This document shows positions 1-64,000 of a DNA stretch of 64,000 nt, piece by piece (positions within the stretch are counted from its first letter, which is position 1; every line of letters begins with the position of its first letter). Location of the stretch: NCBI GenBank assembly GCA_963713495.1, contig CAVQLX010000018.1, positions 58,563-122,562 of the forward strand, written 5' to 3'. Both the position numbers and the translations under genes were made by a program. Under the pieces are notes generated by a model, which had not been told where the DNA came from, did no database searches, and was given only the letters and a program-made list of their open reading frames with translations. Origin of the DNA: an uncultured delta proteobacterium. GTDB taxonomy: Bacteria; Desulfobacterota; Binatia; DP-6.

Positions 1-336
1 CAGGTCGCAAACGCCTGCCGCCGGGCGGCACACGTTGCCGGCCGGCTTGAAGGCGTCGGCGGGACAGGTCGCGCTGCCGTTGCAGGTCTCCTGGAGGTCG
101 CACAACCCGGTCGCGGCACGACAGATGGTGGAGGCGGGCTCGATCTGGCACGTCGGCGAGCAGCAGTCATTTGCGACTGTGTTGCCGTCGTCGCAGGTCT
201 CGCCCGCGTCGATGACGCCGTCGCCGCAGATCGCCATCGCGCGCGCCGCGGAGCCCAGCACGAGCAGCGATGCGAGTACGGCAACCACGAGCCGCGGCGG
301 ACGCAACGATCCCCTCGGCGATTCATCACGCGTCAT
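1..336 (-). CDS. secreted cysteine-rich repeat protein, N-terminal part (gene continues beyond window start)
   Basis: Not in the ORF track because there is no stop in the window. ATG at 336 follows a GGGAGGGGG RBS. It reads MTRDESPRGSLRPPRLVVAVLASLLVLGSAARAMA (signal peptide), then CGDGVIDAGETCDDGN..CCSPTCQ and CRAATGLCDLQETCNGSATCPAD...CRPAAGVCD. This Cys spacing resembles myxobacterial Cys-rich repeats or disintegrin-like modules. Confidence 0.6.
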   Translation of the reverse strand, partial: MTRDESPRGSLRPPRLVVAVLASLLVLGSAARAMAICGDGVIDAGETCDDGNTVANDCCSPTCQIEPASTICRAATGLCDLQETCNGSATCPADAFKPAGNVCRPAAGVCDL

Positions 337-460
337 GGACTCCCCCTCCCGGTTGTGAACGACGTAGCCGGCTAGCACAGGAGCCAGGAGGGCTGTCAAG
401 GAAATTCGCGTATCCGAACGCGAGATACCCGCGTGCCTTGCGACGTGCGTGCGCGAACGC

Positions 461-1330
461 CTACGGCTCGCGGCGCCGGCTGCCGTAGTCGCCGAACGGA
501 TCGTCGCGCTCGCGCACCGCCTGGCGGAAGCCCACGTCGCGCGAGCGCTGCACGAAGTCGAGGCCTTCCTGGGTGTGGCGGGCGATGCCGTCGAACAGCG
601 TGCCGAGCAGGCGGGTCTGCGCCAGGCCGAGATGCTCGGCGGTCTGGTTGCAGAGGAGCTTCAACAGGATCAGCTGGTTCACCGGCACGCGCGCCATGCG
701 CCGCGCGAGCGCGAGCGCATGCTCCGGCAGCGCGTCGTCGGCGACGACCTCGAGGATCATCCCGATCTCCGCCGCCGTGCGGGCGGGGATCTCGTCGCCG
801 GTCAGGAGATAGCGTTTCGCGCGCTCGAGCCCCATGCGATAGACCCACATGGCGGTGGTGGGCGTGCCCCAGACCCGCGACGGCGGGTAGCCGAAGCGCG
901 CGCCCTCGCCGGCGACGATCATGTCGGCGCACAGCACCATGTCGGTCCCGCCGCCTATGCACCATCCCTGGACCGCCGCGATGGTCGGCTTCTGCGCGTA
1001 CCAGAGCTTCATGTAGACGTCGACGAAGCGTTTCATGAAGCGCCAATCCGCGACCGAATCCCAGGCGCGGCGCGCGTCGCCTTCGCGACCCGGCACGGGG
1101 CCGCGCTCCCCGGCCTGGGCCGCGGTCGACCAGTCGAGCCCGTAGCCGGCGCAGAACGCGGGGCCTTCGGCGCGCAGGAGAATCACCCGGGCCGCCGGGT
1201 CGGCGTCGGCCGCATCTATGGCGGCTGCCAGCTCGTCGCGCAGGGTCGGGGTGATGGTGTTGTACTCGCGGGCGCGGGTGAGCACGATCGAGCAGACCCC
1301 GTCGGCGGTCTCGGTCCGGAGCGTCTCCAT
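461..1330 (-). CDS. enoyl-CoA hydratase/isomerase (crotonase) family protein
   Basis: 289-aa ORF. It contains VCSIVLTRAREYNTIT...ARVILLRAEGPAFCAGYGLD and CIGGGTDMVLCADMIVA, typical crotonase-fold oxyanion-hole segments. Length is full for the family. Confidence 0.85.
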   Translation of the reverse strand: METLRTETADGVCSIVLTRAREYNTITPTLRDELAAAIDAADADPAARVILLRAEGPAFCAGYGLDWSTAAQAGERGPVPGREGDARRAWDSVADWRFMKRFVDVYMKLWYAQKPTIAAVQGWCIGGGTDMVLCADMIVAGEGARFGYPPSRVWGTPTTAMWVYRMGLERAKRYLLTGDEIPARTAAEIGMILEVVADDALPEHALALARRMARVPVNQLILLKLLCNQTAEHLGLAQTRLLGTLFDGIARHTQEGLDFVQRSRDVGFRQAVRERDDPFGDYGSRRREP

Positions 1331-1401
1331 GCCGGCACGCTTGCCCGGGCGGGCGGGGGGCGGTCAACTCGGATTTCGGGTACGGTACCCTGTCGCACCC
1401 T

Positions 1402-3678
1402 ATGCGCTCCGCCCTCCCGCTGACCGTCCGGGCCCTCGTCCTGATCCTGCTGGCTGGCGCGCAGCCGCTCGGGGCGACGTCGCTCGAGGACGGCCGCACG
1501 ATGGACGGCGCGGCAGAGCTCCAGAGCGGGAAGGCCGCGCTGGATCAGACCGACCAGAAGCTCGACAGTCGCCTGCGCGTGGTGCGCGGCCTCCGCGAGG
1601 GCAGCGCGCTCCGCAACGGCCCCAGGCGATCACCGGGCTGGCGGCGCGACGGCCGCGTCAGGGTCCAGGTGCGCGTCGGCAACCTCGTCGCCGCGACCCG
1701 CGAGGCCCTCGAGGCCGCCGGGCTCTCGATCGAGCGCGAGAACGCCGAGAGCGGGCTCGTCGAGGGCTGGGTTCCGGCCGGCGGGGTGCGCGCCGTGGCC
1801 GCGGTCGACGGGGTACGGTCGATCCGACCCGCCGAGCGCGGTGAGACGCGGGTGACCAGCGCGGGCGACGTCTCCTCGCTCGCGAGCCAGGTGCGCAGCC
1901 AGCTCGGGTTCACCGGAGCGGGCGTGCGCGTCGGCGTGATCTCCGACGGCGTCGACAGTCGCGCTGCCTCGATCCAGAGGGGCGAGCTGCCGGCGACCGT
2001 TCTCGTGCCCACCGGGTTCGCCGGCACCGGAGACGAAGGCACCGCCATGCTCGAGATCGTCCACGACCTCGCCCCGGGCGCCGACCTGCTGTTCGCGAGC
2101 GGCATCGACAGCCCGCTGCGCTTCGTCGACGCGCTCCACGAGCTCGTCGCCGCGGGGGCGAAGGTGATCGTCGACGACCTCGGCTTCTTCAGCGAGCCGT
2201 ACTTCCAGGACGGGGTGGTGGCGCAGGCCGTCCGGGAGGCGGTCGCCGGCGGTGTGTCGTACTACACCGCCGCCGGCAACGCTGCGCTCGAGCACTACCA
2301 GGGGATGTTCCGCGAGACCCCGCAGTCGAAGTATCACGACTTCAACCAGGGCGGCTCGGTCGACAACACGAACCGCGTGTCGATTCCGCCCGGCGGCTCC
2401 CTGCAGTGCGTGCTGCAATGGGACGATCCGTTCGGCTCGGCGTCCGACGACTACGATCTCCTCCTGCTCGACGAGAACCGCGCGGTGGTCGCCGCCAGCA
2501 ACAACGTGCAGAACGGGCGTGGCGATCCGCTGGAGTTCGTGGACGCGCACAACGACGGGCCGGCCACCGAGGTCGCCTCGCTCGTCATCCAGCGCGATCG
2601 TGGCGATGCGCGCACGCTCGAGCTGTTCTGCCTGCGTGACGTGCAGAGCATGGAGCACGTGACCCCGGAGTCGAGCATCTTCGGACACGCCGGGATCCCG
2701 GAGGCGGTCACGGTCACCGCCATCGGTGTGCCGAGCCTGGTGTCGATCGAGCCGTTCAGCTCGCAGGGTCCCGCGCAGATCGCGTTCCCGCCGGCGTCGC
2801 GTCCGAAGCCCGACCTGGCGGCGTTCGACGGGGTGAACACGAGTGTCCAGGGCTTCATGCCGTTCTTCGGGACCTCGGCGGCGGCGCCGCACGTGGCCGC
2901 GATCGCGGCGCTGATGTTGCAGAAGAACACGCAGCTGACCCCGGCGAACATCCAGGCGACGCTGCGGGACACCGCCGTCGACATCGGGGCGTCCGGCTTC
3001 GATGACATCGCGGGGGCCGGCCGGGTGAACGCGCTCGCGGCGGTCGAGGCGGTCTGCGCGACCGACGCCGACTGTGCGGACGCCGATCCGTGCACGACCG
3101 ACCGCTGCGATCGCGGCCGCTGCGCGCATGCGCAGTGCGACGACGGGAACCCGTGCAACGGCGTCGAGACGTGCATGCCCGAGGCGGGTGGCTGCATCGC
3201 GGGCGCGCCGCCACCGGACGGCACGTCGTGCGCGGACGACACGCTCTGCAACGGCGACGAGACGTGTGTCGGCGGCGCGTGCACGCCCGGCGCCCCGCCG
3301 GCCTGCGACGACGGCGACGCGTGCACCACGAACGCGTGCGTGCCCGAGACCGGGTGCGTGTACACTCCGCTGGAGGGTGTGGACTCGATCTGCTGCGTGC
3401 TCGAGGGCAGCTTCACGGCGTGTCCCGGCGTGCGCCTGCCCCGCGCGGTCGCGCGCCGCTTCGCGAAGGCGCGACGGCTGGTCCACTGCGGCGAGCCGCC
3501 GCGCCCGGCGAAGAAGCAGCGGGCGCAGCTGCGCAAGGCCGAGCGCGTGCTGAAGCACGCGAAGGTGGCCGTCGACCGGGCCAGCGCCGCGCTGCCTGCC
3601 GACTGCGCCAACTCGCTCGCGGACCAGCTCGGCGCGGCGAGCGACCGCGCACACGCCGTGGTGCAGTCGCTGCCGTGA
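1402..3678 (+). CDS. secreted S8 (subtilisin-like) serine peptidase with C-terminal Cys-rich domain
   Basis: Signal peptide [14 protein letters not shown]. Catalytic-triad contexts are GVISDGVD (Asp), [15 protein letters not shown] (His) and [18 protein letters not shown] (Ser). The C-terminal ~110 aa hold [50 protein letters not shown] repeats. Confidence 0.85.
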
Positions 3679-5051
3679 GCGGGTCGCGTCGCGGCTCGCG
3701 CCGCACCCCGCTCGAGCAGGCGGTGGCGGGCGCGCTCGAGACGGCGTGCGGCGGCGCCGGGGACGAGCACCTGCTGGTCGCCACGTCGGGCGGCCCCGAC
3801 TCGGCGGCGCTCCTGCTCGCTCTCGCGGAGCTCGCCGCCGAGCGCGGCTGGCGCGTGACGGCCGCACACGTCGATCACGGGCTGCGCGGCGCCGAGGCGG
3901 CGGTCGATCGCGACGCGGCCGCGGCGCTGGCGACCCGTGCCGGCGTCCCCTTCGTCGAGCGCCGTCTGGCGCTGGCGCCCGGCGCGGGGCTCGAGGCGCG
4001 GGCGCGACGCGCACGCCACCGGGCGCTGGTCACGATGGCGCGCGAGGTCGGCGCGTCGCGCATCGTGCTCGCGCACACCGCCGACGACCAGGCGGAGACG
4101 CTGCTGCTCCGGCTGCTGCGCGGCACGGGACGCGGCGGGCTGGCAGGGATGCGCAGCACACGCGGCCGCCTGCTCCGCCCGTTGCTCGGTGCGACCCGTG
4201 CCGACGTGCGCCACTTTCTCGCCGCGCGCGACGTCGCCGCCACGATCGATCGCAGCAACGCGGACCTGCGCCATGCCCGCAACCGCGTGCGACGCCTCGT
4301 CCTCCCGCTGCTCGCGGCCGAGTTCAATCCCGCGATCGTCCGGGCGCTCGCCGGCCTCGCGTCGCGGCTGCGCGACGAGGACGCGCTCCTCGATGCCCTG
4401 ACGGCGGAGCGCGCGACGGCGCTCCTCGACGGCGATGCGCTGCGGGTCGCGGTCGCGGCCGAGCCGCCGGCCCTCGGCCGGCGCGTGGTACGGCGCTGGC
4501 TCGAGCAGGGGACGGCGCGCGGCGTGACCGCGGAGCAGGTCGAGCGCGTGCTGGCCCTGGCGCGCGGGACGCGGCGTGGCGTCGTGGCGCTGCCGGGCCC
4601 GGCGCGCGCGCTGCGCGAGGGCGGGCACCTCGTACGCCGCCCGGGCCGGACGCCGGCGCCGCGGTCCTTCTGCGTCGCGGTCGAGCCGGGCGGCAGCGCA
4701 GCCGCCACCGGCTGGCGGCTGACGCTCTCGCCGCCCGGCCCACGCGCGGGCGAGGAGACGGCGGCGCCGCGGGGGGCCCAGACGCTGTTCGACGCCGAGG
4801 CGCTGCGCGGCGGCTTGCTCGTGCGGTCCCGCCGCCCCGGGGACCGCATCCATCTTCCCGGGGTCGGGACGCGGAAGCTCCAGGACGTCCTGGTCGACGC
4901 CAGGGTGCCGCGGGAAGCGCGCGATGCGCTCCCCCTGGTGGTGGTGGGAGGCGAGATCGTCTGGGTGCCCGGCGTGGCGCGAGCGACCGGGGCGGCGGTG
5001 GGCCCGCAGACCAGGCTCGTCGTGCGCGGGATCTTCGAGCGTGCGGGGTAG
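3675..5051 (+). CDS. tilS: tRNA(Ile)-lysidine synthetase
   Basis: GTG 3675 overlaps the peptidase stop (GTGA). PP-loop [15 protein letters not shown], plus HVDHGLRG and [20 protein letters not shown]. The 3090 start in the ORF track is an upstream read-through artefact. Confidence 0.85.
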
Positions 5052-5063
5052 GGGTCCCGTGCA

Positions 5064-5092
5064 TTGCCCATGGAAAATCCGCATGGTACGTT
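5064..5092 (+). promoter_or_regulatory. candidate sigma-70-type promoter for ftsH (TTGCCC-N17-TACGTT)
   Basis: Hexamers at 5064-5069 and 5087-5092 with a 17-nt spacer, in a locally AT-richer gap between tilS and ftsH. Pattern match only. Confidence 0.25.
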
Positions 5093-5110
5093 TCGTCACC
5101 ATCCATCGAG

Positions 5111-6949
<1,839 letters not shown>

Positions 6950-7798
6950 TCCGGCGGGGGACCGGCCGCCGGTCCTGACGACGCGCTCGGGACCGGTCGC
7001 GCTCGACCGCCCCGTACTGGTGGGCGTCCTGAACGCGACGCCCGACTCCTTCAGCGACGGCGGCCTGCACCTCGATCCGGCGCGCGCCGCCGCGACCGCG
7101 TGCGAGATGGTGGCCGCCGGCGCCGCCGTCCTCGACCTGGGCGGCGAGTCGACGCGACCCGGCGCGACGCCCGTGTCGGATGCAGCGGAGCGACGGCGGC
7201 TGCTGCCGGTGCTGGCCGCCGTCCGGCGCGTCGTCACCGTGCCGCTCGCGGTGGACACGACCAAGGCGGCCGTCGCCGCCGCGGCGCTGGACGCCGGCGC
7301 CGACATCGTGAACGACGTGTCGGCGGGCCGCTTCGATCGCCGGATGCTGCCGCTGTGTGCGGGCGCCGGCGTGCCGGTCGTCCTCATGCACATGCGCGGA
7401 CGGCCGGCGACCATGCAGCGCCGTCCGGCCTACCGCGACGTCGTCGCCGAGGTGCGTGCGTTCCTCGTACGACGGGTGGCCGCGGCGCGCCTGGCCGGCA
7501 TCGCGCGCGACGCCATCGTGGTCGATCCGGGAATCGGATTCGGCAAGACGGTGGCGCACAACGTGGCGCTGCTGGCCCACCTCGACCTGCTCGCCGCGCT
7601 CGGCTATCCGGTGCTGGTGGGCGTGTCGCGCAAGGGATTCGTCGGCGCGCTGCTCGGCGGCGCGGGCATCGAGCGGCGAACCTACGGGACGGCCGCCGCG
7701 GTGGCGCTGGCCGTGGCACGCGGCGCCCGCCTCCTGCGCGTGCACGACGTCGCCGCGATGCGCGACGTGCTGGCGGTGGCGACGGCGGTGGCGCGCGC

Positions 7799-8551
7799 AT
7801 GAGGGATCTCGTCCTCGGCTTCCGCTGGCAGGACGGCGTCGACATCCTGCTCCTCGCCATCGGTATCTACTCCGGCATCAACCTGATCCGCGGCACACGG
7901 GCCGTGCCGATGCTGATCGGCCTCTCCATGGTGTACGGCCTCTACTTCCTGTCGGCGCAGTTCGAGATCTACACGGTCAACGTCCTGCTGAACTACGTGC
8001 TCAGCTGGTCGCTCGTGCTGTTCTTCATCGTCTTCCAGAACGACATCCGGCGCATGCTGACGCAGGTGGGAACCGGGCCGCTCTACTCGCCCCGCGACCG
8101 GGTGGCGCAGAACCAGGCGGTGGAAGAGATGGTGAAGGCGGTGACGCACCTCGCGAGCCGGGGCGTCGGCGCGCTGATCGTGCTGCAGCACGAGGTCGGG
8201 CTGAACGAGTACATCGACGTCGGTACGCGACTCGACGCCCGCGTGTCGCGCGAGCTGGTCACCAGCATCTTCCTGCCCGACTCCCCGATCCACGACGGGG
8301 CGCTCATCATCCAGAACGGCCGCATCACGGCGGCGGGATGCTTCCTGCCGCTCACCGCCAATCCGAACGTCTCGAAGACGCTCGGCACGCGGCATCGGGC
8401 GGCGATCGGCCTCACCGAGGAGACCGACGCGGTCGTGATCGCGGTGTCGGAAGAGGACGGCACCATCTCGCTCGCGCGCGAGGGCAAGATCACGCGCGAC
8501 ATCGACGGGGCGACGCTGCGCACCACGCTGCAGCGGCTGCTGGTGGAATGA
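7799..8551 (+). CDS. cdaA: membrane-anchored diadenylate cyclase (c-di-AMP synthase)
   Basis: ATGA overlap with folP. N-terminal TM segments (ILLLAIGIYSGINLI, LIGLSMVYGLYFL, LSWSLVLFFIVF) precede a DAC domain with HDGALII, GTRHRAAIGLTE and AVSEEDGTIS. Confidence 0.9.
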   Translation: MRDLVLGFRWQDGVDILLLAIGIYSGINLIRGTRAVPMLIGLSMVYGLYFLSAQFEIYTVNVLLNYVLSWSLVLFFIVFQNDIRRMLTQVGTGPLYSPRDRVAQNQAVEEMVKAVTHLASRGVGALIVLQHEVGLNEYIDVGTRLDARVSRELVTSIFLPDSPIHDGALIIQNGRITAAGCFLPLTANPNVSKTLGTRHRAAIGLTEETDAVVIAVSEEDGTISLAREGKITRDIDGATLRTTLQRLLVE

Positions 8552-9590
8552 GGCTCCCGAGCGTCCGCCTGCGCCGGTCCACGCCGCCGGCCGCCCCGTC
8601 CGATGGCGAGGGCCGCCCGCTGCGCACCTCGTGGCGCGCGGGAATTCCCTTCCGTCGCCGGCTGGGCGAGATCATCCGCCACAACTGGGGCCTCAAGCTC
8701 GTCTCGGTGTTCCTCGCGTGCTTCCTCTGGTACTCGATCAACGAGCTCGAGCGCGACGCCGAGCGCGTGGTCGATATCCCGGTGGCGATCCGCAAGGTGC
8801 CGAGCGGGCTGATCGTCACCGAGCTGTCGCCCGCCAAGGGGGTGACCGTCACGCTTCGCGGTCCGCGCACGATCCTGGACAGCGTCGACGGCGAGAAGAC
8901 GCGGCTCGTGGTCGACCTCTCGAACGCGACCGAGGGGAAGGTGAGCATCGACCCGAACCAGGGGGCGATGAATCCCGAGCTGCCGCGGCGCCTGAAGGCG
9001 GTCCGCATGTCGCCGATCCGCCTGGATGCGAAGCTCGAGCGCCTCGCGAAGCGGCGCCTCCCCGTGAAGGCGAGCCTGGCAGGCGATCCGACCCTGGGGT
9101 ATACGGCCGACTACACGGCGACTCCCGACCACGTCGAGGTGACGGGACCTGCCAGCACGGTCGATGCCTTGAAGGAGATCAACACGCGCCGCATCGACAT
9201 CGAGGGCGTCTCCACGCCCCTCGAGCGCACCGTCATTCTCGAGCCCGGCGGTGACTTCGTCACGCTGGTCCCGGATCGGGTGCGCGTGGCGGTGCGCTTC
9301 GACGAGCGCATGATGTCGCAGGAGTTCAAGCGCGTGCCGATCGCGCTGCGGAACGGCGACGGGGCGAAGGTCATCCCCGCCGAGGTGGGCGTGTCGGTGC
9401 GTGGGCCGGAGCTGGTCCTGCACGACTGGAAGCTGCCCGAGGGCGCGGTCTTCGTGGACGCGGGCGGCCTCGGCCCCGGACCGCACGACGTCCCGGTGCA
9501 GGTCGATCTTCCCGCACCGCTGGTCGTGACGGCCCGCAAGCCGGAGACGGTGCGCGTGGTGGTCCCGGCGCCGAAGGACCAGGGAGGGGC

Positions 9591-9594
<4 letters not shown>
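8548..9594 (+). CDS. cdaR: YbbR-domain protein (CdaA regulator-like)
   Basis: ATGA overlap with cdaA. One TM helix ([14 protein letters not shown]) followed by repeated YbbR-like beta modules ([34 protein letters not shown]). It sits between cdaA and glmM as in the known cdaA-cdaR-glmM operon. Confidence 0.75.
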
Positions 9595-10955
<1,361 letters not shown>

Positions 10956-10974
10956 CGGCGAGGTCCGCCGGCGG

Positions 10975-12526
10975 ATGATCGTCGTCAGCGCGGCGGAGAT
11001 GCGTGCGCTCGATCGCTGGACGATCGAGCGCGGCACGCCGGGCCCCGTCCTGATGGAGCGAGCGGGGGAGGGGGCGGCGCGGGTGCTGCGACGCCACTGG
11101 CCGCGCCTCGGTGGACCGGCCGTGATCTGCTGCGGCAAGGGCAACAACGGCGGCGATGGGTTCGTGGTGGCTCGACATCTCCGCCGGGCGCGCCTCGGCG
11201 CCGAGGTCTGGCTGGTCGGCCGCGCTGACGACGTGCGCGGCGACGCGGCCGAGATGCTCCGGCGATGGCGCGGCGCGGTCACGACGATCGAGACCAGCGG
11301 CCAGCTCGATGCGCTGCGCCGCCGGCTCGCCCGCGCCGGCGTGGTGGTCGACGCGCTCCTCGGTACCGGCTTGAACGCGCCCGTCGAGGGTGTGCTGGCG
11401 GCGAGTGATCGACGTCGATCAACGACGCCGGGACGACGCGTGCTCGCGATCGACATCCCGTCCGGCCTGTCGTCCGACACGGGGCTCCGCGATGGGCGCG
11501 GCCGTGCGCGCCGCGGTGACGGCGACGTTCGCCTACCCGAAGAGCGGCCAGGTGATCTACCCGGGCGTCGAGCTGTGCGGCGCCCTCGAGGTCGTCGACA
11601 TCGGCATTCCCGCCGAGGCGGTGACTGCGGTGGCGCCGCGGATGCGTCTCCTCGAGGCCGGCGAGGTCGGACAGATGCTGCCGCCGCGCCCGCGCGACTC
11701 GAACAAGGGCACCTTCGGACACGTTCTCGTGGTGGCGGGCTCGCGGGGCAAGACCGGCGCCGCGCTGCTCGCCGCGACGGCGGCCGCGCGCGCGGGCGCC
11801 GGGCTGACCACGCTGGCGGCCGCGGGATCGTTGCTGCCGGTGCTGGAAGGCCGCGCGCGCGAGATCATGTGCGAGCCTCTCCCCGACGGTGCGGACGGCA
11901 CGGCCGCGCTGGGTGACGGCGCGGTCGTCGAGCGCCTGCTGCAAGGTCGCGTCGCGGTGGTCTGCGGTCCCGGGCTCGGGCAGGCCGAGGGCACGCGGGC
12001 GCTGGTGGCGCACGTGGTGCGACACGCGAGCGCCCCGCTGGTCCTCGACGCCGACGGGCTCAACCTCGTCGCCGGGACGCCGATGCTGCGCGAGCGCCCG
12101 GGTCCCACCATCGTCACGCCGCATCCCGGCGAGATGGCGCGCCTCGTGGGAGGCACGACCCGCGACGTGCAGGCCGATCGCGTCGCGACCGCGCGGCGGT
12201 TCGCGACCGAGCACGGCGTCGTCACCGTCTTGAAGGGAGCCCGGACCGTGATCGCGACCCCGGACGGAGCGGTGGCGATCTCGCCGACGGGGAATCCGGG
12301 CATGGCGAGCGGCGGCATGGGCGACGTGCTCTCGGGCATCATCGGCGGCCTGCTGGCGCAGGGGCTCGAGGCCGCGACGGCCGCGGCGCTCGGCGTCTTC
12401 GCGCACGGCGCCGCCGCGGATGCGGTGGCCGAACGGCGCGGCGAGGTGGGCTTGCTCGCCGGCGATCTGATCGACGAGCTGCCGCCGACCATCGCGCGCC
12501 TCCAGGCGGAGGCCGCGGCGCGATGA
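10975..12526 (+). CDS. nnr: bifunctional NAD(P)H-hydrate repair enzyme Nnr (epimerase + ADP-dependent dehydratase), apparent +1 frameshift
   Basis: The N-domain (CCGKGNNGGDGFVVARHL..DALLGTGL..VLAIDIPSGLSSDTG) is in the frame of ORF 10975. The continuation (SAMGAAVRAAVTATFAYPKSG...KGTFGHVLVVAGS..GGMGDVLSG) is in the frame of ORF 11390. Removing one G from GGGG at 11481-11484 joins them as DTGSAMGAAV. Confidence 0.85.
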
Positions 12527-13005
12527 GCGACGCGGGCGAGCCGGTGCGCGAGGTCACGACCGCGAGCCCCGACGAGACCGAGGCGCTGGGCGCCCGGCTC
12601 GGTCGCGCGGCGCGCGGCGGCGAGCTGCTCGGCCTGGTCGGCGACCTCGGTGCCGGGAAGACGTGCCTGGTCCGCGGCCTGGCCGCCGGGCTCGGCGCCG
12701 ACCCGGACGTCGTGCACAGCCCCACCTTCGTCATCGCCACCGAGTACCGGGGCGGCCGGCTCGCGCTGCACCACGTCGACCTCTACCGCTGCGAGCCACC
12801 GCTGGTGGACACGCTCTTCCTGCGCGAGGCGCTCTACGGCGCCGGCGTCGCAGCCGTCGAGTGGTTCGAGCGTCTCCTGCCGACGGCGGGCGAGGAGTTC
12901 CTCCTCGTCACGCTGCGGACGGGCGCGGGCGACAGCCGGTCGATCCGCCTGGAGGGCCACGGCGCGCGACACGCGGCGTGGCTGCGCGCCGCCGTCGGTT
13001 CGTGA
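12523..13005 (+). CDS. tsaE: tRNA t6A37 biosynthesis ATPase TsaE
   Basis: ATGA overlap with nnr. P-loop LVGDLGAGKTCLVRGL, then VHSPTFVI and HHVDLYR. Confidence 0.9.
   Translation: MSDAGEPVREVTTASPDETEALGARLGRAARGGELLGLVGDLGAGKTCLVRGLAAGLGADPDVVHSPTFVIATEYRGGRLALHHVDLYRCEPPLVDTLFLREALYGAGVAAVEWFERLLPTAGEEFLLVTLRTGAGDSRSIRLEGHGARHAAWLRAAVGS
12831..12947 (+). repeat. direct repeat copy A (3' end of intact tsaE) matching 34761-34874
   Basis: It shares gccgtcgagtggttcgagcg (20/20) and gacagccggtcgatccg (17/17) with the distal copy, with diverged sequence in between. About 39/50 positions are identical over the first 50 nt by hand alignment. Confidence 0.75.
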
Positions 13006-13023
13006 AAGCCAATTGACGACTCC

Positions 13024-14016
13024 GTGCAGCGCAGCTTACCCTTGCCGCCGAGCGTGATGACCAGCTCCTGGAGAGCGCGTTTCACCTTCGACGACGTCCG
13101 CGGTCGAAGCGAAGCCCTGGCGCGGGCGATCTGGATCGGCAGGCGCGCGGCCGAGGGCGGCTACCCGACGCTGATCGTCGGCGAGTCGGGCACGGGCAAG
13201 GAGCTGCTGGCGCACGGCATCCACAACGCCAGTCCGCTGCGCGACGGACCCTTCGTCGCGATCAACTGCGGCACGCTCAACGGCGAGCTGGCGGTGGCGG
13301 AGCTCTGCGGCTACGAGCCGGGCTCGTTCACCGGCGCCGATCGCCGGACGCACGCCGGCATCCTCGACGTCGCGCGCGACGGGACGCTGCTCCTCGACGA
13401 GCTGCAGGACATGCCGGCGACGGCGCAGAGCGCGCTGCTCCGGTTTCTCGAGACCGGGACGTTCGTCCGCGTCGGCGGGACGCAGCTCGTGCAATCGAGC
13501 GTGCGGGTGATCGCCACGCTGAATCTCGCCGTCGAGGAGGTCGAGCGCCGCGGGCTGGTGCGCGCCGACCTGCTCTACCGCCTCAACTGCGTGACCATCG
13601 AGGTGCCGCCGCTCCGCGCGCGGCGCGAGGACATCTGCCCGATCGCGGAGAAGTGCCTGCGCGAGGAGCTGCACTTCCTCGGCGAGGTCGACGAGCCGTT
13701 CTGGGAAGCCATCGCGACCTGCCCGTACGGCTGGCCCGGAAACGCCCGCGGGGTGCGCAACGTCCTCCTGAAGGCCATCCTGACGTCGACCGCCCACCGG
13801 CTCACCGCGGCCGACCTGCCGGCGTTCCTGTGGGACGCGGTGGCCCCAGGTCGGGAGGCGCCGGTCCGGCCGGAAGGGCGGACCCGGAACCACGACGAGG
13901 TGATCGCGCTGCGCGCAGTGCTGCGGGCGAACCGCGACAACGTCTCGGAGGCTGCGCGCAGCCTCGGGATTCACCGCTCGACGGTGTACCGCCGCCTGGC
14001 CCGCTCCGGCAGCTGA
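13024..14016 (+). CDS. sigma-54-dependent transcriptional activator, AAA+ and Fis-type HTH only (no receiver or sensor domain)
   Basis: Walker A GESGTGKE, sigma-54 contact loop GSFTGA, Walker B LLLDEL, and C-terminal HTH SEAARSLGIHRSTVYRRL. Alternative starts are GTG 13054 and ATG 13057. Confidence 0.9.
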   Translation: MQRSLPLPPSVMTSSWRARFTFDDVRGRSEALARAIWIGRRAAEGGYPTLIVGESGTGKELLAHGIHNASPLRDGPFVAINCGTLNGELAVAELCGYEPGSFTGADRRTHAGILDVARDGTLLLDELQDMPATAQSALLRFLETGTFVRVGGTQLVQSSVRVIATLNLAVEEVERRGLVRADLLYRLNCVTIEVPPLRARREDICPIAEKCLREELHFLGEVDEPFWEAIATCPYGWPGNARGVRNVLLKAILTSTAHRLTAADLPAFLWDAVAPGREAPVRPEGRTRNHDEVIALRAVLRANRDNVSEAARSLGIHRSTVYRRLARSGS

Positions 14017-14020
14017 CGGG

Positions 14021-14827
14021 TCAGCAGCGCGCGCTGCCGCCACGCGATGCGGGTGTGGCACCGGGGGACGGGTCGGCCGGCCGATTGCTCACGTCGCGGA
14101 TGGCGATGACGACGCCGATCACCGTGCCGTCGGGATCGCGGATCAGGGTGCTCGTCTCCTCGACGGCGATCCGGGTCCCGTCGCGTGCGACCAGCATGCC
14201 CTGCGCCGTCCCGCCGCTCGTCGGCACGGCGCCGGTGCTGAGCGCGCGCGGCTCCGAGGGCAGCGAGACCCGGACCACGTCGGACAGCGTCCGGCCGGCG
14301 GCTTCCGGCGCGCTCCAGCCGGTGAGCTGCTCCGCGGCGGGGTTCATGAAGCGGATGTGCCACTGCGCGTCGGTGGCGATGATCGTGTCGCCGAGGCTGC
14401 GCAGCGTGGCCGCCAGCCAGCGCTCGCTCTCCTGCAGCCGGCGCTGCAGGTCGTGGCGCTGGAGCGCCATCTCGATCACGATGTGCAGCTCGCGCTCCTC
14501 GAACGGTTTGAGCAGGTAGCCGAACGGCTCCGTGATGCGGGCACGCTGGAGGGTGGCCGGGTCCGCGAAGGCGGTCAGGTAGATCACCGGCACGCCGAAG
14601 CGATCGCGGATCGCGCGCGCGGCCTCGACACCGTCCATCTCGCCACGCAGGTGGATGTCCATCAGGACCAGATCCGGCCGCAGCTCCTCCACGCGGGTGA
14701 TCGCCTCGCTTCCCGTCGCCGCCACGGCGGCAACGGTGTAGCCGAGGCGGCCGAGGGTGGCGCGGATGTCGAGCGCGATGACGCCTTCGTCCTCGACGAT
14801 CAGGATGCTCGGTCGCGTGTGGTTCAT
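14021..14827 (-). CDS. response regulator, REC + PAS, no DNA-binding output
   Basis: True start is ATG 14827 ([15 protein letters not shown]), in an ATGA overlap with the kinase stop. Phospho-acceptor context is DLVLMDIHL. The PAS-like C-half contains [23 protein letters not shown]. Confidence 0.85.
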
Positions 14828-16065
14828 CGCGGGAAGCGAATGCGAAACTCGGTGCCGCCCTCCTGCACCAGTTCGAGCACGCCGTCCAGCTGATCGGTGA
14901 GGGCGCACACCAGCTGCATGCCGAGGGTCGCGGTCGTGCGGGGGTCGAAGCCGGCGGGCAGACCCACCCCGTCGTCCGCAACGGAGAGGAGATAGCGCTC
15001 GCCGTCCTCGGGCCGCAGATCCACCCGCACCTCGCCGCGCCGCTCCGGCGCGTACGCGTACTTGAGGCAGTTCGAGACCAGCTCGTTGATGATGAGTCCG
15101 AGCGGAACCGCGGCGTCGATGCCGAGGTGTACGTCCTCGACGGTGGTGCGGAGCGCGACTCCGCTCGTCTCGGGCTGGTAGGAGCGGAGCAGCAGGTCAC
15201 CGAGGCTGCGTACGTAGTCGGTGAAATCGAGGCGCGACAGATCGGCCGACTGGTAGAGCTTCTCGTGCACCAGGGCCATCGACCGGATGCGATTCCCGCT
15301 CTCCTTGAACATCTCGAGCGTCGCCGGGTCGCGCACGTGCGCCGACTGGAGGCGGAGGAGACTCGAGATGACCTGGAGATTGTTCTTGACCCGGTGGTGG
15401 ATCTCCTCGAGGAGCACTTCCTTCTCGCGCAGCGAGGCCTCGATCTGGTCGGTGCTCGCGCGCACCGCCTCCTCGGCGCGCTTCGACTCCGTGATGTCGT
15501 ACGCGATGCCCTGGATGAAGAGCGGATTCCCGAGCTCGTCGCGCACCACGCGTGCCTCGCCACGCACCCAGACGATTCCGCCGGCGCGCGTGAGCGCGCG
15601 GAACTCGGCGCGGAACGGGCCGCCCGTGCGGCACCCGCGTGCGAACTCGAGATGGCAGCAATCGCGATCGTCGGGATGGAGCTGGCGGAACCACAGGAAC
15701 GGGTTGCTCAGCCACTCCTCCTGCGAGAACCCGAGCAGCGCCTCGATCTGTGGACTCACGTAGAACTCGTGCAGGTCCTCGTCGAGCGCCGCCATGAAGG
15801 TGACCGCCGGGATCTGCTCGACGAGGGACCGGTAGCGCGCCTCCGCCTTCCAGCGCTGCTTCTCGGCAAGCGTCTCGGCGTCAGCCTCGCCCCGCGTGCG
15901 TGCGGGGGCTCCCTCGGGCCGCAGGATCATCGAGAAGGCCTGCGCCATCTCCGTGAGGATCGCCTCGGCATCCTCGACGCTCGCGATCGGGGGATCGCCG
16001 GGTGTCGTCTCGGGCGCCCGCTCGCGGAGGCCCAGCGCACGGGCAGACGGCCGTATGCCGATCAT
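14824..16065 (-). CDS. soluble PAS sensor histidine kinase (HisKA_2 type)
   Basis: ATG 16065 overlaps the large-subunit stop (ATGA). No TM helix. PAS segment is [15 protein letters not shown]...[15 protein letters not shown]-box is [17 protein letters not shown], and the ATPase segments are [12 protein letters not shown] and DDGVGLP. Confidence 0.85.
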
Positions 16066-17840
16066 CGCGGCGTTCCCGGGGACGCGCCGAAGATCGGCGA
16101 GTGCTCGGCCCGGATCACCCGTCCGCCGCCGGTGTACAGGTGGACCCCGCACGGGAGGCAGGGATCGAAGCTGCGCACGGTGCGCATGATGTCGATCCCC
16201 TTGAACCGCTCCGGTGGGTTCTCCTCGAAGAGGGGGGAGTTCTGCACCGCGTCCTCGTACGGGCCCGGCGTGCCGTGCACGTCGCGCGGGCTCGCGTTCC
16301 AGGGGGTGGGCGGGTAGGGGTGATAGTTGGCGATCTTGCCGTCGCGGATCACGAGATGGTGCGAGAGCATGCCGCGCACCGCCTCGTGGAAGCCGCAGCT
16401 GATGGCGTCGTCCGGCACCGTGAAGCTCGTGAAGGTCTCGGTGCGGCCCGCGTGGACGTCGGCGAGGGCGCGGTCGAGGAAGTGCAGGGCAGCCGCGGCG
16501 GCGTATGCCTGGAAGTAGCTGCGCGCCCGGTTGCGCTCCAGCGTGTTGCTCCAGGCGGGAATCTTCCACTCGAGCTCGGTCTCGGGCAGCGTCGCCGACC
16601 TGGGCAGGCGAATGACGACGCTGTGGCCGGTGGCCCGCAGCGTCCCGGTATCGACCAGGCCAGCGAGCGCCGTCACCCACAGGCGCGCGAGGGGACCGCC
16701 GCCCGTGTCGAGCGCCAGGAGGCGCCCCGTCTCGCGGTGCAGCCAGCGCGGCGACATCACCCAGGTGTAGCGCCCCGCGAAGTCACGCCGCTGCGGGCGC
16801 GGGATCGTGGTCTGGTTCCACGGATGGCGCTGATCGACGGGGTTGCCGAGCGGATCCGTGGTGACGAAGACCTCCTGGTCCTCCCAGTCGTCGTAGAACG
16901 AGCTCCCGAGCAGCACGCGGATACCGAGGTTGATGTCGATCAGGTCGGTGGTGAGCAGCTCGCCGTCGACCACCACGCCCGGGGTGACGAACATCGCCCG
17001 GCCCCACTCGCCCATGGTGCGGTAGTCGAAATCGCACGTGGTCGGGTCCTGGAACGAGCCGCCGCAGGCGAGCATCACCCGGCGCCGGCCGACCTCCTCG
17101 TAGCCGGGCAGCGCCTCGTAGAAGAAGTCGAAGAGGTCGTCGTGCAGCGGCACGACCCGCTTCACGAAGTCGACGTAGCGCATGAGCCGCGTCAGGTACT
17201 GCGTGAAGACCTGCACGTCGGCCGGGGTCCCGATGCCGCCCGGGTAGAGCGTCGAGGGATGGACGTGGCGGCCGCCGATCAGCGAGTACATCTCGCGGCT
17301 GACCCGGCTCATGTGGAGCGCCTCGCGGTAGAACTCGCCCTCGAGCGGGTTCAGCGCGCGCATGATGTCGGCGACGGTGCGGTAGCCGTGCACCGCGGCG
17401 TGCGGTGCGGCGGTGGTCTCCGCCCGGCGCAGCACCGACGGATTCGTCTCCCGCACCATGCGCTCGCAGAAGTCGACCCCGACCAGGTTCTCCTGGAAGA
17501 GGTTGTGGTCGAACATGTACTCGGCCGCCTCGGCCAGGTTGATCATCCAGTCGGCGAGCGGCGGCGGCTTCACGCGGAACGCCATGTTCTGCGCGTAGAC
17601 CGCGCACGTCGCGTGGTTGTCGCCGCAGATGCCGCAGATGCGGCTCGTGATGAAGTGCGCGTCGCGCGGGTCCTTGCCCTTCATGAAGACGCTGTAGCCA
17701 CGGAAGATGGACGACGTGCAGCGAGCATCGACGACCCGCCGCGCGGAGAAGTCGATGGTCGCATGGATGCCGAGGCTCCCGACGATGCGGGTGATCGGAT
17801 CCCAGGACATCTGGACGAGATGCGGCGCCGTCGTCGTCAT
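16062..17840 (-). CDS. [NiFe]-hydrogenase large subunit, group 1h/5-type, paralogue 1 (kinase-linked)
   Basis: ATG 17840 ([24 protein letters not shown]) overlaps the small-subunit stop (ATGA). L1 motif is [15 protein letters not shown] and L2 motif is [11 protein letters not shown], followed by the tail [25 protein letters not shown]. Confidence 0.9.
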
Positions 17841-18839
17841 GAGCGCTCGCGGCGCGTGCGCCACTCCGGCTCGCGATCGAGCGACTCGATCGTGAAGGCC
17901 CGCAGCGCCCGCACGGCGCGGCCGTACATGAGCACGGCCGACGACGACATCTTCGCGCCGGGCGGCTCGTCCATGAACGGCATGAACTTGTCCGGGAAGC
18001 CCGGCATCGTGCAGCCGATGCAGATGCCGCCGACGTTCGGGCAGCCGCCGACGCCGCCCATCCACCCGCGCTTCCCGACGTTGCAGCGCACGACCGGGCC
18101 CCAGCAGCCGAGCTTGACGATGCACTTCGGCGTGCCGTGGCCGGCGGCGAAGTCCGCCTGCTCGTAGTAGCCGCCGCGGTCGCAGCCCTCGTGCACGGTC
18201 TGGCTGAAGAGCCAGCGTGGGCGGAGGCAGTCGTCGAGCGGGATCATGGGCGCGCGACCCGCCGCCTGGCGGAGGAGGTAGAGGAGGGTCTCCATGAAGT
18301 TGTCGGGCTGGACGGGACAGCCCGGCACGCAGACGATGGGGATGCCCGCCTGCGAGCGCCACTCCCAGCCGAGGTAGTCGGGCAGTCCCATGCAGCCGGT
18401 CGGGTTGCCCTCCATCGCGTGAATGCCGCCGTAGGTGGCGCAGGTGCCGGCGGCCACCACGGCCCAGGCGTGCGGCGCGATGCGGTCGATCCAGGTGCAC
18501 GTCTTCACCGGCTGGCCGTAGGGTCCGTCGGAGCCCATGGCGGCCCAGTGACCCTCACCCGCCAGCGTCTCGTCCGGGAGCGATCCCTCGACGACGAGGA
18601 TGAAGGGCGCGCCCGTCCCCGTCGCGGCGAGACGGAATCGCGCCAGGAAGTCGTCTCCGGTCTCGTAGGAGAGGAAGCGGGTTGTGGAGCGTGATTCGCG
18701 GGATGCCCGGGAAGGCACCGGTGACGAGCTCCTCGAGGCTCGGCTGCGTCGCCGCGGTGATGGCCACGGTATCGCCGTCGCAGCCGAGGGCCGCGGTCAC
18801 CCACAGCACGTCGATCTCCTCCAACACCGACGAGTCCAT
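17837..18839 (-). CDS. [NiFe]-hydrogenase small subunit, paralogue 1, no Tat signal, apparent +1 frameshift
   Basis: The N-terminus MDSSVLEEIDVLWVTAALGCDGDTVAITAATQPS..PRITLHN is in the frame of ORF 18555-18893. The rest (FLSYETGDDF...GTCATYGGI...GCPNVGGICIGCTMPGFPDKF) is in ORF 17837-18718. Deleting one G of GGG at 18679-18681 gives HNRFLSYETGDDF, which aligns without gaps to HWLLIDYQCGDDF of paralogue 2. Confidence 0.8.
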
Positions 18840-18992
18840 CGCTGCCGGTTCGCTCCTTTGTCGGCCCGCGCTGCGCACGGGCAGCCGGGGCATCCTTTAG
18901 CCTCAATGCGGCGGCGTTGACACGGGGTCGTCGCCAGGCTGTACGCTCCCGGGGAGCGCGGCTATAGTCGCGGACTCGCGCGAGCGAGCCCA

Positions 18993-19946
18993 GTGATGAG
19001 ATCGCGCCGCTCCTGCCTCTCGGTCCCCGGGTCGTCGCCACGGATGCTCGGCAAGGCGCCGGTGCTGCCCGCCGACGAGGTCATCCTCGATCTCGAGGAC
19101 GCCGTCGCGCCGGCGGTCAAGGATGCGGCGCGGGGGCACGTCGTGCGTGCCATCCTCGAGGGTGACTGGGCGGGCAAGACGGTGGCGGTGCGGGTGAACG
19201 GCGTCGAGACCCGGTGGTGCTACCGCGACGTCATCGAGGTGGTCGAGGGCGCGGGACGGCGGCTCGACTGCCTGGTGCTCCCCAAGGCCGAGCGCGCCGC
19301 CGACGTGGTGTTCGTCGACCGCCTGCTCACCATGATCGAGGACACGCATGGCTTCCAGCGGCGGGTGAAGCTCGAGCTGCTCATCGAGACCGCCCTCGGG
19401 CTCGAGAACGTCCGCGAGGTCGCGCGCGCCTCGCCCAGGACCGAGGCGTTGATCCTCGGCCCGGCCGATCTCAGCGCGTCGCTCGGCTTCCCCGGACCGG
19501 TGGCCGCCTCCGGCGCGCCGGGCTACCCGGGCGATCCCTGGCACTGGGTCCGCGGGACGATCCTGGTCGCCGCCCGCGCTGCCGGCCTGCAAGCGATCGA
19601 CGGTCCGCACCTCGACGTGGGAGACGCGGACGGGCAACGGCAGGCGGCGCAGCGGGCACGGGCCCTCGGCTACGACGGCAAGTGGGCACTCCACCCCGCG
19701 CAGCTCGATGCGCTGAACGCGGTGTTCGCCCCGAGCCAGCAGGAGTTCGATCGCGCCGCCGCGGTCCTCGAGGCGTACGCACACGCCACCGGGTCCGAGG
19801 AACGCGGCGCCGTGCGATTCGGGAACGAGATGATCGACGAGGCGTCGCGCAAGCTCGCCGTGCAGTGCGTGGCGCGGGGCCGCGCGGCCGGTCTGCAGCC
19901 AGCGAAGACCTGGGCGGACTTCCAGCGGGAGTGGTCCGCCGGGTGA
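18993..19946 (+). CDS. HpcH/HpaI aldolase / citrate lyase beta (CitE, acyl-CoA lyase)-like protein
   Basis: SCLSVPGSSPRM, ILDLEDAV, LLIETALGL and DGKWALHPAQ are typical of the CitE/malyl-CoA lyase family. Start is GTG 18993 or ATG 18996. Confidence 0.8.
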   Translation: MMRSRRSCLSVPGSSPRMLGKAPVLPADEVILDLEDAVAPAVKDAARGHVVRAILEGDWAGKTVAVRVNGVETRWCYRDVIEVVEGAGRRLDCLVLPKAERAADVVFVDRLLTMIEDTHGFQRRVKLELLIETALGLENVREVARASPRTEALILGPADLSASLGFPGPVAASGAPGYPGDPWHWVRGTILVAARAAGLQAIDGPHLDVGDADGQRQAAQRARALGYDGKWALHPAQLDALNAVFAPSQQEFDRAAAVLEAYAHATGSEERGAVRFGNEMIDEASRKLAVQCVARGRAAGLQPAKTWADFQREWSAG

Positions 19947-20074
19947 GCGGGTAGGGGTCCGGGCGTGGGCGTCGCGCGCCATGGTCGAATGCAGCCGCGA
20001 CGCAATGCGCATGCCACGCCGGCGCCTGATCGGGAGCCCGCACGACGGCGGCGGTCCCCGGGAAGGGCCACGAT

Positions 20075-20088
20075 CTGTCGCGCGACAG
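20075..20088. promoter_or_regulatory. perfect 14-bp palindrome CTGTCGCGCGACAG, candidate activator binding site (UAS)
   Basis: Lies about 190 bp upstream of the sigma-54-type promoter. The GCGACA half-site recurs directly downstream (catGCGACAc). Confidence 0.25.
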
Positions 20089-20161
20089 CATGCGACACCC
20101 GACTACACGCGCCGACTCACGTTCGCACGCGATGGACGCGCGCCCACCGTGACCCGGAACC

Positions 20162-20188
20162 TGTCGCGTCCCGTCGCAGCGCGCGACT
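20162..20188. promoter_or_regulatory. inverted repeat TGTCGCG-N13-CGCGACt, second candidate UAS
   Basis: Same half-site as the palindrome at 20075, about 90-110 bp upstream of the GG/GC promoter elements. Confidence 0.2.
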
Positions 20189-20274
20189 CCCGCGGCGAGC
20201 CGGGCGCCGGCTCCCGCAGCGGCAATTCGCGACGCGGCCGACACTTGGCGAGACGTCAGCCTCGGTGTTCGTCC

Positions 20275-20290
20275 CGGCACGAGACGTGCT
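20275..20290 (+). promoter_or_regulatory. sigma-54-type promoter cGGCACGagacgTGCt upstream of the second hydrogenase operon
   Basis: GG at 20276-20277 and GC at 20288-20289 have the canonical spacing of TGGCACG-N4-TTGCW. It lies about 50 nt upstream of ATG 20338. A weaker tandem copy, ttGGCGagacgtcaGC, is at 20246-20260. Confidence 0.5.
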
Positions 20291-20337
20291 CCAGGAGCGC
20301 CGTCCTCGAAGCCCACGGCGAAGGGAGGGAACCAGAC

Positions 20338-21375
20338 ATGCCGCCCGATGAAGGACCGCTCGTCCATATCTTGTGGTTGAACTCCGGGCTGGGCTGCGAC
20401 GGCGACTCGGTCGCCCTGACCGCCGCCATGCAGCCGAGCATCGAGGAGATCGTCCTCGGCGCCCTGCCGGGATTGCCGCGGGTCGCCGTGCACTGGCTGC
20501 TGATCGACTACCAGTGCGGCGACGACTTCATGCAGTGGTTCTGGAAGGCGGACCGTGGCGAGATCGACCCGTTCGTCCTGGTGGTCGAGGGCTCGATCCC
20601 GAACGAGGACATCAAGAAGGAAGGCTACTGGGCCGCGATGGGCAACCGCGTCGAGGGCGGGGGACGAGACACCCAGCCCATGACGACCAGCGAATGGCTC
20701 GACCGCCTCTCCGCCAAGGCGTGGGCCGTGCTCGCGGTCGGGACGTGCGCCACCTACGGCGGCATCCACGCGATGGAGGGCAACCCGACGGGCGCCATGG
20801 GCGTCCCGGACTTCCTCGGCTGGAGCTGGAGATCCAAGGCCGGCAACCCGATCGTCTGCGTGCCGGGCTGTCCGATCCAGCCCGACAACCTGTCCGAGAC
20901 CATCCTCTACCTGCTCTATCAGGCGGCAGGCTCCGCCCCGACCATCCCGCTCGACGACCAGCTGCGACCGACCTGGCTCTTCGGCCAGACCGTGCACGAG
21001 GGCTGCGACCGCGCCGGCTACTACGAGCAGGGCGAGTTCGCGACCGAGTACGGCTCGCCGAAGTGCATCGTGAAGCTCGGCTGCTGGGGCCCGGTCGTCA
21101 AGTGCAACGTCGCCAAGCGCGGCTGGCTGAACGGCGTGGGCGGCTGCCCGAACGTGGGCGGGATCTGCATCGGCTGCACGATGCCGGGGTTCCCCGACAA
21201 GTTCATGCCGTTCATGGACGAGCCGCCCGGCGCCAAGGTGTCGACGCGCATGAGCGGGCTCCTCGGGACGGCGATCCGCACGCTGCGCGGGTTCACCGAG
21301 CACACGTTGGACGAGGAGCCCAGGTGGCGGCGCCGCGGCCGCGAGCTCACCACCGGCTACCAGCCGCAGTGGTGA
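20338..21375 (+). CDS. hhyS: [NiFe]-hydrogenase small subunit, group 1h/5-type, paralogue 2, no Tat signal
   Basis: RBS GAAGGGAGGGA precedes ATG 20338. The product reads MPPDEGPLVHILWLNSGLGCDGDS and carries Fe-S Cys motifs GTCATYGGI, CVPGCP and GCPNVGGICIGCTMPGFPDKF. Confidence 0.9.
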   Translation: MPPDEGPLVHILWLNSGLGCDGDSVALTAAMQPSIEEIVLGALPGLPRVAVHWLLIDYQCGDDFMQWFWKADRGEIDPFVLVVEGSIPNEDIKKEGYWAAMGNRVEGGGRDTQPMTTSEWLDRLSAKAWAVLAVGTCATYGGIHAMEGNPTGAMGVPDFLGWSWRSKAGNPIVCVPGCPIQPDNLSETILYLLYQAAGSAPTIPLDDQLRPTWLFGQTVHEGCDRAGYYEQGEFATEYGSPKCIVKLGCWGPVVKCNVAKRGWLNGVGGCPNVGGICIGCTMPGFPDKFMPFMDEPPGAKVSTRMSGLLGTAIRTLRGFTEHTLDEEPRWRRRGRELTTGYQPQW

Positions 21376-21396
21376 GTCACACAGGAGGATAGCGCA

Positions 21397-23193
21397 ATGG
21401 CGACGCCAGCGAAGACGGCCAGCGGCCTCGTGGAGATGAACTGGGATCCGATCACGCGCATCGTCGGGAGCCTCGGCATCTACACGAAGATCGACTTCTC
21501 GAAGAAGAAGGTCGCGGAGTGTCACAGCACCTCCTCGATCTTCCGCGGCTACAGCATCTTCATGAAGGGCAAGGACCCGCGCGACTCGCACTTCATCACG
21601 AGCCGCATCTGCGGCATCTGCGGCGACAATCACGCGACGTGCTCCTGCTACTGCCAGAACATGGCGTACGGCGTGAAGCCGCCGCACCTCGGCGAGTGGA
21701 TCGTCAATCTCGGCGAGGCGGCCGAGTACATGTTCGACCACAACATCTTCCAGGAGAACCTCGTCCTGGTCGATTTCTGCGAGCGCATGCTGAAGGAGAC
21801 CAATCCCGGCGTGCTCGAGAAGGCCAACAAGACCGAGGCGCCGAACGCCGCCGCGCACGGCTACAAGACGATCGGCGACATCATGCGCGCGGCCAATCCG
21901 CTGGAGGGCGAGTACTACCGCGAAGCGCTCCAGGTGAGCCGCTGGACGCGGGAGATGTTCTGTCTGATGGAGGGCCGCCACGTCCATCCATCCACCCTGT
22001 ACCCCGGCGGCGTCGGTACGGTGGCGACGCTCCAGCTCTTCACCGACTACCTGACGCGCCTCATGCGCTACGTCGAGTTCCTGAAGCGCGTCGTCCCGAT
22101 GCACGACGACCTCTTCGACTTCTTCTACCAGGCCCTGCCGGGCTACGAGCAGGTCGGCCAGCGCCGCGTGCTGCTCGGCTGCTGGGGCTCCTTCCAGGAC
22201 CCCGAGACGTGCAACTTCCGCTACCGCGACATGACCGACTGGGGACGGAAGATGTTCGTCACCCCGGGCGTCGTGGTCGACGGCAAGCTCGTCACCACCG
22301 ACCTGGTGCAGATCAACCTCGGCATCCGGATCCTGCTCGGGCACTCGTACTACGACGACTGGGAAGACCAGGAGATGTTCGTCACCAAGGACCCGCTGGG
22401 GAACCCGGTGGATCGCCGCCATCCGTGGAACCAGCACACCAATCCGCGGCCGCAGAAGCGCGACTTCGACGGCAAGTACAGCTGGGTGATGTCGCCGCGG
22501 TGGTACGACGGCAAGGATCATCTCGCCCTCGACACGGGCGGCGGCCCGATCGCGCGCCTGTGGGCCACCGCGCTGGCGGGGATCGTCGGCAGCGCGCAGC
22601 GCCCGACGAACGGCTACGTCCAGGCGACGGGCAACAGCGTCGTGCTCAACCTGCCGAAGAGCGCGACCAAGGGCCCGGTCACGTTCGAGTGGAAGATCCC
22701 GCAGTGGTCGAACGCGATCGAGCGGGACCGCGCGCGGACGTACTTCCAGGCCTACGCCTGCGCGTCGGCGCTCTACTTCATCGAGGAGGCGCTGAAGGAG
22801 GTCCGCGCCGGGAACACCAAGACCTGGGAGCCGTTCAAGGTGCCCGACGAGGGTGTCGGGTGCGGCTTCACCGAGGCGGTTCGCGGCGTGCTGTCGCACC
22901 ACATGGTGATCCGCGGCGGGAAGATCGCCAACTATCACCCGTATCCGCCCACCCCGTGGAACGGAAACCCGCGCGACGTGTACGGCACCGCGGGGCCGTA
23001 CGAGGACGCGGTGCAGAACACGCCGATCTTCGAGGAGAACCCGCCCGAAAAGTTCAAGGGCATCGACATCATGCGGGCCGTGCGCAGCTTCGACCCCTGC
23101 CTGCCGTGCGGGGTGCACATGTACCTCGGCAAGGGGAAGGTGCTCGAGCGGATGCACTCGCCGTCGATGCTGAACATGCCCGACGGGAAGTGA
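21397..23193 (+). CDS. hhyL: [NiFe]-hydrogenase large subunit, group 1h/5-type, paralogue 2
   Basis: RBS AGGAGG. 598 aa. L1 motif is [15 protein letters not shown] and L2 is [11 protein letters not shown], with C-terminal tail MYLGKGKVLERMHSPSMLNMPDGK. Confidence 0.95.
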   Translation: MATPAKTASGLVEMNWDPITRIVGSLGIYTKIDFSKKKVAECHSTSSIFRGYSIFMKGKDPRDSHFITSRICGICGDNHATCSCYCQNMAYGVKPPHLGEWIVNLGEAAEYMFDHNIFQENLVLVDFCERMLKETNPGVLEKANKTEAPNAAAHGYKTIGDIMRAANPLEGEYYREALQVSRWTREMFCLMEGRHVHPSTLYPGGVGTVATLQLFTDYLTRLMRYVEFLKRVVPMHDDLFDFFYQALPGYEQVGQRRVLLGCWGSFQDPETCNFRYRDMTDWGRKMFVTPGVVVDGKLVTTDLVQINLGIRILLGHSYYDDWEDQEMFVTKDPLGNPVDRRHPWNQHTNPRPQKRDFDGKYSWVMSPRWYDGKDHLALDTGGGPIARLWATALAGIVGSAQRPTNGYVQATGNSVVLNLPKSATKGPVTFEWKIPQWSNAIERDRARTYFQAYACASALYFIEEALKEVRAGNTKTWEPFKVPDEGVGCGFTEAVRGVLSHHMVIRGGKIANYHPYPPTPWNGNPRDVYGTAGPYEDAVQNTPIFEENPPEKFKGIDIMRAVRSFDPCLPCGVHMYLGKGKVLERMHSPSMLNMPDGK

Positions 23194-23210
23194 GGGTATC
23201 CGGGGACGCC

Positions 23211-24038
23211 ATGGGCGACGTCCGGCGAGCGGGTGAGCGCATCGAGCGGCTGCTCGAGGAGATCCGTGCGAGCGCGAGCCCGCCGTGCTGGCAGCGGGTC
23301 GACGAGCTGATGCGTCTCGTCGTCGAGCTGTACGGCGCCGGCTTCGCGCGCATCCTCGAGATCGTCGGCGACGACGCGGACGCGGCCGGCCTGCGCGCGA
23401 GGCTGAGCGCGGACGAGCTGGTGGCGAGCCTGCTCCTCGTGCACGGGCTCCACCCGGAGGACATCCCGACTCGACTCCGGACGGCGCTCGCCCGCGTGCG
23501 GCCCTACCTCGGCTCGCACGGGGGCGACGTCGAGGTGGTCGCGCTGGACGAGCGCGCGGGAGCCGTGCTCCTGCGCATGACGGGGAGCTGCGACGGCTGC
23601 CCGTCGTCCGCGATGACGGTCCAGCTCGCCGTCGAGAGCGCGATTCACGAGCTGGTCCCGGAGATCGGTCGGATCGAGGTCGAGGGAATCACCGAGACGG
23701 CGCCGGCCGATCCGGCGAGCTCGTGGATCCGTCTCGAGCGTGACGCGATGCCGGGCGTCCCGGCCCTCGCCAGCCGCGAGGTCACCGGGGAGCGCATCCT
23801 GCTCTGCCGTCTCGGCGAGACGCTGTACGCGTACCGCGACCGGTGTGCCGCCTGCGGCGCCGCGCTGGCCGCGGGCACGCTCGACGGATCGCTCCTCGGC
23901 TGTCCCGCGTGCGGGCAGCGCTTCGATGTGCGTCGTGCCGGGCGCGCCGTGGAGCGCCCCGAGGTTCACCTGGTGCCGGTGCCGCTCCTCCAGGACGAGT
24001 CCGGCATCCGGATCGCGCTCGCGGAGGCGCACGCGTGA
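23211..24038 (+). CDS. NifU-C-like Fe-S protein fused to a Cys-rich (Rieske-like) C-terminal domain, hydrogenase-associated
   Basis: ATG 23211. The NifU-like segment is VRPYLGSHGGDVEVV..MTGSCDGCPSS. It is followed by YRDRCAACGAAL..LLGCPACGQRFD. Confidence 0.7.
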   Translation: MGDVRRAGERIERLLEEIRASASPPCWQRVDELMRLVVELYGAGFARILEIVGDDADAAGLRARLSADELVASLLLVHGLHPEDIPTRLRTALARVRPYLGSHGGDVEVVALDERAGAVLLRMTGSCDGCPSSAMTVQLAVESAIHELVPEIGRIEVEGITETAPADPASSWIRLERDAMPGVPALASREVTGERILLCRLGETLYAYRDRCAACGAALAAGTLDGSLLGCPACGQRFDVRRAGRAVERPEVHLVPVPLLQDESGIRIALAEAHA

Positions 24039-24715
24039 CCAGCGGCGGCGGAGCGCCCCGAACGGAGCGGCGTCCCGGCCCGGCCCTCGGGGTGCTGGGA
24101 CGCTTTCGCGGGCAGGCGCCGAGGCCGGCGCCCGGCGAGCGCTGCGAGATGTGCGCCGCCACGATCGGCGACGAGCACTCGCACGTCGTGAACGTCGAGA
24201 TACGCAACCTCCTCTGCACCTGCCGCGCGTGCTACCTGCTCTTCACCCGCACCGGCGCGGCGCAGGGCAAGTACCGCGCCGTGCCCGATCGCTACCTCCA
24301 TCTCCCGGCGTTCGTCCTCGGCGCGGCGGCCTGGGATGCGCTCCAGATCCCGGTGCGCATGGCGTTCTTCTTCTCGAACTCGAGCCTCGGCCGCGTCGTC
24401 GCCTTCTACCCGAGCCCGGCGGGGGCGACCGAGTCGCTCCTGCCGCTCGACGCCTGGCAGGCGCTGCTCGACGGGAACCCCGTCCTCGCGAGCATGGAGC
24501 CCGACGTGGAGGCGCTGCTGGTCCACGGCCGTCGAGGCGCCGACTCGTTCGACTGCTTCGTGGTGCCGATCGACGCCTGCTACGAGCTCACCGGGATCGT
24601 CCGGCGCCGCTGGAAGGGGTTCGACGGCGGCGAGGAGGCCTGGCGCGACATCGACGAGTTCTTCGCGCGCCTGCGCGCACGGAGCCGCGTGCCGCCGGCC
24701 GAGGCGGCGGGATGA
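24035..24715 (+). CDS. conserved hypothetical protein of group 1h hydrogenase clusters
   Basis: GTGA overlap with the previous gene. Contains CEMCAATIGDEHSHVV..LLCTCRACYLLF. From memory this matches the family PGAP labels DUF5947 next to hhyL; unverified. Confidence 0.6.
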   Translation: MTSGGGAPRTERRPGPALGVLGRFRGQAPRPAPGERCEMCAATIGDEHSHVVNVEIRNLLCTCRACYLLFTRTGAAQGKYRAVPDRYLHLPAFVLGAAAWDALQIPVRMAFFFSNSSLGRVVAFYPSPAGATESLLPLDAWQALLDGNPVLASMEPDVEALLVHGRRGADSFDCFVVPIDACYELTGIVRRRWKGFDGGEEAWRDIDEFFARLRARSRVPPAEAAG

Positions 24716-25356
24716 GTCAGATCGCCTTCACGGTGCTCGACGCGGCGCCGGTGCCGTACGCGGCGACTCCCACGCTCGCGGTCCGCCTCCACCTCGAGGC
24801 GCCGGCGGGCGAGACCATCCATTCGATCGCGCTGCGCTGCCAGATCCGGATCGAGCCCCAGCGCCGGCGCTACTCGGCGGACGAGGAAGCGCGGCTGCTC
24901 GAGCTCTTCGGGGAGACCCCACGCTGGGGCGACACGCTGAAGCCGTTCCTGTGGACGCACGTGTCGACGATGGTCGTCGGGTTCGCGGGCGGCACCGACG
25001 TCGAGCTGCACGTTCCCTGCACGTACGACCTCGACGTGGCGGCGGCGAAGTACTTCCATGCCCTCGGCGACGGGGAGATCCCGTTGATCCTGCTCTTCAG
25101 CGGGACGGTCTTCGCGAAAGGCGACGGCGGGGCGCTGCGCGTGACCCAGATTCCGTGGGACCGGGAGGCGCGCTTGCGGCTGCCGGTCCGGACGTGGCGC
25201 GAGCTCGTCGATCGCTACTTCCCGAACAGCGGCTGGCTCCGTCTCCGGCGCGACACCCTGGACGCGCTGCTGCGGGTGAAGGCACGCCGCGCGCTCGTCA
25301 CCTGGGACGACGTCCTCGCCGAGCTGCTTCGTGCCGCCGGGGAGGAGGCCGCGTGA
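24712..25356 (+). CDS. conserved hypothetical protein of group 1h hydrogenase clusters
   Basis: ATGA overlap. Begins MSQIAFTVLDAAPVPYAATPTLAVRLHLE. From memory it resembles the DUF6084 family; unverified. Confidence 0.55.
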   Translation: MSQIAFTVLDAAPVPYAATPTLAVRLHLEAPAGETIHSIALRCQIRIEPQRRRYSADEEARLLELFGETPRWGDTLKPFLWTHVSTMVVGFAGGTDVELHVPCTYDLDVAAAKYFHALGDGEIPLILLFSGTVFAKGDGGALRVTQIPWDREARLRLPVRTWRELVDRYFPNSGWLRLRRDTLDALLRVKARRALVTWDDVLAELLRAAGEEAA

Positions 25357-26716
25357 GCACCGAGCGGGCACGCGCCGTCGCCGACGCGGTCCTCTACGAG
25401 GGCTACGTGCTCTATCCGTACCGCGCGTCGGCGCGGAAGAACCAGGTGCGCTGGCAGTTCGGGGTGCTGGCGCCGCGGGACGTGGAGCGAGGCCGGCGGC
25501 TGCGAGCCGTGCTGGATGCAGACCGAGTTCCTGCTCGAGCCAGGGGCGGGCGCCGTGCTCGACGGCACGCTGCGCTTCCTCCAGGCGCAGCGGCGACTGA
25601 TCGAGGAGGCCGTCGACGGCGGCTTCCGGAGCGTCGAGCGCCTCGACGTCGACGGCCGTCTGTGGACGTCGTGGGACGAAGGCGTCGAGCGCGAGATCGC
25701 GCTGACGGTGGCGGCCGACGGCACGACGGCGATCACGGTGCCGTTCGCGTTCCCGGGCGAGGGCGAGACCGAGCCGATCGTCGCGAGCGACGGCCGCCTG
25801 GTGGGACGCGTCGTGCGCGAACGGATGCCGCTCGCGGGGTCCGTCGCCATCGAGACGGAGCGCCTCGCGGAGCAGCCGGCACTGGTCCGCGCGCGCCTCA
25901 CGGTGCGCAACCTGAGCCCGTGCGACGCGCCGGCCGCCGCGCGCGACCAGGCGCTGGGCTCGTTCCTGGTCGGCACGCACCTGCTGCTGGCGATGTCGCG
26001 CGGCCAGTTCGTCTCGCTGCTCGATCCCCCGGCCGCGGCACGCGAGGCGGCGGCGCAATGCGAGAACGTCCGCACGTGGCCGGTGCTGATCGGCGCGGCG
26101 GGCGAGCGAACGGTCATGCTGTCGTCGCCGATCATCCTGCAGGACTATCCGGAGATCGCGCCCGAGAGCCCGGGCGATCTCTTCGACGCGACCGAGATCG
26201 ACGAGATCCTGACGCTCCGCACGATGGCGCTCACGGACGACGAGAAGCGCGAGGCGCGCGCGACCGATCCACGCGCCGCCGCGATCATCGACCGGGTGGA
26301 TGCGATGCCCGCGGAGATTCTCGAGCGCCTGCACGGCGCCATCCGCTCGCTCCGTCCGGTGGCCGGCCCCGGCAGCGGAGCCCGTGGCGGAGCCGGATCC
26401 GTTCGCGACGCCCTGGTGGGACCCCGGCGCCGATGCGTCCGTGTCCCCGGAGACGGATTCGATCGAGGTGCACGGCGTGCCGGTCGCGAAGGGCAGCCGC
26501 GTGCGGCTGCGCCCCGGCGTGCGGCGCTCCGACGCACAGGACATCTTCCTCGACGGGCGCGTCGCACGCGTGGAAGCGGTGCTGTTCGACGTCGAGGATC
26601 ACGGCTACCTCGCGGTGACGCTCGAGGACGACCTCGCGGCCGACATGCTGCAGCGCCACGGACGCTACCTGTACTTCGCACCCGACGAGGTCGAGCCGCT
26701 GGGGGAGGGCGCGTGA
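25353..26716 (+). CDS. conserved hypothetical hydrogenase-cluster protein, read in three frames (two apparent +1 frameshifts)
   Basis: GTGA overlap at the start. Segment 1 is LYEGYVLYPYRASARKNQVRWQFGVLAP. Segment 2, in the frame of ORF 25516, is CEPCWMQTEFLLEP...ILERLHGAIRSLRPVAG. Segment 3, in the frame of ORF 26300, is PAAEPVAEPDPFATPWWDPGAD...YLYFAPDEVEPL. The shifts lie within 25470-25500 (candidate GGG 25477-25479) and at CCCC 26367-26370. Confidence 0.55.
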
Positions 26717-27249
26717 GCCCGCGCGTGCTGGTGGCCGGAGTCGGCAACGTCTTCCTCGGCGACGACGGGTTCGGCGTCGAGGTGGCGCGACGGCTCGTGG
26801 GCGAGGCGTTCCCGGAGGGCGTGCAGGTCGCGGACTTCGGCATCCGCGGCGTGCACCTCGCGTACGAGCTGCTGGACGGCTACGACCTGCTCATCCTGGT
26901 CGACGCCGCGCCGCGCGGCGAGGCGCCCGGGACGGTCTTCGTGCTCGAGCCGGACTTCGGGGGCTCGGACGGTGTTGCGCGCGGGGACAGCGGCTTCCTG
27001 CTCGACGCACACAGCCTGGACCCCGAGGTCGTCCTCGGCATCCTCGCCGATCTCGGCGGCACGGTCGGCCGGGTCGTCATCGTCGGCTGCGAGCCCGCCG
27101 AGGTCGTCGAGCGGATGGGCCTGAGCGCACCGGTGTCGCACGCGGTCGACGAGGCCGCGCGCGTGGTCCGCGAGCTGATCGCACGGGCCTGTGACGAAAC
27201 GTCCACCGCGGCGCCGGAAGACGCCGCCAAGCGAAGGGAGGCTCCCTGA
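26713..27249 (+). CDS. hupD: hydrogenase maturation endopeptidase (HupD/HyaD family)
   Basis: GTGA overlap. Contains VLVAGVGNVFLGDDGFGVEVARRL, LILVDA and LDAHSL, typical of the family. Confidence 0.85.
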   Translation: MSPRVLVAGVGNVFLGDDGFGVEVARRLVGEAFPEGVQVADFGIRGVHLAYELLDGYDLLILVDAAPRGEAPGTVFVLEPDFGGSDGVARGDSGFLLDAHSLDPEVVLGILADLGGTVGRVVIVGCEPAEVVERMGLSAPVSHAVDEAARVVRELIARACDETSTAAPEDAAKRREAP

Positions 27250-27350
27250 TGCTACGGATGCTGGCCGCCGCGGTCGCGCTCGGGGTCGCGTACGTCGTCG
27301 TGAACTCGCTCCCCGACGTCGCGCGGTACCTCAAGATCCGCCGGATGTGA
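27249..27350 (+). CDS. 33-aa small membrane peptide MLRMLAAAVALGVAYVVVNSLPDVARYLKIRRM
   Basis: Below the ORF-track size cut-off. Its ATG shares the A of the protease TGA (TGATG). It has one hydrophobic helix plus a basic tail. It resembles small proteins I recall next to actinobacterial hydrogenase proteases (DUF6893-like; unverified). Confidence 0.45.
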   Translation: MLRMLAAAVALGVAYVVVNSLPDVARYLKIRRM

Positions 27351-27363
27351 TCACGGTCCGATC

Positions 27364-27876
27364 GTGAGTCGCTTCCGGATCGTGCCCGAACGATCGAGAA
27401 TCTGGGTGGACGCGCGCTCGAGCCTGCACCCGATCCACGTCGAGACGACGGGGCTGCGCGGCCAGCTCGACGCCACCGTGGCCGACGGTGCCCTCGTGGC
27501 CGGGGGATCGACCACGGGGTCCATCGAGATCGAGGTCGATCGCATGAAGTCGGGGAACGTCCTCTACGACCGCGAGCTGGAGCGCCGGCTCGAGGCGAGA
27601 AAGTACCCGTTCATTCGCGGCTCGGTGCGCGAGGTCACGGCGCTCGGCGACGGCCAGCGGTACCGGGTGCTCGGACAGCTCGAGTTTCACGGCGTCGCGC
27701 GGCCGGTCGAGGGCGAGGTGCGGCTGCGCGTCGTCGACGAGCGCACGCTGGAGATCGAGGGTGAACGCGTCTTCGACCTCCGCGACTACGGGCTCGAGCC
27801 GCCACGCATCCTGATGCTGAAGGTGTATCCCGAGGTGCGCGTGCGCGCCCAGGTGATCGCGGAGCAGGAGCCGTAG
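27364..27876 (+). CDS. YceI-like domain protein
   Basis: 170 aa, GTG start. The pattern [25 protein letters not shown]...[14 protein letters not shown]...[10 protein letters not shown] is YceI-like. Confidence 0.6.
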
Positions 27877-27878
27877 CG

Positions 27879-28148
27879 ATGTGCCTCGGCATCCCGGGAG
27901 AGGTCGTCGATGTGCGCGACGACGCTGGGCTCCGCATCGGGACGGTGCGGTTCGCGGGCATCACGCGCGACGTCTGTCTCGACTACGTCCCGGACGCCGC
28001 CGTGGGGGAGTACGTGCTGGTGCACGTGGGCTTCGCCATCTCGAAGATCGATCCCGAGGAAGCGGCGCGCACGTACCGGGTCCTGGAGGAGCTTGGCCAG
28101 ACGGGCGAGCTCACCGCCGACCGGGAGCTCGTGGAGCCTCCACCATGA
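27879..28148 (+). CDS. hypC: hydrogenase maturation chaperone HypC/HupF family
   Basis: [11 protein letters not shown]-terminus with the essential Cys2, and [12 protein letters not shown]. Confidence 0.9.
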
Positions 28149-29263
28149 AGTATCTCGACGAATATCGCGACGGTGACATCGCAGGCGGCCTGCGCCGCGC
28201 CATCGCCGACACCGCCACCCGCCCCTGGGTCCTGATGGAGGTGTGCGGCGGCCAGACGCACTCGATCGTCCGCTACGGGATCGATCGCATGATCCCGCAG
28301 ACGATCGAGCTCGTGCACGGTCCGGGCTGTCCCGTGTGCGTCACCCCCCTCGAGATGATCGATCGCGCGCACGCGATCGCGCGCCACGCGGACGTGATCT
28401 TCACGTCGTTCGGGGACATGTTGCGCGTTCCGGGGTCGCATGGCGACCTCCTCACCCTGAAGGGCAGGGGCGCCGACGTGCGCGTGGTGTACTCGCCGCT
28501 CGACGCGCTCCGCATCGCACGTGACAACCCGCAGCGGCGCGTCGTCTTCTTCGGGATCGGCTTCGAGACCACGGCGCCCGCGAACGCGATGGCCGTCTTC
28601 CAGGCCCGCCGGCAGGGCCTCGGCAACTTCTCGATGCTCGTGTCGCACGTGCTCGTCCCACCCGCCATGGCGGCCATCCTCGAGTCACCGGACAACCGCG
28701 TGCAGGCGTTCCTCGGTCCCGGCCACGTGTGCGCCATCATGGGCTGCGGCGAGTACGAGGAGCTCTGCGAGCGCCACCGCGTGCCGATCGTGATCACGGG
28801 CTTCGAGCCGCTCGATCTGCTGGAAGGCATCCTGATGGCGGTCCGGCAGCTGGAGGCGGGCCGCGCGGAGGTGGAGAACCAGTACGCGCGCGCCGTCTCG
28901 CACGACGGCAACCAGGCGGCGCGCGACGTCGTCACCCAGGTCTTCGAGGTCGGCGACCGCAAGTGGCGAGGCGTCGGCGCCATCCCTCGCTCCGGGTACC
29001 GGCTGCGCGACGAGTACCGCATGCACGACGCCGAGCGGCTCTTCGCGGTCGAGGACATCGCCACCGCCGAGCCGGAGATCTGCATCAGCGGCCTCATCCT
29101 GCGCGGGCAGCGAAAGCCCTCCGACTGCCCGGCGTTCGGCCGGCAGTGCACCCCCGAGCATCCGCTCGGCGCCACGATGGTGTCGGCCGAGGGCGCCTGT
29201 GCGGCGTACTACCAGTACGGACGCCATCGCGGCGCACCGAGGGAGGCCGGCGATGTCGCTTGA
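28145..29263 (+). CDS. hypD: hydrogenase maturation protein HypD
   Basis: ATGA overlap. Begins MKYLDEYRD and contains [25 protein letters not shown] and PGHVCAIMG. Confidence 0.95.
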
Positions 29264-30320
29264 CGGCGCCGGCCGCGCGGAGCCGTTCGGCGAGTGCCCG
29301 TTGCCGGTCACGCAGAGCGAGGAGATCCTGCTCGGGCACGGCAGCGGGGGGAAGCTGAGCGCGCAGCTGATCGAGCGCCTCTTCGTCCCGGCCTTCCGGA
29401 ACCCGCTCCTGGACGCGCTCGACGATCAGGCAATCCTGACGGTCGAGGCGTCCCGTCTCGCCTTCACCACCGACTCCTACGTGGTCACCCCGATCTTCTT
29501 CCCCGGCGGCGACATCGGGGAGCTGGCCGTGAACGGCACGGTGAACGACCTCGCCGTCGGCGGGGCGCAGCCGCTCGCGCTGTCCCTCGCCTTCATCCTC
29601 GAGGAGGGGCTACCCCTGGCCGACCTGCGCCGCGTGGTGGAGTCGGCGCGGCAGGCGGCGGAACGCGCCGGCGTCCGGATCGTCACCGGCGACACGAAGG
29701 TCGTCGGGCGCGGCAGCGGCGACAAGATCTTCGTCAACACCTCGGGCATCGGCATCGTGCCGCCGGGCGTCGACCTGTCGTCCCGCAACGTGCGCCCGGG
29801 CGACGTGGTGCTGCTCTCGGGACCGATCGGGGACCACGGCGTGGCGATCCTCTCGCAGCGGGAGGGGCTGACGTTCGCGGGCGAGATCGCGAGCGACACC
29901 GCCCCGCTCCACGAGCTCGTGGCCGCCGCGCTCGCGGCGAGCCCGCGCATCCACGCCATGCGCGACCCCACGCGCGGCGGGGTCGCCGCCACCCTGGTCG
30001 AGATCGCGTCACGCCAGCGCGTCGGCATCGAGGTCGACGAGCGCGCCATCCCGGTGCGCGACGTCGTGCGCGGCGCGTGCGAGATCCTCGGGCTGGATCC
30101 CCTCCTGGTGGCGAACGAGGGCAAGCTCGTCGCCTTCGTTCCCGCCCGGGATGCCAGCGCCGTCCTCGCGGCGATGCGAGCGCACCCGCTCGGACGGGAC
30201 GCCGTGCGGATCGGGCATGTCACGGACGAGCATCCGGGCACCGTGCTGCTGCGGACGCCGATCGGTGGCGATCGCATCCTCGATCTGCCCTTCGGCGAGG
30301 CGTTGCCGCGCATCTGCTGA
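29253..30320 (+). CDS. hypE: hydrogenase maturation carbamoyl dehydratase HypE
   Basis: RBS GAGGGAGG precedes ATG 29253. Contains [10 protein letters not shown] and the C-terminal PRIC motif. Confidence 0.95.
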
Positions 30321-30357
30321 GATGAACGGCTCGACGCAGGACGCCCGGGGGGCGTGC

Positions 30358-30642
30358 TCAGCCGGGAGGCCGGATGCCGGGCGGCACCATCTCGGCCAGC
30401 GGGAGCACCTCGTAGCGCGAGTAGTTGTAGACCGGCGAGCGCGCCAGGAGCATGTCCAGCTCCTCGTTCGAGGTCACGTCGTAGATCCACGCGCCGCCGT
30501 GCGTCCCGGGGATGTGGTAGCGGGCGACGACCTTGCCCTGCGTCTCGAGCGGCGTGGCGTAGTCCGCCATCCGCATCACGGACTGGAGCACCTCGCGTGA
30601 CAGGAGGGCGATGTCGATGCGCCAGATGACCAGGAATTTCAT
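30358..30642 (-). CDS. small muconolactone-isomerase-like / DUF3303-like protein
   Basis: 94 aa, MKFLVIWRIDI...GAWIYDVTSNEELDMLLARSPVYNYSRYEVLPLAEM. The fold-family call is from sequence pattern only. It lies downstream of the second hypC-like gene. Confidence 0.45.
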   Translation of the reverse strand: MKFLVIWRIDIALLSREVLQSVMRMADYATPLETQGKVVARYHIPGTHGGAWIYDVTSNEELDMLLARSPVYNYSRYEVLPLAEMVPPGIRPPG

Positions 30643-30657
30643 CGCCGCTCCGTCCCG

Positions 30658-30900
30658 TCAGTCGCGATCCGGGCCGCCGGTGTACTCGCGCAGCGCGGCG
30701 ATCTGCTCCCGTGCGGTCGCCTCGTCGAGCGTATCCATGGCGAAGCCGGCGTGGATCAGTATCCAGTCGCCCGGGCGAAGCGTCTCGCGGTCGAGGAGCG
30801 CGACGTTGATGCGGCGGACCATGCCGGCCACGTCGACGTCCGCGAGGTCTGGCTGGTCGGACGGCAGGGCGACCACGCGTCCGACGATGCCGAGGCACAT
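30658..30900 (-). CDS. second HypC/HupF-family chaperone
   Basis: MCLGIVGRVVAL N-terminus and GDWILIHAGFAM. It is divergent from hypF. Confidence 0.85.
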   Translation of the reverse strand: MCLGIVGRVVALPSDQPDLADVDVAGMVRRINVALLDRETLRPGDWILIHAGFAMDTLDEATAREQIAALREYTGGPDRD

Positions 30901-30957
30901 GCGCCGACCCTACCACGGCGACCGGCAGGCGCGCGACCCACGTGGAGGGTCGGCCTG

Positions 30958-33318
30958 ATGCGTACGCTCTCGGCGGGAACCGGAAACACGCGGCGGAACA
31001 CCGCCACGCGCGAGCGCTGGCGCATTCACGTCGATGGGCTGGTGCAGGGCGTCGGGTTCCGCCCCTTCGCCCACGCCCTCGCGACGCGCCTGGGCCTCGC
31101 GGGCCACGTCGCCAACGATACGCGCGGCGCGGTGGTCGAGATCGAGGGCGACGGCAAGGCGGTCGCGCGCTTCGTCGACATGCTGGTGCGCGAGGCGCCG
31201 CCGCTGGCGGTGATCGAGCAGCTCGCGCACGTCAGCCTGCGCACCCTCGGGGAGCGCCAGTTCGCGATCCTGGACAGCGCGACGGGCGGCGAGCGCCAGG
31301 TCCTGGTGTCGCCCGACGTCGCCACGTGCGAGGACTGCCTCCGCGAGCTGTTCGACCCGCACGATCGACGCTTCCGCTACCCGTTCACCAATTGCACGAA
31401 CTGCGGCCCGCGCTTCACGATCGTGCGTGACGTGCCGTACGACCGGCCGCGTACCACGATGGCCGGCTTCGCCATGTGTCGGGACTGCGCGCGCGAGTAC
31501 GAGGATCCCGCGGACCGCCGCTTCCACGCGCAGCCGATCGCGTGCCCGGCGTGCGGTCCGCAGCTGCGCCTGGTGACGCGGCGGGGCGAGACGCTTCCCG
31601 GTGAGCCGATCGAGGTCGCCGCCGAGCTGCTGCGCGCGGGGCGTATCGTCGCGGTGAAGGGCCTCGGCGGCTATCACCTGGCCGCCGTGGCCTGCGACGA
31701 GGAGGCCGTCGCCGCGCTGCGCTGCCGCAAGCACCGCGAGGAGAAGCCGTTCGCGGTGATGGCGCGCGACCTGACGGCCGCCCGCGAGCTGGTGGAGCTG
31801 GACGTGGATGCGGAGCGCGTCCTCGCCGGGCCGCGACGGCCGATCGTCCTGCTTCCACGGCGTCAGGGCGCGGCGATCGCCGAGGCGGTGGCGCCCGGCA
31901 CGGCACAGCTCGGGGTGATGCTGCCCTACACGCCGCTGCATCACCTGCTGGCGCGGCGCCTGCGGGTGCCCTTCGTCCTCACCAGCGGCAACGTGTCGGA
32001 CGAGCCCATCGCGCACGACGATCGCGACGCGCTCGCGCGCCTCGGTCCGATCGCCAAGTTCTTCCTGGTGCACGATCGTCCCATCCACGTGCGCACCGAC
32101 GACTCCGTGGTACGGATGTTCCGGGGACGCGAGATGCCCGTGCGCCGCGCACGCGGGCACGCGCCGCAGCCGGTCGTGGTGTCGCACACGGCGCCCCGGC
32201 CGATCCTCGCCTGCGGCGCCGAGCTGAAGAGCACCTTCTGTCTCCTGAAGGACCGCTACGCGTTCGTGTCGCCCCACGTCGGCGACCTCGAGAACTACGC
32301 CACCATGCAGGCGTTCAGCGAGGGCATCCGGCACTTCCGGCGTCTGTTCGACGTGACGCCGGAGCTCGTCGCCCACGATCTGCATCCCGAGTACCTCTCG
32401 ACGAAGTACGCCCTCGAGTCCGCTGGCGTCGAGCTCGTCGGTGTCCAGCACCATCACGCGCACGTGGCGTCCTGCCTGGCGGACAACCGCGAGGAGGGCC
32501 CCGTCATCGGGGTCGCCTTCGACGGCCTCGGCTTCGGGACGGACGGGACCCTCTGGGGAGGCGAGTTCCTGGTGGCGACGCTGCGGAGCTTCGAGCGCGC
32601 GGCGCACTTCGCGGCGGTGCCCATGCCCGGCGGCACGATGGCCATCCGCCAGCCGTGGCGGATGGCGGCCAGCTACCTCGCCGCCGCCTACGGCGACGCC
32701 ATCCCGGCGCTCGGCGTCGTGGAGCGCAACCAGCGCAACTGGGCGTCGATCGTCAGCCTGCAGCGCGCGGGCGTCGCATCCCCCGCCACGTCGAGCGTCG
32801 GCCGGCTCTTCGACGCGGTCGCGGCCCTCGTCGGCGTACGCGACGTGATCAGCTACGAGGGACAGGCGGCGATCGCGCTCGAGCAGTGCATCGAGCGGAG
32901 CGAGCAGGGGGCATACCCGGCCGGCTGGTCCGAGAACGCGCGGGAGATCCTGGTGTGCGGCGCCGATTTCGTGCGGGCCGCGGCCGACGACCTGCGGAAC
33001 GGCGCCCATCCGGGGGTCGTGGCCGCGCGCTTCCACCGGGGACTCGCGCGCGTCACGGGCGAGGTCTGCGCCGCGATCCGGGAGCGGACGGGTCACGGGA
33101 CGGTGGCGCTGAGCGGCGGCGTGTTCCAGAACGCGTTCCTGCTCGACCGCACGCTGGCGGAGCTGGAGGAGCGCGGCTTCCGCGTGCTCACGCACGCGCG
33201 CATCCCGCCGAACGACGGTGGAATCAGCTTCGGGCAGGCGGCGGTCGCCGCCGCCCGCGATCGCGCCCGTCGAGGACCGCGTCGCATCCATGAGCAGCGG
33301 AGCGAGGGAGGGCACTGA
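30958..33318 (+). CDS. hypF: carbamoyltransferase HypF
   Basis: Acylphosphatase-like VDGLVQGVGFRPF, two Zn-finger pairs (CEDCLREL..CTNCGPRF; CRDCAREY..CPACGPQL), YrdC-like GLGGYHLA, and a Kae1-like C-terminus. Confidence 0.95.
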   Translation: MRTLSAGTGNTRRNTATRERWRIHVDGLVQGVGFRPFAHALATRLGLAGHVANDTRGAVVEIEGDGKAVARFVDMLVREAPPLAVIEQLAHVSLRTLGERQFAILDSATGGERQVLVSPDVATCEDCLRELFDPHDRRFRYPFTNCTNCGPRFTIVRDVPYDRPRTTMAGFAMCRDCAREYEDPADRRFHAQPIACPACGPQLRLVTRRGETLPGEPIEVAAELLRAGRIVAVKGLGGYHLAAVACDEEAVAALRCRKHREEKPFAVMARDLTAARELVELDVDAERVLAGPRRPIVLLPRRQGAAIAEAVAPGTAQLGVMLPYTPLHHLLARRLRVPFVLTSGNVSDEPIAHDDRDALARLGPIAKFFLVHDRPIHVRTDDSVVRMFRGREMPVRRARGHAPQPVVVSHTAPRPILACGAELKSTFCLLKDRYAFVSPHVGDLENYATMQAFSEGIRHFRRLFDVTPELVAHDLHPEYLSTKYALESAGVELVGVQHHHAHVASCLADNREEGPVIGVAFDGLGFGTDGTLWGGEFLVATLRSFERAAHFAAVPMPGGTMAIRQPWRMAASYLAAAYGDAIPALGVVERNQRNWASIVSLQRAGVASPATSSVGRLFDAVAALVGVRDVISYEGQAAIALEQCIERSEQGAYPAGWSENAREILVCGADFVRAAADDLRNGAHPGVVAARFHRGLARVTGEVCAAIRERTGHGTVALSGGVFQNAFLLDRTLAELEERGFRVLTHARIPPNDGGISFGQAAVAAARDRARRGPRRIHEQRSEGGH

Positions 33319-33320
33319 GC

Positions 33321-33600
33321 ATGGGAACGCTGGCCGGGTTGATCGTCGGCTACGTGGTGGGCGCCGGCACGGGGCCCGAGGGATACCGGAAGCTGCGCGA
33401 GGCCTGGGAGGAGATCCAGGCATCGGACGAGTGGAAGGGTCTCGTCGCGACGGCCACCGGGTTCGTCCAGAACGCGCTCGCTCGCGGCGGGACGGCCTTC
33501 ACCGAGCACGTCGGAGCTCTGGCAGCGCTGCCAGCACCTCCTCTCGAGCGGGATGGAGCTGCTCGGCGGCGTCCTCGAGCAGGGCAAGGGCCGGAGGTAG
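33321..33600 (+). CDS. small hypothetical protein between hypF and hypA, probable +1 frameshift
   Basis: MGTLAGLIVGYVVGAGTGPEGYRKLREAWEEIQASDEWKGL...TEHV is in frame 0. The frame-1 continuation ELWQRCQHLLSSGMELLGGVLEQGKGRR ends at TAG 33598-33600, 1 nt before the hypA ATG. The track's 33321-33887 reading instead runs through hypA. The shift is near GG 33513-33514. Confidence 0.4.
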
Positions 33601-33601
33601 G

Positions 33602-33931
33602 ATGCACGAGCTCGCCGTCACCGAGAGCATCGTCGCGGCCATCACCGAGCGTCTCGGCGACGCCCGGATCGCACGCGTCGTCCTCGAGGTGGGCAGCCTG
33701 TCCGGCGTCGTCCCGGAGGCCGTGCAGTTCTGCTTCGACGTCTGCACCCAGGGCACGGTGCTCGATGGCGCCGCGCTCGAGATCGTCACGCTCCCCGGCC
33801 GGGCGCGCTGCTGCACCTGCGCGGCGGAAGCGGAGATCGCGGATCTCCTCGCCGTCTGTCCGTGCGGCAGCATCTCGCTCGAGGTGATGGCCGGGCAGGA
33901 GCTCCGCATCAGGGAAGTGGAGGTGCGCTAG
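33602..33931 (+). CDS. hypA: hydrogenase nickel insertion protein HypA
   Basis: MHELAVTESIV N-terminus and Zn site CCTC...CPCG. Confidence 0.9.
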   Translation: MHELAVTESIVAAITERLGDARIARVVLEVGSLSGVVPEAVQFCFDVCTQGTVLDGAALEIVTLPGRARCCTCAAEAEIADLLAVCPCGSISLEVMAGQELRIREVEVR

Positions 33932-34705
33932 ATGTGCGCGACGTGCGGCTGCGGTGACCACCACGATCATCACGATCACGATCACGTCCACGGGGCGGAC
34001 GACGTCCCGCACGTGCACCCGCGCCAGACGCCGCGGACGGTGCGCCTGGAGCAGGACGTCCTCGCGAAGAACGACCGGCTCGCCGCGCGCAATCGCGCCT
34101 GGCTGGACGAGCGCGGCGTGGTCGCGCTGAACGTCATGAGCTCGCCGGGGGCGGGCAAGACGACGTTGCTCGAGCGGACGGTCCGCGAGCTCGCCGGCGA
34201 GCTGGCGATCGGCGTGATCGAGGGCGATCAGGCCACCGTGCGCGACGCCGAGCGCATCCGGACCGCCGGCGGGCGTGTCGTGCAGATCAACACGGGAACC
34301 GGCTGCCACCTCGATGCGGACATGGTCGCCGCGGCGCTGCGCGAGCTCGATCCGCCGGCGCGCTCCCTGGTCCTCATCGAGAACATCGGCAACCTCGTCT
34401 GCCCGGCCCTGTTCGCGCTCGGCGAGCGCGCGAAGGTCGTGCTGATGGCGGTGACCGAGGGCGAGGACAAGCCGCTCAAGTACCCGCACATGTTCCGCGC
34501 GAGCGACGTCCTGGTGCTCACAAAGATCGACCTCCTGCCGCACCTCGACTTCGACGTCGCGCACTGCCTCGAGTTCGCGCGCCGCACGAATCCGCGGCTC
34601 GATATCCTCCAGACGTCGGCCACGCGCGGAGCGGGGCTCGACGGGTGGTACGCGCGACTCCGCGCGAGCGTCGCGGAGGGCCTGCGGGCGCTCGACGCGC
34701 GCTGA
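33932..34705 (+). CDS. hypB: hydrogenase nickel incorporation GTPase HypB
   Basis: N-terminal CATCGC plus the His-rich stretch HHDHHDHDHVH. P-loop SSPGAGKTTLL, and ENIGNLVCPA. Confidence 0.95.
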   Translation: MCATCGCGDHHDHHDHDHVHGADDVPHVHPRQTPRTVRLEQDVLAKNDRLAARNRAWLDERGVVALNVMSSPGAGKTTLLERTVRELAGELAIGVIEGDQATVRDAERIRTAGGRVVQINTGTGCHLDADMVAAALRELDPPARSLVLIENIGNLVCPALFALGERAKVVLMAVTEGEDKPLKYPHMFRASDVLVLTKIDLLPHLDFDVAHCLEFARRTNPRLDILQTSATRGAGLDGWYARLRASVAEGLRALDAR

Positions 34706-34709
34706 CGGC

Positions 34710-34733
34710 GCGGGGGCCGGCTTGAGCCCCCGC
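34710..34733 (+). terminator. GC-rich hairpin GCGGGGGC-N8-GCCCCCGC just after the hypB stop
   Basis: 8-bp perfect stem with an 8-nt loop, 5 nt after the stop. There is no adjacent U-tract. It sits at the right edge of the island. Confidence 0.3.
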
Positions 34734-34758
34734 CGGTGGATGGGCTATTTGGAGCGTG

Positions 34759-34932
34759 ATGCTCCACGGCGCACGAACTGCCGCCGTCGAGTGGTTCGAG
34801 CGGCTGCTTCCCGCGGCCGGCGGGTGCGACCCCGCCTCACGGCGTGCCGGGGCGGGGGACAGCCGGTCGATCCGACTCGCGGCCCCTGGCCCACGGTCCC
34901 TGTCGCCGGCGCCGATCGCGCGCGGCACCTGA
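34759..34932 (+). pseudogene. displaced 3'-terminal remnant of tsaE
   Basis: The 57-codon frame MLHGARTAAVEWFERLLPAAGGCDPASRRAGAGDSRSIRLAAPG... parallels the tsaE C-terminus LYGAGVAAVEWFERLLPTAGEEFLLVTLRTGAGDSRSIRLEGHG. It has no P-loop part. Its stop lies 9 nt before the lysC GTG. Confidence 0.65.
34761..34874 (+). repeat. direct repeat copy B (diverged tsaE 3' end) matching 12831-12947
   Basis: See copy A. The identical cores are at 34783-34802 and 34858-34874. Confidence 0.75.
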
Positions 34933-34941
34933 GGGGCGGGC

Positions 34942-36156
34942 GTGGCGCTCATCGTACAGAAGTTCGGCGGCACGTCGGTCGCCGACATCGACCGCATTCG
35001 GATCATCGCCGGTCGGGCGGCGCGGACACGGGCTGCCGGGCACTCGGTGGTGGTCGTCGTCTCGGCGATGGCGGGCGAGACCAACCGGCTGCTGGCGCTG
35101 GCCAAGGCGGCGCATCCGCGACCTGACGAGCGCGAGGCCGACGTGCTCGCGTCCACCGGCGAGCAGGTGACGTCGGCGCTGACCGCGATCGTGCTGCAGG
35201 GACTCGGGGTCCAGGCGCGCTCGTTTCTCGGTCACCAGATCCGCATCGACACGGACGACGCACACGGCAAGGCGCGCATCGTGCGCATCGACGCCGGCCC
35301 GCTGAGCGAGGCGCTGGCCGCGGGCATGATGCCGGTCGTCGCCGGCTTCCAGGGCGTGACCGCCGACGGGCGGATCACCACGCTCGGGCGGGGTGGCACC
35401 GACACGACGGCCGTCGCGCTGGCGGCGGCGCTGCGGGCGGACGTGTGCGAGATCTACACCGACGTCGACGGCGTCTACACGAGCGACCCGCGCATGGTGC
35501 CGCAGGCGCGCAAGCTCGAGCGCATCGCCTACGACGAGATGCTCGAGCTGGCCAGCCTCGGCGCCAAGGTGCTGCAGATCCGGTCCGTCGAGTTCGCGAA
35601 GCGCTACCACGTGCCGGTGCACGTCCGCTCGTCGTTCGACGAGAGCGAGGGCACCTGGGTCGTCGAGGAGGATTCCAGCATGGAGGACGTCTCGGTCGCC
35701 GGCGTCGCGGCCGACCAGAACGAGGCAAAGCTCACGGTGCGGGGCGTGCCCGATCAGCCCGGGGTGGCGGCGCGGCTCTTCGGCGCCGTGGCGGCGGCCG
35801 GCATCGTCGTGGACATGATCATCCAGAACGCCAGCGCGGACGGCACCACCGACATGACGTTCACCGTTCCCCGCGCCGACTACGACAAGGCGCTCGAGCT
35901 GGTCGGCAGCCTGGCGCGACAGATCGGCGCGCGCGAGGTGCTGGGCGATCTCGACGTGTCCAAGGTGTCCATCGTCGGCGTCGGGATGCGCACGCACGCG
36001 GGCATCGCGGCCCGCATGTTCGACGTCCTCGCGCGGGAGGGGATCAACATCCAGATGATCTCCACCTCGGAGATCAAGATCTCGGTGGTGGTCGCGGCCA
36101 AGTACACGGAGCTCGCGGTGCGCGCGCTCCACGACGCCTTCATCACGCCCGACTGA
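34942..36156 (+). CDS. lysC: aspartate kinase
   Basis: GTG start. Begins [18 protein letters not shown], contains [14 protein letters not shown], and has two C-terminal ACT domains. Confidence 0.95.
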
Positions 36157-36171
36157 CGGCCCCCGACGGCG

Positions 36172-37755
36172 ATGCGACGCATCCAGCTCTACGACACGAC
36201 GCTGCGCGATGGTGCGCAGTCGGAGGACGTCAGCTTCACGCTGGACGACAAGCTGCGCATCACGGAGCGTCTCGACGACCTCGGCATCCACTACGTCGAG
36301 GGCGGGTGGCCGGGCTCGAATCCGCGCGACGAGGAGTTCTTCCGCGCGGTCCGCGCGCTCCGGCTCCGCCAGACGCGCATCGCGGCCTTCGGGGCCACGC
36401 GGCGCGCCGGCATCCGGGCCGAGGCGGATCGCAACCTGGAGGCGCTGCTGCGCGCCGGGACGCCCGTGGTCACGATCGTCGGCAAGACCTGGGATCTGCA
36501 CGTGCACGACGACCTGCGCATCCCGCTGGAGGAGAACCTCGACGTCATCCGCGACTCGGTGGCCTTCCTCGCCAGCCGCGTCGACGAGGTGATCTTCGAC
36601 GCCGAGCACTTCTTCGACGGCTGGCTGCGCAATCCGGATTACGCGCTGGCGTGCATCGCCGCCGCCGCCGGGGCGGGAGCCACCCTGGTGTGCCTGTGCG
36701 ACACGCGCGGGGGCGCGCTGCCCGCGCAGGTCGCCCTGGCCGTCGACGCCGCGCAGGCGGCCGTGCCCGAGACCCGGCTCGGCATCCACTGTCACAACGA
36801 CGCCGAGCTCGCGGTCGCGAACTCGCTGGAAGCCCTGGAGCACGGCTGCATCCAGGTCCAGGGCACGATGAACGGGCTCGGCGAGCGCTGCGGGAATGCC
36901 AATCTGGTGTCGCTCATCGCCACCCTCGAGCTGAAGCGGGGCTGGGCGTGTGTCGGAGCCGAGCACCTGGCGAAGCTCGCCGACGTCTCGCGCCTGGTCT
37001 ACGAGCTCGCCAACCTCGAGCCGAACAAGCGCCAGCCCTACGTCGGACAGAGCGCCTTCGCGCACAAGGGCGGCTTGCACGTCGCGGCGGTGCAGAAGAA
37101 CGCCGAGACCTACGAGCACATCGACCCCAGGCTGGTCGGCAACGTGCAGCGCGTCCTGGTCTCCGATCTCTCTGGACGCTCGAACCTGCTCGCCAAGGCG
37201 GCCGAGTTCGGCATCGACCTCGAGGGCGACAGGCCCGCGCTGCAGCGGCTGCTGCGGGACCTGAAGGACCTCGAATCGCAGGGCTACGTGTTCGAGGGGG
37301 CGGATGCGTCGTTCGAGCTGCTCATGCGCAAGGCGCTCGACGGCGACCGGCCGCGCTTCTTCCGGCTGATAGGCTTCCGGGTGATCGACGAGAAGCGGCA
37401 CGAGCGCGAAGCGCCGATCGCCGAGGCGACGATCATGCTCGAGGGGCCGGACGGGACGATCGAGCACACGGCCGCCCAGGGCAACGGCCCGGTGAACGCG
37501 CTCGACTCCGCGCTGCGCAAGGCGCTCGGCAAGTTCTTCCCCGAGGTCCAGGAGGTGCGCCTGCACGACTACAAGGTGCGCGTGCTCGGAAGTCCCGAAG
37601 GGACGGCGGCCGTCGTCCGCGTCCTGATCGAGTCGGGGGACGAGCACGGACGCTGGAGCACGGTCGGCGTCTCGCACAACGTGATCGAGGCAAGCTGGCA
37701 GGCGCTGGTGGACAGCATGGACTACAAGCTCCACAGGAGCCGCCGTCCCGGTTGA
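36172..37755 (+). CDS. cimA: (R)-citramalate synthase (2-isopropylmalate synthase family)
   Basis: IQLYDTTLRDGAQSEDVSFTLDDKLRI, HCHNDAELAVANSL and a LeuA-dimer-like C-terminal domain. The 527-aa length fits the CimA type. Confidence 0.8.
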   Translation: MRRIQLYDTTLRDGAQSEDVSFTLDDKLRITERLDDLGIHYVEGGWPGSNPRDEEFFRAVRALRLRQTRIAAFGATRRAGIRAEADRNLEALLRAGTPVVTIVGKTWDLHVHDDLRIPLEENLDVIRDSVAFLASRVDEVIFDAEHFFDGWLRNPDYALACIAAAAGAGATLVCLCDTRGGALPAQVALAVDAAQAAVPETRLGIHCHNDAELAVANSLEALEHGCIQVQGTMNGLGERCGNANLVSLIATLELKRGWACVGAEHLAKLADVSRLVYELANLEPNKRQPYVGQSAFAHKGGLHVAAVQKNAETYEHIDPRLVGNVQRVLVSDLSGRSNLLAKAAEFGIDLEGDRPALQRLLRDLKDLESQGYVFEGADASFELLMRKALDGDRPRFFRLIGFRVIDEKRHEREAPIAEATIMLEGPDGTIEHTAAQGNGPVNALDSALRKALGKFFPEVQEVRLHDYKVRVLGSPEGTAAVVRVLIESGDEHGRWSTVGVSHNVIEASWQALVDSMDYKLHRSRRPG

Positions 37756-37760
37756 GCGAC

Positions 37761-38924
37761 ATGGACGGGCGCATCTATCTCGATCACAACGCGGGCGCTC
37801 CGCTGCGACCCGAGGCGTACGCGGCCATGCTCGCCGTGCTCGGCGGGCCGCCGGCGAATCCGTCGAGCGCGCACCGCGAGGGCGCGCGGGCGCGGCGCCT
37901 GCTCGAGGAGGCACGCGCCGCGGTGGCGGGCCTGATCGGGGGCCGGGCAGGCGAGATCACCCTGACGAGCGGCGCCACGGAGGCGAACAACCTGGCGCTG
38001 CGCGGTGCGCTGGCGGCCGCGGGCTCGCGTGACGGGCTGGTCGTGAGCGCGATCGAGCATGCCTCGGTGCTCGAGACCGCGCAGGCGCTCGCCGCCGCGG
38101 GCGCGCGCGCGACCGTCGTGCCGGTCGACCCCTGCGGTCGCGTGGACCCCGATCGCGTGGCGGCAGCGTGTGACGAGCGCACGGCGGTCGTGAGCATCGG
38201 CCTGGCAAACGGCGAGATCGGCACGCTGGCGCCCATCGCGCGGATCGCGGACGCGCTCCGCGGGAGCGGCATCCTCCTCCACACCGATGCCGCGCAGGCC
38301 GCCGGGCGCGTGTCGGTCGACGTGGCGGCCATCGGCGTCGACCTGCTGTCGCTGTCGAGCCACAAGCTGGGGGGACCTCCGGGCGCCGGCGCGCTCTGGA
38401 GCCGCCGCGGCGTCCCGCTGCGTCCGCTCGTCACCGGCGGCCCGCAGGAGCGCGGGCTGCGCGCGGGGACCGAGGCGGTGGCCGCGCTGGCCGGCTTCGG
38501 TGCGGCCACGCGCGCGGCGGCGGTGGATCTGCCGCAGGCGGAGGCGCGCATGGCCACGCTGCTCGACCGCCTGTGGGAGGGGATCGTCCGTGCGGTGCCC
38601 GACGTCGTGCGGCACGGTCCGGCGGCGGGACCTCGCCTCCCGAACACGCTGAACCTGCGCGTGCCCGGATGCGCCGGGGAGAGCCTGCTCGTGCTGCTCG
38701 ACCTGGCGGGCGTGGCGGTATCGCTCGGCTCCGCCTGTGCGGCGGGCGCGCCGGAGCCGTCGCACGTGCTGCGGGCGATCGGCCTCGACGAGGAGGCGGC
38801 GCGCTGCGGCCTCCGCCTGAGCCTCGGTCCGGACACGACCGCCGCGGAGGTCGATGCCGTGGTCGACCTCCTGCCGCGCCTGGTGCACCAGATCCGCGTG
38901 ACGTCGCACACGGAGGTGGCGTGA
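37761..38924 (+). CDS. cysteine desulfurase (NifS/IscS class)
   Basis: IYLDHNAGAP, TSGATEANN, PLP-lysine context SLSSHKLGGPPG, and catalytic Cys loop SLGSACAAG. Confidence 0.85.
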   Translation: MDGRIYLDHNAGAPLRPEAYAAMLAVLGGPPANPSSAHREGARARRLLEEARAAVAGLIGGRAGEITLTSGATEANNLALRGALAAAGSRDGLVVSAIEHASVLETAQALAAAGARATVVPVDPCGRVDPDRVAAACDERTAVVSIGLANGEIGTLAPIARIADALRGSGILLHTDAAQAAGRVSVDVAAIGVDLLSLSSHKLGGPPGAGALWSRRGVPLRPLVTGGPQERGLRAGTEAVAALAGFGAATRAAAVDLPQAEARMATLLDRLWEGIVRAVPDVVRHGPAAGPRLPNTLNLRVPGCAGESLLVLLDLAGVAVSLGSACAAGAPEPSHVLRAIGLDEEAARCGLRLSLGPDTTAAEVDAVVDLLPRLVHQIRVTSHTEVA

Positions 38925-40025
38925 GGGTCGTCGTGGCGATGAGCGGTGGCGTGGACAGCGCGGTCGCCGCCGCCCGGTGCGTGGCGGACGGTCACGACGT
39001 GATCGGCCTCTCGCTGCGGCTGGCGCGCGACGGTACGGGCGGCTGCTGCTCGCTCGACGACTTCGCCGACGCCCGCGCGGTGGCCGACCGGCTCGGCATC
39101 CCGCACTACGTGTTCGACTTCCGCGACGCCTTCGAGCGCGCCGTGGTGCAGCCGTTCGTCGCCGAGTACCTGGCCGGCCGCACGCCGAACCCGTGCGCGC
39201 TCTGCAACCAGCACGTGAAGTTCGATCTCCTCTGGCGACGCGCGCGCGAGCTGGGAGCCGAGCGCCTCGCGACCGGGCACTACGCCCGCATCACCACGGA
39301 CGAGGCCACGGGCCTGCCGGCGCTGCGGACCGCGATCGACGCGGCGAAGGACCAGACCTACTTCCTCTTCGCCCTGGGTCACGTCGCGCTCGGCCGCACG
39401 CTCTTCCCGGTCGGCGGTCTCACCAAGAGCGAGGTGCGCGCGCAGGCGCGCGCGCTCGGCCTCGCGGTGGCCGACAAGCCGGAGAGCATGGAGGTCTGCT
39501 TCGTGCCGGACGGCGACGCGGCGGCGTTCGTCGAGCGGCACGCGGCACCCGCCGCGCTCCGGCCGGGACGCGTGGTCGATGCCGACGGCCGCGGGCTCGG
39601 CGTGCACGACGGCGTGCACCGCTTCACGGTCGGCCAGCGGCGCGGACTCGGCCTCGGCGGCGGCCCGCGGCGATACGTGCGCGCCATCGACGGCCGGACC
39701 GGCACCGTCACCGTCGCTGGCCCGGAGGCCATGACGGCGCGCCGGCCTCACCACGCACGGGACGATCTGGACCGCCGGCGCGCCGCCGACGCGCGGCGCC
39801 CGGCTCGCCGTGCGCATCCGGCATCGCCACCGCCCGGTCGAGGCGTGGCTCGAGGCCGTCGCCGCCGACCGGACGGCGATTCGCTTCGCCGGGCCCGGGC
39901 CGCTGGTCACCCCGGGACAGGCGGCCGTGTTCTATCGCGGCGACGTCGTGGTCGGTGGCGGCTGGATCACGAGCGAGCTGGACTCCGCCGCCGGCCCGGA
40001 CCTCGACGCGCGGGCGGGGGCGTGA
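38921..40025 (+). CDS. mnmA: tRNA 2-thiouridine(34) synthase MnmA, apparent +1 frameshift
   Basis: GTGA overlap with the desulfurase. PP-loop VVAMSGGVDSAVAA, plus NPCALCNQHVKF and DQTYFLF. The C-terminal part (GLTTHGTIWTAGAPP...RIRHRHRPVEAWLE...GQAAVFYRGDVVVGGGWI) is in the frame of ORF 39810. Deleting one C at 39742-39743 gives AMTARGLTTHG. Confidence 0.85.
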
Positions 40026-41344
40026 TGACCGGCGACCGCCACGGCCCGCGCGTCGCCATCGCCACGCTCGGCTGCAAGGTGAACGCGTACGACACGGCGA
40101 CGATGGCGGACCGACTTCGCGCCGCGGGCTGCCTGCTCGTCGAGCCCGGGGCGCCCACCGACGTCGTGATCGTCAACTCCTGCACGGTGACCGACACGGC
40201 GGACGCGGAGAGCCGGCGGCTGGCGCGACGCGCGCGGCGCGCGAATCCGGCCGCGCGCGTGATCCTCACCGGATGCTATGCCCAGACGCAGCCGCGGGCG
40301 GCGGCCGCCGTGGAGGCGGTCGACTACGTGATCGGCCTGAACCGGCTCGACGCCCTGGTCGAGGCGGTGACCGCGAGCGCCCCCCGCGTGGCCCGCGTCG
40401 AGGTCCGGAACAGCCGGCGCGAGACGGCGGTCGAGACGTTCGGCGCACGCACCTTCGACGGCCAGACGCGCGCCTTCCTGAAGGTGCAGGAGGGGTGCGA
40501 CCTGTTCTGCACCTTCTGCATCGTTCCCCTGGCCCGCGGGGCGAGCCGCAGCCTGCCGCCCCGGGCCATCCTCGCCGAGCTGGATGCGCTCGCGGCGCGC
40601 GGGTTTCACGAGGTCGTGCTCACCGGCGTGCACCTCGGTGGCTGGGGGCACGACCTCGACCCGCGCGTCGATCTGGTCTGGCTGCTGGACGCGCTCATCG
40701 AGCAGGGGCGGTTCCGCCGCATTCGCCTGTCGTCCATCGATCCGCACGAGGTGACGGAGCCTCTGGTGCGCGCGATGGCGGCGTCGCCGGCGGTCTGCCC
40801 GCACCTCCACGTGCCGCTGCAGGCGGCGGACGACGGGATCCTCGGCCGCATGCGGCGGCGCTACGACACCGCGCTCGCCGCCGAGCGCCTCGCGATGATC
40901 CGCGAGCTGCTGCCGGACGCGGCGATCGGGACCGATCTCATCGCGGGGTTCCCCGGCGAGGACGACGCCGCGTTCGAGCGCACCCTCGCGTTCGTCGAGC
41001 GCAGCCCGCTCACCTATGGCCACGTCTTCCCGTACTCGGTGCGCAGCGGCACCACCGCCGCCAAGCTCGACGGCAAGCAGCCGAGCGCGGTGATCGTGGA
41101 GCGCGCCCGGAGGCTGCGGGCAGCGTGCGAGCGCAAGCGGGAGGACTTCGCGCGTCGATTCGACGGCGCCGCCGCCGAGGTCCTGGTGGAGACGACGCGC
41201 GATCGCCAGACCGGCGAGCTGCGCGGCTACACGCGCAACTACCTGCGCGCACACCTGCAGGGCCCGGACGCCTGGTGCGGGACGCTGGTCCCGGTCCGGC
41301 TGCGCGTGGGCGCGCGGGCGCGCGTGGAAGCGGACGCCGCATGA
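40022..41344 (+). CDS. mtaB: radical-SAM tRNA methylthiotransferase (MtaB-like)
   Basis: VAIATLGCKVNAYDT, radical-SAM CDLFCTFCIVP, and a TRAM-like C-terminus. Start GTG 40022 or ATG 40025 overlaps the mnmA stop. Confidence 0.7.
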   Translation: MMTGDRHGPRVAIATLGCKVNAYDTATMADRLRAAGCLLVEPGAPTDVVIVNSCTVTDTADAESRRLARRARRANPAARVILTGCYAQTQPRAAAAVEAVDYVIGLNRLDALVEAVTASAPRVARVEVRNSRRETAVETFGARTFDGQTRAFLKVQEGCDLFCTFCIVPLARGASRSLPPRAILAELDALAARGFHEVVLTGVHLGGWGHDLDPRVDLVWLLDALIEQGRFRRIRLSSIDPHEVTEPLVRAMAASPAVCPHLHVPLQAADDGILGRMRRRYDTALAAERLAMIRELLPDAAIGTDLIAGFPGEDDAAFERTLAFVERSPLTYGHVFPYSVRSGTTAAKLDGKQPSAVIVERARRLRAACERKREDFARRFDGAAAEVLVETTRDRQTGELRGYTRNYLRAHLQGPDAWCGTLVPVRLRVGARARVEADAA

Positions 41345-42036
41345 CGGAGCTCAGGGCGGCGCTCGAGGCTGGCCTCGGGCACAGCTTCATCCGGCCCGAG
41401 CATCTCCTCGTCGCGGTGACGCATCGCTCGTCGAGCACGGAGGCGCCCAACAACGAGACGCTGGAGTTTCTCGGCGACGCGGTGCTGGCGCTGGCGATGG
41501 CCGATCTCCTCATGCAGCGGTTCCCCACGGCGCGCGAGGGCGACCTGTCGAAGCTACGCGCCGGCCTGGTGAACGCCGAGACGCTGGCCGCCAAGGCCCG
41601 TGACCTCGACCTGGGTCGCTGGCTCCGGCTCGGCAAGGGCGAGGAGAAGAGCGGAGGGCGGGAGAAGGAATCGATCCTCGCCGCGGTCTACGAGGCGCTG
41701 CTCGGCGCCGTCTATCTCGACGCCGGCTTCGAGGCAGCGCGGCGCGTGGTCGAGTCGCACTTTGCCGCCGACCTGACGACGCAGGCGTCCGCCGGCCGGC
41801 GCGACTACAAGACGCGCCTCCAGGAGCTCACGCAGCGGCTCTTCCGCGCGACTCCGGTCTACCAGCTGGTCGAGGAGAGCGGCCCCGACCACGCCAAGCG
41901 CTTCGTCTCGGAGCTGAGCATCGCGGGCCAGCGCTACGGCCGGGGGGTGGGTCACAGCAAGAAGACCGCCGAGCAGGCGGCCGCGATGGAAGCGCTCGAG
42001 GTCCTGGCCGAGACGTCCGCGGAGCACGAGGAATGA
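41341..42036 (+). CDS. rnc: ribonuclease III
   Basis: ATGA overlap. Signature ETLEFLGDAVLALAMADLL, and dsRBD motif GPDHAKRF..GHSKKTAEQAAA. Confidence 0.95.
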   Translation: MTELRAALEAGLGHSFIRPEHLLVAVTHRSSSTEAPNNETLEFLGDAVLALAMADLLMQRFPTAREGDLSKLRAGLVNAETLAAKARDLDLGRWLRLGKGEEKSGGREKESILAAVYEALLGAVYLDAGFEAARRVVESHFAADLTTQASAGRRDYKTRLQELTQRLFRATPVYQLVEESGPDHAKRFVSELSIAGQRYGRGVGHSKKTAEQAAAMEALEVLAETSAEHEE

Positions 42037-42079
42037 CGGCCCGGGGGGCCGGCCGCGCCCCCGGCCGAGGCGACGGCTG

Positions 42080-42964
42080 ATGGGTCACCGCGCGGGCACC
42101 GTCGCCATCGTGGGGCGGCCGAACGTCGGCAAGTCCACGTTGCTGAATGCACTCGTCGGCACGAAGGTGGCCATCGTCACCCCGAAGCCGCAGACCACGC
42201 GGACCCGCGTCGTGGGCATCCGCACCACGCACGCCGGCCAGGCGGTCTTCGTCGACACCCCGGGTATCCATGCGGCGCGCTCGATGCTCAACCGCCGCAT
42301 GGTCGAGACCGCGCGGCGCACCCTCGAGGACGTCGATGCCGCCCTGATGGTGCTCGACGTCGGCGCCGGGATCACGGCGGGCGACCGCGAGCTGACGCAC
42401 GAGCTGGCGGCCAGCAAGCGACCCACCGTGGTCGTCCTGAACAAGATGGACCGCCTGCCGCGCTCGCAGCTGCTGCCGATCATGGCCGAGATGGCGACCC
42501 TCCTTCCGGGCCGCGAGCTCGTCCCGGCCAGTGCGCGACGGGACGAGAACGTCGCCACGGTGCTGGACGTCGTGCTCGGCGTCCTGCCCGAGGGACCGCC
42601 GCTCTACCCGGAGGACGAGTTCACCATCGAGCCCGCGCGCGCCCTGGCGCAGGAGCTGATCCGGGAGCAGGTGTTCCTCGCGATGCGCGACGAGATTCCG
42701 TACGGGGCGGCGACGCTCGTCGAGCGCTGGGAGGAGCGACCCGAGCAGGGCCTCACGGTCATCGGCGCCACCATCCTGGTGGCGCGGCCGAGCCACAAGG
42801 GCATCGTCATCGGGACCGGCGGCGAGCAGCTGCGAGAGATCGGCACGCTGGCCCGCAAGGCGCTGGAGCAGCTGCTCGACACGCGGGTCTTCCTCGAGCT
42901 GTTCGTGCGCGTCGAGCCAGGCTGGGCGGACAATCCACGGCGGCTCGCGGAGCTCGGCCTCTAG
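42080..42964 (+). CDS. era: GTPase Era
   Basis: VAIVGRPNVGKSTLLN, DTPGIH, LNKMD and a KH domain. Confidence 0.95.
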   Translation: MGHRAGTVAIVGRPNVGKSTLLNALVGTKVAIVTPKPQTTRTRVVGIRTTHAGQAVFVDTPGIHAARSMLNRRMVETARRTLEDVDAALMVLDVGAGITAGDRELTHELAASKRPTVVVLNKMDRLPRSQLLPIMAEMATLLPGRELVPASARRDENVATVLDVVLGVLPEGPPLYPEDEFTIEPARALAQELIREQVFLAMRDEIPYGAATLVERWEERPEQGLTVIGATILVARPSHKGIVIGTGGEQLREIGTLARKALEQLLDTRVFLELFVRVEPGWADNPRRLAELGL

Positions 42965-42967
42965 GCC

Positions 42968-44345
42968 ATGGCGGCACGAGTCGAAGCGGCGCGTCGCGGC
43001 TTGCCGGTGGTCGCGCTCGTCGGGCGGCCCAATGCCGGGAAGTCGACGCTGTTCAACCGCATCGTGCGGGCGCATCGCGCGATCGTCGACGACGCGCCGG
43101 GCGTCACGCGCGACCGCGTCGTGGCGCGGGCCGAGCACGCGGGCCGGGCCTTCCTGTGCGTCGACACGGGCGGCTTCCTCGCGGACACGCCGCGCGATGC
43201 CGCAACCCTCGCGGCGCGCGTGCGCGCGCAGGCGCTCGCGGCCGTCGCCGAGGCGGACTGCGTCGTCTGCGTCCTCGATGGGGCGGCCGGCCTCGCCCCG
43301 GCCGACCGCGACACGATCCGCCTGCTGTCGCGAGCCGGCAAGCCCGTGTTCTTCGCCGTCAACAAGATCGATACGGCCGGGCGCGAGCCGAACGTGGCGG
43401 AGTTCTACGCCGGCGGCACGGATCGTCTCTTCGCCGTCTCGGCCGCCCACGGCCGGGGCATGCGCGCGCTCCTCGACGCCGTGGTGGCGCGGCTCCCCCG
43501 CGTGCCCGCGGCCAGCGACGAGCCCGCCGGAACCCGGCTGGCGCTGCTGGGACGGCCGAACGTGGGCAAGTCATCCCTGCTGAACCGGCTGCTCGGAACG
43601 GAGCACGCGCTGGTGGCGCCGGAAGCGGGCACGACGCGGGACGCGGTGGACACGCCGGTCCGCATCGACGGGCGCCCGTTCGTGCTCATCGACACCGCAG
43701 GCATCCGGCGTCGCGGCCGGGGCAATGACGCGCTCGAGCGCCACGGCGCCGTGCGGGCGCTGGGCGTGATCGAGCGCAGCGATCTGGTGCTCTTCGTCCT
43801 GGACGCCACCGACGGGATGACCGACCAGGACGCGCGCCTCGTCGGGCGGGCGTGGGATGCGGGACGCGGCCTCATCGTCCTGGCGAACAAGTGGGACCTC
43901 ACGTCGGGACCGCAGCGCGACGTGCGGACGTTCCGGCGCGCGCTGCAGGCGGGTCGCCCGGGCTTCGCCGCGCTCCCCGTCCTGTGCGTGTCGGCACGGA
44001 CGGGGGAGGGGCTCGAGGGACTCTTCGGGATCCTGGCGGACGTCGAGCGTGGCTACCGTGCGACGATGCCGACGCCGGCGCTGAACCGCGCGCTCCGGGC
44101 GGCCGTCGACGCCCACGCCCCGCCCAGCCCGGAGGGGCGGCCAGTCCGCCTCCTCTATGCCACGCAGACCGCCAGCGCGCCCCCGGAGGTGACCGTGTTC
44201 GCGAGCGCGCCGGAGCAAGTTCCCGAGGCGTACACGCGCTACCTGCGCACGCGCTTCGGCGAGGCCTTCGGCCTGGTGGGCGTCCCGCTGCGGGTCCGCC
44301 TCCGCCGCGGCGCGAGGCGACCGGTCTCACGGCGCCTCGCGGTAG
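42968..44345 (+). CDS. der: ribosome-associated GTPase Der/EngA; 3' end uncertain
   Basis: Two G domains (GRPNAGKSTLFN/DTGG/NKID and GRPNVGKSSLLN/DTAG/NKWD) and a KH-like end ...YLRTRFGEAFGLVGVPLRVRLRR. The in-frame reading has no stop until 44968 and runs antisense through the next gene. I place the end at TAG 44343-44345 in the +1 frame, assuming one more indel near 44290-44340. Confidence 0.8.
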
Positions 44346-44587
44346 CGGCGCGCGAGCTCGACGTAGTTCGCAGCCGAAGTCCGCAAGCGCTCGAGCTCGG
44401 CGTCGTTGATCTCGCGCGTGCGCTTCGCAGGACTTCCGAGTACGAACGAGCGGGGAGGGACCACCGTGCCGGGCGTGACCAGCGCGCCCGCGCCGACGAG
44501 GCTCTCGGTCCCGATCACCGCGCCGTCGAGCACCAGCGCTCCCATCCCGATCAGGCAGCCGTCCTCGACCGTGCAGCCGTGGAGCAC
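44327..44587 (-). pseudogene. gamma-carbonic anhydrase-like (LbH) protein, C-terminal half
   Basis: (V)LHGCTVEDGCLIGMGALVLDGAVIGTESLVGAGALVTPGTVVPPRSFVLGSPAKRTREINDAELERL... It continues exactly from ...TVGHNAV at 54049-54303. Confidence 0.8.
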
Positions 44588-44957
44588 GGTGAACGGCGCG
44601 ATTTTGAACCCCCTGTCGTGTCCCCGGGGCCGGCAGTTCCACTGGGAAGGCCCCGTGGACCACCACGCGGTCGGCGTGCACGTCGACGTGTTCGACCAGG
44701 ACGCGGAGCAGGGCCTGGCGGGCGGCGTGGTCATGGCGATCGAGCCCTTCCCGGATGTCCTGGCAGTACTGGAGGACTGCGTCGAGGCGGGACGCGTCGA
44801 CGGAGCCCTGGGCAACCTGGGCGTCAGCCTGGTGCAGCTCTGCAAAGAAGGGCAAATACCCCCTTCGTGCCGCTTGTCGGCCGCCCTCGTGGCCCTCATC
44901 ATGCAACGCACCCGAGGGGCTCGCGTCGCGCGGGAGTGTGTGAGGGCCTACCTGGGT
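44588..44957 (-). pseudogene. probable C-terminal remnant of a recombinase (large-serine-recombinase-like tail)
   Basis: The frame reads ...RRGYLPFFAELHQADAQVAQGSVDASRLDAVLQYCQDIREGLDRHDHAARQALLRVLVEHVDVHADRVVVHGAFPVE and runs out into the junction. It resembles the coiled-coil plus terminal strand of serine integrases from memory only. The N-terminal catalytic part is absent. Confidence 0.3.
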
Positions 44958-45018
44958 TCAGCCGCTAGCTCACGCGCACCGTGTGGCGCATCAAGGCTTC
45001 CCGAGTCTCATCACCGGT

Positions 45019-45320
45019 TCAGGTACGCGCCGACCGCTGCATCGTCCACATGCGGAACCGCGGTTTCGTCGGCACCGTCTCGTCGGTGATCACGCGGTAG
45101 CCGGCGCTCTCGTAGAGCCTCACGTTGCGCTGCTTGTCGGTCTCCAGGTAACAGGCACGCCCTCGGCGTCGGCGCGTGCGCACAGTCGCGCGAGCAGCCT
45201 CAGCGGGAACAGCTCGAGCTTCGTGATCCCGGCGTCGGTGAAGAGGATCTTCGACGGGTTCGAGCTCGCGACCTCGCGGCCCCCGATCGAAAGCGTGATG
45301 TGCTCCCGCTTGGCCGGCAC
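45019..45320 (-). pseudogene. mosaic of gene fragments: LigD-polymerase-like N-terminus joined to a GNAT acetyltransferase C-terminus (itself frameshifted)
   Basis: REVASSNPSKILFTDAGITKLEL resembles the LigD/PrimPol N-terminal motif. It is followed by LLARLCARADAEGVP and then, in another frame, CYLETDKQRNVRLYESAGYRVITDETVPTKPRFRMWTMQRSA (GNAT C-terminus), with a stop at 45019-45021. Confidence 0.4.
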
Positions 45321-45498
45321 GCGCGAATCATAGCGCAGGGATTTGCTGCGGGAACCGAGGTCGCGAAACCGATGCGCGCCACCGGCGAGCGCCGACGGGC
45401 GGTTGCCCAGGGCGGGGCAGGTCGGCGTCGCGCGCTATCTGGACGCCGCGCTGCGACCGACGCCGCCGCTCCACCGGGAGTAACGCGCCGGGAACGGG

Positions 45499-46170
45499 TC
45501 AGTACACCCAGGGCACGAGCCGCCACGTCCGCCGGCGGTAGTCGGCGTACTGGTCGCCGAACTCGGAGGCGAGCAGCCCTTCCTCGGCCCGGATGCGCGC
45601 CAGGAGGAGCCACACGGAGGGCAGCACGAGCAACAGCCCTGCGACACTCCGGAAGACCAGGGCCCAGCCGATACTCGCCACGAGGTAGCCCAGGTAGCTG
45701 GGGTTCCTGATCCAGCGATACACGCCGTCGGTGACCAGCCGGTGACCCTCCTGGATGGCCACGAGGCCGCTGAAGCGGCGGCCGAGCACGAACATCGGCC
45801 ACACCCGGAGCGCACCGCCGGCGACGAGGAGCGTCAGCCCGAACCAGCGAACCGCGTCGCCATCGATCACCCAGTGATCGCGGCGGTCGAGGAAGGGGAG
45901 GAGCCAGATCGTCAGTACGGCGAACACCAGGCCGACCGGTATGATCCACAGTTCCCCGATGTCGGCGCGCCGGCCGCTGCTCAGATTGAAGGGGGAGAAG
46001 GCGGCCACCAGGGTCAAGACCAGGCCTGCCACGAGGGCGCCCCTGCGGGCCGGGTTGGCGAGCAACCCCGACCAGCTCCCCCAGGCGCGCGCCATCAGGG
46101 CGTAGCACAGCAGGGTGACGACGAGCAGGCCCGTCGCGACCAGCAAGCGCGACAGGACGGCGCGTACCAT
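45499..46170 (-). CDS. isoprenylcysteine carboxyl methyltransferase (ICMT)/phospholipid methyltransferase family membrane protein
   Basis: 223 aa with multiple TM helices. C-terminal signature is HRLVTDGVYRWIRNPSYLGYLV...RIRAEEGLLASEFGDQYADYRRRTWRLVP. Confidence 0.8.
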   Translation of the reverse strand: MVRAVLSRLLVATGLLVVTLLCYALMARAWGSWSGLLANPARRGALVAGLVLTLVAAFSPFNLSSGRRADIGELWIIPVGLVFAVLTIWLLPFLDRRDHWVIDGDAVRWFGLTLLVAGGALRVWPMFVLGRRFSGLVAIQEGHRLVTDGVYRWIRNPSYLGYLVASIGWALVFRSVAGLLLVLPSVWLLLARIRAEEGLLASEFGDQYADYRRRTWRLVPWVY

Positions 46171-46216
46171 GCCGCACGAGGTACCAGGCGAACGCCCGCG
46201 CGGAACCCGCGGGCGC

Positions 46217-46555
46217 CTACTCGAACTTCGCCGTCAGGTGCAACGCGAAGCAGCGGGCGCCGTTCGTCACCGTCAGCGTGGTGTCGGTCAGCCCGCCGTT
46301 CACGGCGACCACGTCGAACCAGCCGTGGGCGCGCGCGTCGAGCCTGAAGACGCCGGCCCTCCTTCGGCGCTTCGTGCCGATAGAGCGGACAATGCGGCTA
46401 TTCGCCCTTCGCCCCGCGAGCCATTCGCCCGGCGCGTCTACCAGCCCGCCGCCCTTCCGTAACGACGGCACGACGGGGTGGCTTCGCCGCGCCGGAAGGG
46501 CGGCGAAGGAGCTCGGATCGTGGTCCACCTCCGAACAAGTCGGCGAATCACTCAC
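46217..46555 (-). CDS. hypothetical protein (weak)
   Basis: Only the C-terminal third (GVFRLDARAHGWFDVVAVNGGLTDTTLTVTNGARCFALHLTAKFE) looks protein-like. No family recognised. Confidence 0.2.
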   Translation of the reverse strand: MSDSPTCSEVDHDPSSFAALPARRSHPVVPSLRKGGGLVDAPGEWLAGRRANSRIVRSIGTKRRRRAGVFRLDARAHGWFDVVAVNGGLTDTTLTVTNGARCFALHLTAKFE

Positions 46556-46765
46556 TCATTCCCGCTGTACACGCCTTCCAAGAGAGCCCTAAAGTGACCG
46601 GCGGCGATTTCGCGCGGCGACGACACGTGCTCGAACGGCGTCGGTGAACTTCGGGATGCTAGGGAGTCGCATGTATCGTCGGGCTCAAACTGCCCGTCTT
46701 GTTGGACGGCAATCCGTTCGGTGCCTTGCCCAGATCCCCAGCTTGCTGGAAGCCGGCCGATCGAT

Positions 46766-49152
46766 ATGATCGCCCCCCCCGTCAGGCTACGGTGGGTGGT
46801 CGCGGCAGTCTGTTTCGTCGTTCTCGCCCTTGCGGCCACCGGACCAGCACTCTTCGCGAGTCGCTCCCTCGGGCCGGAGAGCTCCCTTGATTTCGATCTG
46901 CTCTATTCCCTGGGCGATCGGCCACGGTCGCCGCCCATCGATCGGTCGCGCACCGTGTACGACATGCCCCGTGACTTCGCCGCGGCGGAGGGTTTCCGCG
47001 CCGGTCGTTTCGACCTCTGGAATCCGCGCGTCGGCTTGGGCATGCCCCTCTGGGCCGAGGGCGGGGCGCCGCTCTTTCCCCTGAAGCTCCCGTTTTACCT
47101 TGCTCCGTCGCGGCGCACTTACGATTGGGCCGCCGCGCTGCGGCTCGTCGTGGCGGGGATGGGCGCGTATCTGCTAGCCCGACACCGCGGTCTCACCTTC
47201 CTCCCAGCGCTCGCGGCTGGGGCCCTCTTCGAGCTGTCGGGTGCGACGATCGCGATGCTGCCCTTCGGCGAGGGCGCGCCCCCTTCGCTATTGCCCTGGG
47301 TTCTCCTCGGCGCCCAGGGGATCGCGCGCGAGCGGCGGTTGGCCGCAGCAGCGGGCACTGGGATCGCGCTCGGGGTCACGGCGAATAGCGGGCATCCGAT
47401 GCTGGCTCTCGTTGTCTTCGCGGGATTCGGCGCAGCCATCGCGGGCCACGCCTTCGTCGCGTGGAGACGGCCCCGTGCCGTCCTGGCCATCGGCGCGCTC
47501 GGATGCGTGGCCCTGGTGCTCGGGCTCGCGATCGGCGCTCCGGCGGCGCTGCCGACACTCGAAGCCTGGGGCGTCGGGCGTCTCTACAAGACCACCGACA
47601 AGTTCGAATGGATGGTGTCGTTCAACCTCCTCCAGGTCTGGAACACACTGCCCATTGCCCTTTTCTCGCCCGGCCTACTTGTCCCCATTCAGGCCAATCT
47701 GACGAGCCTATTCCCGCAAGCCGTCGCTCCCGCTGTGGGGGTGCTTGGATTCGTCCTGGCGTTGGCAGGTATCGTCGTGGGTGGCCTCGATGCGCCCCTC
47801 GTCGCGGTTGCGCTTCTCGGCGTCGGCCTGATGTTCGCTCCACCCGGGCTCGGGTGGGTGCGCATGATCCCCCCGCTGAAGTTCATCTACCCGATGTACT
47901 GCGCGGTGCTGATCAGCCTACCTCTAGCCCAAGCCAGCGGGCGAGGCGTGGCGGTTCTCTCGACCCCTCGCGCGCGTCGTGCAGTACTGACCGCACTCGC
48001 CCTGGTTCTCGCCGGCGCGCTGTGCCTGACTCGCGTGAACGACTTCGGTGACAAGTCCCTTTTCTACTTCCCCTTGCGCAGCGTTCTCATGAGGTTGCTC
48101 TCCCAGCCCGGAGGCCAGCTCCGGCTCGCTCTACCCTTGGCCGTCGCTACGGCCGTGGCGGCATGGATCACCGCCCGGACCAGTGTTACCCGGCGCGGCG
48201 CTGCACTGGTTGTCGCGCTCGCCGCCTGCGAACTGCTCGCCACAGTTCCGCCGACGGTCTGGTGGTCGGACTCCAAGGTGCTCGCGTCACCGCCCTCGCC
48301 CGCGGTCCGCTTCCTACAGGAGCGTCTCGCAGACGGCGGGTCTCGAATGCTCGGGGCCAACGAGTGGATCGGACAACCCGCCACGCCGTCGCTCTTCGGC
48401 TTAGCGGATATCCGTGCGATATCGGCTCTCCCCATCGAGCGGTACGTGCGGTTTCTGGAGGCCATCGAGCCAAAGCTCAGCTGGTTCTACATGCAGGCTC
48501 CCGGACGGGTCACTCGCCACCCGCTTCTAGACGTGGCCGCCGTGCGATATGTCATCGAGCCGGGAAGCCCCGAGCCGCCCGTCACTCTCGACGGGGACCC
48601 GGCCGTCCGGCGCATCTACCGTGATTGGGCCGTGGGTATCTACGAAAACACCGCGGCGCTGCCACGAGCCCGCATCGTCCACTCTGCGGCTGCCGTGATC
48701 GATGCCACGGAGGCGTTCACCCGCCTGAGGGAAGCAGCCGCCGCAGGCTCCCATGCCGCGTTGGTCGGCCTGGCGGATCGGATTGTGGTCGAGCCGAGCG
48801 CCGACGACAACCCCCGCCGGTCGTGCCGGAGGTGACTCCACCGCCGGGTGAACAGGTGACGATCGTGGAAGCCGGCGATCCCGACCAGGTCGAGTTGATG
48901 GCGTCCCTGGTGAACCCGGGTTGGGTCGTCCTCGCCGATACCTTCTATCCAAGCTGGATCGCCACGATTGACGGCGTGGCAGCGACGATCTATCCCGCCG
49001 ATCTGCTGTTCCGGGCTGTGTTCGTGCCCGCGGGCACGCACCGCATCGTCTTCCGCTACCAGCCGCGTGCCCTCAGGCTCGGCCTGGCGCTCGCAGTCGT
49101 GGGGCTCGCAGTAAGCACCGTATTGATCGCGCGCGGGAGGGCGAGTCGCTAG
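46766..49152 (+). CDS. YfhO-like polytopic membrane protein (putative glycosyltransferase), apparent -1 frameshift
   Basis: Many TM helices. The C-terminal beta domain ...VTIVEAGDPDQVELMASLVNPGWVVLADTFYPSWIATIDGVAATIYPADLLFRAVFVPAGTHRIVFRYQP is in the frame of ORF 48625. The frames join if the C5 run at 48811-48815 is read as C6 (DDNPPPVVPEV). ATG 46766 is preferred over GTG 46721. Confidence 0.65.
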
Positions 49153-50250
49153 GCCGCGTCGGGCAGATACGACGAAAAGGGCGGTTTCAGGCCGCGTGCT
49201 TGGCGAGGGGTCACGGCCAGCCGCTTGGTGTGATAGCGCGTGAGGCGGTCCGTGTTGAGGCGATCGAAGTAGCCGCCGCCCAGCTCGCGATACGACTGAC
49301 CGTCGCGCAGTACGTGGTAGGCGATGCCCAGGATGCTGTGCGCGACCGCGACGATGGCCTTCTTGTCTCCGCGGCGCTTGACGAGCCGGCCGTAGTGGGC
49401 GGCGAAGGTAGCAGTCGCGTTTGCACACCGCGGCGCGGGCGCTCTCGACGAGCGCCGCGCGGAGCGTCCGGTTGGCCCGGCGGGTGCGGCCACTCAGGCG
49501 CTTGCCCGCACTCTCGTGGTTGCCCGGGCAGAGGCCCGCCCATGAGGCCGCATGCCCGGCGGTCGGGAACCGCGTCATGTCGCAACCGAGTTCGGCCACG
49601 ATCACCTCCGCCGTGCGCCGGGCGACACCCGGAATCGTGTCGAGCCGGGCGAGCTGCGCCGCGTGTGCGGCCGTGAGCGTCTCGACCTGCCGGTCGTACG
49701 CGGTGATCGCGCGGTCGAGGAACTCGATGTGGCGCATGAGCTGGTCGAGCAGAAACCGGTGATGGGCGGTGACGCGGCCGGTGAGCGCCTCCCCGAGCGC
49801 GGCGCGCTTCCGGCGCAGGCTCCGCTTGGCGAGGTCCGCCAGCTGCGCGGGAGTGTGCTCGCCGGCGATCAGCGCTTTTGATCATGGCGCGCGCCGAGAC
49901 CCCGAGGATCTCGGTGGCGACGCTCGCGAGCTTGATGTTCGCCGTCTCAAGGACCTTCTGCAGGCGATTGCCTCCCGCGCCCGGTCCTCGACCAAGCGCT
50001 TGCGTACCGGACCACATCGCGGAGACTCGCGCTGCGCCGCGGGGGCACGAAACTCCGCCGGAGCAGGCCGAGTTCGAGCAGCTGGCCGAGCCACTCGCTG
50101 TCGCGCACATCCGTCTTGCGCCCCGGCACCATCTTGACGTGCTGCGCATACCAGGGCGAGCTCTCAGCTCCCCTCGAGGATGTTGTAGACCGGCCGCGAG
50201 TAAGGTGATCTTCCCGCTCCGTCGCTGCGGCTCGCGCGGGGGCCGGCGAA
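49149..50250 (-). mobile_element. IS110-family transposase remnant: 5'-truncated and broken into at least four frames
   Basis: Recognisable segments are PVYNILEG; AQHVKMVPGRKTDVRDSEWLGQLLELGLLRRSFVPP; NRLQKVLETANIKLASVATEILG; HHRFLLDQLMRHIEFLDRAI..LDTIPGVARRTAEVIVAELG; and YGRLVKRRGDKKAIVAVAHSILGIAYHVLRDGQSY. The roughly 70 N-terminal DEDD residues are missing. Confidence 0.75.
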
Positions 50251-50325
50251 TCATCTGTCGTTGAGGCCAGCCGCCGACGGCCGACGTTGCCTCCCGCCCC
50301 GGGCCTTGGGTATAGGCTCCGCCAC

Positions 50326-51624
50326 GTGAGCACGCTCGCGCGGTCGCTGCGCATCGGCCGAGAGCTGGCGCGCATCGGCAGCGCCATCGTCGCCGAGCGC
50401 GTGGAGACGGGATACGTCTTCAACCCGCTCCTCAACCCCCTCCTCCGTCAAGCACGCGAATGGCCGTATCCACTCTACCAGCGCCTCCGCGAGCGCGACC
50501 CGATCCACCGCAGCCGTGCCATACGCGGCTGGTTCCTCTTCCGCCACGCCGACTGCCTCGCCGTCCTGCGCGACGGTCGGTTCTCCGCCGACGACCGGAA
50601 CTACGCCGGCTACGCCCAGCAGCGCGCGTGGGAGATCGCCGACGGGCTCGCGGACGCGAATCAGCCCGACGAGCCCCCGATGCTGCGTCGCGATCCGCCC
50701 GACCACACGCGGCTCCGGAAGCTCGTGTCGAAGGCGTTCACTCCACGGGCGCTCGAGCAGCTCCGTCCCCGCGTCGAGGAGCTGGCCGACCGGCTGCTGA
50801 CGCCGCTCGCGCGCCGCGGCGAGTTCGACGTCATTCGCGACTTCGCGGTGCCGTTCCCGGTGACGATCATCGCCGAGATGCTCGGCATCCCGGCGCGCGA
50901 CTTCGCGACCTTCAAGCGCTGGTCGGACCATCTGGTCGGCTTTCTCGACCCGCTCGCCTCCCCCGGCCCCAAGGTGCTGCGGAAGACGATCGACGAGTTC
51001 GACGGCTACATGTCCCGGCTCGCCGAGGAGCGCCGCCGGGAGCCGGCCGAAGACCTCCTGACCGCGCTCGTCCAGGCCGAGGAGCAGGGGCAGCGTCTCT
51101 CCGCGCAGGAGCTGCAGGGTACGCTCGCGCTCATCCTGGCCGCGGGCAACGAGACGACCACGAACCTGATCGGCAACGGCCTCGTCGCGCTGCTTCGTCA
51201 CCCCGATCAGCTGGCGTGGCTCCGCGACGACCCCGGTATCGCCGAGCGCGCGGTCGAGGAGCTGCTGCGCTGGGACTCCCCCGTCCAGCTGACGATGCGC
51301 ATCCCGACCGAGGCCATCGACTTCGACGGCGTGCACTTCGAGAAGCACCAGGCCGTGGTGACCGTGCTCGGCGCGGCCAACCATGACCCCGAGGCGTTCG
51401 ACCGCCCCGACGTCCTCCACCTCGATCGGGAGCCAAACGAGCACCTGGCCTTCGGGCAGGGCATTCACTTCTGCCTCGGCGCGCAGCTCGCGCGCCTCGA
51501 GGGACAGGTGGCGCTGCGCGAGCTCGGCCGCCGTTTTCCGGACCTCCGACTCGCGGCCGACCGCCCGCGCTGGCGTCGGCTCACGTTCCTCCGCGGGGTG
51601 GAGGCGCTGCCCGTCCGCGTGTGA
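50326..51624 (+). CDS. cytochrome P450
   Basis: AGNETT (I-helix), EELLRW (ExxR) and heme loop FGQGIHFCLGAQLARLE. GTG 50326 is preferred; the track start is TTG 50287. Confidence 0.9.
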   Translation: MSTLARSLRIGRELARIGSAIVAERVETGYVFNPLLNPLLRQAREWPYPLYQRLRERDPIHRSRAIRGWFLFRHADCLAVLRDGRFSADDRNYAGYAQQRAWEIADGLADANQPDEPPMLRRDPPDHTRLRKLVSKAFTPRALEQLRPRVEELADRLLTPLARRGEFDVIRDFAVPFPVTIIAEMLGIPARDFATFKRWSDHLVGFLDPLASPGPKVLRKTIDEFDGYMSRLAEERRREPAEDLLTALVQAEEQGQRLSAQELQGTLALILAAGNETTTNLIGNGLVALLRHPDQLAWLRDDPGIAERAVEELLRWDSPVQLTMRIPTEAIDFDGVHFEKHQAVVTVLGAANHDPEAFDRPDVLHLDREPNEHLAFGQGIHFCLGAQLARLEGQVALRELGRRFPDLRLAADRPRWRRLTFLRGVEALPVRV

Positions 51625-51949
51625 CGAAGCCGCTTCAGGTCCGCGGGCCGGCAACCACCCCGACGTGGTCGCTCGCGAAGACGTCGCCAGCGGGTTCGTC
51701 GAGAACCATGCGCGCCCGCTCGACTCGGCCGCGGCCCTTGCGTCGGGCAGCCGACGCTGACGGCCTGCACCATGCCATGCTGCGCGGCGACCGGTGCGAC
51801 GGCCAGCGTGGCCGCGACCAGAAATGCCGCGACCGCTGCGACGACGCCTATCTCTCTCGGGTTCCGTTCATGCTCTGTGCTCCTTTGCTGAGTAGAGGTA
51901 GCGGAACGGCGCGAGGACGCGCATGGGGCGAAACGGAAAGAGCGATCCG

Positions 51950-52294
51950 TTACCGCTGCTGGAACCTGTCCCGGGGGTCCGCGGCGAAGCACGTGGACGT
52001 CCCCTCCTGACACAGGACAACGTAGGTCGTGCGCTGGTTGCAGCCCGCGACGCCCACCGTGTACTCGACGCGGTTCAGCCCCATCATCCACGGCCCCTGC
52101 ACGGCGGGCTGGATGTAGTCTTGCGACAGCACGGTGCCGGTCGCCGTGGGGCAGTTCAGGTCGAAGCGCCCGCGTTCCAGCGCCGTCGCCACCGCGGCGG
52201 GCTGCCGGCTGGCAAGCTGCTGCGACTGCGTCGCGCAGGCCCCCGCGATCGCCACCACGGCGCAAAGTGTCGCGAGGTTCCATGACTTCACCAT
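51950..52294 (-). CDS. small lipoprotein, unknown function
   Basis: RBS AGGAGGG. MVKSWNLATLCAVVAIAGAC has a lipobox-like IAGAC. 114 aa with four further Cys. Confidence 0.55.
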   Translation of the reverse strand: MVKSWNLATLCAVVAIAGACATQSQQLASRQPAAVATALERGRFDLNCPTATGTVLSQDYIQPAVQGPWMMGLNRVEYTVGVAGCNQRTTYVVLCQEGTSTCFAADPRDRFQQR

Positions 52295-52518
52295 CGGGTT
52301 CCCTCCTGAGCCGCACCGATAGCCCCGGCCTCCCGGAACGTCTTGCCATTTTGCGCTAGGGGCGACGGTGACCGGCGGTCGTGTATCATTGTCGCCGCGC
52401 GCATCACACCACCGGCCTTGCTTCGGCGGCCGTGGTGCGCGACGAGCGGCGAGACGATGGACCCGGCGGCGGTGCTACTGGAGCGGCTGAATCCTCCCGC
52501 GTCTTCTCGCAACGTCCA

Positions 52519-52803
52519 TCAGCCGCCGCGCCGGTGGCGCTGGTACGCCGCATGTCGCCCCCGTGCCATGATCCTCGCGATCTCGCAGCGCTCGCTGTAG
52601 ACGTGCGGCGACAGCCCATGCTGCGCGCCGACCTCGGCGAACGCCGCGGCGAGTTCGTCCTCCGCCGCGGCACGCTCCTCGCTGCCGGCGACGTGCTCGA
52701 TCATGGAGCGCAGCAGGGGGTCGTACTGCACCTGATCCTCAGTGAAGCCTCGCCGCTCGCCCGCAGCGCGCACGCGCTCGGTCAGGCTGGTTGACGTACT
52801 CAT
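52519..52803 (-). CDS. hypothetical 94-aa protein
   Basis: The reading MSTSTSLTERVRAAGERRGFTEDQVQYDPLLRSMIEHVAGSEERAAAEDELAAAFAEV... is in frame with, but unlike, the terminase fragment upstream. No family recognised. Confidence 0.25.
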   Translation of the reverse strand: MSTSTSLTERVRAAGERRGFTEDQVQYDPLLRSMIEHVAGSEERAAAEDELAAAFAEVGAQHGLSPHVYSERCEIARIMARGRHAAYQRHRRGG

Positions 52804-53396
52804 GTGCGGCACTGTGACCATGGCGGGACGCACGGCGTTCACGATCTCGTGGTCGGGATTGCTGCTGTCCTCGCTGCGCCAGAAACAGACCTCGTCCAGC
52901 ACGCAGCCGACCACGGTGTAGCCGCGTAGCGCCCGCCAGCTCGCGGTGTGGATCTCGATGCGCACGCCGGTCGACAGCTCGACGCTGTCCGCGCTGCGGT
53001 CCACCACCAGGGCGGCGAGCATCGGGGTCTCGTCCAGCAGCCCCGAGATGTACTGCATGCAGGTGCGGGCCTGACGCCGGTCGGCCGCCACCACGGGCAG
53101 CGTGCCGACCTCGCCCACGGACAGCACGTCGGCGTAGTCGCGGAAGGCGGCGAGGTAGATGGCGATCACGCTCGCCAGCCGCGACTTGCCCGCCCTGCGA
53201 CCCGCGGTGCACCACGCCTCCCGGGCCTGCGTCGTCGGAGGGTCCTGACGGTTCGTGCAGCTGCGGTAGAGCGCGAGGCCGGCCGGGACAGGGAGAGACC
53301 GAACACGGCTCGACAGAAGGTGCGCCACGGGTTCCACTCCGTACCGAAATGGTGGCCGAAGATCGCCGGGTCATCCAGCGCGTCGAGCAGCGTCAC
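52804..53396 (-). pseudogene. phage terminase large subunit, N-terminal ATPase fragment (frameshifted and truncated)
   Basis: LLDALDDPAIFGHHFGTEWNPWRTFCRAVFGLSLS is in one frame. PAGLALYRSCTNRQDPP..GRRAGKSRLASVIAIYLA (Walker A)..VGCVLDEVCFW (Walker B)..NPDHEIVNAVRPAM is in the next. The shift is at GGG 53285-53287. The nuclease half is absent. Confidence 0.55.
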
Positions 53397-53928
53397 GAGG
53401 AACCCGACCCCCTTTGCGCGCTTGGGACGCTTTCAACGCTAGCCCCTTGTTCCTGTGAACCGCCGTGGTCAGACGCCGGGTCGGCTGGCGCGGATTCGGG
53501 GGAACCCGCGGCGGACTGCTCCGCACCGTTGCGGGCGATGTACGCGGCCAAGTCCTCGGGCGGTGCCAGCCGACGCTCCAGGACAGGGTCCACCAGCGCC
53601 AGCATGAGCCTGGCGATGTGCCGCTCGAGGCGACCCAGGTCATGCACGACCTGCCACGCGCGATGGGAGCGCCGATCGACCCAGGGACGAGGCATCGTGG
53701 ACAGGTACGCCGTGGCGTCGCTGTGCCGGATCTTCGCGAAGGTCAGCAGGTCGAGGATCACCTGCTCCCCCCCGTCGGGTCGTTCTGGAGGTGGTCAGCA
53801 ACCAACTGGTCACGCAGCGTCGCGATGGAGCGCTGCTGCGTCGGCGTGGGGGCCGGTGGCGGACCCGTACGGCCACGGTAGAGGCCAGCCTGGCGGTAGG
53901 GGCGCAGGCGTCGGTGTATCGAGGCCAT
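53393..53928 (-). pseudogene. hypothetical phage-type protein upstream of terminase (small-terminase position), frameshifted in a C7 run
   Basis: ATG 53928 (MASIHRRLRPYRQAGLYRGRTG...HLQNDPTGG) joins ..EQVILDLLTFAKIRHSDATAYLS... if the C7 run at 53767-53773 is C8. Its stop overlaps the terminase GTG (GTGA). Confidence 0.35.
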
Positions 53929-54048
53929 CCCGCGCCCGACTATGGCGGGATCGCCGTCTGTCGTCTCAGGCGTGCAGAGGCATGCGCCCCTTGGGCTTCA
54001 GCGGGCAGCGAAGGACGTACGCGAGGGGTGTGGAATCGAGCACAATGC

Positions 54049-54303
54049 TACCGCGTTGTGGCCGACGGTCACGCCGTCGCCGACGATCGTCGGGAAGCGG
54101 CCCCGCACCGCGTGGATCGTCGCGTTGTCCTGGACGTTGCTGCGCGCCCCGATGCGGACGTGATGCACGTCGGCGCGCACGACGGTGTGGAACCACAGGC
54201 TCGAGGCGGGGCCAATGACCACGTCGCCGACGACGACCGCAAGCTCGGGCACGTAGGCGGTCGCGTCGATCCGCGGCCGGTGGTCGCCGAACGCCGCGAT
54301 CAT
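54049..54303 (-). pseudogene. gamma-carbonic anhydrase-like (LbH) protein, N-terminal half
   Basis: MIAAFGDHRPRIDATAYVPELAVVVGDVVIGPASSLWFHTVVRADVHHVRIGARSNVQDNATIHAVRGRFPTIVGDGVTVGHNAV, then unrelated ALCSIPHPSRTSFAAR and a stop inside the insertion. Confidence 0.8.
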
Positions 54304-54461
54304 GGTGCGTATTGTCTAGCAACGGTCGCTCGCCCGCGGCAAGGGGCCGCGGCGCACGTCCGGCGTCACCTGATCTGGACGCCCGGGCGACGGTGCGGTA
54401 ACGCTGGCGCCACGACCGGAATCGATCGCACCACCCGTCTACCGATCCCGAGGGAGGACAT

Positions 54462-55622
54462 GTGACCCCGAGCGGTCTGCGCGTCGCCGACAGCGACATG
54501 CACATCTTCGAGCCCGCCGACCTCTGGCAGCGCTACATCGATCCGGCGTGGCGACACGCCGCGCCCGTCGGGCTCACCGAGATGCGGCGCGACATGCGCG
54601 TGAAGGTGAAGTCGCACGTCATCCTGCGGATGGGTGGCGTCCGGCCGCAGAGCGAGCACAGCGCGTGGAAGGAGGACAACGAGGGTCCGTACTCCCACGC
54701 CGAGCGGCAGGGCTGGAGCCCGGGTTCGCAGAAGGAGGCGATGGACGCCGAGGGTCTCGATCTGGCCGTGCTCTTCCCCACGCGCGGCCTCTTCGTGCTC
54801 GGGCTGGACACGCCGCAGATGGTCGGCGCGGACGGCCTCGAGCCGCCGCTCGCCGCCGCGATTGCCCGCGCCTACAACGACTGGCTGCACGACTTCTGCG
54901 GCGCGCACCCGGATCGCTTCTTCGGCGCCGGGATGGTGGCACCGCACGACGTCGACGCGGCGGTCGGCGAGGCGCGTCGCTGCGCGCGGGAGCTCGGCTT
55001 CAAGGCCGTCATGCTGTCGCCGGGCGCGGTGAACCGCCGTCCGTGGCATCACCCCGCCTACGACCCGCTGTGGGCGGAGTGCGAGCGCCTCGGCATCACG
55101 GTCGGGTTTCACGGCGGCGGCCAGAACTACCTGCGGCCGGACTTCTCGCTCGAGATCTTCGACCGCCTGATGATGTGGCACACGTTCAGCCAGCCGCTCG
55201 GCATCATGGCGACGGCCGTCAGCCTCACCGCCGGCGGCGTGTGCGAGCGCTTTCCGGCGCTCCGCTTCGCGCTCCTCGAGGGGAACTGCTCGTGGGCGCC
55301 GTGGCTCTTCTACCGCCTGGACGAGCACTACGAGTGGGTCGGGCGGTTCGAGGCGCCCGACCTGCGGATGAAGCCCTCGGAGTACTTCCGCCGCAACTGC
55401 TGGCTGTCCGTCGAGGCCGACGAGGAGACCGTGCGACAGTACGTGGAGGTCTTCGGCGACGACAACCTCGTCTTCTCGACCGACTATCCGCACGCCGACT
55501 CGAAGTATCCGCGGGCGGTGGAGACCTTCCTCACCCTTCCCCTGTCCGACGTGTCGAAGCGGAAGATCCTGTGGGACAACTGGTGCCGGCTCTACGACGT
55601 GCCGGCGCCGGCCGGTCGGTGA
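54462..55622 (+). CDS. amidohydrolase-2 family metal-dependent hydrolase/decarboxylase
   Basis: RBS GAGGGAGGA plus GTG start. N-terminal metal-binding context DSDMHIFEP, then GFKAVMLSP, and STDYPHAD near the C-terminus. Confidence 0.8.
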   Translation: MTPSGLRVADSDMHIFEPADLWQRYIDPAWRHAAPVGLTEMRRDMRVKVKSHVILRMGGVRPQSEHSAWKEDNEGPYSHAERQGWSPGSQKEAMDAEGLDLAVLFPTRGLFVLGLDTPQMVGADGLEPPLAAAIARAYNDWLHDFCGAHPDRFFGAGMVAPHDVDAAVGEARRCARELGFKAVMLSPGAVNRRPWHHPAYDPLWAECERLGITVGFHGGGQNYLRPDFSLEIFDRLMMWHTFSQPLGIMATAVSLTAGGVCERFPALRFALLEGNCSWAPWLFYRLDEHYEWVGRFEAPDLRMKPSEYFRRNCWLSVEADEETVRQYVEVFGDDNLVFSTDYPHADSKYPRAVETFLTLPLSDVSKRKILWDNWCRLYDVPAPAGR

Positions 55623-55643
55623 GGTCCCGACACGCGGTCCCGA

Positions 55644-55672
55644 TTGCGCAACAGATCCCGTTGCGCTAGGTT
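55644..55672 (+). promoter_or_regulatory. candidate promoter/operator of the toxin-antitoxin operon (TTGCGCAA palindrome, TTGCGC-N17-TAGGTT)
   Basis: TTGCGCAA (self-complementary) and a second TTGCGCTA lie 9 nt apart. The -10-like hexamer ends 5 nt before ATG 55678, which would make the mRNA leaderless or nearly so. Confidence 0.35.
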
Positions 55673-55677
55673 CGGGC

Positions 55678-56010
55678 ATGGCCGTCGCGACCGCCGCCAA
55701 GATTCGCGCGCTCAAGCGCGATTTCCGCACCGGGGCGGCGCTCGCCGATCTGCTCGGGGTGAACCGCTCGCAGGTCACCCGCTGGCTCCGCGGCGCAGGC
55801 ATCGACCCGCTCAACGCCGAGAAGATCGACCTCCTCGAGCTCGTGTGGTCCAACCTGCGCCGCCTCTACGACGGCGACGCCGCACGGTCCTGGCTGTTCG
55901 GGTTGAACCCACATCTCGGCGACCGCCGGCCCATCGACGTCATCCGCACCGGTCGCGTGGAGGAGCTCATGCGTGCCATCCGCGCCGAGCGCGCGGACGC
56001 GTTCGCGTGA
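55678..56010 (+). CDS. Xre-family antitoxin with DUF2384-like C-domain (MbcA/ParS type)
   Basis: HTH LADLLGVNRSQVTRWLRG, then WLFGLNPHLGDRRPIDVIRTGRVEELMRAI. Confidence 0.8.
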   Translation: MAVATAAKIRALKRDFRTGAALADLLGVNRSQVTRWLRGAGIDPLNAEKIDLLELVWSNLRRLYDGDAARSWLFGLNPHLGDRRPIDVIRTGRVEELMRAIRAERADAFA

Positions 56011-56558
56011 TCCTGCACCGCTGCTTCGCATGGGAGCGGCGCGCCGCGCCGGACACGCCCGGCGGGGCGCTGTGGTTCGCCCGTCCGTTCCAGGGCGATG
56101 GGCGGCACGACAACCCGGACCACTATGGGTGCCTGTACGTGGCGGAGCTGGCCGTGTCGGCGGTGGTGGAGCAGCTCGCGCGCTTCAGGGGGAACGTCCT
56201 GGTGCCGGGGATGCTGCGACGCCGGGGGCTGCCGCTGGCCCTCGCCACGCTCGAGCTCGACGATCGCGCGCGGTTGATCGACCTCGACAGCCCCGAGGTG
56301 CTGGCGGCGCGCCGGCTGCGGCCGTCGCTGGTCGCCACCCGCCGGCGCGAGCGCACGCAGCCGCAGGCGCTCGCCATCCATGCGGAGGGTGCGGACGGCC
56401 TGCGCTGGTGGTCGACGTTCGAGTCGCTCTGGATGAACCTGACGCTCTTCGACCGGGCGGCGGGGCGGCTCCGCGTGAGCGATGTCCGCGTGCTCGGGCG
56501 CGACCACCGCGCGCTCGGCGAAGCGCTCGAGCTGCTCGGCATTGCGCCCGGAAGGTGA
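56007..56558 (+). CDS. RES-domain toxin (MbcT/ParT type)
   Basis: GTGA overlap with the antitoxin. Contains GRHDNPDHYGCLYVAE (R..E of RES) and a later WWSTFES region. 183 aa. Confidence 0.8.
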   Translation: MILHRCFAWERRAAPDTPGGALWFARPFQGDGRHDNPDHYGCLYVAELAVSAVVEQLARFRGNVLVPGMLRRRGLPLALATLELDDRARLIDLDSPEVLAARRLRPSLVATRRRERTQPQALAIHAEGADGLRWWSTFESLWMNLTLFDRAAGRLRVSDVRVLGRDHRALGEALELLGIAPGR

Positions 56559-56594
56559 GGGGAGGGTCCTCGAGGCGCGACCTGCCCAGCCGCG

Positions 56595-56624
56595 TTGACA
56601 CCCGGAAACGCCGGCGACTACGCT
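56595..56624 (+). promoter_or_regulatory. candidate sigma-70-type promoter TTGACA-N18-TACGCT
   Basis: A consensus -35. The TTG that the ORF track uses as start codon is the first 3 nt of this hexamer. The -10 ends 6 nt before GTG 56631. Confidence 0.3.
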
Positions 56625-56630
56625 CCCGAC

Positions 56631-57461
56631 GTGGGCGATCGCGAGCCTCGGGAGCCAGAGCCTGCGTACCGGCTCGCTGCGGCCGGGCGCGAAGAGGCCG
56701 AAGACCAGCGGTTGGGCCTCCTGGAAAGCATCTTCGATCCGGGCTCGCGCCGACGCCGGGCCCTGGTGCAGCCCGGTTGGCGGTGCCTCGAGATCGGCGC
56801 CGGGCGCGGATCGATGGCCGTCTGGTTGGCTCGGCAGGTCGGCGAGCACGGTCAGGTCGTCGCGACCGACATCGACGTGAACTACTTGAAGCGGCTCGAT
56901 GTCCCGAACCTCGAGGTTCGCCGCCACGACATCCTCGAGGACTCGCTGGATGTCCTCGGCCCGGGGTCGTTCGACCTGGTCTGCTCGCGGCTCATGTTGT
57001 TCTGGCTCGTCGGCCGCCAGGAAGAAGCCATCCGGCGCATGGCGGAGTGCCTGCGACCAGGCGGCTGGCTCGTCGACGAAGACGGTGACTGGGGTACCGT
57101 CGTGCCCGTCGATCCGGCCCATCCTCAATACGAGCGCTACAACAGGGTCTGGCGCAAAGGCGAATGGTGGGCAGACCGCGGATACGACCCCGCCTTCGGA
57201 CGTAAGCTGCCGGCGCTATTCGAGCGCTGCGGCCTGCGGAACATCCACCACGAGGCCACGGCGGAGGTGGTGCGCGGAACCAGCACGTGGGGACGATGGT
57301 GGCTTCAGACGCTCGAGGTGATGCGTGACACCGACCGGGGCGCCAACCCGAGCCAGGCGCGCGAGGAAGAGTACGCGGTTCTCACGGCCCCGTGGACCGA
57401 TCCCGCCTTCTGGTTCCTCAGCGCGTTGCTGCACGGCTGCTCGGGCCAGCGCCTGGTCTAA
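56631..57461 (+). CDS. class I SAM-dependent methyltransferase
   Basis: Motif I CLEIGAGRGSMAVWLA, acidic loop VVATDID, and post-I LRPGGWLV. The start is GTG 56631, or TTG 56595 as in the track. Confidence 0.8.
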   Translation: MGDREPREPEPAYRLAAAGREEAEDQRLGLLESIFDPGSRRRRALVQPGWRCLEIGAGRGSMAVWLARQVGEHGQVVATDIDVNYLKRLDVPNLEVRRHDILEDSLDVLGPGSFDLVCSRLMLFWLVGRQEEAIRRMAECLRPGGWLVDEDGDWGTVVPVDPAHPQYERYNRVWRKGEWWADRGYDPAFGRKLPALFERCGLRNIHHEATAEVVRGTSTWGRWWLQTLEVMRDTDRGANPSQAREEEYAVLTAPWTDPAFWFLSALLHGCSGQRLV

Positions 57462-57540
57462 TCCGCGCCGTCGCGCATCGGATGTCGCGTCGCTTGCCCG
57501 GCGTGCGACCGCCTGCTAGTTGACGGCATGGCGCTCGTGA

Positions 57541-59036
<1,496 letters not shown>

Positions 59037-59037
<1 letters not shown>

Positions 59038-60575
59038 TGCTCCTCATCCTCGACTTCGGCTCCCAGTACACGCAGCTGATCGCCCGCCGCGTGCGCGAGC
59101 TGCACGTGTACAGCGAGATCCACCCGTACGACGTCAGCCTCGACGTCATCCGGCGACTCGAGCCGGAGGGCATCATCCTGTCGGGCGGTCCCGCCAGCGT
59201 CTACGCCGACGACGCGCCGATGCCGCGGCCGGAGGTCGTGGACCTGCTGCGCGACGGAGCGCCGCCGGTGCTCGGCGTCTGCTACGGCATGAACGTCCTC
59301 AACCTGGCGTTCGGCGGCGAGGTGGACCGCGCCGCGCACAAGGAGTTCGGCCCGGCCGACGTGCGCATCGTGCGCATGGATCCGCTGCTCTCGATCGGCG
59401 GCCGCACCACGCGCGTCTGGATGAGCCACGGCGACCGCCTGACGCGCCTCGGCGCTGATCTCGAGACGCTCGCCAGCAGCGACAACTCGCCGTACGCGGC
59501 CTTCCGCCACCGCGAGCGCCCGATCTACGGGTTGCAGTTCCATCCCGAGGTGACCCACAGCGTCGACGGGCGGGAGATCCTGCGCAACTTCGTGCTGCGC
59601 GTCTGCGGTGCGCGCCCGGACTGGACCATGGAGCACTTCGTCGACAGCTGGGTGCCGCGCATCCGCGAGCGCGTCGGGTCGAAGCGCGTGCTGTGCGCGC
59701 TCTCGGGCGGCGTCGACTCGACGGTGGTGGCGGCGCTCGTGCACCGCGCCCTCGGCGAGCGCCTGAGCTGCATCTTCGTCGACAACGGGCTGCTGCGCGC
59801 CGGAGAGGCCGACGACGTGATGGCGCTCTTCCGCCAGCGCATGGCCCTGGACGTGCGCTGCGCCGAGGCGGGCCCGCGATTCCTCGCGAACCTCGCGGGC
59901 GTCGACGACCCGGAGCGCAAGCGCCGCATCATCGGCCTGACCTTCATCGAGGTGTTCGAGGAGGAGGCGGCGCGCCTGCCGGACGCCATGTTCCTCGCCC
60001 AGGGGACGCTCTATCCGGACGTCATCGAGTCCGTGTCGGTGCGCGGACCGTCGGCCACCATCAAGAGTCACCACAACGTGGGCGGGCTGCCCGAGCGCAT
60101 GAAGCTCGAGCTGCTGGAGCCGTTGCGCGAGCTGTTCAAGGACGAGGTCCGGGCGCTCGGTCGCGTCCTCGAGGTCCCGGAGGAGATCGTGATGCGCCAG
60201 CCGTTTCCCGGCCCCGGGCTGGCGGTACGCATCCTCGGGCCGGTCGACGAGGAGCGCCTCACCATCCTGCGCGCCGCCGACGCCGTCGTGCAGCAGGAGA
60301 TCTCGCGCACCGAGCTGGGCGAGAGCCTCTGGCAGTCGTTCGCCGTCCTCCTGCCGGTGCGCACGGTCGGCGTGATGGGCGACGAGCGCACGTACGAGAA
60401 CGTCATCGCCGTCCGCGCCGTGCGCTCGACCGATGGCATGACCGCCGACTGGGCACGTCTCCCGGACGAGCTGCTGGCCCGCGTGTCGACTCGCATCATC
60501 AACGAGGTGCGAGGCGTGAACCGCGTGGTCTACGACATCTCGTCGAAGCCACCCGCCACCATCGAATGGGAGTGA
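59037..60575 (+). CDS. guaA: glutamine-hydrolysing GMP synthase
   Basis: The GTG start shares one nt with the guaB TAG. GATase segments ILDFGSQYTQLIARR and VLGVCYGM, PP-loop ALSGGVDSTV, and C-terminal PPATIEWE. Confidence 0.95.
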
Positions 60576-60588
60576 TGTCCGCCTCCGG

Positions 60589-60616
60589 TTGACTGGCGGC
60601 GCCGGCGCGCTACCCT
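60589..60616 (+). promoter_or_regulatory. candidate promoter TTGACT-N16-TACCCT
   Basis: Lies in the guaA to next-gene spacer. It has the same cggTTGAC...gcTACC pattern as 61234-61263. Confidence 0.3.
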
Positions 60617-60691
60617 CCATCGCAGCGTGAGGCATGTCGCCCACGCGAGAAACCCCGCCGGGAGCGCACAGCCCCCGCGAGAGGAGGACCG

Positions 60692-61198
60692 ATGTATCCA
60701 GGAACGATGCACTGGTGGCTACGCCGCCGGTGGGAAGCGGACTGGCGCCCGCACGCCGGGTGCGGCACGGGAGGGCGCCGCCACTTCGGGAGCGAGCACC
60801 GCTCGCGCTGGTCCGAATGGCACGCCGCGCACGACGACGGGCCCGACGTGGGCGCGAGCGCCTTCGGCGTCCGACGGCCGCTGCGCTTCCTCGCCTTCAA
60901 GCTCGGGCTCGACGAGCGACAGGTGGGCGAGCTGGCTCGCATCCTGAACGCGCTCAAGACCGAGCGCGCCCAGGGTGAGGTGGACCGCAGGCGCGCCAGC
61001 GCGGGCCTGGCGGATGCCATGGCCAGCCCGAGCTTCGACGCGCAGGCCGTCAACGACGCGGCGACGGCTCGCGTGCGCAGCGCCGAGCGGCTGCGCGACG
61101 CCGTCACCACGGCGCTCCGTGAGCTCCACGCGCTGCTCGATCCCGAGCAACGCGCGCAGCTGGCCTACCTGATCCGGACGGGCACGCTGCACATCTGA
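60692..61198 (+). CDS. Spy/CpxP/heavy-metal-sensor-like helical protein (LTXXQ-type family), no obvious signal peptide
   Basis: RBS GAGAGGAGGA. Contains LGLDERQVGELARILNALKTERAQ and LLDPEQRAQLAYLI helical repeats. Confidence 0.45.
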   Translation: MYPGTMHWWLRRRWEADWRPHAGCGTGGRRHFGSEHRSRWSEWHAAHDDGPDVGASAFGVRRPLRFLAFKLGLDERQVGELARILNALKTERAQGEVDRRRASAGLADAMASPSFDAQAVNDAATARVRSAERLRDAVTTALRELHALLDPEQRAQLAYLIRTGTLHI

Positions 61199-61233
61199 GC
61201 GCGTCGCGGGATCGCCGCCTGGCCCCACCTCGG

Positions 61234-61263
61234 TTGACCATGCCCGTGTGGCCGCGCTACCGT
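61234..61263 (+). promoter_or_regulatory. candidate promoter TTGACC-N18-TACCGT upstream of dnaE
   Basis: Pattern match only; about 50 nt upstream of ATG 61313. Confidence 0.3.
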
Positions 61264-61312
61264 CCGTATCCGCGGTCCGCAGAACGGGACGGGAGGAGGG
61301 GCTCAGGCGGCG

Positions 61313-64000
<2,688 letters not shown>

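Follow-up and report, generated by a model that had tools for sequence, protein, structure and literature searches.

Two copies of the tsaE 3′ end around a hydrogenase island in Binatia: the lysC-adjacent copy is conserved and also occurs in island-free relatives

Where a repeated gene end flanks an island, the usual interpretation is a scar of integration. Among the closest described cases is the e14 prophage (and phage 21) in the icd gene of E. coli, where an intact gene is followed by cargo and, beyond it, by a diverged, truncated 3′ copy (icdC); the duplication is created by integration of an element that has its own integrase and excises site-specifically. According to PMC13626634 (citing Hill et al. 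1989), the copies can recombine, which deletes the cargo and restores a functional, chimeric gene. Islands at tRNA and tmRNA 3′ ends also have direct repeats of the gene end around accessory genes, with variable cargo at one locus; there, a tyrosine integrase encoded at the island edge produces short identical att cores, and neither has a counterpart at the tsaE locus described here. That locus further differs from e14 in that it has no recombinase, that its duplication is present in relatives without the cargo, and that its displaced copy is selectively maintained and is not a pseudogene by-product. The other likeness is to duplication-degeneration-complementation (subfunctionalisation), reportedly treated by Force and colleagues in 1999: a segment has two overlapping functions and its copies lose one each, here with coding kept in one and cis-elements in the other. 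The classical form concerns whole genes and enhancers, whereas the tsaE case would concern ~230 nt of gene end overlapping the next gene's leader, with an insertion site as by-product.

The window (the whole stretch of DNA analysed, 64,000 nucleotides; 71% GC, with weak local matches of 30-37 bits plentiful) has the two copies and their neighbours in the following arrangement.

12523..13005, +, intact tsaE, 160 aa, P-loop GAGKT (Pfam PF02367, E 3e-28; NCBIfam TIGR00150 above cutoff)
12793..13010, +, proximal repeat copy, coding, from tsaE nt 271 to the stop codon plus about 5 nt (blastn against 34724-34885)
34724..34932, +, distal tsaE 3′ stub, positional orthologue of the ancestral tsaE end (orthologous stubs in L173, L087, L084 and L172)
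34933..34941, +, 9-nt spacer from the stub stop (TGA) to the lysC GTG, equivalent to the ancestral tsaE-lysC junction (same spacing in L174, L175 and the contig of P0011)
34942..36156, +, lysC, aspartate kinase (NCBIfam NF005155, 612 bits)
36172-37755, +, citramalate synthase gene, after lysC (TIGR00977, 714 bits)

When tsaE (12523-13005) is compared with the whole window by blastn, nt 271-436 (12793-12958) align with 34724-34885 at 120 of 166 positions (72%; 83 bits, E 5e-18); the runner-up reaches 37 bits. At the protein level (tblastn), TsaE residues 104-149 match 34762-34896 with E 4e-10, against E 0.07 for the next match. A 20-nt core, GCCGTCGAGTGGTTCGAGCG, occurs at two sites only (12853-12872 and 34783-34802), as does a 17-nt core, GACAGCCGGTCGATCCG (12931-12947 and 34858-34874); by shuffling, neither is expected by chance. 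An earlier note on this DNA had described the duplicated 3′ end, both cores, and a distal stub that has no P-loop and stops 9 nt before the lysC GTG (ORF 34756-34932, GTG at 34942), and all of this is confirmed. The homology of its repeats also stands, but their boundaries move: the distal copy starts earlier, at 34724, 19 nt past the hypB stop at 34705, and the proximal copy reaches past the tsaE stop. The proximal end, TCGTGAAAG, is colinear with ...TGAAAG of L174 and L175, so that homology to the ancestral gene end spans the stop codon plus AAG. Upstream of its GTG the distal copy has a 1-nt frame break and an in-frame TGA.

About 40 Binatia loci show the unbroken order pgm-nnr-tsaE-lysC-cimA. 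(All sequences compared are metagenome assemblies; a LysC-based metagenome scan yielded mainly distant taxa and only three useful loci.) Because about 40 Binatia genomes have tsaE directly before lysC, the hydrogenase block of the window is an insertion. In this the earlier note was right, as it was in expecting an uninterrupted nnr-tsaE-lysC arrangement elsewhere and in assigning the ancestral tsaE-lysC junction to the distal copy: L174 and L175 have a single tsaE with a stub-type 3′ end, the 9-nt junction to lysC and, inside tsaE, the same conserved elements as the stub. The island directly follows tsaE in L081, L169 and L170; L173, with hypB-stub-lysC, is the only other lineage showing the far end. 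Island-bearing genomes form one derived clade with 100% bootstrap, within which island genes are 77-98% identical, similar to flanking housekeeping genes. Deep branches among L175, L172, L084/L174, L087 and the island clade have no firm order in the trees.

Three lineages hold both copies and no island. In L087 (also L088) the order is tsaE, 80 nt, stub, lysC, and the proximal copy is followed by AAGCCGGCGTGAC, which resembles the ancestral spacer and lysC GTG. In L084 (L084-L086) a small DUF4258/DUF2283 pair lies between tsaE and stub. In L172 the stub abuts, or starts within, the proximal tsaE stop codon, without foreign DNA; the head-to-tail junction reads GGCACC/TTGAGCC (the slash marks the joint). 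The contig of P0011 has, from gene coordinates, a 58-aa ORF 9 nt ahead of lysC, and L089 has a separate 43-nt copy of the promoter-like segment alone, ahead of lysC. The left boundary of the stub is nearly identical in all lineages (tsaE nt ~262-268), homology beginning about 5 nt earlier in L087 and L084. The L087 and L084 spacers give only chance-level matches to the island.

The stub region has the following features.

34722..34751, +, promoter-like box at the stub 5′ end: TTGAGC (34722-34727), 18 nt, TATTTG (34746-34751); putative, from conserved position
34756-34932, +, open frame, 58 codons from GTG, without P-loop
34788..34879, +, imperfect inverted repeat (hairpin): left arm 34788-34814, variable middle, right arm 34852-34879 (conserved; 24/24 pairs)

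The position of the box is kept in the stubs of the window, L173, L087 and L172 and inside tsaE of L174 and L175, where it is made of rare AT-ending codons (6 of 18, versus 1-4 in proximal copies). It matches the consensus at just 7-8 of 12 positions, and consensus promoter and terminator scans, run on the two repeat copies and on L174, returned nothing reaching threshold; conservation and codon usage are what suggest a promoter role. In the L084 stub the -35 is degraded and 11 nt are inserted. The box is confined to the close group: in deep Binatia relatives, promoter positions inside tsaE form no peak.

The hairpin contains most of the 20-nt and 17-nt cores. Its arms (27-28 nt) are 93-100% identical among six lineages; lysC fourfold sites reach only 47-67%, and the middle and tail of the stub 30-78%. 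In the window all 24 pairs form (MFE -59 kcal/mol, z -2.95). Fold z is -2.4 to -5.2 in 7 of 7 lysC-adjacent copies versus -0.5 to -2.0 in proximal ones, and 23-24 of 24 pairs are kept versus 16-21, with the exception of the L084 proximal copy (23). With arms so nearly invariant, covariation falls short of significance: paired cells make up 98.8%, 16 of the 24 pairs show no variation at all, and 70 of 500 shuffles reach the score (19 of 500 with functional copies added). Arm conservation would fit an RNA role or a DNA-level role alike. In the stub frames, indels sum to multiples of three (-3, -15, -30), and stubs of different lineages have no degenerative indels in common; decay is very uneven, L087 being intact and L172 heavily eroded. 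(Open frames at 71% GC often arise by chance.) The distal copy is not the fossil that the earlier note made of it; judged by the arms against lysC fourfold sites, it is neither decaying nor neutral, and strong constraint acts on parts of it at the nucleotide level.

Leaders of lysC such as the lysine riboswitch (L-box) likewise place a structured region, of ~190 nt, right upstream of an aspartokinase gene. The tsaE stub differs in being one long hairpin derived from coding sequence, and RF00168 is rejected, as Rfam gives no match in the window at gathering threshold or in 34650-34990 at E<=10; ligand binding by the hairpin would be pure speculation. An integron attC-like hairpin was rejected on inspection (no R′/R″ motif, no IntI, and cargo that is not cassette-like).

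The proximal copy of the window has, by the same measures, lost both the promoter-like rare codons (AT-ending codons 1 of 18 at the box position) and the strong hairpin (19/24 pairs, z -1.97). Proximal copies are united by three shared-derived sites, and those of L087 and the island clade have the same right-hand end (AAGCC..TGACG). Relative distances are the same for their 3′ ends as for the 5′ core of tsaE; since these ends track host phylogeny like the 5′ part, nothing marks them as borne by an element, as the earlier note would have them, and a foreign origin is rejected. Two other candidates also fell: the D-T-L-F-L motif, which might have marked proximal copies as derived, turned out to be frequent where more distant relatives have a single-copy TsaE, and the divergent-looking C-terminus of P0107, tried as a native alternative end, is the same sequence with a frameshift.

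The history that we consider probable is that an old partial tandem duplication parted tsaE coding from lysC cis-elements and that the gap later received the island. Ancestrally in this Binatia subgroup, tsaE would have ended 9 nt short of lysC, its last ~215 nt doubling as lysC cis-elements: a TTGAGC-N18-TATTTx box, the ~92-nt hairpin, and a frame stopping by the lysC start. A duplication running from about nt 262 of tsaE up to and including the lysC start codon would have produced tsaE-junction-stub-lysC. The work would then have been divided, the proximal copy keeping coding and dropping the promoter-like codons and strong hairpin, the lysC-adjacent stub dropping coding quality and keeping box, hairpin arms, open frame and 9-nt junction. 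Such complementary loss is what the two sequences display. The junction between the copies interrupts nothing and so would be a permissive landing site, receiving different cargo by lineage: ~0-80 nt in some, the DUF4258/DUF2283 pair in a single lineage, and the 21.7-kb block in the lineage ancestral to the window clade, since inherited vertically. That the duplication was single is suggested by the three derived sites and shared right-hand end of the proximal copies, yet the stubs have no indels in common and the deep branches are weakly ordered. The single tsaE of L174, with its stub-type end, may, by analogy with e14/icd, be a product of recombination between copies.

An unlikely, though not negligible, alternative is that the island clade, L087, L084 and L172 each made their own duplication, possibly with its own cargo. 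As the tsaE 3′ end overlaps lysC cis-elements, only rearrangements duplicating the overlap would survive. The lack of common degenerative indels and the great differences in decay between stubs agree with this, as do differing junction details (direct in L172, about 5 nt earlier in L087/L084), the separate 43-nt copy in L089, and the placing of single-copy L174 as sister to stub-bearing L084, the latter in nnr-containing trees only. The three derived sites of the proximal copies and the right-hand end common to L087 and the island clade speak against it; repeated use of the same left boundary needs selection or a site-specific mechanism, and a single event with recombinational reversion in L174 is simpler.

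Unlikely too is the proposal of the earlier note that the block is an integrative element that entered the tsaE 3′ part site-specifically, carried a replacement end and later lost its integrase, with the stub as the displaced native end (attR). The topology of intact gene, cargo and truncated 3′ copy is as expected, with the e14/icdC case as precedent (PMC13626634); the ancestral junction to lysC sits on the distal copy, cargo differs between the same repeats in different lineages, and the left boundary of the stub is almost constant. An old event with integrase absent is borne out insofar as no recombinase domain is present in any scanned island ORF (Pfam/NCBIfam). But the absence extends to the tsaE neighbourhood, where an integrase was looked for and not found in four island-bearing lineages (L081, L169, L170, L173) or beside tsaE or stub in L084. 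What had been named as fatal to the proposal, an extra stub in island-free relatives, is found in L087, L084 and L172 (and the contig of P0011), and an attL/attR-like scar is thereby not supported as a reading. Such stubs could be ascribed to cargo loss or to other elements using the same att site; against this, the copies in L087 and L172 are 80 nt and 0 nt apart with island remnants undetectable, the L172 head-to-tail junction has no foreign DNA, and island-bearing genomes make up a single derived clade. The concordance of proximal 3′ ends with the 5′ part, identity of only 72% with no long identical core outside independently constrained segments, and uniform GC content also argue against it. 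Chance similarity in GC-rich DNA, for which the many weak 30-37-bit matches of a 71% GC window might be cited, or an assembly artefact, is already refuted by 83 bits over a 37-bit background, a protein-level E of 4e-10, and the same structure in independent assemblies (L084/L085/L086, L087/L088, L173, L081-L083).

For the tsaE repeat, the relatives indicate that it predates the island and that selection has kept it. A broader proposal, on the history favoured above, is offered tentatively: the tsaE remnant would be a functional, previously undescribed aspartokinase leader (promoter, ~92-nt conserved hairpin, frame-preserved uORF stopping 9 nt before lysC) that evolved inside tsaE coding and was freed by the partial duplication, which would also have opened a neutral docking site where a 21.7-kb trace-gas hydrogenase island settled. 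If box and hairpin do control lysC, the locus is a clean natural case of coding overlapping the next gene's control region, with the overlap resolved by a small duplication; the resolved junction would then let large blocks of accessory genes (a high-affinity hydrogenase, for example) enter safely without integrase. For annotation pipelines the caution is that att sites should not be called from such repeats before empty-site relatives are checked.

The 21.7 kb between the copies is a group-1h hydrogenase/hyp/regulator block.

13013..13042, +, left island edge, putative promoter-like TTGACG-N17-TTACCC upstream of the sigma-54 activator gene (from conservation)
13024..14016, +, sigma-54 activator without receiver domain, first island gene, probable start 13054/13057 (PF00158, E 3e-48; HTH_8)
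14021..18718, -, response regulator-PAS, PAS histidine kinase, second [NiFe]-hydrogenase large/small pair, a group-1h paralogue (Pfam)
18993..23193, +, HpcH/HpaI aldolase-like gene, then group-1h [NiFe]-hydrogenase small (19981-21375) and large (21397-23193) subunits (Pfam)
23285..34705, +, accessory and maturation genes: unknowns, DUF6084, HycI-like protease, YceI, HypC, HypD, HypE, HypF, HypA region, HypB (33932-34705) (Pfam)
within 23285..34705, -, MIase-like gene and second HypC (Pfam)

The left-edge motif, AATTGACGAC...(C)TTAC(C/G)C, is conserved in the window, L169 and L170, and L081 has GATTGACGAC...CCTACCC; as it falls below the consensus-scan threshold, it is a candidate promoter. The same sigma-54 activator gene comes after tsaE in L081, L169 and L170, and the accessory and maturation gene order is the same in L173. 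GC content is uniform (0.68-0.74 inside the island, 0.70-0.74 outside), and GC3 of island genes (0.83-0.96) is like that of the flanks. By sequence comparison the hydrogenase is of group 1h, its large subunit being closest to characterised 1h enzymes: residues 7-574 match HofG of Cupriavidus necator (PDB 5AA5) with 1071 bits, other classes giving <=164 bits. As in group 1h (actinobacterial-type, Hhy/Hof) clusters, DUF6084, hyp genes and a protease lie alongside; the island differs in adding, beside a histidine kinase, response regulator and sigma-54 activator, a paralogous hydrogenase pair whose large subunit shares 72% identity with its catalytic counterpart.

The end of tsaE is present twice in the window. 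A blastn search with tsaE against the whole 64-kb window returns one outlier only, in which tsaE nt 271-436 (12793-12958) matches 34724-34885 at 72% identity (83 bits, E 5e-18), against a GC-rich background that reaches at most 37 bits, and chance similarity or artefact is excluded. At the protein level, the distal copy matches TsaE residues 104-149 at E 4e-10 (runner-up, 0.07). The principal features are:

12523-13005, tsaE, 160-codon ORF (Pfam TsaE, NCBIfam TIGR00150)
34756-34932, distal stub ORF, stop 9 nt ahead of the lysC GTG (34942)

The repeat, its two exact identical cores (each found at its reported sites alone) and the position of the stub stop before lysC all stand as an earlier note described them; the extent does not, since homology begins earlier than was seen there, at 34724, 19 nt past the hypB stop. 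The block between the copies runs as follows:

13024-14016, receiver-less sigma-54 activator
14021-16680, response regulator-PAS protein, then PAS histidine kinase
16062-18718, minus strand, [NiFe]-hydrogenase pair
next, HpcH-type aldolase, then second hydrogenase pair
next, unknowns, DUF6084, HycI-type protease, YceI
last, HypC, D, E, F, A, B, second HypC and a MIase-like gene

The plus-strand hydrogenase large subunit scores 1071 bits against group-1h HofG (PDB 5AA5). This block is an insertion, as had been proposed: the window's genome is Binatia-like, and pgm-nnr-tsaE-lysC-citramalate synthase is contiguous in ~40 Binatia loci. GC content is equal inside and outside the island. The reported absence of an integrase also holds, in that no ORF of the interval between the tsaE copies has a recombinase domain. 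Among the close relatives compared (TsaE 75-89% identical), the same island begins directly after tsaE in loci L081, L169 and L170, and its far end in L173 reads HypA-HypB-stub-lysC. Because the island-bearing genomes form a single clade (100% bootstrap in housekeeping-protein trees) and their island genes have diverged about as much as the flanking genes, the sequences fit one acquisition of the island followed by vertical descent.

The earlier note read the repeats as an att-like scar of island integration, a reading it took to be refuted if relatives lacking the island also had the stub. Such relatives do have it, which counts against that reading. In L087 (and L088, an independent assembly with the same arrangement), tsaE is followed by 80 nt, a fully open 58-codon stub, 9 nt and lysC. 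In L084, and likewise in L085 and L086, tsaE and stub are separated by a DUF4258/DUF2283 pair. (These are toxin-antitoxin-like small genes, at 10662-11134 in L084, present in three independent assemblies.) In L172, an eroded stub starts within the proximal tsaE stop codon (GGCACC/TTGAGCC), a head-to-tail junction without foreign DNA. No island remnants are detectable in the L087 and L084 spacers. By gene coordinates, the contig of the TsaE protein P0011 has tsaE, 190 nt, a 58-aa ORF, 9 nt and lysC. The long-read L172 contig also has lysC fused to citramalate synthase (a 911-aa call), FtsH split and pgm short; these are probably indel errors, and stub details there are to be read cautiously.

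In two further relatives, L174 and L175, tsaE is present only once and stops 9 nt before lysC. The 3' end of each is stub-like, with the TTGAGC...TATTT box and with arms (the two conserved 27-28-nt segments of the stub) 100% identical to those of the window's stub; L174 tsaE ends in ...GGCACCTGA, as in the stub, and L175 in ...GGCGCGTGA. The distal copy is therefore the positional orthologue of the ancestral tsaE end, as the earlier note had supposed. Under the att reading the proximal 3' end would be element-borne, but it is about as distant from its relatives as the tsaE 5' core is, and nothing about it is visibly foreign. Its colinearity with the ancestral end extends past the stop codon to a further AAG; in L087 there follows AAGCCGGCGTGAC, resembling the ancestral spacer and lysC start codon, and in the island clade AAGCC..TTGACG, which is related to the L087 sequence. 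At three sites the proximal copies have a derived base in common. Taken together, these features suggest a single duplication that ran from ~tsaE nt 262 up to and including the lysC start. L174 is placed with L084 only by trees in which nnr is used, and may be a revertant by recombination between the two copies, somewhat as icd and icdC are described as recombining on the loss of e14 (PMC13626634); a second possibility is that there were several duplications.

Sequence conservation shows that the stub is no neutral fossil. Its arms are 93-100% identical between these lineages (about 80% in L172), compared with 47-67% for lysC fourfold-degenerate sites. The stub middle and tail are 30-78% identical in most comparisons (tail 88-92% among L087, L084 and L174). 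The arms are:

34788-34814, left arm, GGTTCGAGCGGCTGCTTCCCGC
34852-34879, right arm, GACAGCCGGTCGATCCGACTCG

Window and L173 differ at 1/59 arm positions and have a scrambled stub middle in common, implying that the stub was non-coding before they split. The arms, with which the two identical cores largely coincide, pair as a 24-bp hairpin that encloses a variable middle rich in indels. This hairpin is the minimum-energy structure in 7/7 lysC-adjacent copies (z -2.4 to -5.2); three proximal copies have z of -0.5 to -2.0, and of the 24 pairs the proximal copies retain 16-21, with the exception of L084's at 23. The arms barely vary, so that covariation does not reach significance, and neither stub nor window matches an Rfam family. 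An RNA role is likely, with a DNA-level role as the alternative, and the case would matter more if the hairpin were a new lysC leader.

All stubs but that of L084 begin with a promoter-like box (TTGAGC, 17-18 nt, TATnnn), which is also present inside tsaE of L174 and L175, where it is written in rare AT-ending codons (6/18, vs 10-17% gene-wide); proximal copies have GC-ending codons at this position. The box is weak, matching consensus at 7-8/12 positions; it is not called by a consensus promoter scan, and deeper relatives showed no constant position for it. In the outgroup L089 (TsaE 64% identical), a 43-nt copy of only this segment (TTGGAGCCCGCTCGCCTCTGAGCTATCGT; 9952-9993) lies 8 nt ahead of the lysC ATG; it may have arisen as a small duplication of its own or be what is left of a stub reduced to the box. 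The stub frame is open from a GTG/ATG 4-9 nt past the box (14 nt in L172), has net indels of -3, -15 and -30, and in 5/5 stubs stops no more than 10 nt from the lysC start. This hints at translational coupling to lysC, but is suggestive only, open frames being common at this GC content.

The history that we consider probable has three steps. An old partial tandem duplication would have split tsaE coding from putative lysC cis-elements, the two copies would then have degenerated complementarily, and the junction would later have captured different cargo, the hydrogenase island included. That duplication recurred independently, with selection for retaining both functions as a filter, is an unlikely substitute. 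Slightly less likely again is att-site integration of the island, with which the topology and the conserved left boundary agree, but against which stand the lack of a recombinase, the existence of cargo-free duplicates and the derived position of the island clade. Under the three-step history, a gene-end repeat resembling an att scar can be thought of as a control region that has been maintained, is older than the island and offered it a docking site. Island at a gene end, partial duplication, subfunctionalisation and promoter inside an upstream gene are known kinds; their combination is a variant worth recording.

Throughout the group, insertions have recurred at the tsaE-lysC junction. In ten distant Binatia loci (L002, L006, L007, L009, L010, L011, L012, L020, L024, L125) the gap is 0.5-3.3 kb with varied small cargo, and no tsaE stub was detected in it. 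L006, L007, L009 and L024 have a nearly identical 110-aa ORF on the opposite strand, L010 a 139-aa ORF, L020 a 372-aa ORF with a GKT P-loop motif, and L125 a 463-aa ORF with an N-terminal GAGPGG dinucleotide-binding motif.

In the window, nnr (10975-12526; bifunctional NAD(P)H-hydrate repair) is split near 11481-11483, with residues 1-168 in frame 1 and 169-505 in frame 2 relative to the 515-aa L081 protein; the cause is a genuine frameshift or an indel introduced in assembly. P0107, a TsaE of the same species from a 1.1-Mb contig, is also frameshifted, which suggests that the material contains indel errors from long reads.

The minus-strand hydrogenase pair, which is 1h-type, adjoins the PAS histidine kinase, response regulator-PAS protein and sigma-54 activator. 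It is not of the group-2b sensor type, and its large subunit shares 72% identity with the island's catalytic group-1h large subunit; the pair could be a 1h-derived H2 sensor controlling a high-affinity hydrogenase. Pair and regulator module are kept in L081, L169 and L170. The inside of the island varies by lineage: in L170 (16333-20495, compared with 18993-23743 of the window) the two hydrogenase modules have no HpcH aldolase-like gene between them, and the large subunit is followed by a NifU/Rieske-like gene where the window has an unannotated 152-aa ORF.

What the first reader, a model, noticed from the sequence alone, without database searches (positions are those of the whole stretch)
14021..18839. 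Group 1h/5-type [NiFe]-hydrogenase paralogue translationally coupled to a PAS histidine kinase and a REC-PAS regulator: candidate new kind of H2 sensor
Seen: four minus-strand genes overlap by ATGA at every junction (17840/17837, 16065/16062, 14827/14824). They are a small subunit without a Tat signal, a large subunit, a soluble PAS-HisKA_2 kinase and a REC-PAS regulator. The large subunit carries [12 protein letters not shown] and [11 protein letters not shown], which I recall as the L1/L2 signatures of group 5/1h high-affinity hydrogenases. It keeps a C-terminal tail after the last His. Established: the known H2 sensors (HoxBC/HupUV, group 2b) signal through the PAS-containing kinases HoxJ/HupT, and their large subunits lack that tail. 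Inference: a 1h-derived hydrogenase has been recruited as, or doubles as, the input module of a two-component system. As far as I know, no such sensing architecture has been described for group 1h enzymes. A second 1h paralogue with the full maturation set lies 1.5 kb away behind a sigma-54-type promoter and is a plausible target.
Basis: partly seen in the sequence, partly recalled or inferred. Interest (0 to 1): 0.85.

Follow-up and report, generated by a model that had tools for sequence, protein, structure and literature searches.

The report
Hydrogenase paralogue wired to a kinase
A second, divergent copy of the hydrogenase that soil bacteria use to consume atmospheric hydrogen is co-transcribed with a signalling kinase here and in several other phyla, so it is probably an undescribed hydrogen or redox sensor that controls the working enzyme.

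Summary
Four minus-strand genes overlap by ATGA: a small subunit S1, a large subunit L1, a soluble PAS_3-HisKA_2 kinase and a REC-PAS regulator. L1 is clearly group 1h. It scores 1072 bits to HofG (PDB 5AA5), carries the 1h L1/L2 motifs and keeps a 25-residue C-terminal tail.

The S1 frameshift is one extra T at 18675/18676. At least three more frameshifts lie in conserved genes of this window, and the S1 orthologues are intact. An assembly error is therefore the likelier cause.

The linkage is conserved. All 9 kinase-family contexts I examined lie next to 1h hydrogenase genes. Kinase-linked small subunits form one clade (bootstrap 74), lose the canonical C-terminal LTTGY tail and keep all FeS cysteines. 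Kinase-linked large subunits also form one clade (bootstrap 88).

In about 35 Acidobacteriota loci, a tail-less small subunit, a PAS_3 kinase and a NarL-type regulator sit directly upstream of hhyS-hhyL, with no second large subunit.

A sigma-54 promoter before the canonical hhy operon is conserved in five related loci.

I found no published description. No function has been tested. I rate this a new variant of the regulatory-hydrogenase idea.

The parts
17837..18839 (-). S1: sensor-type group 1h small-subunit paralogue. It has no Tat signal, the CDGD proximal-cluster motif and all FeS cysteines, and it lacks the C-terminal ELTTGY tail. It is interrupted by one extra T at 18675/18676.
   Evidence: sequence and domains; indel against L001 and L003; clade and signature; dN/dS 0.09-0.25
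16062..17840 (-). L1: group 1h large-subunit paralogue, 592 aa. It has both CxxC pairs in the 1h L1/L2 motifs and a 25-aa C-terminal extension. Its start overlaps the S1 stop (ATGA).
   Evidence: clade and fixed substitutions; dN/dS
14824..16065 (-). Histidine kinase, 413 aa, taken to be soluble (no transmembrane prediction run). It has an N-terminal helix motif ([15 protein letters not shown]), PAS_3, HisKA_2 (H-box HHRVKNN) and HATPase_c. Its start overlaps the L1 stop (ATGA).
   Evidence: homologues and contexts; motif
14021..14827 (-). Response regulator, 268 aa: REC (acidic pocket, phospho-acceptor Asp and conserved Lys present) plus PAS. It has no DNA-binding domain. Its start overlaps the kinase stop (ATGA).
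13057..14016 (+). Sigma-54 enhancer-binding protein with no receiver or other regulatory N-domain. It has the AAA+ sigma-54 interaction domain (GESGTGKE, GSFTGA) and HTH_8. It converges on the regulator gene with a 4-nt gap.
   Evidence: conserved next to the regulator in L001-L004
20275..20290 (+). Sigma-54-type promoter candidate (CGGCACGAGACGTGCT; GG-N10-GC), 48 nt upstream of the S2 start codon.
   Evidence: equivalent sites upstream of S2 in L001, L003, L004, L005
20160..20189 (+). Candidate upstream activator site: GTCGCG / GTCGCAG / CGCGAC repeats about 90-110 nt upstream of the promoter. Similar repeats occur in L001, L003 and L004.
   Evidence: read by eye from aligned upstream regions; not tested statistically
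20338..23193 (+). Presumed target: canonical group 1h structural genes S2 (20338-21375, with the ELTTGYQPQW tail) and L2 (21397-23193).
23190..34705 (+). hhy accessory and maturation genes following S2 and L2. On the + strand these are NifU-Rieske, DUF5947, DUF6084, a conserved unknown gene (frameshifted twice here), HycI protease, YceI, HypC, HypD, HypE, HypF, HypA and HypB. A MIase-like ORF (30358-30642) and a second HypC (30658-30900) lie on the minus strand.

Best explanation
S1 and L1 form a regulatory [NiFe]-hydrogenase of group 1h descent, and it serves as the input of a signalling pathway.

Proposed pathway:
1. The four genes are made together as one translationally coupled unit.
2. 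The S1-L1 dimer carries a NiFe site and three FeS clusters. It binds the N-terminal helix and PAS_3 region of the kinase.
3. The H2-dependent redox state of the dimer changes kinase autophosphorylation.
4. The kinase controls the REC-PAS regulator, which cannot bind DNA.
5. That regulator acts in trans on the neighbouring REC-less sigma-54 activator.
6. The activator drives the sigma-54 promoter of the canonical hhy operon (S2, L2, accessory and Hyp genes).

Shown: gene order and overlaps, domain content, group membership, conservation of the linkage, clade structure, purifying selection, and the conserved promoter.

Inferred: the physical S1-kinase complex, H2 as the signal, the regulator-to-activator contact, and the direction of regulation.
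For: 1. ATGA coupling of all four genes.
2. L1 is a bona fide 1h large subunit with intact metal ligands. S1 keeps all FeS cysteines.
3. The same S-L-kinase-regulator unit, a convergent sigma-54 activator and a divergent canonical hhy operon occur in four related contigs, at 70-96% kinase identity to the window. A colinear version occurs in a Binataceae MAG (L081).
4. More distant kinase homologues (53-61% identity) again sit next to 1h subunit genes. One case is a stand-alone S-L-kinase-hybrid kinase-REC cluster with no hhy accessory genes nearby. In total, 9 of 9 contexts are hydrogenase-linked.
5. Kinase-linked small subunits form one clade (NJ bootstrap 74/100). In the clade consensus they lack the LTTGY tail that canonical HhyS and HofK carry; two clade members whose operons carry their own maturation genes keep it.
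6. Kinase-linked large subunits form one clade (bootstrap 88/100).
7. The Binatia L1 group changes 35 of 263 columns that are invariant in 85 other 1h large subunits. Other groups change 0-12. It also has 16 group-fixed substitutions. Yet dN/dS is only 0.09-0.24, which indicates changed rather than lost function.
8. In one Binatia MAG the small subunit and the kinase lie in one uninterrupted reading frame.
9. The PAS_3 input is joined to three different transmitter types in three phyla, always at hydrogenase loci. A short N-terminal motif is shared.
10. A sigma-54-type promoter lies upstream of S2 in 5 of 5 loci where the hhy operon diverges from the sensor unit. There is none upstream of S1.
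Against: - No experiment exists, and no structural test of an S1-kinase interface was possible.
- L1 keeps its C-terminal extension and so needs the protease and Hyp machinery of the other operon. This is also what a second catalytic isoenzyme would look like.
- PAS_3 is a very large generic family: 203,173 representatives at E<=1e-3. Pairwise distances do not cleanly separate hydrogenase-linked PAS_3 domains from background. The kinase could therefore sense something else.
- In Acidobacteriota there is no dedicated large subunit, so the conserved input may not be an H2-binding unit at all.
- The regulator-to-activator step rests only on adjacency in four closely related loci. The activator is absent from the fetched parts of L005 and L081.
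- Trees are neighbour-joining with moderate support.
- S1 is frameshifted in this assembly.
Confidence: 0.6

Rival explanations
1. S1-L1 is simply a second catalytic uptake isoenzyme, for example one with different affinity, oxygen response or partner. The kinase and regulator co-transcribed with it sense another cue through their PAS domains, such as oxygen, redox state or a metabolite. They regulate hydrogenase genes without using S1-L1 as the input.
For: - L1 keeps all NiFe ligands and the C-terminal extension typical of matured catalytic enzymes.
- L1 is 74-78% identical to large subunits that sit in complete operons, as in Paludisphaera mucosa and a Myxococcaceae MAG.
- In those organisms the PAS_3 kinases flank the catalytic operon without a separate sensor subunit.
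- PAS_3 is a generic sensory fold.
Against: - S1 has lost the C-terminal tail conserved in catalytic small subunits.
- No NifU-Rieske, DUF5947, DUF6084 or protease genes accompany S1-L1 here or in the stand-alone cluster L086.
- The L1 group breaks many otherwise invariant positions.
- The kinase gene is translationally coupled to L1 in every related locus.
- A possible in-frame small subunit-kinase fusion exists.
Confidence: 0.2
2. The constant sensory element is the tail-less small subunit acting as an FeS redox relay. It reports electron flow from the working hydrogenase, or the state of its electron acceptor, to the kinase. It would not be a dedicated H2 sensor. In Binatia the extra large subunit merely stabilises it.
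For: - About 35 Acidobacteriota loci have S'-kinase-NarL regulator directly upstream of hhyS-hhyL with no second large subunit in the 10-kb flanks.
- One Binatia MAG also has S'-kinase without L1.
- All three FeS-cluster ligand sets are conserved in S'.
Against: - Small subunits of [NiFe]-hydrogenases are not known to be stable without a large subunit (my own knowledge). S' may simply borrow the single HhyL, which would again make an H2-sensing dimer.
- In this window and in L086/L087 a dedicated, selectively maintained large subunit is present.
Confidence: 0.14
3. The S1-L1 unit is a decaying remnant. S1 is a true pseudogene, and the kinase and regulator act independently of it.
For: S1 is frameshifted in this window. 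L1 evolves two to three times faster than L2.
Against: - S1 orthologues are intact in L001, L003, L004 and L086.
- S1 dN/dS against L001 is 0.09.
- The window has further frameshifts in the housekeeping yjeF/nnr gene and two in a conserved hhy accessory gene. This points to indel errors in the assembly.
Confidence: 0.04

Closest known systems
Group 2b regulatory hydrogenase systems: HoxBC-HoxJ-HoxA of Cupriavidus necator (Ralstonia eutropha) and HupUV-HupT-HupR of Rhodobacter capsulatus
   Same: A cytoplasmic, Tat-less [NiFe] small/large dimer is encoded with a soluble PAS-containing histidine kinase. The output controls the energy-conserving hydrogenase operon. In C. necator this goes through an NtrC-family activator at a sigma-54 promoter. 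(Group 2b definition: PMC5037454; PMC12319191. Details of HoxJ and HoxA come from my own knowledge of Lenz & Friedrich 1998 and Buhrke et al. 2004.)
   Different: - The subunits here are group 1h, not 2b.
- L1 keeps the C-terminal extension, which HoxC lacks.
- S1 has lost a C-terminal tail, whereas HoxB has gained a C-terminal peptide needed for HoxJ binding (own knowledge).
- The kinase is of the HisKA_2/HWE-like type and hits no HoxJ/HupT model.
- The regulator is REC-PAS without a DNA-binding domain, and the sigma-54 activator is a separate, REC-less protein.
Group 1h/5 high-affinity uptake hydrogenase: Hhy of Mycobacterium smegmatis and HofKG ('actinobacterial hydrogenase') of C. necator, PDB 5AA5
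   Same: L1 scores 1072 bits to HofG. The next best structure scores about 160 bits. L1 has the 1h L1/L2 motifs. S1 has the CDGD proximal-cluster motif and no Tat signal.
   Different: - There are no accessory genes in the S1-L1 operon.
- The tail present in HofK and S2 is missing from S1.
- There are group-specific substitutions at otherwise invariant large-subunit positions.
- The genes are fused in an operon with a two-component system.
Putative sensory hydrogenases defined by genomic linkage: [NiFe] group 2c (diguanylate cyclase-linked) and [FeFe] groups C1-C3 (kinase-, chemotaxis- or phosphatase-linked)
   Same: The sensory role is inferred from conserved linkage of hydrogenase genes to signalling proteins (HydDB table, PMC5037454).
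   Different: The hydrogenase lineage is different. HydDB lists 1h only as an atmospheric H2 scavenger.
Sigma-54 activators lacking a regulatory domain and controlled in trans: PspF-PspA, HrpRS-HrpV and the PAS protein NifL acting on NifA
   Same: The activator here consists of only the AAA+ sigma-54 domain and HTH_8. It lies next to a PAS-containing signalling protein that has no DNA-binding domain.
   Different: No homology of the REC-PAS regulator to PspA, HrpV or NifL was shown. The interaction is inferred from adjacency only (own knowledge for the comparators).

Membership tests
[NiFe]-hydrogenase group 1h/5 (large subunit) | L1 motif [12 protein letters not shown] and L2 motif [11 protein letters not shown] around the four NiFe-binding cysteines | tested here: met
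   Both motifs are present verbatim in L1. PMC5364354 states they are 1h/5-specific.
[NiFe]-hydrogenase group 1h/5 (large subunit) | Closest relatives are known 1h enzymes rather than other groups | tested here: met
   L1 scores 1072 bits to HofG (5AA5). It scores at most 162 bits to group 1 periplasmic or membrane-bound enzymes and 126 bits to group 2a Huc. It is 71-79% identical to hundreds of 1h large subunits. No formal HydDB run was possible.
[NiFe]-hydrogenase group 1h/5 (small subunit) | No Tat signal, a proximal cluster with three Cys plus one Asp (CDGD in place of CxGC), and three FeS-cluster ligand sets | tested here: met
   S1 N-terminus is MDSSVLEEIDVLWVTAALGCDGDT. All cysteine columns are shared with canonical HhyS. 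That Asp is the ligand comes from my memory of the 5AA5 paper.
[NiFe]-hydrogenase group 1h/5 (operon level) | Accompanied by the NifU-Rieske (HhaA-like), DUF5947, DUF6084 and protease genes | tested here: not met
   The S1-L1 operon contains only the kinase and the regulator. These accessory genes follow S2-L2 instead.
[NiFe]-hydrogenase group 2b (HoxBC/HupUV H2 sensors) | Large subunit of the group 2 lineage that lacks the C-terminal extension | tested here: not met
   L1 is group 1h and has 25 residues after the last His.
[NiFe]-hydrogenase group 2b (HoxBC/HupUV H2 sensors) | Genetic linkage to a soluble PAS histidine kinase that controls hydrogenase expression | tested here: met
   Linkage is met. 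Control of expression was not tested.
[NiFe]-hydrogenase group 2b (HoxBC/HupUV H2 sensors) | H2-dependent signalling through a sensor-kinase complex | not testable with these tools
   This needs biochemistry or genetics.
HisKA_2 / HWE-type histidine kinases | HisKA_2 dimerisation/phospho-acceptor domain with the H-R-x-K-N box, followed by HATPase_c | tested here: met
   PF07568 at E=1.7e-29 and PF02518 at E=7.5e-11. [11 protein letters not shown] is present. The best NCBIfam hit is PhyK, but far below its cut-off (128 against 750 bits), so the kinase is not a PhyK orthologue.
Bacterial enhancer-binding proteins (sigma-54 activators) | AAA+ sigma-54 interaction domain with Walker A and a GAFTGA-type loop, plus a C-terminal HTH | tested here: met
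   PF00158 at E=2.6e-48 and HTH_8; GESGTGKE and GSFTGA are present. No N-terminal receiver or sensory domain is present: the AAA+ domain starts at residue 21 of the translated ORF.
Sigma-54 promoter | GG-N10-GC (-24/-12) elements upstream of the regulated gene | tested here: inconclusive
   The site at 20275-20290 has two mismatches to TGGCAC-N5-TTGCW. That many matches is expected by chance in the window. Positional conservation in five loci supports it. No rpoN gene was looked for.

The most novel reading that the evidence does not exclude
A widespread and so far unrecognised class of hydrogen (or hydrogenase-redox) sensors is derived from the high-affinity group 1h enzyme. Its constant core would be a tail-less small-subunit paralogue bound to a PAS_3 kinase. 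A dedicated large subunit accompanies it in Binatia and relatives. In Acidobacteriota it would borrow the single HhyL. This class would be the missing regulator of atmospheric H2 oxidation in dominant soil phyla (Acidobacteriota, Binatia, Planctomycetota, Myxococcota), and it might sense H2 at trace concentrations in air.
Probability: 0.45. Interest if true: 0.88.

Novelty: new variant of a known kind. Interest (0 to 1): 0.78.

Why it matters
Group 1h hydrogenases consume a large share of atmospheric H2 and help soil bacteria survive starvation. [quoted passage not shown]

The only established H2 sensors are group 2b enzymes of hydrogen-growing Proteobacteria. A sensor built from the oxygen-insensitive, high-affinity 1h scaffold would be a second, independent origin of H2 sensing. 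It occurs in the phyla that dominate soils, and it gives concrete genes to test.

It would also be a candidate part for H2 biosensors that work in air. The orphan small-subunit version in Acidobacteriota raises a new question: can one large subunit serve both a catalytic and a signalling small subunit?

Tried and rejected
1. Exact look-up of L1 in the contig index found nothing. Context came from kinase homologues instead.
2. L002, the closest contig (96% kinase identity), is too full of indels (111 gaps in 6 kb) to settle the frameshift.
It returned 1h loci at 71-78% identity rather than the closest orthologues. This turned out to be useful as a cross-phylum sample.
4. I first read the 40-50% PAS identity between Binatia and Acidobacteriota kinases as proof of a dedicated module. 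An exhaustive search showed PAS_3 is a huge family with many 40-50% matches. A tree put all hydrogenase-linked PAS_3 domains in one split with only 2 of 160 background segments, but nearest-neighbour distances did not separate them. I therefore downgraded this evidence. I rely on synteny and the N-terminal motif.
5. I looked for a sigma-54 promoter upstream of S1 and found none under the strict pattern.
6. Sigma-70 promoter and terminator scans of 13900-20400 found nothing.
7. Conserved Cys or His in the kinase PAS domain that might bind a cofactor: the CCH...C cluster of the window's kinase is not conserved in other phyla.
8. Structure prediction of an S1-kinase complex was not attempted. The tool folds single chains, accepts only window or search-hit sequences, and returns no interface measure.
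Assignment to Candidatus Binatia rests on named, more distant relatives.
10. Rfam and tRNA scans of the window were empty.

Full report
**What is in the window.**
The window is about 72% G+C. Four genes lie on the minus strand between 14021 and 18839.
- S1 is a [NiFe]-hydrogenase small subunit at 17837-18839.
- L1 is a large subunit of 592 aa at 16062-17840.
- The kinase is 413 aa at 14824-16065.
- The response regulator is 268 aa at 14021-14827.

Each junction is an ATGA start/stop overlap. Pfam assigns Oxidored_q6 and NiFe_hyd_SSU_C to S1 and NiFeSe_Hases to L1. It assigns PAS_3, HisKA_2 and HATPase_c to the kinase, and Response_reg plus PAS to the regulator. The regulator has no DNA-binding domain.

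**Which hydrogenase group.**
L1 contains [12 protein letters not shown] and [11 protein letters not shown]. PMC5364354 gives these as the conserved L1/L2 motifs of group 1h/5. L1 scores 1072 bits against HofG of the Cupriavidus 'actinobacterial' hydrogenase (5AA5). It scores 162 bits or less against every other solved hydrogenase, including group 2a Huc. The crystallised HofG ends at the His that is residue 567 of L1, so L1 carries a 25-residue extension that would need proteolytic maturation. S1 has no twin-arginine signal and has the CDGD motif. Group 2b membership is excluded.

**The frameshift.**
S1 is split between two frames. Alignment with two orthologues shows one extra T: CCGCTTCCTC against CCGC-TCCTC, with the TT at 18676/18675. 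I then compared the window gene by gene with the syntenic contig L001 and with L005. That comparison shows further frameshifts. One lies in the housekeeping yjeF/nnr gene at about 11482. Two lie in a conserved hhy accessory gene at about 25480 and 26400-26490. All other genes are colinear at 84-99% identity. S1 orthologues are intact, and S1 dN/dS against L001 is 0.09. An assembly indel is therefore the most likely explanation, but only reads can settle it.

**The neighbourhood.**
An HpcH-like gene follows upstream of S1 on the other strand. After it comes a complete canonical 1h locus:
- structural genes S2 (20338-21375) and L2 (21397-23193)
- accessory genes NifU-Rieske, DUF5947, DUF6084, a conserved unknown gene, HycI protease and YceI
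- maturation genes HypC, HypD, HypE, HypF, HypA and HypB

A second HypC gene lies on the minus strand. L1 and L2 are 71% identical.

It encodes a sigma-54 activator made only of the AAA+ sigma-54 domain (GESGTGKE, GSFTGA) and an HTH_8. It has no receiver or sensory domain.

A GG-N10-GC site, CGGCACGAGACGTGCT, lies 48 nt upstream of the S2 start. As a pattern match it is no better than chance in this window. However, equivalent sites lie upstream of the S2 orthologue in L001, L003, L004 and L005, and none lies upstream of S1. GTCGCG/GTCGCAG repeats about 100 nt further upstream recur in the related loci. I read these by eye only.

**Is the linkage conserved?**
A search with the kinase found close relatives. 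I looked up the genomic context of eight of them.
- Four contigs, at 70-96% kinase identity to the window, show the same arrangement: S1-L1-kinase-regulator, the convergent sigma-54 activator and a divergent canonical hhy operon.
- One Binatia MAG (L005) has the kinase and regulator next to the canonical operon. It has an S1-type small subunit directly upstream of the kinase, no L1, and no stop codon between the two.
- Three more distant homologues (53-61% identity) are again hydrogenase-linked. L086 is S-L-kinase followed by a REC-GAF-HisKA hybrid kinase and a REC, with no hhy accessory genes within 8 kb. L087 is L-kinase-hybrid kinase. L088 has the kinase converging on an S-L-unknown-HycI-HypA operon.

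With the window itself, 9 of 9 contexts are hydrogenase-linked.

**A cross-phylum sample.**
A genome scan with L1 returned 80 loci around 1h large subunits from many phyla. I searched them with the window's proteins.
- About 35 Acidobacteriota loci show a constant order. They come from Terriglobia, Acidobacteriaceae, Bryobacterales, Blastocatellia and Pyrinomonadaceae.
- The order is a second small subunit S', then a kinase, then a NarL/LuxR-type regulator, then hhyS-hhyL and the accessory genes. There is no second large subunit in the 10-kb flanks.
- In L009 the kinase is PAS_3-PAS-HisKA_3-HATPase_c and the regulator is REC-GerE.
- None of the Burkholderiales, Verrucomicrobiota, Chloroflexota or Actinomycetota loci in the sample has this unit.
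- A Planctomycetota MAG (L041) has S-L-NifU-HycI followed by a PAS_3-HisKA-REC-REC-Hpt hybrid kinase.
- Cultured Paludisphaera mucosa has a single complete hhy operon flanked on both sides by PAS_3 kinases, 54-55% identical to the window's input region.

The same input domain is thus joined to three transmitter types, always at 1h loci.

**Are the linked subunits a distinct kind?**
In a neighbour-joining tree of about 120 small subunits, all kinase-linked ones fall in one clade apart from canonical HhyS, with bootstrap 74/100.
- The clade consensus lacks the C-terminal ELTTGY.P..Y tail. Canonical HhyS, S2 and HofK all carry it. Two clade members whose operons carry their own maturation genes keep it.
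- It has GDTIAM instead of GDSVSI after the proximal-cluster motif.
- It keeps every FeS cysteine.

The large subunits from S-L-kinase units are the five Binatia L1 sequences plus L086, L087 and L088. They form a clade with bootstrap 88/100, sister to a Myxococcaceae enzyme. L2 groups with actinomycete and Limnocylindria enzymes. L1 is therefore not a recent copy of L2.

The Binatia L1 group alters 35 of 263 columns that are invariant in the other 85 large subunits. Other groups of similar size alter 0-12. It also has 16 fixed substitutions at nearly invariant sites, including E97D, G103A, I114L, F185Y, E189G and V491M/L. Some of these are shared with L086-L088. dN/dS is 0.09-0.24 for L1 and 0.09-0.25 for S1, against 0.03-0.14 and 0.03-0.16 for L2 and S2. 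Selection is relaxed or shifted, but it is clearly purifying.

**A control that lowered one claim.**
The PAS_3 region is 40-55% identical between phyla, and I first took this as a dedicated module. An exhaustive search showed that PAS_3 is a very large family: 203,173 representatives at E<=1e-3, many of them multi-PAS proteins at 35-50% identity. In a tree with the 160 most similar background segments, all 52 hydrogenase-linked PAS_3 domains fall in one split that holds only two background segments. Nearest-neighbour distances, however, do not separate them. A short N-terminal motif is more specific. It reads [DE]-A-x-x-[IL]-L-x-x-[LM]-A-x-x-F and lies 35-45 residues before the PAS. Kinases from Binatia, Acidobacteriota, Myxococcota and Planctomycetota share it whenever PAS_3 is their first domain.

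**Most likely mechanism.**
S1-L1 is a regulatory hydrogenase of 1h descent. It binds the N-terminal region of the kinase and modulates it according to H2 or its own redox state, by analogy with HoxBC-HoxJ. The kinase acts on the REC-PAS regulator. That regulator has no DNA-binding domain, so it probably acts in trans on the adjacent REC-less sigma-54 activator. The activator then drives the sigma-54 promoter of the canonical hhy operon. I put the first half (hydrogenase as kinase input) at about 0.6 to 0.65. I put the second half (regulator to activator to promoter) at about 0.45. Nothing here is experimental.

**The rivals.**
- A second catalytic isoenzyme with unrelated regulators (0.2).
- A small-subunit FeS redox relay rather than an H2 sensor (0.14). 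The large-subunit-less acidobacterial units and L005 prompt this idea.
- Gene decay (0.04).

**Comparison with what is known.**
Functionally the closest system is the group 2b sensor with HoxJ/HupT. This locus fails the defining features of 2b in both lineage and lack of a C-terminal extension, so it is not a member. It meets the sequence definition of group 1h but not the usual 1h operon content. HydDB lists 1h only as an atmospheric H2 scavenger. Two acidobacterial hydrogenase papers do not mention a second small subunit or a kinase. A 2026 paper calls the sensors of atmospheric H2 oxidation unknown. Seven full-text searches found no description of a 1h-linked kinase. The searchable library excludes most subscription journals.

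**Verdict.**
I rate it a new variant of a known kind, namely regulatory hydrogenase plus two-component system. It is probably widespread in soil phyla and directly testable. Interest is 0.78.

Noticed in passing
L007-L085 (for example L009:4957-8562): About 35 Acidobacteriota loci carry a second, tail-less 1h small subunit, then a PAS_3-PAS-HisKA_3 kinase and a NarL-type regulator. These lie directly upstream of hhyS-hhyL, and no second large subunit is present in the 10-kb flanks.
   Followed up: partly
L005:8903-11251: In a Binatia MAG (GCA_050247415.1) the S1-type small subunit and the kinase lie in one reading frame with no stop between them. Only the 416-aa kinase is annotated. This is either a natural fusion or an error.
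   Followed up: partly
window ~11481-11483; ~25480; ~26400-26490: Further frameshifts relative to orthologues. One is in the housekeeping yjeF/nnr gene and two are in the conserved unknown hhy accessory gene between DUF6084 and HycI. They suggest indel errors in this assembly.
   Followed up: yes
window 38921-41344 (+): A single 807-aa ORF joins an MnmA-type tRNA thiolase (tRNA_Me_trans) to a MiaB-like UPF0004 + radical SAM enzyme. It is either a real fusion or two genes merged by another indel.
   Followed up: no
window 18993-19946 (+): An HpcH/HpaI aldolase/citrate-lyase-like gene sits between the two divergent hydrogenase operons. It is kept there in L001, L002 and L004, in two of them with a CoA-transferase gene. 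Its relation to hydrogen metabolism is unknown.
   Followed up: no
window 46721-49737: A 704-aa ORF with no Pfam match lies in a stretch of unusual AT skew (-0.13 to -0.17). Next to it is an IS110-family transposase fragment (48640-49737, minus strand). This may be an insertion.
   Followed up: no
window 55678-56558 (+): A small ORF is followed by a RES-domain protein. It looks like a RES-type toxin-antitoxin pair.
   Followed up: no
L089 (Paludisphaera mucosa, JARRAG010000002.1:1814043-1835827): This cultured planctomycete has one complete hhy operon bracketed by two PAS_3 kinases of the same kind. One is a 996-aa hybrid. REC-HD, REC-GGDEF and REC-Hpt proteins lie nearby. It is a tractable organism for testing the link.
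   Followed up: partly
window 27406-27876 and 30358-30900: The hhy/hyp cluster contains a YceI-like gene, a muconolactone-isomerase-like small ORF and a second HypC on the opposite strand. YceI is also present in L005.
   Followed up: no

Follow-up and report, generated by a model that had tools for sequence, protein, structure and literature searches.

A decayed 9.5-kb island in a gamma-carbonic-anhydrase-like gene, very probably derived from a circular element with attP inside its own serine recombinase gene

The window, i.e. the whole 64-kb stretch of DNA analyzed, harbors a gamma-carbonic-anhydrase-like (gamma-CA/LbH) gene in two halves, separated by an insert of 9462 bp (44588-54049; Table 1). 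An earlier note, made from the sequence alone, had described a gene of this type as cleanly split by an insertion of 9461 bp; both the split and the insertion are real, but the length is to be corrected. The N half reads MIAAFGDH...GDGVTVGHNAV and the C half (V)LHGCTVEDG...RYREAP, up to the stop. Fused at the GT common to both, the halves give 513 nt, i.e. 170 amino acids and a stop, and residues 1-169 of the product align without a break to the intact genes in L001 (86%), L002 (82%) and L003 (68%), the comparison by which the earlier note had proposed to check the split. When the insert is removed, the flanks are collinear with L001 and L002 for ~12 kb. The candidate family is that of gamma-CA/LbH proteins of the YrdA, PaaY and CaiE kind, with a left-handed beta-helix of hexapeptide repeats. 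Hexapep repeats were identified in the fused protein (Pfam, E 4e-16), and its top NCBIfam match is the gamma carbonic anhydrase model NF050158, which is covered in full length with 191.8 bits, the cut-off of the model being 250 bits. Histidines 64, 82 and 87 are spaced 18/5, which we take to be the spacing of gamma-CA metal ligands, and from this spacing the two that lie 5 apart, flanking codon 85, are predicted to be metal ligands.

Table 1. Features of the split gene and its insert, from the attL end to the attR end.
Feature	Position	Strand	Remarks
gamma-CA/LbH gene, 5' half	54050..54303	-	codons 1-84 and GT of codon 85; B arm of attL; ATG at 54303
Crossover GT at attL (B-P')	54050..54051	-	2-nt overlap of the L088 matches
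P' arm of the former attP	53966..54049	-	LSR frame, SIVLDSTPLAYVLRCPLKPKGRMPLHA + TGA; detached last 27 LSR codons
Gene in small-terminase position	53396..53928	-	~180 codons; frameshift near 53760 in the window; intact in L095
Terminase large-subunit fragment	52522..53337	-	ATPase part only
Cytochrome P450 cargo gene	50287..51624	+	
IS110-family transposase remnant	48640..50435	-	three frames; Transposase_20; NF033542 positions 191-302; DEDD_Tnp_IS110 (weak)
704-aa membrane protein	46721..48835	+	YfhO-like, weak
ICMT/PEMT-family membrane methyltransferase	45499..46170	-	
GNAT fragment and ICMT gene block	44845..46463	.	neighbors differ among soil metagenomes
LSR gene remnant	44588..44845	-	~86 codons, residues ~430-510 of full-length LSRs
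Crossover GT at attR (P-B')	44586..44587	-	2-nt overlap of the L088 matches
gamma-CA/LbH gene, 3' half	44327..44587	-	codon 85 to stop; B' arm

A conspecific metagenome contig (L088) encodes the protein in intact form (P0151, 170 aa), with a single difference from the fused halves (169/170 identical). Residues 1-85 of P0151 are 100% identical to the 5' half, and the halves, with 100% and 85/86 identity to this intact allele, are otherwise undamaged. L088 matches the window at 55202-54050 and 44587-42873 with ~98% identity, and thereby provides the empty site in a near-identical strain, i.e. the kind of relative that the earlier note had called for to define attB; a second empty site was sighted at a contig end in run X7. 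Between the two L088 matches there is an overlap of exactly 2 nt, GT. Consequently, no target duplication is present and GT (AC on the plus strand) is the only sequence shared by the junctions, as the earlier note had stated, and the comparison with L088 is that of a conservative exchange over a 2-bp non-palindromic core. The cores of large serine recombinases (LSRs) must be non-palindromic, as GT is. We estimate that about one clean insertion in five would show a 2-bp overlap by chance, and the argument for a serine integrase therefore leans on the recurrence of the site and on the continuity of the reading frame.

The ~180-codon gene close to the attL end had no family match. The terminase fragment beside it matches phrog_9 (E 1e-9) and phrog_2 (E 1e-7) over profile positions ~220-390 of ~810, together with a weak tblastn match to a phage terminase, and is the sole clearly phage-derived gene fragment in the insert. 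No further phage genes were found in the insert by PHROG, Pfam or PADLOC, and IMG/VR and INPHARED gave no match to it save one weak terminase match. Searches for terminal direct or inverted repeats of the insert, and for tRNA genes, Rfam families and defence systems (PADLOC) in the region, were likewise negative. The block of the 704-aa membrane protein is shared with an island variant, L085, at 96.4% identity. Metagenome contigs match the GNAT/ICMT block from 44845 upward and are unlike the window before this position, and the LSR gene appears to have been truncated by a break at this left edge of the block. The decay that the earlier note had supposed is apparent in the loss of the catalytic part of the LSR, in the reduction of the terminase to its ATPase part and in the IS110 remnant inside the island, although long-read assembly errors may account for some of the frameshifts attributed to decay.

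The recombinase-like C-terminal tail, noticed earlier as reading out at the left junction, is a genuine LSR C-terminus of ~80 residues. By HMMER against 1.8 billion proteins, it matches residues ~426-510 of five proteins of 509-575 aa (E 3e-8 to 2e-4), all of which carry Resolvase, Recombinase and Zn_ribbon_recom domains. The homology comes from this search only, as no model in Pfam, PHROGs or NCBIfam covers the tail. It begins at 44843-44849, and the last ~26 nt of the remnant constitute the P arm (GGGGGTTCAAAATCGCGCCGTTCACC). Other parts of an LSR were not found anywhere in the window by tblastn with six LSRs. The ~430 N-terminal residues, including the catalytic, recombinase and zinc-ribbon domains, are missing, and since the resolvase catalytic domain is among them the remnant is classed as a pseudogene and not as a functional LSR. 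The tail had no tblastn match among INPHARED phages and PLSDB plasmids, nothing was found in IMG/VR with the tail or a tail alignment as query, and no full-length LSR adjoins the gamma-CA site in any of the retrieved contigs.

In the window, as well as in L082, L083 and L084, the LSR frame is open up to the junction, in the register xxC/GT (the slash marking the junction). On the other side of the insert, the peptide of the P' arm has its counterpart in the C-terminus of P0007, an LSR fragment from a metagenome in which this stretch is contiguous (16/28 identical, E 2e-9), and when both insert ends are joined the product aligns with P0007 from end to end (E 3e-24). A similar C-terminal motif closes other LSRs. 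As there is no stop before the crossover and the 27 codons beyond it match P0007, attP very probably lay within the LSR gene, and integration would have severed the conserved tail of the enzyme. For the LSR clade as a whole, it is likely that the open reading frame spans attP. The attP whose reconstruction the earlier note had proposed gains further validation in that it restores a continuous LSR frame with P0007-like last 27 residues, a support that lies at the protein level only: pattern scans of viral and metagenome contigs for a free attP as DNA yielded nothing relevant, the P-arm pattern GGTTSARAATCGNGCCG, which is too loose, giving 195 matches of which 0 had the expected context, and the P' pattern giving three matches in viral contigs that were random and AT-rich. 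The reconstructed attP has dyad symmetry in register with 14/30 matches, of modest significance (p about 0.01-0.04), and attB has the form GACCGT-N13-GT-N13-ACGGTC, i.e. a 6-bp inverted block at +/-14-19, with 8/30 matches overall. Purifying selection on the P' peptide is not claimed, the differences between the window and L095 being distributed 9/7/9 over the codon positions (counted by eye).

Different elements interrupt the identical GT in at least five further contigs, which stem from the same or from related species. Occupants were seen on the C side in L081/82, L083, L084, L085, L086 and P0147, and on the N side in L095. Several of them possess an LSR tail, read in the identical register, together with a related P arm (GGTTCAAAATCG.GCCG...CC/GT), so that one core GT is joined to differing element ends, as expected of a site-specific enzyme. 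L095 comes from a species whose flanks are 84% identical, and its right end at the same GT is related to that of the window at 70-76% identity, the P' arm being related as well. L085 has a 3.4-kb block in common with the window, and a 4-nt deletion in its P arm. Other events have also struck the gamma-CA stretch, as conspecific alleles are broken off-core, namely 11 nt upstream of the GT in L089/L090, where the attL side is absent, and 10 nt downstream of it in L096. Conspecific soil strains hold at least four alleles: empty, window type, L085/L090 type and L086 type.

The earlier note had raised the possibility that the junctions are chimeras, i.e. that a mis-assembly joined the gene halves to foreign sequence, and the window does contain indel errors of the long-read type, e.g. 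a missing T at 44304. However, a 9.9-kb contig from a different ENA sample (L087) covers the window from 54373 to 44424 at 98.6% identity, including the whole insert and both junctions, with a C junction identical to that of the window, and L085 and short-read Logan contigs show this junction again. Given that L087 spans both junctions, the insertion is not chimeric, and an assembly artefact is practically out of the question. The IS110 remnant within the insert could suggest another inserter, as IS110 elements likewise insert without long duplications; in that case a bridge-RNA transposase of this family, a tyrosine integrase or illegitimate recombination made the insertion, and the LSR tail is incidental cargo. 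We consider this highly improbable, since the two ends of the insert make up one LSR reading frame, independent LSR tails adjoin the same GT in further contigs, and the insert contains no tyrosine integrase and has no flanking direct repeat. The IS110 remnant itself was rejected as the inserting agent on account of its internal position (48640-50435), 4 kb from each end.

Integration by a serine recombinase may be granted and still lead to other histories. One is a working genetic switch, with precedents in skin/sigK, SPbeta/spsM and A118/comK, in which, under certain conditions, a recombinase encoded elsewhere in the genome cuts out the 9.5-kb element and thereby makes the gamma-CA gene whole again. 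A switch would explain why both att junctions are precise, why the gene halves show no other damage and why empty and occupied alleles occur side by side in ~98% identical strains; the cognate LSR gene, however, is without its catalytic, recombinase and zinc-ribbon domains, and the P-arm deletion in L085 together with the lost attL side in L089/L090 fits drift rather than maintenance, making a switch very unlikely. Another is a single ancient integration passed on by vertical descent, with later replacement of cargo and with empty sites produced by precise excision or homologous replacement, so that no repeated targeting is needed. This agrees with the related right end of L095 at the same GT and with the block shared by L085 and the window, but the P arms and LSR tails of the window, L084, L086 and P0147 are very unlike despite 95-98% identical flanks. 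As the junction ends differ under near-identical flanks, separate integrations of clade members explain the data more easily, and a single origin seems rather improbable, even if the two histories are compatible with each other.

Serine-recombinase integration, as put forward in the earlier note, is thus supported by the empty attB, the GT-only overlap, the LSR tail, the terminase fragment at the other end, the reuse of the site and the restored LSR frame, and those of the note's proposed checks that were run all spoke for it. Our preferred reading, in which we have considerable confidence, is a decayed island from an LSR-carrying circular element, probably a temperate phage or phage-derived island, that integrated in the gamma-CA-like gene with its attP within the 3' end of the LSR gene. 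Three parts of this reading are inferences: the chemistry of recombination, the derivation from a phage and the succession of the decay events. The circular element would have recombined attP with an attB centered on the GT of codon 85 (GHNA-V-LHGC), with the codons of the two histidines that lie 5 apart on either side of it. Because the exchange would be conservative across the 2-bp core, no target duplication would arise, and with attP in the LSR 3' end, the 44588 side of the insert (attR) would receive the LSR body and the 54049 side (attL) its last 27 codons. A rearrangement at ~44845 would have taken away ~430 LSR codons from the start of the gene and placed the tail next to the unrelated GNAT/ICMT block, the nuclease half of the terminase would have been lost, and an IS110 copy would have entered and then decayed. 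Cargo blocks would also have been swapped at the site, for which reason conspecific strains would hold different islands, or none, there. With most of the integrase gene gone, the element would be immobilized.

The island is, in our reading, an ordinary decayed island plus one unusual design feature, and would be an example, with a protein-coding gene as target, of a serine integrase gene that is cut by its own integration. It accounts for two traits of the genome, namely the break in a housekeeping-type gene and a variable region of 9.5 kb. More tentatively, attP may lie in the recombinase gene by design, the circle alone encoding the full enzyme, detachment being a built-in switch and the gamma-CA gene a landing site, a possibility that we regard as open to considerable doubt. 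An integration-competent enzyme, with the conserved 27-residue C-terminal element (..PLxYV.RCPL..), would then be made from the circle only, while the integrated element would encode a protein with a swapped tail, which continues into the host gene in another frame; the switch would act on the activity, stability or direction of the recombinase. The clade would use the conserved gamma-CA metal-ligand stretch as a broad-host landing site. If the detached tail sets direction, this is of relevance for how LSR directionality arises. LSRs with known sites are wanted as genome-engineering tools, and an attB/attP pair and a target gene are now defined for an uncharacterized LSR clade of high-GC soil bacteria.

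Serine-integrase elements that split host genes include Listeria A118/phi10403S in comK, Bacillus SPbeta in spsM and skin in sigK. The island shares with these an LSR-type element within a conserved protein-coding gene, a recombinase gene at one end, and a conservative exchange at a 2-bp non-palindromic core without duplication. Unlike in these cases, the recombinase is down to ~86+27 codons, which makes self-excision impossible, and the host belongs to an uncultured high-GC soil lineage, the nearest MAGs of which bear the labels Thermodesulfobacteriota, delta proteobacterium or Binatia. A gamma-CA/LbH gene as target of serine-integrase elements was not found in the literature searched. 'Grounded' or cryptic prophages are immobilized remnants that have lost integrase and packaging functions and into which IS elements and cargo have moved; the copy in the window falls in this category, and nothing essential differs. 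In SSV1-type archaeal tyrosine integrases, attP lies within the int gene and integration partitions the gene, so that here, too, a recombinase gene holds its own attP and ends up divided between both ends of the element. The enzymes differ in superfamily (serine versus tyrosine) and the hosts in domain of life, and the SSV1 cut lies deeper in the int gene than the cut before the last 27 codons in the window.

In the available parts of PMC12286644 and PMC11722253, the extreme LSR C-terminus, i.e. the piece that is detached in the window, is linked to direction control, and in those of the former, C-terminal extensions of LSRs are proposed to block the RDF site. As far as these excerpts go, the corresponding element of SprA remains attached in both states, whereas that of the window is detached. 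Lastly, the available part of PMC4557955 describes integration-dependent immunity in mycobacteriophage BPs, with attP within the repressor gene. There, as in the window, a regulatory protein of the phage receives a different C-terminus upon integration, attP being located in its coding sequence, but on that partial account the BPs gene is a repressor and the integrase a tyrosine recombinase, while the gene in the window is that of the serine recombinase itself.

Two minus-strand half genes flank the insert: an N-terminal half, which opens with the ATG at 54303, reads MIAAFGDH...GDGVTVGHNAV and continues beyond 54050 as unrelated sequence (ALCSIPHPSRTSFAAR, then a stop), and a C-terminal half at 44587-44327, which reads (V)LHGCTVEDG...RYREAP up to a stop codon. 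Fused at their common GT, they give 513 nt encoding a 170-aa protein with hexapeptide repeats (Pfam Hexapep, E 4e-16) and a full-length match to the NCBIfam gamma-carbonic-anhydrase (gamma-CA) model, scoring 191.8 bits and thereby below the model cut-off of 250 bits. By scanning one genome per species, 500 relatives were identified. The top ones, in the comparison contigs L001, L002 and L003 (86%, 82% and 68% identity), are intact and align contiguously across residues 1-169, which bears out the earlier note's claim of a gamma-CA-like gene split into two halves. The joined flanks are collinear with L001 and L002 for about 12 kb, with zero gap at the joint.

The N half, used as a protein query, also retrieved an intact 170-aa protein (P0151), differing from the fusion only by F/L at one position. 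Its contig in the JGI data, L088, matches window positions 55202-54050 at 97.7% and 44587-42873 at 98.0%, and thus provides the relative with an uninterrupted site (attB) that had been sought. Because the only overlap of these matches is the 2-nt GT, the insert spans 44588-54049, i.e. 9462 bp, without duplication; the 2-nt shared sequence and lack of target duplication described earlier thus stand, while the former length of 9461 bp does not. Contig ends in the soil run X7 likewise read uninterrupted through the empty site. The occupied form is found in L087, a noisy 9935-bp contig from another ENA sample that covers window 54373-44424 at 98.6%, both junctions included, which rules out an assembly chimera.

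A 106-aa frame reads into the left junction. While it gave no Pfam, PHROG or NCBIfam match, an exhaustive HMMER search matched it to 23 proteins, five of which are 509-575 aa long and matched at residues ~426-510. All five have the Resolvase+Recombinase+Zn_ribbon_recom architecture and are therefore large serine recombinases (LSRs), so that the recombinase-like tail noted previously is indeed an LSR C-terminus. Using the long LSRs as tblastn queries, we found the tail alone and no other LSR part in the whole 64-kb window. The homology begins at 44843-44849, and about 430 codons at the N-terminal end are absent. Soil-metagenome contigs carry the block 44845-46463 at ~97%, preceded by sequence unrelated to the window, which makes this position a rearrangement breakpoint truncating the LSR gene. 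On a 3.2-kb contig of this kind the same block, with the GNAT fragment and the ICMT gene, has different neighbors on both sides; it is movable and did not belong to the original element.

Features of the insert, in order from the C-half side
Feature	Window position	Strand	Remarks
Recombinase tail	44588-44845		first
GNAT fragment and ICMT-family methyltransferase			second
704-aa membrane protein			third; YfhO-like, from weak match of L085 orthologue
IS110 transposase remnant			fourth; dispersed over three frames
Cytochrome P450			fifth
114-aa ORF			sixth
Terminase large subunit, ATPase part			seventh; phrog_9, E 1e-9; one weak phage match
~180-codon gene, small-terminase position	53396-53928	minus	upstream of terminase fragment

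The ~180-codon gene had zero family matches. It carries a frameshift near 53760 in the window and is a single intact ORF in L095, while L087 is too noisy to decide the matter. Searches of the region for tRNAs, Rfam families and defence models came back empty.

Since the LSR frame is stop-free before the core, the far end of the insert was read in the same frame. After the core-containing CGT codon, 54049-53969 reads SIVLDSTPLAYVLRCPLKPKGRMPLHA, followed by TGA (53968-53966). With the tail as sole query, a 145-aa metagenomic LSR fragment (P0007) was found, which extends past the aligned part as ...NWPQS-R-ENVVNSSPLPYVVRCPLNPKRPMHAEA. The window peptide encoded by this far (P') arm matches that extension at 16/28 positions (E 2e-9), and the joined window sequence can be aligned end to end to P0007 (E 3e-24). 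The insert ends were thus once contiguous, which independently validates the reconstructed attP. The P' arm of L095 translates to RENVLDITPLPYVVRCALNARRPMHADA, and related C-terminal motifs occur in other LSRs among the tail matches (EPLRYLLRVPV, YPMRYVVRVSV). The joined frame shows that integration would have detached the last 27 recombinase codons. Codon-position bias is absent from the window/L095 differences in the P' peptide, and the putative placement of attP within the LSR gene is supported at protein level only. The DNA retrieved included neither an intact LSR of this clade nor a free attP. A title cited in PMC12286644 and PMC11722253 links the extreme C-terminus of SprA to direction control, and PMC12286644 does the same for C-terminal extensions found in further LSRs.

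Scored at 13 offsets, the reconstructed attP is most symmetric in register, with 14/30 dyad matches (p 0.012 by shuffling, 0.04 against genomic background). Conservation within the gamma-CA gene is comparatively high at the attB stretch: a 42-nt segment centred on it ranks 52/468, and the top-conserved segment begins at the crossover.

The C half as protein query yielded short proteins whose first residue is the V of VLHGC or lies just ahead of it, in contigs all interrupted directly 5' of GT(G/T)CTxCACGG, by differing sequences. The gene is broken at this GT in L081/82, L083 and L084 (81%, 88% and 95% amino acid identity) and in L085 (a 238-kb contig) and L086, with flank identities of 98.7% and 98.6%, respectively. 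An LSR C-terminus lies upstream of the GT in L082, L083 and L084 (e.g. L083 vs the protein P0020, E 4e-10; L082 vs P0007, E 3e-8), and these share their register with the window, i.e. the base before GT is codon position 1 and the frame is stop-free up to the junction. The core-adjacent 25-30 nt are related among the window, L084, L085 and two metagenome variants (GGTTCAAAATCG.GCCG....CC|GT). At the N half, a similar element end abuts the same GT in L095, whose source species shows 84% flank identity; the P' arm of L095 is 70% identical to that of the window and the following 440 nt 76%. In a Logan contig, the predicted 124-aa protein P0147 combines an LSR-like tail (..IVSPTRAEVRGVVPVEVESPRPGKG..) with the gamma-CA C half in a single frame, reflecting either a different crossover register or an indel.

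Among strains with ~98% flank identity, the allele at the gamma-CA site differs: L088 and X7 have it empty, L087 has the window island, L086 has an island encoding a tyrosinase/VWA protein, and L085 and run X2 have an island in which a 4.2-kb stretch coding for PMT, TPR and NHL proteins takes the place of 44590-46418 and the P arm, at the C-half junction, lacks 4 nt. On the N side, a break 11 nt upstream of GT, equivalent to window 54062 and following GDGVTVG, occurs in L089:8627-9623, L090:1291-3355 and run X2 (~98% identical), adjoined by an ORF of 551 aa that matches nothing in Pfam or PADLOC. As X2 holds both, its N-side break may be the N side of the L085-type island, and the L089/L090 break and the L085-type C side may represent the two termini of a single remodelled island with attL deleted. 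A third breakpoint within 22 nt was seen in L096:2170-2586, where a conspecific allele retains 10 nt past GT (GTGCTCCACGGC) and then diverges; the contig is too short to identify the insert. The differing alleles thus make the locus a variable island, with LSR integration first and remodelling after, and the earlier interpretation of serine-recombinase integration and later decay holds alongside the observation.

Variation was also seen in the flanks. The der (EngA) frame near window 44280-44410 has no stop and is open to 44968, while in contigs from three soil runs one more T follows 44304 and would give der its normal end; the Der protein of L086 and L088 has 479-480 aa. The stop loss is probably an assembly indel error or a recent frameshift, and because the extra T in relatives restores the stop, some window frameshifts may be assembly errors. 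L089 carries ~1.4 kb more than the window, including a sulfatase gene, between the equivalents of window 60582 and 60586 (~60584), and lacks window 57302-57469 (168 nt); both differences are small indel polymorphisms of the core flank. An Xre_MbcA_ParS_C antitoxin and RES toxin pair at window 55644-56558 (L089:6373-7253), adjoining an amidohydrolase gene, is kept in L089 and L096.

The window object is itself an unremarkable decayed integrative element. What stands out is the recombinase gene split by its own site, probably a property of the clade and not of this dead copy. In the searchable literature, no case was found of an LSR with its gene divided at its own attP. The integrase gene of archaeal tyrosine recombinases is reportedly split, and in this the window LSR gene, cut at its own site, resembles it.
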